A stretch of DNA of 37,498 nucleotides. It comes from Chrysochromulina tobinii (taxonomy: Eukaryota). How positions within the stretch are numbered: the stretch's first letter is position 1; every line of letters begins with the position of its first letter. The DNA lies in the NCBI GenBank assembly GCA_001275005.1, contig JWZX01003294.1, positions 1 to 37,498 of the forward strand, written 5' to 3'. The translations under genes and the position numbers were made by a program. Below, one piece after another: positions 1 to 37,498 of this stretch. The notes under the pieces were generated by a model. The model saw only the letters and a list, made by a program, of their open reading frames with translations, made no database searches and was not told the DNA's origin.

Positions 1-577
1 CCGGATGTTAATGACTCGCAGCGCACAGATGCAGCGCCTAAAGACTGGCCATGGCCATGGGCATCGAAACTTCACCGTGCGGTGCGAGTCCTATGAAGCC
101 ACGCCCATGGCAGTGTTTGAGCATGCGGACTACGTCGAGGGATGGATGGGACTTACAGAGGTCAACGTTCAGATTCTTCGCTTCCTTTCAAGCCATAGCG
201 ACCGCCTGCGCCCTCATTTTGAGGCCCTGACTCTGCACGACCACGACGAAGGTAATGATCAAATTTCGCTTGCATTATTGAAGCCTTTTGCTACGTGGCA
301 CGAGGTGGTTGCCGCAACGCCCTTGGAATGCGCGCGCTGCCACCATGCCATGAAGTCGGGAATCCTGAGGCCGTCCGAATGGGTCAACTGTGGACGCGCG
401 ACGATGAAGATAACCATTTTGGGATTTCGAATCCGGAGCGAGCAAGTGAAGGCAGGCCTAGCTGCGCTCGGCAGTGCAGGTGACCCGACCTCGAAGCTCA
501 GCAAAGCTGTGGAGGAGTCGAGAGCAGCCACAAGACAAATTAAGCACAGCTGGCCGAATGATTGCAACGAATCGTAG
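1..577 (+). CDS. 5'-truncated putative class I SAM-dependent methyltransferase-like protein (inverted duplicate of 1346-2191)
   Basis: The translation is near-identical to the C-terminal ~190 aa of the 1346-2191 (-) product. The frame is open from the window edge to TAG at 575-577. Confidence 0.65.
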   Translation, partial: RMLMTRSAQMQRLKTGHGHGHRNFTVRCESYEATPMAVFEHADYVEGWMGLTEVNVQILRFLSSHSDRLRPHFEALTLHDHDEGNDQISLALLKPFATWHEVVAATPLECARCHHAMKSGILRPSEWVNCGRATMKITILGFRIRSEQVKAGLAALGSAGDPTSKLSKAVEESRAATRQIKHSWPNDCNES

Positions 578-1345
578 GAGAACGGGCAGTCTTGGGGATG
601 CGCTCAACACTCCTTCGTTCAACACTACTTCGTTCAACACAGCTCCTAAAGCTCCGTTCCGCAGTCTCTACTTCGAAGTATACCAAGCTGCGCGGAAGCG
701 GCGTGGTGTCCCTCAACCGCGAACCGGAGCGGCTGCTGAGAGATAGTGAGGAGTACTGGAGGACTGAGAAGCTACCGGCAAAGGTACTGTGCCGCGTTTA
801 TACGGGTGGTGACACAGCCGTCGCGTGTTTATGTGTGAATAGGGGTGACGGTGGTTTTCCTTTGTATAATGACCTATCGTTCGGTTCGTTTCGTGGCGGT
901 TGGGGTACGGGGAACGGGGCGTTTTCGTCCCGGGTCCGGCGCGACACGTTTTGGCATGACGTTTTAGACCGGACCTAGGGGGACCTTCTCACTACTCAGG
1001 TGATTACCTCATAGGCTTTGAACACGCTGTGGGGCGCATTTTTTGACCTAGGGGCATGCCTAGGGGGACCTTCTCACGCGTCACCGCTACTCACAACTCA
1101 GGTCGAATTCGGGCGCGTATCGGTCGTGGGCGCCAGTATCACGTCATAATTACTGGAGTATCTCGTCGCGTTTCGCCTCGTTAGGCTTTGGCCTTTCCCT
1201 TTCTCGCCTTTTTGATTTTGTGCGAACACTGTGCTTAGCCGCCCGATGGTGATCCCCATGCTCTGGAGAATGTGTGGGTATGTTGTTTGCATGTTGGGCG
1301 TCAAAAACAAAAATCACCATACCCACCCTTGAGCAAGATTCTCAC

Positions 1346-2191
1346 CTACAATTCGTTGCAATCATTCGGCCAGCTGTGCTGAATTCGTCGGTTGGCTGCT
1401 CTCGACTCCTCCACAGCTTTGCTGAGCTTCGAGGTCGGGTCACCTGCACTGCCGAGCGCAGCTAGGCCTGCCTTCACTTGCTCGCTCCGGATTCGAAATC
1501 CCAAAATGTGTACCTTCATCGTCGCGCGTCCACAGTTGACCCATTCGGACGGCCTCAGGATTCCCGACTTCATGGCATGGTGGCAGCGCGCGCATTCCAA
1601 GGGCGTTGCGGCAACCATCTCGTGCCACGTAGCAAAAGGCTTCAATAATGCAAGCGAAATTTGATCATTACCTTCGTCGTGGTCGTGCAGAATCAGGGCC
1701 TCAAAATGAGGGCGCAGGCGGTCGCTATGGCTTGAAAGGAAGCGAAGAATCTGAACGTTGACCTCTGTAAGTCCCATGAACCCCTCGACATAGTCCGCAT
1801 GCTCAAACACTGCCATGGGCGTGGCTTCATAGGACTCGCACCGCACGGTGAAGTTTCGATGCCCATGGCCATGGCCAGTCTTTAGGCGCTGCATCTGTGC
1901 GCTGCGAGTCATTAACGTCGGGCAGTACGAGCGATCAATCTCAATCGCTACAGCGTGCCTTGCGACGCGGGCATAACACTCCATTCCATCTCCATTCCGC
2001 GTGCCGATCTCGATGATAGACTGACCTGCAAATCTGCGTGCCAATGCAGTGTGCACAGATTGTGGGCTCCGTAACGGCACAATATCCACAGGTGTCACTT
2101 CCTGTTCGCAATCCAACTGCTGCTCGACTGCAAGCGTAGGCGAGCTCAGAAGCGCGAGGTGCAGCAGAACTCGCCTCGAAGCTCGGCCCAT
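1346..2191 (-). CDS. Secreted/membrane putative class I SAM-dependent methyltransferase-like protein
   Basis: ATG 2191 gives a signal-peptide-like start (MGRASRRVLLHLALLSSPTLA). Motif I-like IIEIGTRNGDG is followed by AVAIEID, with an acidic residue ending the second strand. Homologous to 26962-27645. Confidence 0.7.
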   Translation of the reverse strand: MGRASRRVLLHLALLSSPTLAVEQQLDCEQEVTPVDIVPLRSPQSVHTALARRFAGQSIIEIGTRNGDGMECYARVARHAVAIEIDRSYCPTLMTRSAQMQRLKTGHGHGHRNFTVRCESYEATPMAVFEHADYVEGFMGLTEVNVQILRFLSSHSDRLRPHFEALILHDHDEGNDQISLALLKPFATWHEMVAATPLECARCHHAMKSGILRPSEWVNCGRATMKVHILGFRIRSEQVKAGLAALGSAGDPTSKLSKAVEESRAANRRIQHSWPNDCNEL

Positions 2192-2473
2192 GGAGCAGCC
2201 TAGCCGCCACTGAGCGAGCTGACTCGAGTCCTTACCCCAGAAAGCTTGCGGACCATCGCGCATGAATGCGAACGTGAGGACATCGTTGAAATTCCGCTTC
2301 GGTTCGCACGAGATTGTGTGTGCACCCCGAAAAAGGCAGGTCGGCACCTGGTCTGGGTTCCACACGCATCAGTGAGCGGTACGCCATATCCGGATACGCA
2401 GCGTATTTTGTTTTTGCGTATTTTCAGCATTTTGCGTTTTGCGTATTTTTGACCCGCATTACGTGACACACAA

Positions 2474-3300
2474 GTGATACATTCAAGATACATTCCGGAT
2501 ACATATGGGATACATATCGAGATACATGTACACATGAAACACATCAAGATACGTATCTCGAGCCCTACTTGCGGCCGCGCTTGGATACCCCCAAACCCTA
2601 CCCAAACCCCTGAGATTACGTGTCCCGCATGTATCCCCCATGTATCCCGCATGTATTCCGCATGTATCCCGCATGTATCTTGATAACCTCTGATGATACA
2701 TGTATCTCGCATGTATCTCGCATGTATCCCGCATGATGTCTCCTTCATATCAGATACATCTAGTCTCTCTGGATGCATTTGAGATACATGTATCTCATCA
2801 TGTATTTCGGATGTATCCCACATGTATCTTGATCACCCTTGCAGATACATGTATCTCGCATGTATCCCGCATGTATCCTGCATCTCAGATACGTACCGCT
2901 CTGGATACATTCAAGAGGTAAGTATTTCAGACAATGTATCCCTAATGTATCCCATATGTATCCCGCATATGTATCTTGAACATGTATCGTGATGTATCGT
3001 GAAGAAGAGTCCAAGATACACGTATCTTGATGTATCCTGACATGTATCCAGTGTGACACCGTCAAGGAAGCGTCCAAGATACATGTATCGTGATGTATCT
3101 GATGTGTATCCCAAAATGTATCTTGGACTCGTTTGGGATACGTGTGAAATACATGCAAAATGTCAAGATACATGTATTCTCTTGAAATGTAACAGGGCTT
3201 GTCAGATACATTTGAGATACATCAGGATACACTCGAGATACATGTATCCTTCAGGATACATGCAGGATACATCAGGATACATCAGGATACGTATCTGATA
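2474..3300. repeat. AT-richer satellite-like array of GATAC/GTATC and GATACATGTATC palindromic motifs
   Basis: Dozens of gatacat/catgtatc units in both orientations, including near-tandem cgcatgtatcc/cgcatgtatct 11-mers. Confidence 0.9.
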
Positions 3301-3358
3301 GGAAACTGTACCCAAACACGATAGGAAACTGACCCGCACCGCAAAGTGGGCTGGCCAG

Positions 3359-3537
3359 TACGCAATACGCAATACGCAATACGCAATGGGGTCAAAGTGG
3401 GCTGGCTAGTGCGCAATACGCAATACGCAATACGCAATACGCAAAGAGGGTCAAAGTGGGCTGGATGTGAAAATTGCAGTCATACGCAATACGCAATACG
3501 CAGTACGTAATGCGGGTCAAAAATACGCAATACGCAA
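3359..3537 (+). repeat. (TACGCAA)n heptamer arrays separated by gggtcaaagtgggctgg units
   Basis: Read directly in the sequence. These are subterminal repeats of the TIR element. Confidence 0.9.
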
Positions 3538-3977
3538 AATGCTGACAAGACGCAAAAAAAAAATACGCTGCGTATGGCGTACCTCTCACTGATGGGACCA
3601 CCCCCCTATAAAGGGGTGGCCACGACGTCCAAGGTCCAACACCCGCCACAACAGCAAAAGAAACGAAACCTCCCAACCCACCCCCCGTCGGGAAAGCGGG
3701 GTTCGAGGTGTGGGTTCTCTCTAAGGGGGGTCTAGTTAGTGTGCACCACTGCAGACAGTTCTGTACCGTAGTACACGCCCATCGCGTTCGGGGATGTACG
3801 TCAGACCCTAGGGTGCGTGCGTGTATAGGTATGGTCCGGTCACCAAAAGCAAACTTTCCTAAGGTGGCATGCGACATGGAACATGGAACGGCATCTGGTG
3901 AGGGGTGGGGCCTTATAAACATGAAAAATAGTAGACCACTCCCCCTTGGGTCAAGAGATAGCATGCCTGGGGACAGG

Positions 3978-4100
3978 GGAGACGCTCTTGCCACGTCATC
4001 ATCTAATAATAATCTAATAAGGGGACGAGGCTCCACAGGCGAGGCGCGCCGTCTCGTTTTGCGGCCGCTGGCACGCGGCACAGCTCCAGCATGTTCATGT
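3978..4100 (+). repeat. ~115-bp dispersed repeat, copy 1 (inverted relative to 7533-7642)
   Basis: ggagacgctcttgccacgtcatcatctaataa...cagctccagcatgttcatgt matches the reverse complement of 7533-7642 with a few substitutions and small indels. Confidence 0.9.
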
Positions 4101-4218
4101 GTGTGGGTTGATGTGTCGGAGTGTGTGTTCGTGCGGTGGAGTCTTCGACTCAGAGGGGCACGACGGATTGTCCTCAGGTTCCTCAGCGATCTCAGCGATC
4201 TCAGCGATCTCAGCTTCG

Positions 4219-6558
4219 TCAGTCCACGACGGATTGGACCGGGGCGGTGCGCTGCCGAGTCGCCGCCTCCTTTTCCCGATCTCGACGCATTTGCCTCTCG
4301 TGCTTCCGTTGGAAGGAATGGCTCGGACTCCGCTCGCTCCAGTGCCGATGCCAGGCGATGGGAGGGGGCAGGAAGGAAGAGTTTGGCGTCCGAGAGCCCG
4401 ATGCCGGGGTCCGAGCTCCGGATGCCGGGGTCCGTCCGCCGTCGCTCGGAGTCGCCCTTTCGGACCGACGTCCTCTGTAGGCTCCCTCATCGTCGGAGGA
4501 TCCGTACCATGCCTCGTCACGCTCACGGGAGTCCCGTCGTTCCTGGACACGTTTGACGACATTCTCCGCCGCCTGCGCGGTGGCAGCCTCGAGCTGCCGC
4601 CGCTTCCACAGCTCAGCTTTCTCTGCCCTCTTCGCCATCACCTTCCAGTCGGTGAGCCAGTGGGCAAATGCTTCGTTGAGCTCGGGCTTCTTGACCCGGC
4701 TCGCCACCTTTTGCAGCAGCCGACGATAGTTTTGGCCATGGGTCCACATGTGAAACCAGGCCGCCCAGCCGCGCGCGAGGTCGGCGTTCATGATGCGCCG
4801 CGTAGCTTGCCGGCGGAGCAGCTCAACGCGTGCGGCGCGGAGGAGCGCCTCGCGATGCTTCGCCTGCGTCTCGGCGAAGCGCAGGGCCACGGTGTTGACA
4901 GTGTCGGCCGTCGTCGAGAAGGTGACCTGGCTAAGGTCCTCCTCCTTCGTAAACGGCCACAGGTTCCGGTACTTCTGGCGGCCCATGAAAAACACGATCC
5001 CGATGAAGATGTAGAGGATGGATAGCTCGAGCAGCGGGTCGCTCCCATCCCTAAAGTAGCTGTCGGTGGTGACGAAGATGAACGAGAAGATGATCAACTG
5101 CGGGATCACCACCAGAGGGAGGAAACGAACTTTCCAGGCCTTCGGGTCATCCTCTCTGCGCCCGGCCCAGATCTGGTAGCGCAAGGCGCAGATGCCGACT
5201 CCCTGGCCGATGAACTGGACGAGGGTGAGCATCACGGTCATCGCGCCCACGACGACATCGAGATCCAAGAAGCAGAACAGTGAGGAGAGCGTCCCGAGTG
5301 CGAGGAGCGACAGGGTGGGCACGCCTTCAGAGCACCCAAGGGTGGAGCGGCGGGCGAAGGCCTCGATGAATAGGCCGCTCTCTGCCGCTGCTCCAGGCAA
5401 GTACATCATACCGGCCATGTTCGAGAACACAGAACCGAAGATGACGATGCAGACAACGACGGCGGAGAAGCACGCAAACGCGCGGCCGGCGAGCTTCTCC
5501 GAAAACTGCGACACGCCGAACCGAAGGCGCGCGAGTGAGTGTGAGAGGGTGAGGGTGCGAGGGCTGTGGGCAAGGGCTGTGGGAGTGCGCTGGGCGAGAC
5601 GCGGATGCAGCGCGGGATTCGGTCGCAGCGAGGGAACCTCCGCCACGATGTACACCGCGTCGTCGTTGGCCGCGCGAGTGGCGAAGCCATCGTCACCACC
5701 CCACGGCAAGTAGCCGAGGATTGAGATGTAGGTGAGCATGTATACGCAGAGCAGCACGCTGCACGTGATGATGCACGACCCGGGGATAGTGCGCCGTGGC
5801 TTCTGGACCTCGCCGCCCATGGTGCAGACGTCGTAATAGCCGGTGAAGTCATAGATGCCGAACCGGCATGCGGCACCAAGGGTGGCAATCCCGTTACGAA
5901 GCGGTTCGGGAGGCAATTGGAAATTGTCGCCGTCGAAGTTGACAAAGCCGGCGATCAGTACGTATAGGATCGCTGCGATCGTAATCGCCCACAGCACGTA
6001 GATCATTCGTCCCGAGTTACCAGGCTTTTGCATCAGGATCGCCATGACCAACCAGTTCAGGCAGAAAGCTGTGAGAGACAGGGTCCAGTAATCGTTATTG
6101 CCATGGATGTATGAGGCGTAGTTGGCGATGGCGATGAAGCCCGAGGCACAATTGGCGGGGCCGCTGATCCAGGACTGCCAAAGGAAGATGAACGCCGCCA
6201 GATCGCCCCACTTGCCCACCCCAAAGCACTCACGTAGGTACACGTACGTGCCGCCCGAGTATGGGAAGCGTGAGCCAAGCTCTCCCCAGATCCACGAGTC
6301 GCAAAAGCATGCTAGTGCGGCAATTGAGTAGCCGATCATGGCGTGCGGACCGGGCGGGTCCGTCGACGCGATGCAGTAGGGCATTGAGACAAAGGGGCCT
6401 GTGCCGAACATCATCATCGTGTTGAGCGCGCACGCCTGCGTGAAAGTGAATTTGTGGGAGTCATCCACTTCAATCTCTTTGCCATCTTCATCAAAGCCGT
6501 CAACGTCCTCTCGTTCTCGCGGCTTGTCGCCGATGAATCTATTGAGTATCCCCACCAT
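4219..6558 (-). CDS. APC-superfamily amino acid/polyamine permease with extended cytosolic C-terminal tail; one probable in-frame intron 5506-5637
   Basis: TM1 motif MMFGTGPF, ELGSRFPYSGGTYVYLRECFG, YDFTGYYDVCTMGGEV, and multiple hydrophobic helices. A GT..AG 132-nt segment removes a non-transporter-like insert. The start codon is uncertain. Confidence 0.88.
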   Translation of the reverse strand: MVGILNRFIGDKPREREDVDGFDEDGKEIEVDDSHKFTFTQACALNTMMMFGTGPFVSMPYCIASTDPPGPHAMIGYSIAALACFCDSWIWGELGSRFPYSGGTYVYLRECFGVGKWGDLAAFIFLWQSWISGPANCASGFIAIANYASYIHGNNDYWTLSLTAFCLNWLVMAILMQKPGNSGRMIYVLWAITIAAILYVLIAGFVNFDGDNFQLPPEPLRNGIATLGAACRFGIYDFTGYYDVCTMGGEVQKPRRTIPGSCIITCSVLLCVYMLTYISILGYLPWGGDDGFATRAANDDAVYIVAEVPSLRPNPALHPRLAQRTPTALAHSPRTLTLSHSLARLRFGVSQFSEKLAGRAFACFSAVVVCIVIFGSVFSNMAGMMYLPGAAAESGLFIEAFARRSTLGCSEGVPTLSLLALGTLSSLFCFLDLDVVVGAMTVMLTLVQFIGQGVGICALRYQIWAGRREDDPKAWKVRFLPLVVIPQLIIFSFIFVTTDSYFRDGSDPLLELSILYIFIGIVFFMGRQKYRNLWPFTKEEDLSQVTFSTTADTVNTVALRFAETQAKHREALLRAARVELLRRQATRRIMNADLARGWAAWFHMWTHGQNYRRLLQKVASRVKKPELNEAFAHWLTDWKVMAKRAEKAELWKRRQLEAATAQAAENVVKRVQERRDSRERDEAWYGSSDDEGAYRGRRSERATPSDGGRTPASGARTPASGSRTPNSSFLPPPIAWHRHWSERSPSHSFQRKHERQMRRDREKEAATRQRTAPVQSVVD

Positions 6559-7532
6559 GAGCCGCCAAGTCAAGCGAGGCTCCGCTCTGGAAGGTCAGAA
6601 CGGTCTGCCGACCTCAGAATCAGTGAGATGCAGCTCAAAAAGGAAATTTCGGTTACAACGCATTCGAAGCATGCATGTGGGAAACGGGGCTACTCGCTGA
6701 TGAGACACTTATAATCACCATGCAAACGCACGCACACGGTTGGCACACGCGTGAGCAACCGATGCCTCGCATGTATCCCATATGATCCTGAATTTCCAAT
6801 ATTTCCCTTTATTTCCGCGTCTGTGGATGTGGTTAGATACTTACATCACGGAAAACATATGTTGTCTCGCGCTGTCTCCGGATTCCCCCACCACCTTTGT
6901 ATCTCGCTCTCGGTCGCGCTGATGTCGCTCCTCCTATTGTCCCAACGAGCTGTCTCCGCGGGGTGGTAGCAGGTAGCTGGAGGGGCTGGAGTACCCCCGG
7001 TAGCCGGGTAGGCTCTACGAGTCTAGACTCTAGAGAAGTCTTCAGAGTTCAGTCTAGTCGTCCGAGGTACCGGCCCGTCCGGCCGCGTATCCCCACCCCA
7101 CACGGACACGCCCAGAGGTGCCCACCTCGACACCTGTTTTCGAAATTCGAACTGATTTCCACGGCAACTCCAAGTGGCGCTGCCGGAGTGGGCCAGCCCG
7201 GGGGCGCCCAGCCGCCTGCCAGGCGCGCCCCAGCGCCCGCAGCCCAGGCCGCTCCCGACCCGCCAGCATAGCGTAGACGAGGGTACCTACTGCTGCTCCG
7301 GCTGGGACGCCCACGCGACGACGCAGCGCGCAGCCGCAGGGGGATTCATTCATTCATCTTTCTGTGATTACACACTTTCCCAACTTGCAACTACCTTTGA
7401 ATTCAAATCTAGTGACGCGGGTCATCTACAGACCCGCTCCATCCGGCACGATCACACGCTCCAACACATCACCCCCCACAAACCTTCGACTCGCGTGCCG
7501 ATCTCCGAGTCGCGCAGACTCCGATTGTCTGT

Positions 7533-7642
7533 ACATGAACATGCTGGAGCTGCCGCGCGCCAGCGGCCGCAAAACAAGACGGCGCGCCTCGCCTGTGGAG
7601 CCTCGACCCCTTATTAGATGATGACGTGGCAAGAGCGTCTCC
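7533..7642 (-). repeat. ~110-bp dispersed repeat, copy 2
   Basis: Reverse complement of 3978-4100. Confidence 0.9.
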
Positions 7643-7724
7643 TCGATAGCCGTGTTGCACGCGCGCGGGATCGCCGCCAACTCTGCTGCCGCCGGCGCTG
7701 TCAGCTGTCCTCACGGCGCGTTCC

Positions 7725-10179
7725 TCACTCGGCGCGCGCCTTGGCCGCCGCTTCCCTCGCGCTGACCGCGGCAGCCCTCGCCGCAGCCGCTGCCTGTCGC
7801 GCAAGCTCCGCAGCCGTTGCGGGAGCATGAGCAGCAGCAGCAGCGGCGGCGGGCGCGGCAGCGGTGGCAGAGGAGACAGCGCCCGCGCCCACCTCGTGCG
7901 GCTCGATGTTCGTCTCGTGCGCGACTGCCATCCGCTCGATGGCGACAGCGAGGGGCAACGAGCCCAGGTCGCCTCCTCGCCTCGAAGTGAGCGCGAGGGA
8001 GCGACCCTCGACCTCTGCGGCGCCGACGACCGCGTACATGGGGATCTTCTCCTGGTTTGAAATCTTGATCTGCTTGCCGAGCGAGCGGCCGCCAATGTCG
8101 ACCTCAGCGCGCACGCCCGCGCGCTTGCACGCCTTCACCACCTCCTCGCAATAGGGCTTGAAGTCATCCGACACGGGCAGCAGGCGCAGCTGCGTGGGTG
8201 CGAGCCAGAATGGGAAGTCACCCGCGGTCGACTCGGTCAGTACTCCGAAGAAGCGCTCCATCGAGCCAAAGATCGCGCGGTGCACCATGATCGGTTGCTC
8301 CACCTTGCCCGAGGAGGCGATGTACTCGAGTCCGAAACGGTCGGGTAGGTTGAAGTCGCACTGGATCGTCGAGCACTGCCACATCCGCCCGATGGCGTCG
8401 CGAATCTTGACGTCGATCTTCGGGCCGTAAAAGGCGCCGCCGCCCTCGTCCACGTCGTACGTCCAACCCTTCCGGTCGAGGGCGTCCGTGAGCGCGGTCG
8501 TGGCCTTGTCCCAGATGGCATCGGAGCCGACGCTCTTCTCCGGGCGTGTGGAGAGCATCACCTGTGGGGAAGAGGAGGGCGCCGTGGTGAGCACTTGCAT
8601 GCCGAGGACGAGCGCGCCGAGCAGCAGGGCGCGTCGAGAGCATCACCTTGTAGTCGGTGAACCCAAATTTGGAAAGGATGGTCTCCGTCAGGTCGAGCAC
8701 TCCGAGGATCTCGTCAGAGAGTTGCTCGGGCAGGCAGAAGATGTGAGCGTCGTCCTGCGTGAAGCCGCGCACGCGGAAGAGGCCGTGCAGAGTGCCCGAG
8801 CGCTCGTACCGGTAGACAGTCCCGAGCTCGGCCCAGCGCAAGGGGAGGTCGCGGTACGAGCGCGGGCTGTCCTTGTAGACGAGCACGTGGAAGGGGCAGT
8901 TCATCGGCCGAATCTGGTACTCCGCGCCCTCGACCTCCATCTGGCGGGCGCCGTAGTGGGCGCCCGGGACGACGCAGGGCGAGCACGCACGGGGTCAGAA
9001 GGTCAGAAGAGAGGGGGGGGCGGCGGGCTCGTGGGCATATAGATATAGAAGGGGCCTGCACGGCGGCCAGTTAGGCGGCCAGAATGGTGGCCCGCAGCGG
9101 GCTGCACCGCGGGCTGCAGCAGAGGGTACGCTCACCTGGTCGAACATTCCGTCCTTGTAGAAGTCGAAGTGGCCGCTCGTCTTCCACAGGTCCAGCGACG
9201 CCATGTGGGGCGTGTACAGCAGCTCGTACGGCTTGGGGCCGTTGATGTGCACATCCTTCCAGAATGTCTCGATGGCGTTGCGCATGCGCGCACCCTTGGG
9301 GTGCCAAAAGACGAGGCCGCCGCCCGCGTCCTGCTGAATCGAGAAGAGGTCGAGCTGCTTGCCCAGCATGCGGTGGTCACGCCGCTTCGCCTCCGCCTGC
9401 AGCCGCGCGTACTCTGCGAGCTGCTCCTTATTCTCCCAGGCCGATCCGTAGATGCGCTGCAGCATGGGTTTGGTCTCGTCGCCGCGCCAGTACGCGCCCG
9501 CGATCGAGTCGAGAGAGATGGCGTCCGCGGGGAGCATGCCCGTATGCGCGACGTGCGGGCCCGCGCACAGATCCCACCACTTCGTCTTTGAGTTCTCGTC
9601 GCCGATGTGGTAGATCGTGATCAGTGCCGTCGGGTCGCGAGCCACGATCGAGTCGAGAATCTCAAGCTTGTATGGCTCGTTGATTTCCAAGATGCGCCGG
9701 CGTGCCTCGTCGGCGGAGACCTCCTCGCGCACGAGCGGCAGCTTCATCGAGATGATCTTGTCCATCTCCTTCTTGATGCGCCGCAGGTCGGTCTCGAGGA
9801 AGGCCTCCTTGTAGTCGAAGTCGTAGTAGAAGCCATTCTCGATCCACGGGCCGATGGTCACCTTGGCATCCTTGAAGAGGCGCTGCACGGCCATGGCCAT
9901 CACGTGCGCGCTCGTGTGCCGGATGCGCAGCAGCGTGTCGCTCTCCTCATTGCTCGGCAGGACTATGGGCTTCACCGCCTCGATAAGCGCGGGCACGTCA
10001 GCGGTGGCCTCAGGCGTCTCCACGGCTTGCATGATGACAGAGCTCGCATGAAGGCGGCGCGCGACGATCTGCCGCGCGGCGGCGAGCCGCGATGCAGCGG
10101 GAGCCCCGCTTGGCTGATACGCCGCCACCAGCGAGGCAATTGACACGGTGCGCAAAGCTCGAGCCCATCGTGCCACCAT
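7725..10179 (-). CDS. thrS: Threonyl-tRNA synthetase, organellar (likely plastid) type; exons 10179-9136, 8940-8647, 8561-7725
   Basis: Motifs [65 protein letters not shown] and [15 protein letters not shown] introns 9135-8941 and 8646-8562 join three ORFs in frame. There is an N-terminal targeting-like extension and no TGS domain. Confidence 0.97.
8562..8646 (-). other. Spliceosomal intron (85 nt) with a 5' copy of the downstream exon and a shared 3' module
   Basis: Starts gtgatgctctcgacgcgcc, while the next exon starts gtgatgctctccacacgcc. Ends gcatgcaagtgctcaccacggcgc...ttccccacag. Confidence 0.9.
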
Positions 10180-10659
10180 TTCGAGCCGGTCGTCGAGCGC
10201 AGGTCCTCGCGGCTTGAGATCAAGTCTCGTGAGTTTTCTGTGAATTCACGTCAATTGCCGAAACGTGGCTCGTCACATTCACGACACTGCTTGTAAATTC
10301 ACATTCACGTCAATTGCCACCACGGCAAGACGCGCAACCACCGTGAACGACCGTCACCGTGTCAACGGTCCCTTCCACGGGTCCATCCCTTCGTTCTTGG
10401 CACAGCGCACGAGCGCAGCAAAGCCGCACTATCACCGCCTCCTGCACTCCTAGGCGCCCATCGACTGCCCTTCGGCCTCTGCGTTGGCCAGCATGCGCGC
10501 ACAGCGGTGGCGGGTTCACCCGACAGCTACATGTAACTCACTTACATCTTCTCCTCGACTCTTCTCCATGTGGATGATGGAGTCAAGTCATGATGTCGTG
10601 ACTGCGTGCATGATGACGTGCATGCTATCTCGCAGACGATGCATCACATCAAGGGGGAA

Positions 10660-13600
10660 TCAAAGGCACCGCGCCGGTGTCCTCACACGATCCGCGGCTT
10701 GGCTCTGGGGCCGTTCTTGGGTGTTGTCTTGGGTGTGGCCTTGGGTGTGGCTTGGGTGCGATTGGCCTTGCTCGCCTGTGTAGGCCTTGCTCGCCTGTGT
10801 AGGAAGGTCCCACACACCAACCCAACGTAACACACCAATGTAGTTGGCTTTGCTCGCCTGTGTAGTTGGCCTTGTTGCGTCGGGCATCGACGTTTTCGCG
10901 GCTCGCGGCTCGGGATGGCCGGCCTGACCTGTACGTTCCAACTCGGCATTGCAGTACATGCATCTATACACACAGCAGCAGAGGCAAAGGGGGATGAGGC
11001 CCAGAAGGCCAAGAAGTCCGAGGAGCTGCGGTCCCTTGACGCTCAGTCTGTCGTTGGTGGCGGGCGGTGGCGGCGGCGCATCAGGCGGCGCGGGTGGCGG
11101 CGACGGGCTCATGGTCACGACTTGGGTGACGACGGCGACGACGGGGGCGGAGGTGATCGCCAGTCCGGTGAAGCTTGAGGCGGCAGCGGGGGACGTGAGG
11201 GTGGTGGTTATGGAGCTTTGGGTTACGGCCGCCGCGCTCGCATCAGGCACGGTGATGGCGACGGTGATGAGCACGGACGCGCTCGTGACCTCGACCGCAA
11301 CGGCGGTGGGGTCGACACGGGCGAGCGTCGCGAAGCGGCCGGCAATGTCGGCGCGTTGGGAGGGGCCGAAATCTTGCACGTTGCCAGAGGCGGTCATGGC
11401 GATCCTCACCTGCTGCACGAGGGCGCCCGCGACGCCGTGCTTGATGACGCGCACCATTGAGAGGACTAGAGGCTGCGGATTGCCCGACACGTCGTACGCT
11501 CGCACTTCGAAGTCGAAGGTGCTCGAAGAGCCCAACGGCCGTACCGGTAGCAGTTCGGCCACAAATGTGACCGTCTTGAGCTGACCGTCGCCCACCGTGC
11601 GGATCGGGAAGCCGACGAGCGTGGGCGCGCTACCCGCGGCGGCGGTGTGTGCCTGGGTGAGGCGTACTGAGCCGGCGAAGACGTCGAAGAGGCTCACCTT
11701 GATTACGGCGCCGAGCAGCGGGCGCTGGGGGGCGAGGGCAAAGGTGCGGCTGAGAGTGAAGCCGATCACCCCCCGCGGCGCCGTACGCGCGATCCAATCG
11801 TAGAGAGCGCCGCCGTCGCCGTCGGTGCCCCAAAATGGCGTCGAGAAACCGGAGGGGGTCTGCGTGATCCTTGCGTCTCGGAAGGTGACGACGCCACCGA
11901 GCGTCGAGGGCGGCTCGTCGCGCTGGTACAACCATCGCTCCATATGGGCCACCTCGGCGGGCCTCGCGAGGTGAGGCACCCATTCAAATTGCGCCGAGGC
12001 CAGGAAGCACCACGCGTCCGGGGAGGTCGCGGCGGTGCGCCCGAGCTCGAGCGCCACATAGGCGAACAGTGCGGGGTTGACGATGGTGGAGGAAGCGAGC
12101 AAGTACGAGACGCGCATCTGGAGCAAGCGCATCGAGCTCATCAGGTACCGGTAAGGGAACGAGGCGATCAAGCCCCAGCGCGCAGTGCCGTTGAGCATCG
12201 GCGCCGTAGCGTTCCAACGGCCGCCGCGCTCCCCAGGGGAGAAGGTCAAGTACTCGCTGGCCCAATTCCCTTCGTACTCTTCGTTCTCGTCGCCCAGCAG
12301 CCCGCCGCTCGAGAGGATCGGTGCCGACTCGTTGACGAAGACGTACTCGCGCGCCCAAAAGCTCTCGAAGCCCTGCCCGCTCGGCATGTGCGGGATTTGG
12401 TACCAGTAGTGCTCGACGAAGCCGTTGCGCGAGCCAAAGCCGAGGGAGAGTCCGTAGTTCGACTCGCCACCCATGAGCACCTTGGACGGAACGCCCGCGC
12501 ACACGCTCGCCCACGCATCGAGGCGCTCGCGCACGTGCGGAAAGAGGGCCGCGGGGTCATAGTTTGGGTCGTACGCAGTCCCAGAGGTCGCATTCGGGTG
12601 TTTCGGCCCGATGTACTCGTCGCCGTACGACGCGGACGCGTAGCCAGCGTACATCATGACGACGGTCTCGTTTTGGCAGAGGCGGCTGGCACCGAGCGCG
12701 GCGAGGAAGGCGAGGTAGCGTGCGTGGAACTGTGGGTCGATGGGGTCGTACGAGCCGCCCGCCTCCGCGTTGGCCGCGTCGGTATAGCGTGTGCTGATAT
12801 TCCGGCCGGCCAAGTACGTTGGCGCCGACCCGATGTGTGAGGTCAGGATGCGCAGACACACCTTCCAGCCGCGCCGTGCGGCCTCGGCGACGTTGGCATG
12901 GAGCGGTGCGAAGTTGTACGTCCCCTCGGTCGGCTCGAGCTGCAGCCACGTCGCCCAGATAGAGTAGACGGGCGTCGACCTGAAGAGCATCCGAGACGCT
13001 TCTGGCAGCACCATGGCTGACGGGCCGCCAAAGGGCAGGGCCGTGTCGGGGTAAGAGTTGTGAAAGAGCCTGGGCGGCGTCGGCACGTAGTTAAAGGAGC
13101 GCTGCATCGCCAGGAGCCCTGTCGGCGAGGGCATCGTGTTGGGCGGCAGGCCCCAGTCATACCCAAGCACGGTGGTATTAGGCTCGTCGCGCCATGGGTC
13201 TGGCTCCACGTGCGCATACGTCTTTCCCGCCTCGGCAGGCGTGCACCCGTTGAAGTAAGCCGCCTCCCCCGCCTCCCTTCCGAAACACGAAAAGTTGCCA
13301 AACCAGGCCACCGGCCACACATCCTCTCCCGGGTCGACCAATAGGGATTGAGGCGGCCAGAGCGGCGGTGAGAGCGGAGGCGAGGGCGGCGGAGGCGGTG
13401 GCGCGGGCACCTGCTTCGCCCACGTCACACCGCCGAGCCAGCGGGCGCCGGTGCCCACCCACATGGTCTGTTTCGGGCAGTTGCCGGTCGGTTTGCTGTA
13501 CGCATACGAATACGAGAAGAGGTGGCAGATGCCGTTCCAGTACCCAAAGAAGGCGTAGGAACACGTGGCCGACGTGCGGCATGCCTCACGGCACAGCCAC

Positions 13601-14553
13601 GGGTTCGCGTTACTCCTTTCTCCCCGAAGGACCAGCGGGTTCGATCCGTTGGTCGTCTGCGCGCCGCCGGGAAGAAAGTAGACGGTGACGTGCGTGCCCG
13701 CTCCCGTGTGCGAGCCTGGCCAGTCGCATGTGCAGATGTTGTTGCCACTGGAGCCGCAGCTCGCACCGCCGCTGTGCGCCGGGAAGCTGTCAACAGTGCT
13801 CGCGACCACGCCACTCACAGTGCAGCCCGAAGCGCAGCCTGTGGAGTCGGTCAGCACGCTCATCGTGAGCGCTTGCGGGGGCAACGGCGGCGGTGGCGAG
13901 GGAGGCGGCGGCGAGGGAGGCGGCATGAGCACGCCCTTGACGAAAGTGACGCCCCCCTGCATCCCGCCCGATGTACTGGAGCCCACCCAATGGCTCGTGC
14001 GCGGGCACGAGCCGCCGCCCGCTAGGTACGAAGCATCCCATGAGAAAATGTGACAGAAGCCTGCCCAGAAGCCGAAGAATGCAAAGTTGCAGCCACCCAC
14101 GCCGGAGCTGCTTGCGTTGCGGCATGCCTCGCGGCAGCGCGTCGCATCGGCCGTATTCTTCAGGAGCCGGTTGGCCACGTCGGCGTCAGTGCACGCGCTG
14201 TAGCCCCACGATGCCGCGCCCGAACTGTTGGAGCATGCGCCTGTTGCGGTAAAGTACACAGTGATCTGGACGCCCCCTGCCTGATTCGGGTTGGAGGCGC
14301 TCGGGTACCGTGGCGCGCCGTTCACCCACGTGCCGGGCCAATCGCACGAGCAAATGTTGTTGCCGCTGCTGCAGGTGGAGCCGCCCGCATACGAGTTGAC
14401 CGATGGCGGGTAGGAGGCGGCAGCCACCTGTGTGCCGACGACGGTAGTCGCCGCCCCACATCCGCTTGGACAGCCTGCATCAGAGGTGAGGACGCCGATG
14501 GTCGCCTCCTGAGCCGTGACCAGCTGGAAAAGTGCCGCGAACAAGAACTTCAT
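10660..14553 (-). CDS. Large type I membrane/cell-surface protein: signal peptide, two Cys-rich PAN/apple-like modules, poly-Pro linkers, glycoside-hydrolase-like TIM barrel, SEA-like module, TM helix
   Basis: Start MKFLFAALFQLVTAQ. The module CREACR..C.[FY]AFFG[FY]W.G.CH[IL]FS occurs twice. WLQLEPTEGTYNF resembles clan GH-A/GH42-like barrels. LLGLLGLLGLIPLCLCCCVY is a TM helix with a Cys cluster. The 3' end is uncertain because it is repetitive. Confidence 0.75.
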   Translation of the reverse strand: MKFLFAALFQLVTAQEATIGVLTSDAGCPSGCGAATTVVGTQVAAASYPPSVNSYAGGSTCSSGNNICSCDWPGTWVNGAPRYPSASNPNQAGGVQITVYFTATGACSNSSGAASWGYSACTDADVANRLLKNTADATRCREACRNASSSGVGGCNFAFFGFWAGFCHIFSWDASYLAGGGSCPRTSHWVGSSTSGGMQGGVTFVKGVLMPPPSPPPPSPPPPLPPQALTMSVLTDSTGCASGCTVSGVVASTVDSFPAHSGGASCGSSGNNICTCDWPGSHTGAGTHVTVYFLPGGAQTTNGSNPLVLRGERSNANPWLCREACRTSATCSYAFFGYWNGICHLFSYSYAYSKPTGNCPKQTMWVGTGARWLGGVTWAKQVPAPPPPPPSPPLSPPLWPPQSLLVDPGEDVWPVAWFGNFSCFGREAGEAAYFNGCTPAEAGKTYAHVEPDPWRDEPNTTVLGYDWGLPPNTMPSPTGLLAMQRSFNYVPTPPRLFHNSYPDTALPFGGPSAMVLPEASRMLFRSTPVYSIWATWLQLEPTEGTYNFAPLHANVAEAARRGWKVCLRILTSHIGSAPTYLAGRNISTRYTDAANAEAGGSYDPIDPQFHARYLAFLAALGASRLCQNETVVMMYAGYASASYGDEYIGPKHPNATSGTAYDPNYDPAALFPHVRERLDAWASVCAGVPSKVLMGGESNYGLSLGFGSRNGFVEHYWYQIPHMPSGQGFESFWAREYVFVNESAPILSSGGLLGDENEEYEGNWASEYLTFSPGERGGRWNATAPMLNGTARWGLIASFPYRYLMSSMRLLQMRVSYLLASSTIVNPALFAYVALELGRTAATSPDAWCFLASAQFEWVPHLARPAEVAHMERWLYQRDEPPSTLGGVVTFRDARITQTPSGFSTPFWGTDGDGGALYDWIARTAPRGVIGFTLSRTFALAPQRPLLGAVIKVSLFDVFAGSVRLTQAHTAAAGSAPTLVGFPIRTVGDGQLKTVTFVAELLPVRPLGSSSTFDFEVRAYDVSGNPQPLVLSMVRVIKHGVAGALVQQVRIAMTASGNVQDFGPSQRADIAGRFATLARVDPTAVAVEVTSASVLITVAITVPDASAAAVTQSSITTTLTSPAAASSFTGLAITSAPVVAVVTQVVTMSPSPPPAPPDAPPPPPATNDRLSVKGPQLLGLLGLLGLIPLCLCCCVYRCMYCNAELERTGQAGHPEPRAAKTSMPDATRPTTQASKANYIGVLRWVGVWDLPTQASKAYTGEQGQSHPSHTQGHTQDNTQERPQSQAADRVRTPARCL

Positions 14554-14837
14554 GTGGGAGAGCAAGCGAGACTGTGGGCAAGATCCCATTTCGGCAACAC
14601 CTCGAGGTGGTGAGCTTCTCGACGCTTACGATGGGGGATCGGATCGGCGAAGGCGCGGCTTCGCGACCGTCTGGCTCGCGACCCCATTTCGGCAAGCCCT
14701 AGGAATCCTTGAGCACGAGAACTTTTTGGGAAAGATTCACGGAACGCAACGCTGGATCACACAATGTGCTTTCGGTGATGCACCAACCCCCCCGAAATCA
14801 TGAGCGTCGCGGAAGTTCGACCTCGGTGGCGTGATCA

Positions 14838-15791
14838 ATGCCTATCAGAGGTCTGCCTCTACTCCTGCTGCTTGCATCGCCATGCGCCGCGCTAGACGCA
14901 CCACCGCCAGTGAGCGGTAGGCCCAGCGGCGCCGGCACGCCGGACGCGCCGCCGCCGCTGCCGAGGCGGCCGAATCCGCTGCTCGAGGGCGTTCGCCGTG
15001 CCGTGATGCCGCCACTCAAGCTCTTCAGCGAGGCGCCACCGATCACGCGGTCATGGGTGTCGCTGAGCGTGCTTATGGCCGTGCTCTCGTCGTCCAAGGT
15101 CCTTGACCTGCGCAGCGTGTGCTTCAGCGAGCGTGCCGTCATGCAACATGGCGAATGGTGGCGGCTGCTGGTCAACTTCTTCTACATGGGCGACGCGGTG
15201 AAGTCGGTCTTCTTCTGGTTCCAGCTGCACCACTTCTGGGAGTGCCTGAAGGTGCTCGAGCTCGTCAAGTACCGCTGGGAGCCCGGCGACTTCATCAAGA
15301 TGATCGTGTGCAACGCCTGCTTTCTGCTGCTTCTCAAGCAGTTCTTCCCTGCGATGATCTTTCTAGGCTCCCCGATGGTGATGGCGTTTGTGTACATGTA
15401 CTCGCGCGAGTACGAGGTGCAGGTGATGAACCTGCTCGGCTTCTTCCAGATCCGGTGCGGCTGGCTGCCCTTTGCGCAGATGCTGCAGGACCTGCTGCAG
15501 GCAGGTGACATTGGCCCCAATCTGCTTGGACTCGTCTCCGGACACACGTACTTCTACCTGATGGAGGTGCGCTCGCGTCTGCTGCTGCCCGAGCGCGTCA
15601 CGCTCGACGATGTGCTCAACCTCGTGCTCCGCGGCAAGCATCTCGGCGCGGCCGACGAGGCACTCGAGACGCCAGCTGCCAAGAAGGACGAGGCGGTGGT
15701 GGAGGATGGGTCGTCGGCGGCGGAGCCCGCGGACGACGGCGAGGCGCCGGAGGCCGCGGAGGCCGGGCAAGCGGCATCCCCAGACAAATGA
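14838..15791 (+). CDS. Derlin (Der1 family) with N-terminal signal peptide; candidate symbiont-type SELMA Derlin
   Basis: PPITR, the WR motif (EWWRLLVNFFY), FVYMYSR and GLVSGHTYFYL (GxxxGH), with leader MPIRGLPLLLLLASPCAA. Confidence 0.88.
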   Translation: MPIRGLPLLLLLASPCAALDAPPPVSGRPSGAGTPDAPPPLPRRPNPLLEGVRRAVMPPLKLFSEAPPITRSWVSLSVLMAVLSSSKVLDLRSVCFSERAVMQHGEWWRLLVNFFYMGDAVKSVFFWFQLHHFWECLKVLELVKYRWEPGDFIKMIVCNACFLLLLKQFFPAMIFLGSPMVMAFVYMYSREYEVQVMNLLGFFQIRCGWLPFAQMLQDLLQAGDIGPNLLGLVSGHTYFYLMEVRSRLLLPERVTLDDVLNLVLRGKHLGAADEALETPAAKKDEAVVEDGSSAAEPADDGEAPEAAEAGQAASPDK

Positions 15792-16213
15792 GGGTAGGAA
15801 TGTGTGTAAGAGAGTCAGAGCCACGAAGAAAAAAAGAGATCTCTCGTTACGTCTGTCGTCTCTAAGGAAGGTACCCCTTGCCGTGCCCCAGGCCCCAGCG
15901 TCTGCTGCGCACATCTCTCCGCTCTGACTATCTGCGCACCAGTGACTCTCTGTGTTCTGGTCGCGTTCACGTTCTCTCGAAAGCGCGACGTCGGATCTCA
16001 TGCTTCTTAACATGGCAATCTCCACCGCGCCTCGACGCGACTCTGCAGAACTGCACTATCGTCGAACGGAAATCACACCGACGAACTCCGAGGGTACCGG
16101 TAACAAGTGTGCCCCGTGTGTCCGTCTGTGTCCCGGCTCCCAGTTGTTTTCATGCCGGAAACAAGTAACAGCCCATTCACGCGAAAGCCCGCGAGTTTGG
16201 AGCGAGTGGAAGG

Positions 16214-17785
16214 ATGACCACGATGCGCGAGCGCGTCGGCTGGGTGGTCGACAGATGCCCCGGATTCGGGGCATCTGTCGACCACAAGTCGAACGTTCGC
16301 GTGTGCTCGTGCTACTTGCCTGCGTCCTCGCAAATTACACCGCGCCCTGCACCGTGGCGCCATGACCAAGACGCGCTTCTGGCCTCATCAATCTGGTCGC
16401 GGCAGCTTGGATGTGAAGCATCTCGATGGTACCGCGTGCCTTGGACCATGCGCGGGTTGGGAACCACGATTATCGCACATTTGAACTCGCTGCTCCCAGT
16501 GTGGATAGTACCCAAGGATGCAGATGGGCGCGGCCCGGCCGTAATGCCCGCCGTTTGGACAGAAGAATCGAGCGATAGGTTGTTGTGGGCAGCCGCTGAC
16601 ACTTCGCTTGAATGCCGCACCTGGTACGGATGCTACTGGCAGCATCTGCACACCGTGTGTGCAAATTCGAATTCGAGTGCGAACTCGACTAGAGCGTACG
16701 CCCTGTGGACCAATCTGAAACTTCCGGTGCGTTTGGTGCACAACGACTCCCGCACCACCACAATCAACGAGAGAGTTCAGTACTGGCGCGAGCGATATCG
16801 GAGCACCTTTGAGGATCGATGGGGCAGCCTAGTACTCGGAGCTGCGCTCCTCGACGTGTGGTGGCGTCCGTCGGAGGCTCTACGCTCATTGGTCGATGCG
16901 CGGCTGAAAGAGATCTTTCGTGGCGGCGCTGCTGAGTGGTCGTGTGTCGCAGTGCACGTGCGCCGCGGCGACGCGTGCATTACGCCATGGAGACGCTGCC
17001 CGCCCCTCGAGGAATATCTGGTACCCGCGCGCCATCTCGCGCGACGGTACGGCCTACGGCGACTGTTCATCGCCACCGACGAGCAGTCCGTTGTGGACGA
17101 ACTCGTCGCCACCGGTAAGGGGACTTTCCCCCTTTCCACCGGTAAGGGGACTCCCCCCTTTTCCACCGGTCAGGCTCGCGGGCATCGTGCCGGAGCCATG
17201 GCGCCAGAGCCATGGGTCGAAGTGCTCCACCAGCGCATAGATCGCTCATGGCTGGCAGTGGAGAGGAATAACAGCAACGTGAGCAGGTTCGACCAATATG
17301 ACTGGGTGGAGCACAAGCTGCAGCGGCGCCAACAGGACCAGCAGCAAGGAGCGCCGTCCCGGGCAAACTTCACTCCAATTGTCGACGTGATCACGGACAT
17401 CGAGGCGGCTAGCCGCTGCACGGCCCTTGTAGGGGACCTGACCGCCGGCATCACTGAGCTCATCATGCTGCGCATGGTGGCACGTCTCGGTCAAGCGCCA
17501 CCTCTCTACTCTCTCGGGGGCAAGGGATTTTGCCCGCTGGGCGGAACGCCGTTTCGTTGTGCACCGCCGGATCATTTGATCTCTCCAAGCGAGGTCAGAG
17601 CGCGCGAGGGGGGGAAGAGCGCGCTCGCAGCCCAGACCGAGGCGAGTAGGTGGCAAGCATGCCGGGACAGTGGTACTTGCCAACGCTTGCCTCGAGGAAC
17701 TGAAGCAGTGGAAGATCATCACGCAGATGAGGTCAAGCAGTGGCAAGCAGCGTGTGAGGCAAGCGGTGCTCGTGAGGTGGGATGA
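16214..17785 (+). CDS. Fucosyltransferase-like glycosyltransferase (GT23/FUT8-NodZ-like); 5' end uncertain, possible intron 17115-17207
   Basis: GDP-fucose-binding motif I AVHVRRGDAC, motif II LFIATDEQSVV and motif III DIEAASRCTALVG. Confidence 0.78.
   Translation: MTTMRERVGWVVDRCPGFGASVDHKSNVRVCSCYLPASSQITPRPAPWRHDQDALLASSIWSRQLGCEASRWYRVPWTMRGLGTTIIAHLNSLLPVWIVPKDADGRGPAVMPAVWTEESSDRLLWAAADTSLECRTWYGCYWQHLHTVCANSNSSANSTRAYALWTNLKLPVRLVHNDSRTTTINERVQYWRERYRSTFEDRWGSLVLGAALLDVWWRPSEALRSLVDARLKEIFRGGAAEWSCVAVHVRRGDACITPWRRCPPLEEYLVPARHLARRYGLRRLFIATDEQSVVDELVATGKGTFPLSTGKGTPPFSTGQARGHRAGAMAPEPWVEVLHQRIDRSWLAVERNNSNVSRFDQYDWVEHKLQRRQQDQQQGAPSRANFTPIVDVITDIEAASRCTALVGDLTAGITELIMLRMVARLGQAPPLYSLGGKGFCPLGGTPFRCAPPDHLISPSEVRAREGGKSALAAQTEASRWQACRDSGTCQRLPRGTEAVEDHHADEVKQWQAACEASGAREVG
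16244..16285. repeat. Perfect 19-bp inverted repeat with 4-nt loop
   Basis: gtggtcgacagatgccccg-gatt-cggggcatctgtcgaccac. Confidence 0.95.
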
Positions 17786-18269
17786 TCTGGACTTTTCCCT
17801 TAACTTTTCCCATTTAATGAACGTGCTTCCAACCAAACCTAACCAGCGAGCCGCTTCGCATTCACACGCACACACGACACGTTGTCGTGTGTGTGTGTGT
17901 GTGTCTCCTCCCCGTCGAGTATTAACAGCCAATTCACACACTGGCGGCCGAGTATCAACAGTCAAATTTCGTGACGCGGGCTTTCGATGACGACGACCTC
18001 AATGCACACAAATTCCACACTCCTTCCACACATCAGCATCACACTCCGGGACCGTCCGACGTCGACTTCCTCAACGAACTCCATATCTACTCTCCTGGAG
18101 GCCGATGCCCCTCCTCAACGCTTAATCCTGTACGCCATACTTACATTCCGAGAAGGTGGCCGAATTTTCACAGTAGACGAGTACCATTTCACACTCTTCT
18201 CCCTCGAAGACGGACGATGTGCTCGAGCGAAGTGACACGGGCGCGCTCGACACGGGCGACTCGCAGACT

Positions 18270-19899
18270 ATGTCACCTGACGAGGGATCCGCTTCCGCCG
18301 AGGGCTCCATTCCCGCTACCGCGGGTGCGTGGGTATACACATGCAATGTGGGCGTCGAGGCGGAGGCGGCCGGGCGCGCTGTCCCCAAATCATTCCAGGC
18401 GCTCCGTCGCGACCTTGCGGTGTTGCCGTGGCTCCTTGCGACCGAGGCCGACCTCGTGATCGCGCCGCCGCCACTCCCAGACTTCATCGCTGCCCTGCAG
18501 GCCGCTGGGGTGAGCGGCATGTGCCAGTTTTGTGCGAGCTTGGAGGAGCTGCCGTCCTCTGTGCCGATCACAGGCCACCGTCCGTACGGCGTCGTGGGCC
18601 CTCACCTGCGCCGCTCGCTCGTCGGGCGCTATCGTGAGCACGGCGTCGTATGCCACTCGGTGGAGGCAGTGCGTGCAGCCGTGGCGGAGCAGCCCGACGA
18701 GCGCGCGGTACTCAAGGCCGAGTTTTCCTCCTCTGGTCTGGGCGTGCGCGTGTGCGAAGGCGCCCAGGACGGCGCGACCCCGATTGCAGCGGAGGGCTCT
18801 GAGCTGGCGCGCTGGGCGGCGAACTGCATCGCCCGCGACGGCGCGTTGCTCGTCGAGCCGTGGCTAGACATAGTCGCCGAGTTCACAGCGGAGTATTGGG
18901 AAGGGTCCTGGTGCGGTGCGCCTTTCCCAACATGACATGACTTGACTTGACTTGACTTGACTGGTGCGGTGCGCCTTTCCCAACATGACGCTGGCTGATG
19001 AGCCGTTACAATGAGCATCGGCGTTAATGGGGACACTGAGGGCCTCTGATGGCCTCTGATGGCCTCTGTTGGCCTCTGAGGGCCTCTGATGACCTCTCTT
19101 CGCGTCCGATCGCCCGCGTCATGTTGGGCGTCTGCTCTCCTCAGGTGCGGCATCTCGATGCCCATCGTCGAGCACCGCCGATGGATGGGCCAATGGCTAG
19201 GCTCACCCGCAGAGCGATACTCGTCGGAGGTGGTCCGTTTCGTCTTTGAGGAGCGACGAATCGAAGCAGCACTCGCGCCCCTCGACGTGCCAGGCACGTG
19301 CGGGCCACTGATGGCCTCTGATGGCCACGGATTGCCAGGCACATGCGGGCTCGAGACGAACCACAGCGATGACCTGCCGCATGTCATCGAGGCACATGCG
19401 GGCTCGTCACCTCGACTCGTGGTTCGTCACATCAACAAGTTTCGTCACACCGACTCGTGGTTCGTCACAGGTACGTGCGGGGTGCCCACATGCGGGCTCG
19501 ACGTCGCTGTGGTTCGAGATCACACGACTGGCGCGCTGCAGGTCAAGATCCTCGAGCTCTTGATTGCCCTTGATTGCCCTTGATTGCCCTTGATTGCCCT
19601 TAATTGCCCTTGATCTTGGCGCGCTGCAGGTCAAGATCCTCGAGCTCAATGCGCGCATGCAAGTGCTCACCACGGCGCGTCATCCCCTTTCCCCACAGGT
19701 CAAGATCCTCGAGCTCAATGCGCGCACGACGTTCTCGCACTACGCGCTGGCCGCCCAGCGCCGCGTGCCGCGCGCGGTGCGCTTTGAGGTGTTGCGTGTC
19801 TCCGAGGCGGCCGAACGCCCCAACCTCGTGTACTTGACCGACCCCCAGGTGGCGAGCATGTTCGTGGCGGTCGTTGAGGTGGCCGCCGCGAGGGTGTGA
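18270..19899 (+). CDS. ATP-grasp-fold protein; exons ~18270-18910, 19145-19293, 19471-19541, 19699-19899
   Basis: AVLKAEFSSSGLG, LLVEPWLD, GLDVAVVR and KILELNARTT (the E-x-N-x-R ATP-grasp signature). Removing introns 18911-19144 (GT), 19294-19470 (GC) and 19542-19698 (GT) gives one continuous frame. The start is uncertain. Confidence 0.75.
19542..19698 (+). other. Stacked introns 19542-19629 and 19630-19698, each starting with a copy of the downstream exon
   Basis: caggtcaagatcctcgagctc occurs three times. The first unit holds a (ttgattgccc)n array and the second holds the shared 3' module. Confidence 0.85.
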
Positions 19900-20269
19900 G
19901 ACCGAGGCGATGCAGGAGAGCCGTAGCCGTCACGGTACCGGTAGTGGGGTGGCGCAGCACTGTTAGCGCCAAGAGCTCCCGAGGCGCGAGGCCGTCTTCG
20001 AGACGGTGGAGTACGTGAGCGCGGGACCGTCTCGATCCTCATGGATCCTCTCGAACTTTGACTGGACAATAGGAGGAAGACTGGAGGCGCGTGCCAGTTC
20101 CGGTAGGATGAGAGGCTCGTACAATCACTCGTCGTACAGGGCAGCGAGCACCAGGGACCACCCTGAAGCGAGGGAGCGGGAGGAGCGCGACGAAACTGGA
20201 CGAGGCGTCGACGTTACACCGCGAACTTGAACAGATGTCGCGCCCCTGCTCGCAGTCCAGGAAGGGAAC

Positions 20270-22941
20270 ATGACGGTCCTTCCCATCTCCGACACGTCCG
20301 GCGAGCTGCCGGACCGTTTTTCCTCGGGCCAGCGCATCAGCAAGCGCGACTACTTGTACATGAATCAGACCGTCGGCTCTTTGCCGCGGGCTGGCGAGAC
20401 ACAAGAGGGGCAGCAGCTGGCCGACACGCTCCTCGGCAAATTGTCAGCAGCCAGGAGCTCCGCCTCGCCGCCTCGCAAGGCCGCCGAGGCCTTGCCACTC
20501 TTCATGCTCCCGGCGCTGAGCAAGCGCCAGCTCGCCTCGAAGGCCGATGCCTTGGTCGAGCAGGCGCTCTCGATCGAGACGGGTCGATTTGCGTCCAACC
20601 AGTCGGCGTGGCGTACACGGGCCAATCGCACCTCGAGGTGCACTCGGCAGTCAGCAGCGACGTGCGCAAGCGGATCCAAGAGGCCGCCATGCTGACCGCC
20701 TCCATGCCGTGGAAATCGCCTCGCGACGAGTCCGAGGTGGCGAGCGTGCTCGCGTCTATCGCCGCGGGCACGACGCCCCGAGCTTCGCAGCAGCCCTCGA
20801 ACGCCACCTCCAAGCATCCCTCGAAGCCGAGCACGCCGCGCGCCGAGGACGGCTCGCGCGCCTCGAAGCTCTCCTCCATCGCCTCAAAGGAGCCCTCGAA
20901 GCCAGGCACGCCGCGGGACGGACAGGGCTCGCGAGGCTCTCGACCTTCGGCGCCACCGCCGGCTTCGGATTCGTCAACTGACGACATTGACGATCGCCGT
21001 TGGGTCGCGACGCGCGCGAGCGTCGTCACGCCCGCCGCCACCGCCGCCGCGGCGCGCGCGGCGATGCTCGCCGCCGGCACGCGCTCGTTTGCGTGCGTGC
21101 TGGGTGCGGAGAGGCTCTCGTTAGCCAGTCGCGCCGCGCTCAGTACGACGCTCGCGCCAGGAGCGCTCAGTACGACGCTCGCGCCAGGGGCGCTCAGTAC
21201 GACGCTTGCACCGGTGGCGAGCCCTCGAAGCGATGCGGCGCTGCTGGGCGCGATGCGTACGCTGCAGCGCACCGCCGTTGCCGCCGAGGGCGCGACCGTG
21301 CTGCTCACGGCGTGCCTGCAAGCGCAGTCCCTCATCAACGCGACTGACGTGTGCTTACTGCTCTGGCGCTCGCCTTCCGCGACCGACGGGCCGACCGTGC
21401 TCCGTCCGTCCGAGCCCGACACGGCGCCCCATCGGAATGCATGCGCTGCCCTCTATGGAGACCAGACGGCCCTCAGGCTGCTCGGGCGCGCCGCCGCGGG
21501 CGCTCACCTGCTCTCCCTGTGCGCCCAGGACGACGCGTCGCCGGCGGGTGCGGCGGTGCCCGCGGCGGGCGCGCCTGGATCCGTGGAGTTCACGGGCGTC
21601 GTCTCGAGCGCACCTGGATCCGTGGAGGTCGCGGCCGCACTCGCCAACGCCGCGGTGCCGCTCAGCACGACGCTGCCGCTCAGCGTGCTGAACCGGTTTG
21701 CCATGAGCCTGCGACGCGCCCTCGCGATCCCGCTGCCGCTGCCCTTCCCTCACGGTCCGGCCCTCATGCTGCTCGCGGATGGTGCTCGCATTCCTGCGGC
21801 ACGAGCGCCTGGCGCGCCCACGACAGCGCCCGACCCACCCGCCGCCGCCAGCGCGCCAGCGGCGCCGCCCGTGGCACCCTACACTGTGGAAGAGCAGCTC
21901 GAGATTCAAACGCTGGTCACCGCTGCTGCAGCCATCTTTCCCACAGCTCGGTCGCAGCCCCCCGATGCGCCCACGGCAGCGCCCGCGTCGGCGCTCAGTA
22001 CGGCGCGCTCCACCGCCGACGGCCCAGGGGCAGCGCGCTCGCCACGGCGCTCGCCGCGCTCGCACGTGCCGACGCATCATCACGTCGCGCACTCGCACCC
22101 GCCGTTTGGGCGCATGCGACCCGTCCGAGCCGCCGCCGGCCCGCTGGCCTCGGCCGGCTCTGCCGCGTTTGGCTCCACGGCCGATTTCGTCACTTCCACA
22201 GCCTCCGGCGGCTCTGCCAAGTTTGGCGCTTCCGTGGGCGCTCCCGCCGCCACCCACCGAGGTTCGCCCAGGGAGATCGGTTCGATGCGTTTTGCCGGCG
22301 GCTCGCCGGGTAGCTCACCGTTCGGTCGGTCGTCGCCGTCGCGCTCGGTGACGGCGAGCGCCGTGGTAACGGCAGGGCTTGCGACTGCATTCCCCGCCTT
22401 CCCCGCCTTCCCCACCTTCCCCGCCTTCCCTATCACGGCCCTCGATGAGCCCGTCTTCTTCCGATCGCCTTCCGCCGGGGCTGCTTCGCCGCGGCATGCC
22501 GGAGTGTCACTTCACCCGTCCGGAGCGCCGTCTTGGCGCCTGCCCAGCACGCCCCCGCACCCACCGGCGCTCGGCACGGCGCTCGGAGCTCCCTCGAGCT
22601 CTCCGATGAAGCCAGGGACGCCGCATGAGCTCGGGCCGTCCCATGAGCCCTCGAAGCCCAGCACGCCGCGATCCGAAATTGGAGCGAATGGTGCGCCCGG
22701 TCGGCCGCCCTCCCGAGGCCGCAAGGCAGGCCAGCCGGGGCGAACGGAGCAGATGGAGGTGGCCGCCCAGACCGACGCTGTCCACTTTGCAGACAGCTTC
22801 AGCAGCTTCGCGAGCTTCGGAGCCCGCACATACCCGCCGCTGCTCGGCTCGTCTCTCGCGGCATCGGCAGATGCGGCATCGATTGCGTGGGCGCGATCCA
22901 GGCTGCTTGGCGGTGGAGGCCATCGCGCGTATCCCTACTAG
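20270..22941 (+). CDS. Ala/Pro/Ser-rich hypothetical protein with a possible degenerate GAF-like domain; apparent frame break near 20600
   Basis: Long ORF with GC3-biased codons. Segments ACLQAQSLINATDVCLLL, ALAIPL and YTVEEQLEIQTLVTAAAAIF recall GAF topology. ALSTTLAP is repeated 3x (27-bp unit). ORF 20270-20695 looks coding in another frame. Confidence 0.5.
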
Positions 22942-23260
22942 AGCTTGGGCAGTCGCCGTCGGCAACGGCATGCATGTGAGATGTGTGCGTGCCTGGTCGT
23001 GTAGTGTATGCGGCGTACACGGATTGACCTTTGACGCGGGACAGCACAAGAACTTATAAAACAGCACAAGAAATTTTGACACAAGTAGGTAGCCTCATCG
23101 CTCATGGATTAGAGGACACGCAGCCGTGGTCGCGGCGGGACGCGCGCACGACGATATTGATGACACCGCCATCAGCGAAACCGACAAAAAGCGTCGTTTC
23201 GACAAACACGCGGCGCGGAAAGGGTGTTCAGGTGAAACAGAACTTTGCCGACCGCGCATC

Positions 23261-24541
23261 ATGGCAGCATCGACCCACGGGCATTTCATCGTTGGCCGCT
23301 CAGCCGGGTGGACATTGCAGCGGAAGGGGCGTGTGCCAGCAAGGCCAGCAACGGCGCAGTTCAACAACTATGGGAGAAAACAACTGCAAGACTTGCGCTA
23401 CGTTCAAGGCGACAGCGGGGGCTTTGGACTAGCGGTGAGCCATCCCTCTGACGAGGTACAGGCTCGTGCACGGCCGATGAGTGCATACATGAAGAAGGAA
23501 ATGGATAGCCTGGTCTATCGGGCCGATCGGGCAGGTTTCATAGTGGATCCTCACACGGAACCTCAGACTTGGCTGTCGCCGGGTACTCAACAGCCGCGTC
23601 CACAAAATGCAGCTGGCGCAGGCCGCAGCTTGACAAGGCCCTCGCCGTCTCCTAACGGCAGACTCAACAGGTCCAGCGCTCTCACTACGCCGAACTGGTT
23701 TGGTGCTGTCGGTGATATTTACCACCCGGTGCTCGATGAGAAACATGGGTATGAGCACCAAGATTGGTCTGCTATTTCTTCAGGAGTATTGCTCGACAGG
23801 AGTGGCCTTGGTGGGCGCGATGCTGCTCCGACGATGGCCGCAGGGTCTAAGTCGGTCGGCCTGGCTGTTGGCGCCACGAAATCCTACTCCGACGAGACGT
23901 CTTCGGCTGAGATTACTGGCTACGGCTATCCTAAGCCGATGGCAGGCCACGAATTAGCAGGCCACAAGTCTACTGAAGTTAGCTCGCTGCCAGTTGCCCC
24001 TACGAATGCGCACTCCTTCAAGAATGTGACTGCGCACAAGCGACTGCGCTCAATCGAGTGCGCAGCACTCGAGAATCAGATTTTCCCGCAAGGCCATACC
24101 ATGGATACATCCGCCATGTCACCAAGGTCACGCACGTTATTCGCGCAATCGCAATCGCGAGTGGAAGAGATCTTCTCACCTGTGCGCACCAGCGAGCAGC
24201 GCGGCGCTACTTCGATCGCTCAACCACGGTACTCGGGTGCCCTGCCGTCCCATTGCAACACTGGCGTCATGACAGCGCCTTCGATGCATTACGATGCAAA
24301 CGACTTTGGCACCACGCGCCCTGCCTTTTCCCCAGCAGTTCGCATAGGGACAAACGTGGCCAGTTACGTCACCGGGTACTCTGCCAACTATGCGGCCAAT
24401 TTTGGAGAATCGCGGAAGGTGCAATCCCCACTGCAGATCAAGATCGGAGATCGGCATTCTCCCACCCATCATAGAGGGTTTTTGGTGAACATCGGCGGAG
24501 TCACGACAAAGGCTAACAATATCGACGCCAGAACGTTCTGA
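23261..24541 (+). CDS. Hypothetical, largely disordered protein
   Basis: Uninterrupted ~426-codon frame from the first in-frame ATG, in lower-GC sequence where long chance ORFs are unlikely. No family recognised. Confidence 0.6.
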   Translation: MAASTHGHFIVGRSAGWTLQRKGRVPARPATAQFNNYGRKQLQDLRYVQGDSGGFGLAVSHPSDEVQARARPMSAYMKKEMDSLVYRADRAGFIVDPHTEPQTWLSPGTQQPRPQNAAGAGRSLTRPSPSPNGRLNRSSALTTPNWFGAVGDIYHPVLDEKHGYEHQDWSAISSGVLLDRSGLGGRDAAPTMAAGSKSVGLAVGATKSYSDETSSAEITGYGYPKPMAGHELAGHKSTEVSSLPVAPTNAHSFKNVTAHKRLRSIECAALENQIFPQGHTMDTSAMSPRSRTLFAQSQSRVEEIFSPVRTSEQRGATSIAQPRYSGALPSHCNTGVMTAPSMHYDANDFGTTRPAFSPAVRIGTNVASYVTGYSANYAANFGESRKVQSPLQIKIGDRHSPTHHRGFLVNIGGVTTKANNIDARTF

Positions 24542-24993
24542 TGAACATCACATCTTGTGACTGTGCACGCAACTCCTGTGGGACGTTTCGCGATTCGACA
24601 TTGGATGTCGAAGAGGCGGCTGCCGTGTGGACTATGGTTGATGTTGTGACGGCGCGGCGGGAAAATGTATTGGCGTGTTTGTTGTGGGCGTCGGCGGGCT
24701 GGGGCTGCCTCGTGGTCGGTGTGTTCTCATGGAGTGTCGTTGGTAGACCGCCTCCGCGGCGCGTGGCGTGGGCCCGTAGCGCGTGAGGCGGACCAGCTGT
24801 AAAAGTGTACTACACGTTCACGTGTGCTTATTAGGTTTGCTGCCTTTACGAAGCGACGCGACGCGTAAGGACGCGGTACGCCGGCCGTGGGCGGCTCGTG
24901 GCCGGGTGCGGGTCGCGTGCGTCCGTCGCCGGCGTGACCGTGGCCCAGCGTTTTGCGCTTACGTTCGTTTCACCGAATCTCAGTATAAGGGAG

Positions 24994-26556
24994 TCACAAG
25001 TCCTCCAGCGCAAGCAAAGCAAAGCGGCTTGCTGGCGGTGGCGGTGGCGCCCGTGCCGGTGCCGTTGGCGTGGCGTGAGGCAGGGCACTGATTGAGATTG
25101 TAGGTTTGGTCGCATCCTCGTCCTCGTCCTCATCATCTTCGTCTTCGTCCTCGTCTTCGTCCTTGTCCTCGTCCTCATCCTCGTCCTCGCGAGTTTCCTT
25201 GTTCTTCGCCTTCTCACGCTGCAGCCGCTGCTGCACGGCCCTGGGCGCCAGCACTGTCGGCGCGCTTCGATGCATCTTGAGTTGATCAATCGCCTCCTCC
25301 ACCTCGGCGATCTTCGAGTCGTAGATCACCTTGGCTGCCACCGCCTTTGCCCTAACATGGGTCTGCTCCCGCTTGGCTGCACGCTTGGTCAGCGCCCCTC
25401 CGGTCGGGCAACCATCCTCAGCGCCCCAAAGTGCCTCCGCCCGGCTAGTCAGAGTTCGAAGGGCCGGGTGTGCCGTTGGCGCGGGCCGCTCCATGAGACA
25501 CCGGCTCAAATGGGTGCCGAGTGAGGCGAGCTCGTGAACGACCGTCCGGAAGTTGGCCCGGAGGGTAGGGAAGTAGGCGAGGAACTCGTCGCCCTCGCGA
25601 CAGCGTGCGACCTCGAGCAGTCGCCGCCGTTGCATCCGAGCCTGCTCCTCGCTCAGAGGCTTGCGACGCTGAGCGCCGCCATGCTCCGCCCCACAGTCCT
25701 TCCGGAGGTTGTGCTCGCCAATGTGGTGGAGCGCCACGTAGCTCGGCGATTTGACTTTGAGGCGACGAAAGCATCCATCGACCGCCACGTACCCCTCGTG
25801 CTCCACCGGATTGAGAGCGCGCGCCGCTGCTTGAACTGCTGCTAGGGACACGGGCGCTGGCAGCCGCGCCGGCGTCGTCCAGCCGTACTCGGCTCCCACT
25901 GCCTCCACGTCGAGCTCTTCGAGTCTCACGAGGTCGCGCGCGCCGATGAGCGAGAGCGAGGCCGTCGCGTGCCGCACGACGATCGTGTGCCCGGGCAGGC
26001 AGAGCTCGAACATGAAGCAGCGCTGCTGGGCGGCCGGCGCGATGGGCAGAGAGAAGCCCGCTGCCGCAAAGGCTTTCCAGAAGATGCAGGCGAATGTGCC
26101 GCCACTGGAGCCGGGCACCTCGCCATCAGCCGCGGGTAGCCTCATGCTTGCGACGTGCCAACAGCCGCCATACCAGTACAGCGTGGTAAGCGAGCCATCG
26201 AGCTTCTCGTAAACGCGCGCCGTGGACCAATCGAAGGCCTCGCGTGTCGCCTTTGCGTTGGGCTCGTCGGCGTTGAAGAATTTTGAAAAGGGCATCATGA
26301 CAACACGCCAGGTATTCTTCTCGAGCAAGAGCCCGCGGCACTCCTGCACGACCGCGTTTGCAACGTCCGACGCTCGCTGATCATAAGAGAGCTGCACAAG
26401 CGGCAGCTGCGGGTGGTGCCGCGCCGTCAGCTTGTACGCATCGCAAAAGTCATCGAGGCTCATGCCCGAGCGTAGCTGGCGCACAGTGCGAAGAACGTCG
26501 CCATGGATATCCTCAACGGGCGCCGAACAATGCTTGGTCGTGGTCCGCGAGGGCAT
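24994..26556 (-). CDS. T4 Rnl1-like RNA ligase with acidic C-terminal tail
   Basis: QECRGLLL, PFSKFFN, nucleotidyltransferase motif I YEKLDGSL, FMFEL, motif IV EGYVAVD and motif V RLKVKSPSYV. Confidence 0.88.
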   Translation of the reverse strand: MPSRTTTKHCSAPVEDIHGDVLRTVRQLRSGMSLDDFCDAYKLTARHHPQLPLVQLSYDQRASDVANAVVQECRGLLLEKNTWRVVMMPFSKFFNADEPNAKATREAFDWSTARVYEKLDGSLTTLYWYGGCWHVASMRLPAADGEVPGSSGGTFACIFWKAFAAAGFSLPIAPAAQQRCFMFELCLPGHTIVVRHATASLSLIGARDLVRLEELDVEAVGAEYGWTTPARLPAPVSLAAVQAAARALNPVEHEGYVAVDGCFRRLKVKSPSYVALHHIGEHNLRKDCGAEHGGAQRRKPLSEEQARMQRRRLLEVARCREGDEFLAYFPTLRANFRTVVHELASLGTHLSRCLMERPAPTAHPALRTLTSRAEALWGAEDGCPTGGALTKRAAKREQTHVRAKAVAAKVIYDSKIAEVEEAIDQLKMHRSAPTVLAPRAVQQRLQREKAKNKETREDEDEDEDKDEDEDEDEDDEDEDEDATKPTISISALPHATPTAPARAPPPPPASRFALLALEDL

Positions 26557-26961
26557 GGATCCTCTTTCGCAAGACCAGGGCCCGCCCAGAGGCCCGCCCT
26601 GCGCAATCCGAGCACACAACGCTTGCCTTCGCAAGTCGCCGCAAGTTCTGCACGTTTACAAAACCAAGGTGTAATGTAAGGAAGCAGGAGGAAGAGCCTC
26701 GCACAAAAACTACTGTGGACACCTTATGTACATGCGCATGCTCGATGCGCATGCCCTCATGGGGCGATGCGAAAAAATGCCCTGGCACGCTGGCTCCCGG
26801 CTCTGCAATGCGAGACGAGACCAGGGACGAGACGCGCACGCTGATACTCTAAAGACGCCGGAGTGAAGACCGACGCACACGCGCACAGGCGCGCATGGCT
26901 TGAGAGACACGGTCTCTCTGCTGGGTTTGGTCGCAGCCCCGGCAGTACCGTCTGGACAGCC

Positions 26962-27645
26962 TTAGCGGGCGGGCCACGCAGGATTCTCGAGCCGCCTGCC
27001 TCCGAGCTGCCTCCCCTTGTGCGTGAAGCTGTGGTTGACGAGCGCCAGTAGCGGCACGCCGAGCGTGTAGAAGGTGCCGCGGGCGCGCCCGCACAGCGCA
27101 TGTTTACGGACGAGCTTGTGGCACAGATCAAACTCGTCCACCGGCACAGTGTCGGCCCACGCGCCCTCTCCGACGGCGTACTTCCTGTAGATTTTGTAGT
27201 CGGCTGCGTCCATGTGAAACTTGGGGTCGAACACCATGGCGGCGATGGCGGTAGATCGGACCTTTTTCGCGAGCACGAATCCAAGCAGCGACTCGAGCGC
27301 TGCGTGGTTGCGCAGGTGCGGCGGCTCCTGCCACCACGTGAAGATGTCGGCGTCGAGGTTTGGCGCCTTGCGATAGTCTGAGCACAGCACCTCGAAACCG
27401 TTGCCGCCCGCCTGCTTGAGCGCATCCGAGCGCTCCCGGAGCTTGCCGCAGTAATGCGTAGCGAGCTCGACCGCGGTGGCCTTTTTGGCGTACTTGCAGA
27501 AGCACGACATGCCGTCCCCGTTGCGTGTGCCGATCTCGATCACCTCTTTTCCGACGAAATGCGGGAGCAGTGACGTATGGACGTCTTGCGGCGACCGAAT
27601 GGGCGTGCCGTCGACGGGCGAGGAGACGATGACGCTGCAGTTCAT
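26962..27645 (-). CDS. Putative class I SAM-dependent methyltransferase-like protein, paralogue of 1346-2191; probably has an upstream exon
   Basis: PIRSPQDVHTSL..FVGKEVIEIGTRNGDGMSC aligns with PLRSPQSVHTAL..FAGQSIIEIGTRNGDGMEC. A short gtaag..ctgcag segment (~27635-27675) would join ORF 27672-27872 in frame. Confidence 0.72.
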   Translation of the reverse strand: MNCSVIVSSPVDGTPIRSPQDVHTSLLPHFVGKEVIEIGTRNGDGMSCFCKYAKKATAVELATHYCGKLRERSDALKQAGGNGFEVLCSDYRKAPNLDADIFTWWQEPPHLRNHAALESLLGFVLAKKVRSTAIAAMVFDPKFHMDAADYKIYRKYAVGEGAWADTVPVDEFDLCHKLVRKHALCGRARGTFYTLGVPLLALVNHSFTHKGRQLGGRRLENPAWPAR

Positions 27646-27918
27646 GGGTGTCGACCGCAGCGCGGCGGGCCTTACGTTGGTGTGCAGCTCGGCGGCCTCT
27701 TCGTCTCCTCAGAGAACTTCACGGGCGCCAAGATGGGCGGTCTCGAGAATGGCGATGCAGTCAGCTCGTGCGTCGTGTGTTCAAGTCCTCTGAAATACAT
27801 AAGGGCACATGCAACACACGAACAAGATTCGAGCCTGGCTGCGCGCCATGACGCATGAGCATGTTGCGACACGGTAGTGATCAGGAGTGCTCGTACTAGT
27901 ATCTCACTCTGTGTATAA

Positions 27919-30051
27919 TCACTTGGCCCCGGCGCCGGTCAGCTCCTCAGCTGTGATCATCAGGGGTCATCAGAGGTCATCGGCAACGGCGCCCCCGCCC
28001 CCGGCGCACCCGCGGTCGCGCCCGACACGGCGCCCGGCGCGTCGATGTGGAAGGTGCGCCTAAGCTCTTCGAGCTCGCCCGACACGGCGCCCGGCGCGTC
28101 GTTGTGGAAGGTGCGCCTATGCTCCTCGAGCTCGCCCGACACGGCGCCCGGCGCGTCGATGTGGAAGGTGCGCCTATGCTCTTCGAGGCTCTTCGAGCTC
28201 ACTCAATTCTGCTGCCGCCGCGGCGCTCGCAAACCCATCGAGCAATGATACCGCCTCGGCCGACTTCTCTTTTGGTCTTCCTTGGCTGTCCTCGGCCTCG
28301 AGCAGCTCAGCCACCTGCGGCGAGGGCTGACCGTTGTTGGCGCGGTTCGCGCGTAGCATTTGAGCCGCCTCGACCTTGGCCTCCACGTCACCGGTCACGT
28401 ACACGTCGCGTGCACGCTGCCGGCGCACGCGCAGGCCGGGGTCGGGTGGTGGCGCGCCCACGCCAAGCTCAAAGACCGGTGTGAAGATGGACTTCACGAT
28501 GAGCGGGCCGTACTCGAGTGTGAACCGTGCGAGGTAGGCCACAAAAGCGAGCGCCACCTTGGGCGGGAATTTGAAAAAGATGCTGATCCCGAAGAGGATG
28601 CGCGCGTCCCACGTGGCATGCTTCTCGTTGCCAGGCAAGCCGTCCCACCCAGCGAGGAAGCCGCCCCACGTGACCATGTCGAGCTTGAAGAAGGCATCAA
28701 AGAAGCCCCGGAGCATCTCAACGGGCTGGGCGCCGAGGAACTCGCCTCCAAAGATGGCAAAGTCGCGTTGGAGTCGTCTGCCGTACGGCCAGAGCGCCGC
28801 ATGCGCCGCCGCTGCCGCCGCGTCCGGGTCAAACTTGTCCGGACCCCGGCGGAGCTCTGCCGAGATCGCCTCGGCGACTTCAGTGGACGAGGCGAGCATG
28901 CGGCAGAGCTGGAAGCCGGTCGCGGGGTGCACGGTGTTGGCAGCGCCGCCAAAGGGCACGACGCGCTGCGTGGGCGTGGGCAGGGTACCGCCCATCGGGA
29001 TGTAGCAGTACTCCTCGTCCAGGATCTTGGTCGGGTCGTACTTGATGCCATGGAAGGCGAGCCGGCGCTCGAGCCGCTTCTTGAGCGTCGCGAACTCGAG
29101 CCGGCGCTCGCCTCGGCCAACGAGGGACGTTTCCTCGAAAAAGATCTCCTTGCCGGGCCCCTCGCCTACCGGCATCACGTAGACGAACGAAGGGCGCTCC
29201 TCGCCATCGTCGTACAGCTCCGTGCCCGCAAGGTGGTCGGTGCGGTAGTCGAAGAGCGTCATCGCCTCGCTCGCGTACGGCCCCAGCGCGCCGCCCTCGA
29301 CGTCGACGCACAAGCCGTATGCGATCTGGTAGCCGGGCGGAATCTCCTTCCACAGGCCTCCACTCTCCGGGGCGTCGCGCAGCGTGAGGCGCGACTCGAA
29401 GCCGGTGGCGTCGACGACGACGCTCGCGCGGATGATCACGGGCTCGCCGCCACCCGTCGGCGACACGGTCACGCTCGAGCCGCTCGCATCGTGCACCAGG
29501 TCGCCATCGAAGAGGTTCACGTTCACAGCGTTCGCGGTCACCAGACCTTCGATGAGCTCGACGCCGCCCGCCACATGCTTCTGCTGCAGCATCTTCTTGA
29601 GCGCCCGCCGGTTCACCTGCAAATAGGGCCGGTCCACCCGCGTGCGCTGATCGGCCGGCATTTCGAACGAGCCGCCAAAGTAGAAATCGGTGACGGCCCA
29701 GTGCTTGTTGACGCACTCGAGCAGCTCGGGCATCTTCAGCTTCGATGCGAGCGCCTCCCACTCGGCCCGCCACGAGCCGTAATTATTGGGCCACGGCGTC
29801 TGCGGCCTCGGATCAATGAGCGCCACCTTGTGCTTGTCGCGAGCCAGCAACGCCGCCATCACGTAGCCGGCCGGCCCGCCGCCGATCACCGCCACATCGA
29901 ACTCGCTGCTGCCAAGCATGCTCGCCGTGCTGCATCGGGATTTGCACACATCGATGGCGGTGCGAGCGTGGGTCGCAGCATGCGTGGCGAGGCCGTGCGC
30001 CGGATGAGCAGCCGCGAGCAACACGGTCAACACCGTCCGCTTCCCCTTCAT
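27919..30051 (-). CDS. LCYB: Lycopene cyclase (CrtL/LCYB type), plastid-targeted; probable last intron 27951-28202 (the unspliced ORF stops at 28174)
   Basis: FAD-binding VIGGGPAG, WPNNYGSW, YQIAYG, FFEETSLV, EYCYIPMGG and VHPATGF, with signal peptide MKGKRTVLTVLLAAAHPAHG. Confidence 0.92.
28021..28199. repeat. 57-bp tandem repeat, ~3 copies
   Basis: cccgacacggcgcccggcgcgtcg recurs at 28021, 28078 and 28135. Confidence 0.95.
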
Positions 30052-30295
30052 TCTCGCTCGCGTTGACCTCGCGCAACGAGATTCGACGAATCCAAAACTG
30101 AGGGTAAGTACATTCGAGAACTGTGTGTCTTCACCAGCGGCTTGGCGCTACACGGGAATTTCGAACACGTTGCTTCCGACGAAGCCGCGCGTAATTCCGC
30201 AGAACTCTCCTTGGAGATGTGTCCTTCGTAAGCGTCCTCGGAGGCGAGCCGCAAGGTGCAGCGAGTCACCACTTCGAATCGCCGGGCGAAGGAGC

Positions 30296-30730
30296 ATGCC
30301 GTACGACAACAACGGCAATTTCATCGAAACGTGTGGCGATGCGTGCATATCCAACCGATTTGCCAAGGATTCGGGCAACGCCGCCAAGGTGGACATTGCG
30401 CCAGCCGTGCTGTGCGGCTTTGGGTGCGGAGGATAGTAATGAACGGCGCGTCTCGAACCATCGCTCACAACTCGAATCTCTGCCTGACATCATCTATTGC
30501 TGCGCGTGCGCAGCGGATTACCGACTCGTGGTGGCATGTGCATCAAGTGCATCAAGTCACGTGGCATGGAAGAGGTTTTCCCAGAGGCAGCTGCTGTGCA
30601 GCTCCCAGAGGCAGCTGCTGTGCAGCCTCCGAACCTGATGGACCTCGCAACCTTGGAGCGCACGCAGCCATTCCGAGTAGAAGCACCGCCTGTGTCGCTC
30701 GGCACACTTTCACCAGCCCGACCTCCATGA
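30296..30730 (+). CDS. Small A20-type zinc-finger protein; exons 30296-30435 and 30514-30730
   Basis: Removing a 78-nt gtaatg..ctgac..gcgcag intron gives PAVLCGFGCGGYGLPTRGGMCIKC, matching the A20 pattern LCx3CGxxGxPxxxxMCxxC. Confidence 0.78.
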
Positions 30731-31009
30731 AACTGCCGCCCTCCACCGACTAGGACGTATAGGAGTCGGGATGGGGATCTCTACTTGCTGTAAAGTTCAT
30801 TTTAGTGAATGTGAAGATGACGAGACTCGAACGACACTTCACCCTGGGACCCAGCGGGGGCTGACGGGTGCGGACTCTCAGGCGCGTGGGCAAAATTGTA
30901 ATTCCTCCGCTGGACCGCTGCCACCTGCCTCGCGTCGTGCGGCGCCAGCCCTCCGGAAGACGAGGTCGCTATCTCCATGCTCAGTCTCGAGAGCGCAGTG
31001 CCTCCGAGC

Positions 31010-32532
31010 TCAGAGGCCCTCTCTCGACCACTCCGAGTAGTGCTCCGGGTAGCGCTCGAAGTGCTCTCGCAGCGCTGCCCTCTGCTGCTCGCCATTCCAG
31101 TCCAGCTTGTCGTACACGTCTGTGAACATGTGGACCGCCGCCGGGCGTGGCGCCTGGCTCGCGACGTTGAGCGATGCGATGGCGTCGCGCCGCGCCTGCG
31201 TCCGTAGGTAGTCCTCCATCTGGGTGTTCCACCAGCCGCGTGATGCGAGGTAGCGCCCGAAGCGAATGATGGGCGATCTCGCCTCCCAGAACGCGCGCTC
31301 CGAGTCCCACCCCTGATGAGGGAGGCAATCAGGCGGCCATCAGCGGCCATCAGCGGGGTCCCCACACCTCGACCGGAGCGCCGCGTGTGCGGTACTGATC
31401 AGGGAGGCAATCAGGCGGCCATCAGCGGCCATCAGCGGGGTCCCCACACCTCGATCGGAGCGTCGCGTGTGCGGTACTTGGTGTCGTCATCGCTCGTTGA
31501 GTGCGCCCCGATTCGGTACGTCATCGCCTCAATGAGGCACGGGCGCCCCTCGTTGAGACAAATGTCGCGCGCCTTTTTCGTCGCGGCCACAACGGCGAGG
31601 AGATCGTTGCCGTCGATCCGGATCGTCGGCAGACCAAAGGCAGGGCCACGTGGCGCGATGCCGTCCGACCGGTACTGGTCCTTGGCGTTGGTCGAGATGG
31701 CATAGCCGTTGTTGCGGCAGAAGAAGATCATGGGTGAGCCGTGCACGGCGGCAATGTTGAGCGCGGAGGGGATGTCGCCATGCGAGGCCGTCCCTTCGCC
31801 AAAATAAGCAATCGAGATGCGCGGCTGCCGCGTGCGCTTCATGTGCAGAGCCACACCCGTCGCGTGCGGCGCCTGGGTCGCGAGCGTCGACTTGACGTAC
31901 AGGATGCAGCGCTCCTTGGAGCCGATGTGCAGCGGCAGCTGGCGGCCATGCGCCGGGTCGTGCGCGGTCGCGCACAGCTGGTTGGCCACCTCCTGGAACG
32001 TGAAGCCCCTCCAGAAGAAGACCCCTAGCTCGCGGTACTGGGGCAGAACCCAGTCATCGGGCTGAAGCGCCGCGGCCGAGCCGACCGTGGCACCCTCCTC
32101 GCCGCGGCCCGTCAGGTAAAAGGAGATGCGCCCCTGCCGCTGCGCGTCGAGGAAGATCTTGTCAAACTCGTTCACGCGCAGCATCGTGTGCATGCACGCG
32201 AGCGCGTGCTCACGAGAGAGCGCCGGCACGTGCGCCTCCGCGCCCGGAACCACCCTGCCGAGGTCGTCCATGATGCGGAAGCACGGCATGGCCGCCGGCA
32301 CGTTGTCGACGTGCGGGTACCAGAAGTCCATGGACGTCGTGTACGACGATTTGGCGCCCACGAAGAGCGTGCTCTCACCCGTCGGCCGCGTCGGCTGCCG
32401 CAGGCGCGCGATCTCCTCGCGCAGGCGCGCGTTTTCAAGCTCAAGGTCGGAGAGGCGCGCGGTACAGAGGCTTCGGCGTGGCGCACGTGCGAGCTGCGGC
32501 AGCCGGCGAGGGAGCGATCGAAGGCTTCGCAT
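31010..32532 (-). CDS. BCKDHA: Branched-chain 2-oxoacid dehydrogenase E1 alpha subunit, mitochondrial; intron region 31313-31449
   Basis: AQRQGRISFY, QYRELG, YFGEGTASHGD, RNNGYAIST and YRIGAHSTSDD. Arg-rich mitochondrial-type leader MRSLRSLPRR. The 3' exon GWDSERAFWE..FTDVYD joins in frame. Confidence 0.95.
31313..31449 (-). other. Two near-identical 55-nt introns flanking a 27-nt copy of the upstream exon end
   Basis: gtgtggggaccccgctgatggccgctgatggccgcctgattgcctccct[g/c]atcag occurs at 31395-31449 and 31313-31367. The spacer 31368-31394 encodes YRTRGAPVE, against the genuine YRTRDAPIE. Confidence 0.9.
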
Positions 32533-32683
32533 CGAAGAATGACGAAACGCGGGCGGCCTTCGGCCTTCGCGCGACAGTGCAAGACACACCTTCTGTGCAA
32601 GAGTGTGGTGTGGGTTTTACACAAATGTACATGTAACCGTTTCCACTCCGCATCAAACTTGCACAAAAACTTTTCGCGCGCTC

Positions 32684-34378
32684 ATGGGCTCCTCCAACTC
32701 GAAGGGCTCCTCCTCCACCTCGACAGAGGCCACCACGATTCGCGCTGTGCTCCGCCGAGTCCTCCGCCGAGTCCTCCGAGGAGCTCGAACTCCGACGAGC
32801 CGCGACTTGCTCACCGGCGGCCTCGGCGGGCCGCCCACGGCCCAGTCGCAGACGAGCGTCGCGAACGCACCGAACCCCTACTTTGACGTTGAGACGCTGC
32901 TCGCGTCGGTGGGGAGCGGCGCGATCGCGGCGGTGAAGGGCACCTGGCTCGTCGGCCTGCACAAGCGCGGCGGCCGCCTCTCGCGCCGGCAGGACCTTCC
33001 GCCCGAGGCCTTTTGGTCGGCGGGCGAGCTGCGGAGGGTCGCGCTGGCGCTGGGCGACGAGTTTGGCGTGCTCTTCGTCGCGCTGTCGTACCGGTGGCTC
33101 ACAAAGGAGCACCCCGACCCCGACGGCTTCCACCTCGGCATCGTGGCGTCGGTCGCCGAGCTCTACCTCAACCCGAGGGGGTGGACTAAATATGGGCTTG
33201 ACCATTATTCGCAGCTCACCGCGGCGTTCAAGAAGCACGGGCTCGGCCTCCCCGAGTTCGCGCTGTTCTGGGACTTTGCGAGCCTGCACCAGCCGCCGCG
33301 CACCGACGCCGAGGCGAAGCTCTTCCCCAAGGGCCTGCAGAACTCCAATGTGTGGTATGGCCACGCGCAAACCGTCGTGTGGATGCAGAGCGAGCTGCCC
33401 GAGGGGTTTGCGGCGCGGATGCGGGCGAGCGAGCCGCCCCTCGCGGAGACGTACGAGGACTCGGGCTGGTGCTACGTCGAGGCCGCCATCAGCGCCGCCA
33501 TCAAGCCCGGCTTCCTGCGCCTCGACCTGGCCAAGCGTACTGAGCGGGCGATGGCGTGCGCCTACGGCCCCGGGGAGCCGTATGAGGATGATGCCAGCAT
33601 GCTCGCGCGCGTGTGCGCGCGGCGTCGGCCGCCGCCGCCGTCGCCGGAAACGGTCCGGCGCCTGCTGCAGACGGAGAAGCGCTTCACCAACTCGTCCGAC
33701 GTGAGCAAGGTCGCGGACCTGTATGCGACCTTCTTCGGCAAGGTCACCAACGTCGGCGAGCTCAAGTTCGAAGGGCTCGAGTGGGGCGACGCCGACGTCG
33801 TCGAGCTGTGCGAGGTGCTGCCCCGTTTTGCGGCCTTGAGGACGCTCGACCTCTCCCGGAACAAGATCGGTCCGGAGGGGGCATCCGCACTCGGCGAGGC
33901 GCTCAAGGTCAACGCGGTGGTGACCACCCTCGACCTCGGGTGGAACAAGATCGGCGACAGTTGGAACAGCATCGGCGACAACGGTGCCAAGGCAATCGCG
34001 GAGGCGCTCAAGGTCAACGCGGTCTTGACCAAGCTCAAGCTCTTGGGCAACAACATCGGTCCAGAGGGAGCCATCGCGATCGCGGAGGCGCTGAAGGTCA
34101 ACGCGGTCTTGACCAAGCTGGAGTTGGGCTACAACTCCATCGGCGACGACGGTGCTAAGGCGATCGCGGAGGCGCTGAAGGTCAACGCGGTGATGACCAC
34201 CCTCGACCTCGGAGGCGACAACATCGGGGTTGAGGGTGCCAAGGCGATCGCCCAGGCGCTGAAGGTCAACGCGGTCCTGACCAGACTGAACATCCAGGTC
34301 AATAACATGGGAGATGCAGGGAAAAAAGCGGTGCAAGATGCGGTGAAGGACCGGAGTGGATTTGTGTTGGAGCTGTAG
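32684..34378 (+). CDS. N-myristoylation-motif protein with HET-like N-terminal domain and C-terminal RI-like (NLRC3-type) leucine-rich repeats
   Basis: MGSSNSK start. ALSYRW..HPDP, LFWDFASLHQ and YEDSGWCYVE are HET-domain-like motifs. About six 28-aa repeats of the form NxIGxxGAxAIAEALKVNAVLTxLxL follow. Confidence 0.85.
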   Translation: MGSSNSKGSSSTSTEATTIRAVLRRVLRRVLRGARTPTSRDLLTGGLGGPPTAQSQTSVANAPNPYFDVETLLASVGSGAIAAVKGTWLVGLHKRGGRLSRRQDLPPEAFWSAGELRRVALALGDEFGVLFVALSYRWLTKEHPDPDGFHLGIVASVAELYLNPRGWTKYGLDHYSQLTAAFKKHGLGLPEFALFWDFASLHQPPRTDAEAKLFPKGLQNSNVWYGHAQTVVWMQSELPEGFAARMRASEPPLAETYEDSGWCYVEAAISAAIKPGFLRLDLAKRTERAMACAYGPGEPYEDDASMLARVCARRRPPPPSPETVRRLLQTEKRFTNSSDVSKVADLYATFFGKVTNVGELKFEGLEWGDADVVELCEVLPRFAALRTLDLSRNKIGPEGASALGEALKVNAVVTTLDLGWNKIGDSWNSIGDNGAKAIAEALKVNAVLTKLKLLGNNIGPEGAIAIAEALKVNAVLTKLELGYNSIGDDGAKAIAEALKVNAVMTTLDLGGDNIGVEGAKAIAQALKVNAVLTRLNIQVNNMGDAGKKAVQDAVKDRSGFVLEL

Positions 34379-35558
34379 AAAATGATTGTGAGAGCACTGT
34401 GAACATGTGTGGATCGCTGTTTTGTGTTCTGTGAAGTTATTTCCTAATTTGGAAGCTGCCTTAAAAGGCGTTTTCAATAGGGTGCTGAAAAATTTACGCA
34501 AAGCGAGCGCGCGCTTCCACAGAGAAGTTCGCAAGTTCGCCTGTACGGGGTGAGTGCTCGAGAAAAAGTGCTCGTCATGCTGGCTTTCTTCCAGACACCC
34601 GCGGCTCACACGAAGGTCTCTCATGCTCGCACTCATGTCGCACGACGCCAATGGCGCCCTGAGAGTCACCCTCCGAGCCGTCGAGCTGTGACGGCTGGCG
34701 CCCTAAGCCACGGCGCGACGGCTGCCCATAGGTGCCGGCTTATCGCCTGCGCGCGTACCAGCCCGCCCGCCCGGTCAATCTGGCCAAGATGGCGCGCAAG
34801 CGTGCACAGCAGACGCGCATTGCCTTCCGCAAGCCTGCTCTACGCAGCGTACACCTTTGCTGTTTTGCCATCTGGTGATCACAATTCGCGGCTGCGGTCT
34901 TGGTGACAAGAAGCATTGGGGTAGCGAACAGCTGTAGCGGGCGCTGCATGATGGTTTCCCTTGCTTCGGCCCTTCGCAGCTTCGCGTGGCTCTTCGAGCC
35001 GAGCCCGAGCGGCCTCACCTCGTGTCGTTCCTAACTTCCTATACTCGTCCGGCTACAAGGCAGTCATCCAGAGGACGTCGAGAGTGTAAAGAAATTTAGC
35101 GTAGCGCATGGCTGTATCCGGAATCTGCATAGTAAACGTGAAGTAAACGAAAGCCGAGAACGTAGAAGCTTGACGGTGGTGCTGCGGGCGGCCACCGCGT
35201 CTGTGAAAATGTGAAAAGCCGGCTCCGGAAGAGGACGTCGGTTGTGGCGAAGCATCAAGCATACGACGGCAACGCGATCTCGATCGCGGCGCGCGCGATC
35301 GGGAAACCAAATCTTGCGCCGCGGAGCTGACAGCTTAAACGTTTATTTATGCGGTGCGTGCCGAACGGTCGCCACGTGATCGCGAACATGTTAGATGTTA
35401 CGGCGGCCAACGTGGTAAAACAACGATCCGCGCGCCCCCCGGCACCGGACACGCCTACCGTTACTATACGATTGGCTCCGCTAGAGCTAGCGCTGCGGGC
35501 CACATGCCCAACTACGTACTACATCTCAGGCTGCACCGTAAGCATCTATGAGACTCCC

Positions 35559-37421
35559 TCACGAGAACATAAACTTCAGGTCCTCGAGCCGCGTCGCCCG
35601 CTCCTTGTAGTCGCTCGGGTCGCGCGCGTCGAGCGCCCCCTTGACGAGGGCCGTCTTCTTCGCGTGCAGCTGCAGGATGCGGTCCTCGACGGTGTGCTGC
35701 ATGAGGAAGCGCTTGACCCGCACCGCGTGCGATTGGCCGATCCGGTGCACACGATCGATTGCCTGCTCTTCGACCCCCGGATTCCACCAAGGATCGAGCA
35801 GGTAGACAGTCTGGGCGGCCACGAGGTTGAGGCCGACGCCGCCCGCGCGCAGCGAGAGCAGGAGCACGCGCACGCTCGGCTCGCTCGCGAAGCGCTCGAG
35901 CGCCTTGGCGCGCGCAGGCTGCGCCATTGAGCCGTCGAGCCGCTCGTACCTGGGGCCATCATCAGCGGCAATCGGGCCATCAAGTCATCAGCGGCAATCG
36001 GCGGGGATGAGACTGGCACTCAGAGCATTCGCATCAGAGCACTCGCAGAACATCGCACTCAGATCAGCGCTGCTGAGCGTACTCGATGCCTTCGTGCTCG
36101 AGAGGCCTCTGCACGAGGTCGAGCATCGCCGTCCACTGCGAGATGATCACCGCCTTGCGCACGCTCGGCACGACGCTCGTGCTCGGCACCGCGACCACAG
36201 GCGGGCCGAGCGCCGTGCTGAGCGTCTCCGTCAGGTCGGCCATCAGAGCCGTCAGCTTCGTCGACGGGCGCCACGCCTTGTCAAGGTCGACCGCGAACCG
36301 CGACTTGCGGGGGAGAGTGAGCAAATCGGCCCGATGGACCGTCTCGCGGCACACTGGGCACGGCGCAGCACCCATGGCGTTCGCCAAGCAGCCGCTGATG
36401 CACTCGCGGCAGAAGACATGGGCGCAGTTGGTGATGACGGCGTCCTCGGGCGCGTCCAGGCAGATGACGCAGCACGACTGCACGACCTCGTGGTCCGAAG
36501 CGCCCAGATTCGAATCTGGCGCCGCGAGATTCGAATCTGGTGCGGCGAGATTCGAATCTGGTGCGGCCGTCTCGCTCGGCGGCAGCGGCAGCGGCGCACC
36601 CGCGCCCGCCGCGCCCGCACCCGCGCCTACGCCGAGCGAGGATGAGCGGCTGAGCTCACGCAGCGCATTATGAATGAACGCGGGGCCGCTGTGAACGGGG
36701 CCGCTGGCGCCGCTGCCGCTGCCAGCTTGCTGCTGCTGCTGCTGCTGCTGCTCGGCGGTGCGCTGCTGCCAACGTTTGAGCAGCACATCTCCGATGGCAT
36801 TGAGGTCCTTGGAACAATCCGCGCGCGAGAGCACCAGAAATGGGTGGTCGCATGCCTGGCGCATCTGGAGCAGCATGGCGAGCACCGAGGCATGCGTCAT
36901 CGTGGGTAATTACAGGGCTCATCAGAGGGGCAGTACCTGGAGCAGCATGGCGAGCACCGAGGCATGCGTCATCGTGGGTAATTACAGGGCTCCTCAGGGC
37001 TCATCAGGGCTCCTAAGGGCTCATCAGAGGGGCAGTACCTGGAGCAGCATGGCGAGCACCGAGGCGTAGTTGTTGAGAACCTTGCCCTCAGCCACGAACG
37101 CGTCGAAGCGCACCTTTGACTGCGTGCGCAGCGCCTCATAGAAGTCGAGCTCCTCGGCTGTGAAAAGGAGCTTCTCGATGACCGTCTGGCGCGGCGGCAG
37201 CATGACGATCGGCTGGCCGTCTGCGCCGCGCGTCGCCTTCGTACGCCGAAGCAGCAAGGGGCGGAGGGCGCCATGCAGTCGCGTGAGCGCGCGCGCGTCG
37301 CGCTGCTCCAGCAGAGGACGCGAGATGACGCGCCGCCAGCAGCTGTACTCATCCAGGGGCGCGAGTCGCAGAAAGTGGAGAAGGGAGAAGAGCTCATCGA
37401 GATGGTTTTGGATGGGCGTGC
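35559..37421 (-). CDS. RAD5/HLTF-like SNF2 helicase with RING finger, 3' part (continues beyond the window); exons 37421-37039, 36864-36083, 35949-35559
   Basis: GTPIQN, LLLRRTK, LLQMRQACDHP, RING (CVICLD..CAHVFCREC..CPVCR), IISQWTAML, RLDGSM, SLRAGGVGLNL and DPWWNPGVEEQAIDRVHRIGQ. Introns 37038-36865 and 36082-35950 restore the frame. Confidence 0.93.
36865..37038 (-). other. Stacked introns 36937-37038 and 36865-36936, each ending with a 27-nt copy of the upstream exon end
   Basis: gcctcggtgctcgccatgctgctccag occurs three times. Both units start gtactgcccctctgatgagccc. Confidence 0.88.
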
Positions 37422-37498
37422 CTGCGGCATTGGGGATGAAGGGTGAGGGGTGAGAGGGGAGAGGGGAGGGGTGAGAGGGAAGAGGGGAGAGGGGAAAG

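Follow-up and report, generated by a model that had tools for sequence, protein, structure and literature searches.

Several published systems resemble, each in part, the introns described here; they are given below as the sections of the papers covered here present them. Introners that co-opt one splice site from their target duplication (TSD) are known from Symbiodinium, from Polarella (classes 4/5 and 6/8/10) and from families in marine Chrysochromulina MAGs (bioRxiv 10.1101/2020.10.14.339549; 10.1101/2022.06.06.494994). As in our case, they form repeated intron families in which one site is carried while the duplication provides the second; their duplications are short and have a length fixed for each family (4, 5 or 8 nt). 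Replitron-1 and Replitron-N1 of Chlamydomonas share with our introns one exact end, one fuzzy end of parent flank and a variable target duplication; they measure 0.9-3.6 kb and have a hairpin, terminal direct repeats of 6 bp and a transposase of the Rep type, and the covered sections do not describe intron making by them (PMC10288648). In Daphnia, introns that are likewise recent, polymorphic and accompanied by direct repeats are ascribed to repair of staggered double-strand breaks, and most inserts are single-copy and of unknown source (PMC4202315). Tandem duplication of an AGGT-containing exon also takes a splice signal from an exon copy and explains duplications that span AG/GT, but in that route both sites come from the duplication and there is no foreign insert (PMC3443670). 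The assembly analyzed here was entered with zero introner families in a published survey (PMC12130899, in the covered part of its supplement). Paper titles and the openings of abstracts gave no description of the C. tobinii families; the supplements of PMC12130899 and PMC9860276 were covered in part, and may record long TSDs in the marine Chrysochromulina MAG families.

The window is the whole 37,498-nt stretch of Chrysochromulina tobinii contig JWZX01003294.1 (assembly GCA_001275005.1). A sequence-only reading had claimed a window-wide signature of introns bounded by copies of the flanking exon. Long copies are indeed present in thrS, in RAD5 intron b and in the 19542-19698 intron (Table 1), but three cases of 5-6 nt are weak or near chance. 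As a measure of chance, 5.8% of 18,874 pairs of unrelated family target sites have at least 5 nt in common, and 2.4% have at least 6 nt. An Rfam scan of the window returned no match. Scans of viral contigs led to one contig.

Table 1. Introns, insertions and an empty site in the window
Feature	Position	Strand	Structure
thrS intron 1	8941..9135	-	195 nt, without exon copy; internal control
thrS intron 2	8562..8646	-	20-nt next-exon copy with the GT donor, spacer of 27 nt, family-1 core (8599), pyrimidine tract and AG
First intron of the gene labeled ATP-grasp	18911..19144	+	6-nt next-exon match; first 26 nt repeated internally; 5-bp and 10-bp repeat arrays
Insertion with GC donor	19294..19470	+	177 nt, 10-bp family repeats, next-exon match
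Single 157-nt intron	19542..19698	+	two nested events, RNA-contig joints
Nested event	19542-19629	+	31-nt duplication flanking 10-bp repeat array
Nested event	19630-19698	+	duplication of 31 nt with family-1 core (19658) and acceptor
BCKDHA intron	31313..31449	-	family-2 acceptor at 31324 and 31406; 82-nt tandem unit
RAD5 intron a	35950..36082	-	5-nt next-exon match
RAD5 intron b	36865..37038	-	mirror type; insert gives GT donor, previous-exon copy gives AG; two tandem units
Empty site AG/GTGCG in RAD5	37102..37125	-	located from the N-terminus of relative P0245

As had been read, thrS intron 2 opens with next-exon sequence (18 of 20 nt match, 11 exact). A 724-aa protein (P0020, from a 2,535-nt contig) is the exact translation of thrS spliced at both introns. 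Intron 2 is missing from P0314, P0149-P0151 and P0153, and relatives that are without it retain intron 1.

The name ATP-grasp given to the gene that holds 18911-19698 is not supported by Pfam, which gives no match. The 6-nt match claimed for its first intron is present but weak. Part of this intron lies unspliced in one RNA contig, and no joint across it is listed; at a contig depth of 2-6, missing RNA cover here carries no weight. At 19294-19470 the match to the next exon is real (10 of 11 nt), but the 177 nt are in frame and open, and are retained in RNA contigs X14-14 and X16-20. One RNA contig that retains the segment is spliced at the following intron. Because all five homologues that align across the site do so without the segment, we conclude that it is an insertion. 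The two introns proposed at 19542-19629 and 19630-19698 have the exon matches described (18 nt of the next and 13 nt of the previous exon in the former, 28 nt plus CAG in the latter), but they are spliced as one; position 19538 is joined to 19696 in RNA contigs X14-14 and X16-21 (two of three RNA runs), which removes a 157-nt intron.

RAD5 intron b ends with an exact 27-nt copy of the previous exon, in agreement with the earlier claim, and is missing in P0245 (98.3% identical); the motif of its filler had no match among the 130 loci described below, so that its insert is at most a candidate family member. The copy claimed for RAD5 intron a amounts to 5 nt and is near chance. Both RAD5 junction sets are based on homologues and an intron-less allele. 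At the empty site listed in Table 1, a read-through peptide suggests that P0245 carries a family-2 intron end. The BCKDHA junctions follow the NCBI gene model KOO22268.1, which splices 31313-31449. The next-exon match there is as weak as was claimed (7 nt with 1 mismatch), and the striking feature of this intron is instead its tandem unit, which holds 27 nt of the previous exon. Exact splicing out was seen in two window introns, through RNA contigs or an identical spliced protein.

Genome-wide figures come from 130 loci, which represent 137 of about 2,000 stretches that match the family-1 core motif. Family-1 loci were picked by this motif; family 2 was not used as a seed. Exon copying is found genome-wide. 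Of 111 family-1 acceptor copies, 83 begin by repeating 10-55 nt of the next exon, compared to 0.36% of 5,495 shuffled pairings. In family 2, 30 of 63 copies show it (null, 0.23%), with duplications of 13-45 nt. The exon copy begins with GT or GC in 79 of the 83 family-1 cases, whereas the upstream exon ends in AG in only 36, which implies that the AG belongs to the insert. A mirror form, in which the donor lies in the insert and the end is a copy of the previous exon, occurs at several loci besides RAD5 intron b. The claim that a long target duplication of variable length provides one of the splice sites, and the insert the other, was borne out, in either polarity. Another over-represented motif showed an acceptor-anchored duplication in 0 of 18 cases at a score of at least 10.

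The inserts are not filler, as had been proposed, but repeated families, one of which is estimated at ~2,300-6,200 clusters, and many related introns occur in unrelated genes. We estimate that C. tobinii holds a few thousand such young introns. Nor are they altogether unlike introners: thrS intron 2 and the 19542-19698 intron have a 24-nt core and an acceptor in common, and this sharing, together with the high copy number of the families, makes them introner-like where an introner is defined as a repeated intron family. The copies are not similar end to end; an exon copy peculiar to the locus makes up about half of each intron, and pyrimidine tracts differ. About three quarters of the family-1 acceptor copies start at nearly one core base, 62 of the 83 matching the master 5' string for only 3-4 nt; this near-fixed start looks like a defined element end and counts against the reading favored below. 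The insertions had been said to be without terminal inverted repeats and without a fixed TSD length; none of the former is visible by eye in the copies listed, and the latter holds, given the range of duplication lengths in both families. The end of family 2 forms a weak stem of 5-6 bp.

Recent gain of these introns, which had also been suggested, was supported by empty sites: relatives ~98% identical in protein are without thrS intron 2 and RAD5 intron b, as read from protein read-throughs of genomic contigs. A paralogue is without one 69-nt copy. Locus pairs retrieved with the motif have the insertion in common because they were selected for it, and were therefore left out as age evidence. 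The duplications are not assembly artifacts, since the same ones show as read-through peptides in many other contigs. Of 47 mismatches between the two copies, 21 are synonymous, a share in line with the ~40% expected where both copies drift and only the exon copy is constrained. Templating from a divergent allele was rejected as unsupported, the synonymous share fitting neutral drift.

In some cases a copy includes a piece of the exon duplication that belongs to another copy, and the two are joined at a 5-nt microhomology. In two pairs, L067 (1.7 kb apart) and L048 (2.5 kb, apparently in the next gene), the shared flank is the parent's exon copy and overlaps the daughter's copy by 5 nt; L044 (1.9 kb) resembles them. 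Such clear parent-daughter cases number only three to four. Rare 5' flanks are shared by 12 of 222 same-contig cluster pairs compared to 87 of 19,878 cross-contig pairs; such relatives are 13-fold enriched on the same contig, but the pairs are not independent of each other. Pairs with shared flanks are often 1.5-2.5 kb apart (6 of 21 pairs at 1.5-2 kb), and 2 of the 12 same-contig pairs lie on opposite strands. Local likeness could also stem from later gene conversion. Many related pairs are on different contigs, which implies that distant copying is probably common. Spacers match their own next exon again over at least 10 nt in 10 of 54 cases (control, 0.3%), as could follow from repeated template jumps or from later deletions. 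Microhomology at the return junction averages 3.0 nt in four pairs, a slight excess over the background of 2.2 nt, and 18 of 139 copies continue into all of the first three core bases. Switches at 2-5 bases of microhomology are a described mark of MM-BIR and alt-EJ in the covered part of PMC7407515.

The reading that we favor, and to which we give an even chance of being right, is that new introns arise by template-switch copying of existing intron halves between exon duplications; of the mechanisms raised in the sequence-only reading, templated insertion fits best. Synthesis at a break or stalled fork would jump, where a few bases match, to an intron already present, copy one half of it, and return to the gene slightly upstream, leaving an exon duplication of 10-55 bases. 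The template would be DNA, and the enzyme probably a host repair or replication polymerase, of the polymerase theta or microhomology-mediated break-induced replication type, with no element-coded enzyme involved. The exact AG/GT register would reflect microhomology to the parent junction and selection for clean splicing. Every new intron could serve as the next template, and tandem intron units would result where the two exon copies undergo unequal exchange.

Two rival routes would supply an enzyme, and we regard the first, transposition of non-autonomous elements by an HUH (Replitron- or Helitron-like) transposase, as unlikely. In this route one end is fixed at a short target and the other carries variable parent flank, and the C. 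tobinii copies do combine an exact end with a fuzzy one that stems from the parent, and have duplications of variable length. Transposons are known for local hopping, which would also suit this route. Replitron-1 inserts in a set orientation at a dinucleotide target, takes its fuzzy end from the parent and leaves target duplications that vary, and one Replitron protein locus was recovered from C. tobinii itself (PMC10288648, sections covered). Against it, folding of four element ends gave no stable hairpin and no structure beyond shuffles (z -0.42 to 0.59), and clear terminal direct repeats are absent from the copies listed. Moreover, the exact end changes sides in the mirror type, the same footprint occurs in unrelated families, and the shared part is only ~40-55 nt, compared to ~52 nt for each end of Replitron-N1 in the covered text.

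Reverse-transcriptase copying, in which an excised intron or pre-mRNA templates target-primed synthesis, seems improbable too. It would place the exact end at the parent splice site and leave the other end truncated, with a variable duplication, and the splice sites do coincide with the exact ends. The parent intron contains all of the captured parent sequence, as would also be expected of an RNA template. Variable target duplications with 5' microhomology are LINE-like. The sense bias is strong (33:1 among the 34 confident coding calls of the 83, compared to 208:215 in the control), but selection for splicing also yields such a bias. Template switching by reverse transcriptase has been proposed for intron gain (PMC3443670, sections covered). 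It is opposed by the mirror form, whose complete 5' end and truncated 3' end would be an unusual outcome, by related copies in an apparently adjacent gene and on the opposite strand, and by the absence of a poly(A) tail from the family-1 copies listed, although, on the other strand, the 10-bp arrays of family 2 could be taken for a tail.

Finally, it is very doubtful that plain exon tandem duplication gave weak proto-introns to which gene conversion from other introns later added the shared core and acceptor: short tandem duplications are common in the window (107 rows), both splice sites lie inside the duplication in 19542-19629 and L104, and tandem duplication is a tested way to introns (PMC3443670, sections covered), but 47 of the 83 family-1 cases have no AG at the end of the upstream exon, so that a bare duplication could not be spliced there, and empty-site alleles, judged by read-through proteins, are without duplication and core together, with no intermediate seen at the protein level. 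Abortive cDNA-mediated intron loss was also rejected; it requires GT after nearly all parent introns and leaves parent-derived flanks and empty sites unexplained.

Template-switch copying would amount to self-propagation without a transposon enzyme, in which any intron end is copied to a near or distant exon, the duplication supplies the missing site, and the product is again a template; we rate this full scheme at slightly below an even chance. Break-repair models leave the source of most new introns unknown, and transposons are credited with mass gains. In C. tobinii, the source of an intron and its product can be linked over a distance of a few kb, and alleles with and without the intron in close relatives, together with a cultured species, make the mechanism directly testable. 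The two families may make up several thousand introns, where the annotation of the genome has 16,777 genes and about one intron per gene. If true, a route without a transposon enzyme would account for up to thousands of introns missed by introner searches, because only half the length of these copies is shared, and surveys that require end-to-end intron similarity would overlook such introns in other lineages too.

Compared to the known systems, terminal direct repeats and an end hairpin, as in the Replitrons, were not found in the C. tobinii copies and ends examined. In contrast to TSD-co-opting introners, the C. tobinii duplications vary between 10 and 55 nt, the shared part covers only half of the intron, either polarity is seen, and copies take parent flank with them. 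Tandem duplication of AGGT differs in that most C. tobinii copies have a foreign acceptor or donor. Unlike in Daphnia, the source of the inserts is other introns, and the families reach, by estimate, thousands of copies.

Introns bounded by copies of the flanking exon, the central claim of the sequence-only reading, were confirmed for thrS 8562-8646, the 19542-19698 segment, and RAD5 36865-37038 (table). The shortest matches (5-7 nt) carry little weight, because unrelated family targets share at least 5 nt in 5.8% and at least 6 nt in 2.4% of pairs. Many other contigs show the exon duplications again, as read-through peptides, so these are not assembly errors.

Introns, exon copies, and other features of the window
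Feature	Position (strand)	Observation
thrS intron	8562-8646	Intron start matches next exon at 18/20 nt
Segment	18911-19144	Exon match of 6 nt
In-frame insertion	19294-19470 (+)	Exon match 10/11 nt; GC donor; adds 59 residues
Segment	19542-19629	Copies of next exon (18 nt) and previous exon (13 nt)
Segment	19630-19698	28-nt copy of exon sequence
BCKDHA intron		Exon match 7 nt including one mismatch; NCBI record KOO22268.1 (Chrysochromulina tobinii), in BCKDHA protein cluster
RAD5 intron	35950-36082	Intron a; exon match of 5 nt
RAD5 intron	36865-37038	Intron b; its end equals 27 nt of previous exon
Inverted repeat	1-581 / 1342-1922	581 nt, 97%
AT-rich element	2394-3575	71-nt inverted ends around 10-11-bp repeat arrays
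Repeat, lycopene cyclase ORF 3' end	27930-28200 (-)	57-nt unit x3
Repeat	17109-17174 (+)	27-nt unit x2.4, GTAAG start, in frame within 523-aa ORF
NCBI model KOO22269.1 (1,506 aa)	7725-14589 (-)	Fuses the gene at 10660-14589, upstream, with thrS; C. tobinii record in thrS protein cluster

A 24-nt core, with a pyrimidine tract and CCCCACAG after it, is common to the thrS intron and 19630-19698 (family 1), and DNA depth over the inserts far exceeds the single-copy level (about 46). Thus, the inserts belong to repeated families and are not the mere filler proposed earlier. Of an estimated 2,000 stretches with the core, a scan gave 137; the full set comprised 130 loci. Among 169 distinct copies whose flanks were complete, 111 had a pyrimidine-rich acceptor, and 83 of these 111 carried a next-exon copy (score at least 10, within 90 nt upstream) compared to 0.36% of 5,495 shuffled pairings. 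The exon copies span 10-55 nt, as expected from the variable-length duplication postulated before, and start with GT or GC in 79/83 cases; the introns are mostly 64-95 nt long, and AG ends the upstream exon in just 36/83. Confident coding calls among the 83 copies gave 33 sense to 1 antisense orientation (control, 208:215). Family 2, discovered in flanks and never used as a seed, consists of 10-bp repeats with CTCCCTCATCAG at the end and showed an exon copy in 30/63 clean cases compared to 0.23% in the control. Several loci have a mirror form, like RAD5 36865-37038, in which the insert contains the donor and a previous-exon copy lies at the end. Some family copies are flanked by duplications and lack an acceptor. 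Away from seeds, 269 kb contained 18 core and 14 family-2 clusters, which extrapolates roughly, from selected contigs, to ≈3,900 (2,300-6,200) and ≈3,100 per 59 Mb.

Some genes (core-scan loci L029, L049, L067, L015, and L044) contain five or more family introns per 1-2 kb, often tandem or nested, and adjoining genes have none. Each lycopene cyclase repeat unit closes with a copy of the sequence before it, and 10-bp repeats and CACAG follow; this region is probably a further mirror-type intron, absent from the sequence-only reading. The 17109-17174 repeat is possibly a cryptic intron. The inverted repeat and neighboring AT-rich element look transposon-like, and arrays similar to those of the element occur at L009/L047.

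The proposed recent gain was borne out by close relatives, where empty sites were read from proteins rather than allele DNA. P0314 (97.9% identity; 16 contigs, up to 29 kb) starts in the thrS intron 1 read-through and crosses the 8562-8646 site uninterrupted, as do four further thrS proteins from the exon-2 ATG. P0245 (98.3%) lacks RAD5 36865-37038 and retains the other RAD5 intron; its start reads as a family-2 acceptor, and the matching window site, 37102-37125 (AG|GTGCG), is empty. For the 18219-19899 gene (three introns), no empty allele was found at the two sites covered among listed cluster members (15 per cluster); more distant homologues (52-kb and 346-kb contigs) show no interruption at the intron sites. 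A 69-nt copy is absent from a paralogue, and the tandem number of whole intron units differs between strains. Exon copies differ from exons by a mean of roughly 5%, and the synonymous share of mismatches (21/47) matches neutral drift of a true duplication. Separately, the allele P0249 (98.9% identical) diverges C-terminally into other sequence at the RAD5 intron-a site (36083 junction), possibly by parallel gain or a replaced 5' end. P0001, a RAD5 homologue (55% identical, 42-kb contig), contains at residues 88-297 a tandem insert with a 23-residue period, within a few codons of where RAD5 intron b lies; this is probably a separately gained intron, read through.

RNA contigs over 17600-22300 (depth about 4; libraries may contain DNA) revised two intron calls. 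In contigs from two of three aligned runs, 19542-19698 was removed as a single intron, not as the two assumed. The supposed intron 19294-19470 was retained, including in one contig spliced at the next intron; it is open and in frame, is missing from all five homologues aligning across the site, and is possibly an intron whose splicing is not yet efficient. Splicing out both thrS introns gives a translation identical to a 724-aa thrS protein encoded on a 2,535-nt contig. Since this separate protein exists, the fusion in KOO22269.1 is probably an annotation error.

At L067 and L048, the spacer of one (daughter) copy is the end of another (parent) copy's own exon duplication, 1.7 and 2.5 kb away, respectively, and the borrowed stretch overlaps the daughter's exon copy by 5 nt. 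Parent and daughter at L048 apparently lie in adjoining genes (judged by eye); L044 is similar, with the parent downstream. Once 16 loci that were redundant or orthologous had been removed and tandem copies merged, rare shared 5' flanks occurred in 12/222 same-contig compared to 87/19,878 cross-contig cluster pairs (pairs non-independent), and in 6/21 pairs at 1.5-2 kb spacing; 2 of the 12 were on opposite strands. Distant relatives also occur. The own next exon was re-matched in 10/54 longer spacers (control, 0.3%).

Two template switches would yield this footprint: an exon copy, a borrowed intron half, and an upstream return. MM-BIR and alt-EJ are described as using 2-5-nt microhomologies (PMC7407515). 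We put template switching at about even. A general host process accounts better than a single transposase for the two polarities, the several unrelated families, and the presence of parents nearby. The templated insertion or break repair suggested earlier agrees with the two-switch footprint and nearby parents; against it, the family-1 5' end is fairly constant, return-junction microhomology hardly exceeds background, and borrowed sequence is intronic in every case. The very similar footprint described for Replitron-1 (PMC10288648) also tells against it, yet a Replitron-like origin is unlikely: folding of four element ends gave no stable hairpin, clear terminal repeats were not found, and the polarities and unrelated families fit one transposase less well. 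An RT-mediated origin, consistent with wholly intronic borrowing, is equally doubtful, and duplication with later conversion is improbable.

Daphnia repair-derived introns have direct repeats, with sources described as mostly unknown (PMC4202315). The C. tobinii genome paper names introns once in its main text, and our literature search, outside subscription journals, found no account of these families. In its family listing, a 2025 survey (PMC12130899) gives 0 families for C. tobinii and 15 haptophyte rows, none with an automated TSD call >5 nt and one remarked to have 10-bp terminal direct repeats. Introners known to take one splice site from a target duplication (TSD), including ones described from marine Chrysochromulina MAGs, have TSDs of fixed length, 4-8 nt, in contrast to the 10-55-nt exon copies of C. 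tobinii. The earlier claim of distinctness holds for this footprint but not for the repeated families, which are introner-like. We conclude that the introner-like system of C. tobinii is real and recent and leaves an unusual footprint; the odds that its mechanism is itself new are even.

What the first reader, a model, noticed from the sequence alone, without database searches (positions are those of the whole stretch)
19655..19698. Identical 24-nt 3' splice module shared by introns of two unrelated genes on opposite strands
Seen: gcatgcaagtgctcaccacggcgc followed shortly by ttccccacag ends both the ATP-grasp intron (19655-19698, +) and thrS intron 2 (8602-8562, -), each time in sense orientation. 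In both, the 5' part of the intron begins as a copy of the downstream exon. At 19655 the module joins that copy through a shared gca microhomology. Inference: a ~45-nt mobile cassette supplies a branch-point-like ctcac, a pyrimidine tract and an AG, which turns an exon duplication into a spliceable intron (a minimal 'half-introner').
Basis: partly seen in the sequence, partly recalled or inferred. Interest (0 to 1): 0.85.

Follow-up and report, generated by a model that had tools for sequence, protein, structure and literature searches.

The report
Self-copying intron ends create new introns
In the alga Chrysochromulina tobinii a ~45-base piece carrying an intron's 3' splice site ends many unrelated introns, each beginning with a ~30-base copy of the next exon, and this piece is likely copied from existing introns, often in the same gene, into new sites, so that introns would seed new introns.

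Summary
Confirmed and much larger than two copies. Both introns are spliced in RNA contigs. A metagenome scan gave 152 exact and 349 near copies in 0.7 Mb. Of 310 copies, 215 run into a pyrimidine tract and AG (6 of 314 on the antisense side), and 189 of these are followed by GT/GC. In 151 of 194, the downstream exon start is duplicated just upstream (median 29 nt, range 13-47). One strain has a clean 81-nt insertion that another lacks. Neighbouring copies share variants, and some carry 8-19 nt of a nearby parent's flank, joined through 2-7 nt of microhomology. So the duplication is likely a target duplication made in the same event, and the template is an existing intron rather than one master. 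No inverted repeats, hairpin, small RNA or transposase were found. Best reading: microhomology-primed template-switch copying; the enzyme and the RNA-versus-DNA template are untested. It works like an introner but fails the published both-ends definition. The scan earlier noted a similar footprint on other DNA of this genome (e1-2577349).

The parts
19542..19698 (+).
   Evidence: RNA joint 19538/19696 skipping 157 nt, GT..AG at cut +3, in X19; homologues colinear
19542..19629 (+). Upstream block: 18-nt copy of the downstream exon start, about 5.6 copies of a 10-mer, then a 13-nt copy (19617-19629) of the upstream exon end; belongs to the second (10-mer) family
   Evidence: Sequence, tandem repeat 19559-19614
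19630..19657 (+). Target duplication: perfect copy of exon 19699-19726; its last 3 nt (GCA) are shared with the core
19655..19678 (+). 24-nt core; predicted branch adenosine at 19669
   Evidence: Exact match; branch role inferred from motif and from a 22-29 nt distance to AG in most copies
19679..19698 (+). Variable C/T-rich spacer and CCCCACAG acceptor
19699..19726 (+). Original target: start of the downstream exon
8562..8646 (-). Whole thrS intron 2 (85 nt, phase 0, GT..AG)
   Evidence: RNA joint 8550/8636 skipping 85 nt (cut +11) in X15 and X17, absent from DNA run X13; product identical to P0002
8627..8646 (-). Target duplication: 20-nt copy of exon 8561-8542, 18 of 20 identical
8603..8626 (-). 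24-nt filler between duplicate and core; source not found
   Evidence: best shared suffix with any other fetched copy was 5 nt
8579..8602 (-). 24-nt core; predicted branch adenosine at 8588
8562..8578 (-). Variable C/T-rich spacer and CCCCACAG acceptor

Best explanation
A ~45-nt intron-end cassette (24-nt core, C/T tract, CCCCACAG) closes many unrelated introns of Chrysochromulina tobinii, each opening with a 13-47-nt copy of the next exon, and it likely spreads by being copied from existing introns into new sites through microhomology-primed template switching. Shown: both window introns are removed precisely; copies occur in unrelated genes; one insertion differs between strains; neighbours share variants and flank. 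Inferred steps: (1) a staggered nick or break opens about 30 nt of an exon. (2) A 3' end at a GT/GC site anneals to a parent intron's AG|GT junction and copies backwards through the tract and the core, so it builds the antisense strand. The template is more likely the parent's unspliced transcript than its DNA, but this is untested. (3) Synthesis usually stops 0-12 nt past the core and rejoins the target through 2-7 nt of microhomology. (4) Fill-in duplicates the target. The duplicate's GT becomes the donor, the cassette gives the predicted branch point and the acceptor, and the mRNA is unchanged. (5) Each daughter ends in AG|GT again, so it can be a parent and would favour donor-like targets. 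Selection removes the rest, apart from in-frame or otherwise harmless insertions. Recombination between the two duplicates would give the tandem arrays and precise loss.
For: Family and polarity: 215 of 310 copies run into a tract and AG, against 6 of 314 on the antisense side; GT 167 and GC 22 follow. Duplication: 151 of 194 above the 99th null percentile. Mismatch by codon position is 3.8, 4.3 and 7.4% in 70 loci, with 41 of 49 third-position changes synonymous, as expected from a perfect copy followed by neutral decay. One event: L066 has 81 extra nt (perfect duplicate, filler, core, spacer) that L009 lacks at 1.7% divergence; filler and spacer equal those of a same-strand copy 524 nt away. 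Local parents: same-locus pairs share spacers (28 against a permutation mean of 7.0) and core variants (45 against 9.7), and 0 of 500 permutations reached either. Carried flank of 19, 13, 12 and 8 nt, with 5, 7, 5 and 2 nt of microhomology read from the alignments. Microhomology of 2 nt or more in 17 of 22 filler-free joins, against about 3.5 expected; 4 of the 17 are tandem units. Direction: the 5' 12-mer occurs without the rest once in 232, the 3' 12-mer 29 times in 249. Selection filter: 14 of 20 non-spliceable inserts are 3n (p=9e-4), spliceable ones 37/39/35. Staggered breaks give microhomology-joined tandem duplications with templated inserts in mouse cells (PMC5730883, passages).
Against: No enzyme was identified and no new event was observed. 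Random template switching should erode the 5' end, yet 205 of 240 core hits keep the first 10 nt, which needs an extra cause (splicing selection or a cis signal). Core divergence and duplicate divergence do not correlate (rho -0.05, p=0.52). The templated inserts in the passages read of PMC5730883 come from the break's own flanks, not from kilobases away. For RNA versus DNA the data are mixed: opposite-strand neighbours share no close spacer (0 of 20, against 27 of 187 same-strand pairs under 4 kb) but share core variants in 5 of 11 (background 672 of 4522). At least one antisense copy exists (L042). The single polymorphism could be precise loss rather than gain. Loci were selected by an exact core match, and no whole genome was available.
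Confidence: 0.6

Rival explanations
1. The cassette is a tiny non-autonomous HUH (Replitron-type) element copied by rolling-circle transposition. The acceptor end is the precise start and the GCATGC end is the imprecise stop.
For: Replitron-1 inserts orientation-specifically at a dinucleotide, carries a variable stretch of parental flank at one end and makes variable target duplications (PMC10288648 section 9); all three are seen here. The 5' boundary is sharp. A Replitron-like protein is listed for C. tobinii.
Against: That protein is a single-copy incomplete fragment. The cassette ends show no direct terminal repeat by inspection, and no stable hairpin (z -0.62 to +1.69). The spacer next to the precise end is the most variable part. 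Replitrons in Chlamydomonas are under-represented in coding sequence and introns (PMC9977147 passages). Local parent bias and microhomology at the fuzzy join are not described for them in what I read.
Confidence: 0.15
2. A SINE-like element: a dedicated short RNA from one or a few master loci is inserted by target-primed reverse transcription using a LINE enzyme.
For: Variable target duplications, a precise 3' join, 5' truncation and 5' microhomology are recalled hallmarks of this route. Long duplications are reported for some LINEs (PMC9977147).
Against: Spacers are almost never identical (13 of 18,480 pairs). Some daughters carry sequence from the exon duplicate of a nearby intron, which a master RNA could not supply. 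There is no poly-A or simple-repeat tail and no Rfam match above noise.
Confidence: 0.12
3. Two steps without mobility of the cassette as such: tandem duplications make weak introns, and the 24-mer is a splicing signal that is later spread among them by gene conversion and kept by selection.
For: Duplication-born introns with other ends are common (208 of 324 lack the core). Core positions vary unevenly. TGCATG is sense-biased in 99 introns without the core (20 against 6). There is no age correlation. Local similarity also fits conversion.
Against: The L066 allele has duplicate and cassette together against an empty site. Complete cores sit in non-spliceable in-frame inserts, where a splice signal is useless. 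Gene conversion needs flanking homology, which unrelated exons lack.
Confidence: 0.1
4. Assembly artefact: a repeat or adaptor mis-joined with duplicated flanks.
For: Contigs break at the cassette (table 8).
Against: RNA contigs skip exactly these segments. Copies occur in 33 assemblies (counted by hand from the contig prefixes). Duplicates show codon-structured divergence.
Confidence: 0.01

Closest known systems
Introner-like elements of Symbiodinium and Polarella glacialis classes 4/5 and 6/8/10 (bioRxiv 10.1101/2020.10.14.339549, parts 1-2 of 4 read; PMC9860276 Fig. 2B legend)
   Same: [quoted passage not shown]
   Different: Those have fixed 4- or 8-nt duplications (with inverted repeats in Symbiodinium), and the element forms nearly the whole intron. 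Here the duplication is 13-47 nt, variable, and about a third of the intron; there are no inverted repeats; parental flank is carried along.
Chrysochromulina sp. introners of marine MAGs (PMC9860276 Fig. 2C legend, supplementary table 5 rows)
   Same: Same genus name; intron creation with one co-opted splice site.
   Different: The example family has a 4-bp duplication, carries the 5' site and co-opts the 3' site. In the stored (cut) supplement 'tobin' occurs only in the genome list and the core motifs are absent.
Replitron-1 of Chlamydomonas reinhardtii (PMC10288648, section 9 read)
   Same: Orientation-specific dinucleotide target, one fuzzy end from the parent's flank, variable duplication.
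   Different: 0.9-3.6 kb with direct terminal repeats and a hairpin; avoids genes; not reported to make introns in the passages read.
Intron gain by staggered-break repair in Daphnia pulex (PMC4202315, passages) and by tandem genomic duplication (PMC3443670, passages)
   Same: The new intron is flanked by a direct repeat of exon sequence, and repeated secondary events occur inside young introns.
   Different: Daphnia repeats are 4-12 bp and the inserted sequence mostly has no known source. Pure duplication takes both splice sites from one AGGT. Here the insert has an identifiable source, another intron's 3' end.

Membership tests
Introner (Gozashti 2022 definition) | Four or more introns in non-paralogous genes share sequence | tested here: met
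   194 copies ending in tract and YAG remain after merging those with similar downstream exons
Introner (Gozashti 2022 definition) | Similarity reaches within about 10 intronic nt of BOTH splice boundaries | tested here: not met
   The core starts a median 37 nt (5-95%: 24-53) after the donor; that part is a locus-specific exon copy. Definition.
Introner (Gozashti 2022 definition) | The insertion is spliced out without changing the mRNA | tested here: met
   Both window introns; other loci not tested in RNA
Introner (Gozashti 2022 definition) | Recent gain at new positions (presence/absence) | tested here: inconclusive
   One clean empty/full pair (L009/L066) among 12 pairs aligned; direction not polarised
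MITE-type introner | Terminal inverted repeats | tested here: not met
   Ends are not complementary by inspection; folds no better than shuffles
MITE-type introner | Short target duplication of fixed length | tested here: not met
   13-47 nt in 141 copies; 13-46 nt among 35 perfect duplicates
Replitron (non-autonomous) | Orientation-specific insertion at a dinucleotide | tested here: met
   189 of 215 are followed by GT/GC; selection for splicing confounds this
Replitron (non-autonomous) | Fuzzy end from the parental flank and variable duplication | tested here: met
Replitron (non-autonomous) | Short direct terminal repeats and a terminal hairpin | tested here: not met
   No shared terminal repeat by inspection of aligned copies; fold z-scores -0.62 to +1.69
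Replitron (non-autonomous) | Autonomous Rep/HUH partner with matching termini | not testable with these tools
   No genome held; a crude motif scan of 580 long ORFs in the loci gave 2 motif hits, neither convincing
SINE / TPRT retroposon | Variable duplication, precise 3' end, 5' truncation | tested here: met
   (features recalled from general knowledge)
SINE / TPRT retroposon | Poly-A or simple-repeat tail; head derived from a small RNA | tested here: not met
   Sequence; Rfam scan of 19500-19800 gave only two matches at E 6.5-7.5
SINE / TPRT retroposon | One or few master templates and a partner LINE | tested here: inconclusive
   Spacers identical in only 13 of 18,480 pairs, and local parents exist; partner not searchable
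Tandem genomic duplication at AG|GT | Both splice sites come from the duplicated exon sequence | tested here: not met
   The acceptor comes from the cassette in the main class; it is met by the upstream block 19542-19629 and by a minority of copies

The most novel reading that the evidence does not exclude
Introns in this alga reproduce without any transposon. A host polymerase copies the 3' end of an intron from the unspliced transcript into a nicked exon, and the ~30-nt target duplication supplies the donor. Each daughter recreates the AG|GT handle that primes the next round. This would be a self-sustaining route of intron birth that may account for thousands of introns, runs in at least two cassette families, and is invisible to introner searches that need similarity at both ends.
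Probability: 0.33. Interest if true: 0.92.

Novelty: new variant of a known kind. Interest (0 to 1): 0.78.

Why it matters
The source of the sequence in newly gained introns is mostly unknown (PMC4202315, passages). Here the parent intron, the daughter intron and an empty allele can be read side by side. That makes intron birth testable in a cultured alga with a 59-Mb genome (PMC4580454, passages). The largest introner survey required similarity at both intron ends, so half-cassettes like this would have been missed, possibly in other lineages too. Flank density suggests about 3,000-8,000 copies (inference), against roughly 17,000 introns in the published annotation.

Tried and rejected
The whole genome is not held, so all census numbers come from 127 metagenome loci chosen by an exact match. 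Foldback origin of the T/CTT before the core: no covariation between core position 7 and position -2, rejected. Hairpin as a mobility signal: eight folds no better than shuffles. Small RNA: Rfam gave noise only. Viral source: 1 stretch in viral contigs, itself with the intron-end anatomy, not pursued. Prokaryotic genomes: 0 exact matches. Partner enzyme: a crude motif scan found nothing convincing. Age clock: core and duplicate divergence are uncorrelated. Microhomology to the parent's CCCCACAG in the upstream exon: only 4 of 26 CAG-ending exons end CCACAG, inconclusive. Strand calls from a codon model were too noisy to use (34 of 200 terminal copies called antisense). My first duplicate test had a null inflated by orthologous copies and was replaced. 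The first codon test used a mis-framed training gene and was repeated with the same result. Searches had off-by-one exon starts, fixed. Of 12 pairwise alignments, L063/L065 was uninformative. One search did not list the + strand intron's joint (low cover, table cut); one search did. Literature: 10 searches; none listed a description of this element, and 'Chrysochromulina tobin' + 'spliceosomal intron' + 'duplicat' gave 0 papers. Subscription papers are not covered, the Gozashti supplement was cut when stored, and the bioRxiv supplement of the dinoflagellate paper could not be seen. Earlier-findings look-ups: one search gave an unrelated CRISPR note, nothing.

Full report
Observation. The 24-mer is exact at 19655-19678 (+) and 8602-8579 (-); no other match with up to 3 mismatches exists in the window, and 100 shuffles gave none. 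Each copy is followed by a different C/T-rich spacer and TTCCCCACAG. thrS intron 2 spans 8646-8562. RNA contigs X15 and X17 skip these 85 nt, DNA run X13 does not, and the spliced product is identical to database protein P0002. The other intron spans 19542-19698. X19 skips these 157 nt at GT..AG and X18 has a matching loose end (4 runs laid). Eight homologues were aligned and are colinear across the site, two of them with a short insertion just before it. The gene's 'ATP-grasp' label is unconfirmed. The thrS cluster contains a protein named as Chrysochromulina tobinii, so the organism is this haptophyte or a very close relative.

A family. No genome was held. One metagenome scan found the exact 24-mer in 132 stretches from 5 of 64 parts of the collection, about 1,800 estimated overall. 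The 127 loci (702 kb) hold 152 exact copies. With the window there are 349 copies within 4 mismatches, while shuffled sequence gave only 3 hits, all at 6 mismatches. Prokaryotic genomes have none and viral contigs one. Density is 8.1 per 10 kb within 1 kb of a seed and 1.4 per 10 kb at 5-10 kb; the window has 0.5. Scaled to 59 Mb (PMC4580454, passages) that is about 3,000-8,000 copies, an inference from biased loci. Summed contig depth at the core is about 1,000 times single-copy depth, which the tool warns is not a copy number.

Anatomy. Of 321 distinct copies, 11 at edges were set aside. Of the 310 left, 215 run through a spacer that is at least 70% pyrimidine to the first AG; 140 of these end CCCCACAG, and 167 are followed by GT and 22 by GC. 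The antisense side passes the same test in 6 of 314. Of 203 copies ending in YAG, 194 remain after merging orthologues, and 151 have a copy of the downstream exon start upstream, above the 99th null percentile. After removing 11 tandem units, 141 give a duplicate of median 29 nt (13-47), a filler of median 6 nt, an intron of median 79 nt (quartiles 73-85) with no length bias modulo 3, 6.3% mismatch, and 35 perfect duplicates. In 70 loci with a callable frame, mismatch is 26/684, 29/675 and 49/666 at codon positions 1-3, and 41 of the 49 are synonymous. This is the 1:1:2 pattern expected if the duplicate was perfect at birth and then decayed.

One event, local parents. Among 12 aligned pairs, L066 carries 81 nt that L009 lacks at 1.7% divergence: a perfect duplicate, 6 nt of filler, the core and the spacer. 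The empty site lies in an open frame. Filler and spacer equal those of a same-strand copy 524 nt away. L020 and L044 differ by one tandem copy of a 94-nt intron unit. Copies in the same locus share near-identical spacers (28 pairs, permutation mean 7.0) and core variants (45, mean 9.7); 0 of 500 permutations reached either. Thirteen of 50 copies share 5 or more upstream bases with a neighbour, against 5.8 expected. In L057 and L041 the daughter's filler is the end of the parent's own exon duplicate (19 and 12 nt), joined through 5 nt of microhomology, which fixes the direction. Parents lie both upstream and downstream of daughters. Where there is no filler, microhomology of 2 nt or more occurs in 17 of 22 joins (4 are tandem units), against about 3.5 expected. 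The window's GCA join is of this kind.

Polarity and selection. The exact 5' 12-mer occurs without the rest once in 232; the 3' 12-mer does so 29 times in 249, ten of these in two arrays and one at an edge. Truncation is therefore 5'-sided, yet 205 of 240 core hits keep the first 10 nt within 3 mismatches. Among isolated duplicate-flanked copies that cannot be slid to GY..AG, 14 of 20 are multiples of three (p=9e-4), against 37/39/35 for spliceable ones; some of the 20 may be mis-registered introns. These inserts show that the core can arrive without an acceptor, with duplicates of similar length (17-42 nt), so that length is likely set by the mechanism rather than by splicing. An antisense copy supplies the stop codon of a family-A DNA polymerase gene in L042. 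Two thirds of copies (200 of 298) have the intron-end signature and many others sit in tandem arrays. Random insertion filtered only by selection should leave mostly neutral non-coding copies, so some targeting to genes and GT sites is inferred.

Context. A de novo search for YAG|GY sites with an upstream 16-nt duplicate found 324 distinct cases and 0 in shuffled sequence. Of these, 116 carry the core, 78 a 10-mer array (30 ending CCCTCATCAG) and 130 other ends, many of them coding repeats. The process is thus not limited to one cassette, and intron 19542-19698 combines both kinds.

Mechanism. The best fit is microhomology-primed copying of a parent's 3' end into a staggered break. Mouse cells repair such breaks into microhomology-joined duplications with templated inserts (PMC5730883, passages), though from adjacent sequence. 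An unspliced-RNA template would explain the bias to genes, strand and neighbourhood. The direct test is mixed: opposite-strand neighbours share close spacers in 0 of 20 pairs (27 of 187 for same-strand pairs under 4 kb, 1 of 31 beyond) but share core variants in 5 of 11. Against the model, the 5' boundary is sharper than random switching predicts, and core and duplicate divergence are uncorrelated. TGCATG is sense-biased in introns without the core (20 against 6 in 99), so splicing selection may hold the boundary; its identity with the animal RBFOX motif is recalled, not tested. Replitron-1 has a similar insertion signature (PMC10288648, section 9 read), but the terminal repeats and hairpin are missing, and the C. 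tobinii Replitron-like record is a single fragment (supplement rows).

Known systems. It works like dinoflagellate introners that carry the acceptor and recruit the donor from a 4- or 8-nt duplication (10.1101/2020.10.14.339549, parts 1-2 of 4). It fails the survey definition that needs similarity at both ends (PMC9860276, passages), which would explain why C. tobinii appears only in that paper's genome list in the stored part of the supplement. PMC12130899 (passages) has no mention of Chrysochromulina or haptophytes in its main text, and parts 1-2 of 5 of the review PMC11282704 describe nothing like it. Daphnia's new introns have 4-12-bp repeats and mostly unknown sources (PMC4202315, passages). 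Ten searches found no description of this element.

Verdict. A real and recently polymorphic intron-making family, new in architecture within the known class of introners. The family and copying from existing introns are well supported (about 0.9). The template-switch mechanism is likely (0.6), and the RNA-templated, transposon-free version has a probability of about 0.33.

Noticed in passing
window 18911-19144, 19294-19470 (+); 31313-31478, 35950-36080, 36865-37065 (-); 17109-17174 (+): Several other introns or intron-like tracts also show exon duplications with 5- or 10-nt repeat fillers. 19294-19470 has a GC donor, and a loose end in X16 fits its removal.
   Followed up: partly
many loci, e.g. 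L010, L016, L025, L031, L042: A second cassette family (10-mer arrays ending CCCTCATCAG) has the same exon-duplicate architecture: 78 of 324 duplicate-led candidates.
   Followed up: partly
L120:217-330, L097, L039, L007, L127: Mirror type: a fused unit carries its own donor, a short 10-mer stretch and the core, and the acceptor comes from a duplicate of the upstream exon end.
   Followed up: partly
L005:10445, L025 (minus strand), L119, L069, L024:6980: Core inserted with a duplicate but no acceptor, in multiples of three, so it would add short peptides if the sites are coding.
   Followed up: partly
L042:1228-1251 and 1904-3266: A family-A DNA polymerase gene (Pfam PF00476) packed with these introns; an antisense core with a duplicate supplies its stop codon. 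Whether it is polymerase theta or nu was not tested.
   Followed up: partly
window 1-581 and 1342-1922: 581-nt inverted repeat, 97% complementary, with 760 nt between the arms.
   Followed up: no
window 2394-3575: Segment bounded by 71-nt inverted arms with an interior rich in 7- and 11-nt repeats; looks like a non-autonomous DNA transposon.
   Followed up: no
window 3978-4080 and 7551-7642: A ~100-nt inverted pair 3.5 kb apart; one arm lies just past the thrS stop codon.
   Followed up: no
window 7725-10180: The named public thrS model in the same cluster is 1506 aa and marked partial, while the spliced gene matches a 724-aa protein; the model may be fused.
   Followed up: no
L128:3001-3060: One copy on a viral-collection contig with the usual intron-end anatomy; probably host DNA.
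   Followed up: no

Follow-up and report, generated by a model that had tools for sequence, protein, structure and literature searches.

The window analysed here, a stretch of 37,498 nucleotides of the Chrysochromulina tobinii genome (contig JWZX01003294.1), holds an unnamed gene at 18.2-19.9 kb and genes for lycopene cyclase, BCKDH E1-alpha, a SNF2/RING helicase and threonyl-tRNA synthetase (Table 1). Seven sites carry arrays of a short TGAT-containing unit, the coordinates and strands of which are as given in an earlier note on this DNA, and all lie on the sense strand of the gene. The repeat period, put there at 9-10 nt, measures 10 nt with some 11-nt steps; at the 35950 site, the units are irregular and Tandem Repeats Finder makes no call. 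The window contains 16 matches to the motif YTGATKGCC, where 100 dinucleotide shuffles give 1.48 ± 1.25 (at most 7), and 15 of the 16 matches fall within the noted arrays; the remaining one is a single copy in a SNF2/RING exon. A wider definition of the unit gave eight clusters, all at the seven sites and none elsewhere, in keeping with the claim that the intergenic DNA of the window is free of arrays. The claim that arrays occur only inside introns fails, because the one at 27955 sits in an unspliced 3' UTR, the other six sites being intronic, and four in-frame antisense arrays were met in other loci.

Table 1. Arrays, cassettes and introns in the window, with the basis of each assignment.
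Feature	Position	Strand	Basis or remark
Unnamed gene, intron 1	18911..19144	+	Homologues match exons 18327-18917 and 19146-19304; contains 18995-19094 array
Array, 6.2 ten-base units, CTGATGGCCT type	19036..19097	+	Tandem Repeats Finder and motif count
Unnamed gene, intron 2 (GC donor, predicted)	19294..19470	+	Array 19303-19337; homologue-matched exons
Unnamed gene, intron 3, with cassette of the second type (ATGCAAGTGCTCACCAC...CACAG)	19542..19698	+	Homologue-matched exons
Array, ~2.5 units, lycopene cyclase 3' UTR	27957..27983	-	PF05834; gene stop at 28174
BCKDH E1-alpha intron, 137 nt, GT-AG	31313..31449	-	RNA joint; same junction in C. tobinii model
Terminal cassette: predicted branch point, pyrimidine tract, AG	31313..31332	-	Recurs at many other loci
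SNF2/RING helicase intron (predicted), 133 nt, irregular units	35950..36082	-	Reading frames
SNF2/RING helicase intron (predicted), 174 nt	36865..37038	-	Reading frame and Pfam flanks
Threonyl-tRNA synthetase intron (predicted), second cassette type	8562..8646	-	20-nt duplication from GT, without array

In the unnamed gene, the three sites at 19.0-19.6 kb fall in the gaps separating four exons matched by homologous proteins. The first 6 nt of intron 1, GTGCGG, are also the start of the next exon, and this intron harbours an internal duplication as well, with (TGACT)6 filler. The first 11 nt of intron 2 match the start of the next exon with one mismatch. Intron 3 contains a perfect 28-nt duplication from GT (19630/19699), and a later 31-nt duplication whose filler is the TTGATTGCCC array (19559-19614).

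With regard to the other genes, the splicing test with RNA contigs covered 27600-36200, in three RNA runs and a fourth, DNA-like run. The BCKDH segment is spliced as one intron in all three RNA runs, and the joint is absent from the DNA-like run. This intron consists of two copies of a block of two units plus the cassette end CTGATTGCCTCCCTCATCAG, which arose as an 82-nt tandem duplication of exon end and intron (Tandem Repeats Finder period 82); it matches the first bases of the following exon only weakly (9/12 nt by eye). A 27-nt micro-exon within it was not seen, as the RNA joint skips all 137 nt. Over the terminal cassette, the summed depth in the DNA-like run reaches 238, against about 8 on the unique flanks. 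The lycopene cyclase array, about 190 nt past the stop, is read through unspliced by RNA contigs of two runs (27791-28076, depth 5.0, and 27790-28048, depth 16.6), in which the coding part has depths of 13.6 and 22.4. A spliced last exon across it was rejected, since no RNA joint crosses; a donor-like GTGCG lies nearby at 28009, with a G changed in the DNA-like run. The intron status of the two SNF2/RING sites comes from reading frame and Pfam flanks, RNA cover being near zero at the 35950 intron, the first 5 nt of which, GTACG, equal the start of the next exon. The other shows a mirror-image arrangement, in which the upstream exon's final 27 nt, with AG at their end, are repeated and supply the acceptor, and CTGATGAGCC units lie at 36985-37027 and 36916-36925.

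A wider test used 123 non-redundant metagenome loci picked by the array pattern, the species of which is not established. In these loci, an array is often the 5' portion of a cassette whose elements keep a set order, (CTGATGACCT)n-CTGATTGCCT-CCCTCATCAG, of which 133 copies were counted, flanked by proteins from many Pfam families; the exact cassette end follows only 53 of 199 arrays. Unit spacing is strictly 10 nt in 759 of 904 cases. In 30 of 64 cassettes the terminal unit reads CTGATTG, the upstream units being mainly CTGATGA, and variants come in runs, identical neighbours numbering 134 of 272 against 111 ± 6 expected. Single inserts are 41-59 nt long in 12/19. Two strains of 96% identity differ in unit content by 60 and 10 nt, the differences between strain pairs being of length only; internal duplications also differ between strains. 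The number of units does not grow significantly with divergence of the duplication (rho 0.38, p 0.11, n=19). Copying of the cassette inside one gene is weak for cassette ends (p 0.05-0.09) and not seen for array make-up (0.66). C/D-box-like words are present in the repeat unit. A conserved hairpin was rejected, as the commonest terminal unit cuts the 7-bp stem to 5 bp. The cassette pattern gave no match in viral contigs and two in prokaryote genomes, about chance level.

The position of the terminal unit is consistent with the proposal that CTGAT serves as a branch point: in 55 of the 68 cassettes, the A of the terminal CTGAT stands 17 nt ahead of the acceptor, as a branch point would. The idea that the arrays supply multiple selected branch points found no support, the A of 471 internal units being conserved at 97%, no more than its neighbours (95-99%; C1 99%, T2 95%, G3 96% and C9 97%).

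The main feature lies at the cassette's right-hand end. In 37 of 68 cassettes, a second copy of the first bases of the following exon stands upstream, which holds for 1 of 68 controls (a shifted exon position, not old introns). After removal of four mis-hits, 35 of 64 cassettes have a duplication of 8-44 nt (median 24), and 29 of 64 have no long one. Thirty-one duplications start with GT, three with GC and one with TC; since 34/35 begin at GT or GC, splicing restores the gene exactly. Excision preserves the frame in all seven testable loci, giving recognisable proteins. In 34/35, the acceptor boundary is exact and lies directly against a donor consensus, with no in-frame offsets. Positions +1 to +5 of the exon after the cassette show G in 62, T in 53, a purine in 58, C in 41 and G in 41 (n=68), and 53/68 such exons start with GT, against a background of 4.9% in the loci. 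Left of the first duplication copy stands plain exon in 29/35 and a cassette in 6/35, and microhomology of at least 2 nt occurs at the left junction in 7/18, against 6% expected (6/17 without one mis-hit). The second cassette type, which has no array of its own, shows duplications in 16/25, against 3/25 controls. It is from the duplication by itself that we infer intron gain. The earlier note had missed this 8-44-nt duplication from the donor GT. Its suggestion that the arrays are filler at repair junctions is supported in part, by the left microhomology and by direct repeats, which flank 41 of 128 arrays and 10 of 128 controls; in 9 of the 41, classed as 'both', the duplication spans AG|GT.

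The bias in strand and gene context anticipated for the repeat word is strong in the metagenome loci. Called regions are sense in 97 and antisense in 6 (n=103), and Pfam matches were obtained for 18/72 in the sense reading, against 0/72 in the antisense one. On inspection, the six antisense calls of the codon model resolve into four sense cases (L006, L023, L029, L043), one that is probably sense (L106) and one true antisense case (L034). Four antisense arrays are read in frame as part of open reading frames, three of them with Pfam domains, and two show inserts of 78 and 57 nt. Coding flank within 500 nt is lacking for 1 of 105 arrays, against 22 of 400 control points. As had been predicted, a TGA turns up within 30 nt in each sense frame of the unit. 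Stop codons are absent from the antisense unit, and TGA occurs in every frame of the sense unit; most of the bias towards the sense strand and introns is therefore likely due to selection. The near absence of arrays from intergenic DNA is not explained by selection on splicing.

We think it moderately probable that the arrays consist of repeats of a decamer, the predicted branch-point part of a short acceptor cassette that likely gives rise to new introns through copying into exons. Look-alike introns in unrelated genes, splicing that restores the coding sequence and enrichment in genes on the sense strand are what is seen for introners, and the earlier suggestion of an introner-like family is thus borne out. 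The targets would be latent donor sites, GTRCG, within exons of the Chrysochromulina genome. At a staggered break, a free end would pair over a few bases with an array elsewhere, copy through the AG of the donor intron, and re-pair with the target at its own GTRCG, because most donor introns themselves precede GTRCG. The first copy of the duplication would become the donor, the cassette giving branch point and acceptor, and slippage may afterwards lengthen the array. Copies halting before the AG would leave bare repeat filler, which could persist in introns, in UTRs, or antisense in frame. As a tentative extension, possible rather than probable, the system may be a self-perpetuating generator without transposase, with cassette introns plus GTRCG as templates, exonic GTRCG as targets and the 10-11-bp sense-strand intron repeats of haptophytes as residue; the writer of new introns, exact and with long duplications, could then be repair or a spliceosome-linked reverse transcriptase.

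Other routes were weighed as well. Addition of the decamer to broken ends by a telomerase-like reverse transcriptase, from one short RNA template, would account for the strict 10-nt register, the left microhomology, and the bare arrays that lie at duplication junctions in both orientations without a cassette end, and the short CTC repeat bounding the unit could serve realignment. We nevertheless hold this proposal, made in the earlier note, to be unlikely: the units are ordered with a differing terminal unit, the variants cluster in runs as slippage yields, and the second cassette leaves an equal footprint without arrays. An Rfam scan of 18000-37498 came back empty, so known snoRNAs and template RNAs are absent from that part, although an undescribed RNA may lie elsewhere.

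In the second route, the 3'-OH tail of an excised intron would be joined to a transcribed gene at a donor-like site, or reverse-transcribed there, either by reverse splicing or by target-primed reverse transcription on a lariat tail. A duplication of variable length, exact at one end and ragged at the other, is reminiscent of target-primed reverse transcription. The cassette has such a footprint, with microhomology at its ragged end, and its strong genic bias and exact acceptor end, which abuts the donor consensus without in-frame offsets, fit as well. Routes of this kind are proposed for introners without transposon marks in the accessible part of PMC10996645. Against it stand the in-frame antisense copies and the weak copying within genes, and full reverse splicing would bring the 5' end of the donor intron itself, without a long duplication; we give this route a low probability. 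The tail of a non-LTR retroposon was rejected, the exact end being CCCTCATCAG, not poly(A) or a simple repeat, and the repeats lying at the ragged end.

That these are old introns with ordinary minisatellites, in which local tandem duplication ran across the acceptor, sometimes with exact loss of the first intron, appears quite improbable. It would suit the six duplications with a cassette at the left, the 82-nt duplication of the BCKDH intron, the strain differences in internal duplications and the intron repeats of Emiliania huxleyi taken up below; however, 29/35 duplications have plain exon at the left, each needing an exact intron loss, and neither the GT start of the exons after the cassette nor a cassette common to unrelated genes would be explained. 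It is very improbable that a DDE transposase moves the cassette as a classic miniature DNA transposon, with CTGATGA...TCATCAG as its inverted ends, even though the cassette can fold a short hairpin of 5-7 bp and marine Chrysochromulina carry introners (PMC9860276, in part): this reading is largely refuted by the variable duplication length, 8-44 nt against a fixed 3-8 nt in such elements (bioRxiv 10.1101/2020.10.14.339549, in part), and CTGATGA starts only 7/35 inserts.

Among haptophytes, introns of E. huxleyi reportedly carry strand-specific 10-11-bp tandem repeats, which are not known to have been connected with an acceptor cassette or with duplicated target sequence. These resemble, by description, the present arrays in period and in intron and strand bias. 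We found no description of the cassette in the literature, although Read et al. 2013 and the bioRxiv supplements may bear on its novelty.

The comparisons that follow draw on the accessible parts of the sources cited. In Symbiodinium and Polarella glacialis (classes 4/5, 6/8/10), the introner supplies the 3' splice site, with the target duplication giving the 5' site (bioRxiv 10.1101/2020.10.14.339549; PMC9860276). The cassette shares with these the look-alike introns in unrelated genes, the element acceptor and duplicated-target donor, the exact excision and the donor-like start of the following exon. However, their duplications are fixed at 3-8 nt, with inverted ends in Symbiodinium, whereas here they span 8-44 nt, with a ragged left end and a body of decamer repeats. 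Introners of marine Chrysochromulina MAGs (PMC9860276) belong to the same genus and are likewise repeated and strongly genic; the family figured there, compared by description, combines a 4-bp duplication with a 5' site of its own and lacks inverted ends. In the supplement of that paper, C. tobinii appears once in the genome list and in none of the introner rows among those listed.

Intron gain is also known from double-strand-break repair in Daphnia and from tandem duplication of AGGT (PMC3443670). Direct repeats flank the new intron there as here, where those at cassette-intron ends exceed background in the way expected of break repair or tandem duplication (37/68 versus 1/68), and some arrays lie within AG|GT-spanning duplications. 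In those cases there is either no insert or a different, unrelated one each time, whereas the insert here is a single stereotyped cassette, ready for splicing and present at hundreds of sites. Introners of Micromonas and fungal introner-like elements, which lack transposon marks (PMC10996645, PMC3443670), are similarly short, non-coding and nearly always co-linear with transcription, but they carry both splice sites, without long duplications, and the cassette, unlike them, has antisense copies. In the accessible parts, the C. tobinii genome paper (PMC4580454) mentions introns once and the present repeats not at all, PMC12130899 does not name Chrysochromulina, and PMC8379373, PMC11347835, PMC3152781 and PMC3298513 hold nothing about the cassette. 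The family would be missed by introner searches based on whole-intron similarity, because host sequence makes up about one third of each intron and a variable repeat the remainder. The family is also relevant to annotation, unspliced gene calls in C. tobinii ending within cassette introns.

Taken as a whole, the evidence suggests that the cassette makes introns by a route unlike that of known intron-making transposons. How exact new introns come about without a transposase is a long-open question, and the cassette family offers dated footprints, in the hundreds to thousands, in an alga that is in culture and of which several strains are already sequenced. These footprints allow direct tests of target-site rules, of donor tracing, and of the dependence on repair or reverse-transcription enzymes.

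All seven arrays of tandem TGAT-containing units that the earlier note had placed between 19039 and 37030 are present as described, with a period of 10 (9-10 in the note), and all seven lie on the sense strand, as it had claimed. The motif YTGATKGCC occurs 16 times in the window, against 1.48 expected and a maximum of 7 among 100 shuffles, and the window holds no further array clusters beyond these sites. Confinement to introns, also claimed, holds for six sites, but the 27955 array belongs to a 3' UTR and remains unspliced in RNA; no splice joint spans it among the RNA runs, and a donor-like site nearby has lost its G in another strain. The three arrays of the 19-kb gene are intronic, given the exon placement by homologous proteins, and both arrays of the SNF2/RING gene lie within predicted introns. 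The BCKDH E1-alpha gene clusters at 90% with KOO22268.1 (Chrysochromulina tobinii), and the C. tobinii gene model matches the window sequence across the BCKDH intron.

Features of the window (X1 and X15, sequencing runs whose contigs were compared with it)
Feature	Position	Observation
BCKDH intron	31313-31449	Excised as a single GT-AG intron in 3/3 RNA runs
Exons of 19-kb gene	18327-18917, 19146-19304, 19464-19559, 19696-19863	Homologous proteins
27955 array	3' UTR of lycopene cyclase gene	Crossed unspliced in two RNA runs
Mirror geometry, 27 nt	36865-37038	AG supplied by upstream exon end
(TGACT)6, a different filler	18933-18962	Junction of 53-nt-spaced duplication, intron 1 of 19-kb gene; gene call P0311 (one strain) reads as though this duplication were absent
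SNF2/RING intron	35941-35973	Single X15 contig suggests 33-nt duplication across acceptor
SNF2/RING intron	36016-36054	Single X15 contig suggests 39-nt-shorter allele between 9-nt repeats
57-nt repeat, three copies	28019-28187	Directly past lycopene cyclase stop; 134 nt skipped by a joint in X1 and X15
GT-AG intron of 78 nt, array-free	30436-30513 (+)	Spliced in 3/3 RNA runs; well-covered plus-strand transcript between lycopene cyclase and BCKDH genes
RNA ligase domain, T4 Rnl1-type	24994-26655 (-)	PF09511, E 1e-11; intronless 553-codon frame
Inverted repeat, 581 nt	1-581 / 1342-1922	97% complementary, 760 nt between arms
71-nt inverted arms	2394-3575	Enclose a block of GATACATGTATC-type repeats (10-11 nt) and TACGCAA repeats (7 nt); resembles a non-autonomous element
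72-nt inverted arms, 94%	4009-4080 / 7551-7622	3.5 kb inside, with amino-acid permease-like gene; 4009-7622 is possibly a gene-carrying transposon

A wider sample was drawn from metagenome contigs, scanned on both strands with a two-and-a-half-unit pattern. Two of 64 parts yielded 144 stretches, kept as 138 loci, and put the estimated total at about 4300. Overlapping loci were removed, 12 of the 138 in early analyses and 15 of the 138 in later ones, leaving 123. These loci, a mix of several strains that may or may not be C. tobinii, have a G+C of about 0.63, near the 63.4% given for C. tobinii in PMC4580454. A codon model, which had 2709 codons of the window as its training set and was correct in 32 of 34 held-out strand calls, called 103 of 217 regions, 97 sense-only and 6 antisense-only. 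Independently of this model, a Pfam scan of the longest flanking open frame per strand (72 of 139 eligible regions) matched the array strand 18 times and the opposite strand never. Two sense-coding flanks were found for 74/105 arrays versus 70/400 non-coding control points, and no coding flank for 1/105 versus 22/400. Adjacent arrays have the same orientation in 71/74 pairs.

The sense and genic bias foreseen in the earlier note is strong in the metagenome loci, but not absolute. Four antisense arrays are read through in frame by open frames (435, 638, 686 and 162 codons long). Three of these frames contain Pfam domains, and two of the four arrays are flanked by duplications, the inserts measuring 78 and 57 nt. 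TGA occurs within 30 nt in each frame of the sense unit and in no frame of the antisense unit, but the latter contains AG-GT and CATCAG, which may serve as false splice sites inside introns.

Arrays are followed by the fixed end CCCTCATCAG in 53 of 199 cases (exact match within 45 nt), and the terminal unit is CTGATTG in 30/64, upstream units being mainly CTGATGA. An A stands 17 nt upstream of the cassette end in 55/68. Of the 68 sequences downstream of this end, 43 were sense-coding, one was antisense and 24 had no call, versus 610, 528 and 1491 at background GTRCG sites. The following exon starts with GT, which makes up 4.9% of dinucleotides, in 53/68, with a tendency to GTRCG. At one locus (L036), three introns with cassette ends at 5052, 6140 and 8307 (minus-strand count) have in common the rare cassette variant CCTAATTGCCTTCC, possibly by local copying, the overall within-locus test being weak. 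In three other loci (L001, L006 and L076), arrays start with a common GTGAGTCTCGTYAATTGCCT-like 5' piece, in introns that take their acceptor from an upstream duplication; the piece is perhaps a donor-carrying cassette version.

The start of the next exon is repeated upstream of the array in 37/68 cases, versus 1/68 for a shifted control. Without four mis-hits the count is 35/64, with duplications of 8-44 nt (median 24). These 35 duplications start with GT (31), GC (3) or TC (1), and the first copy is preceded by plain exon in 29 and by another cassette in 6. Excision of the insert plus one copy keeps the frame in 7/7 cases with both flanks scoring as coding. Since no duplication was offset in frame from the donor, though in-frame inserts are tolerated elsewhere, the breakpoint appears to be fixed by the GT site and not by selection alone. 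Among all arrays, 41/128 have a flanking direct repeat of at least 10 nt, versus 10/128. A second cassette (ATGCAAGTGCTCACCAC...CACAG), with two copies in the window and no array of its own, shows duplications in 16/25 copies versus 3/25.

A few units arrive with the cassette, as 12 of 19 single inserts measure 41-59 nt and perfect duplications already enclose 1-4 units. Neighbouring units are identical in 134/272 cases (111 +/- 6 by chance), spacing is 10 nt in 759/904 and strains differ in whole units, as slippage predicts; a trend to more units with greater age was not significant (p 0.11). The multiple branch points proposed earlier do not appear to be under selection, since the branch-like A of internal units is conserved no better than its neighbours. 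At the left junction, target and repeat overlap by at least 2 nt in 7 of 18 cases (one of the 18 a mis-hit), versus 6% expected.

For the origin of these introns, we lean towards templated insertion, with staggered breaks as the starting point. A free end would pair with an existing array, copying would run through the donor intron's AG, and the copied end would re-join the target at GTRCG, a motif common to donors and targets. Such insertion would make the right end exact, the left end ragged and the duplication variable, and would also account for bare filler and for the rare copies in antisense. The scarcity of arrays in intergenic DNA is unexplained by it, and neither an enzyme nor a donor nor an allele lacking the intron was seen. 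Templating by a telomerase-like molecule is unlikely, a splicing-linked RNA route just as unlikely, and old introns reshaped by local duplication are less probable still. A DDE transposon is very improbable.

As far as the accessible text of bioRxiv 10.1101/2020.10.14.339549 and PMC9860276 goes, introners with the acceptor in the element and the donor from the duplication follow the same splice-site logic, but their duplications are fixed at 3-8 nt, whereas here they span 8-44 nt. Introns gained through break repair or tandem duplication are also known to have direct repeats, according to the part of PMC3443670 available, but without the recurring cassette found here. No description of the array-cassette family was found in the literature searched. 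Intron repeats of Emiliania were reportedly treated by Read et al. 2013. This analysis adds the link between array and cassette, the order and growth of units, the exceptions (arrays in frame in antisense or in a UTR) and the splicing of one intron as seen in RNA; the arrays are real.
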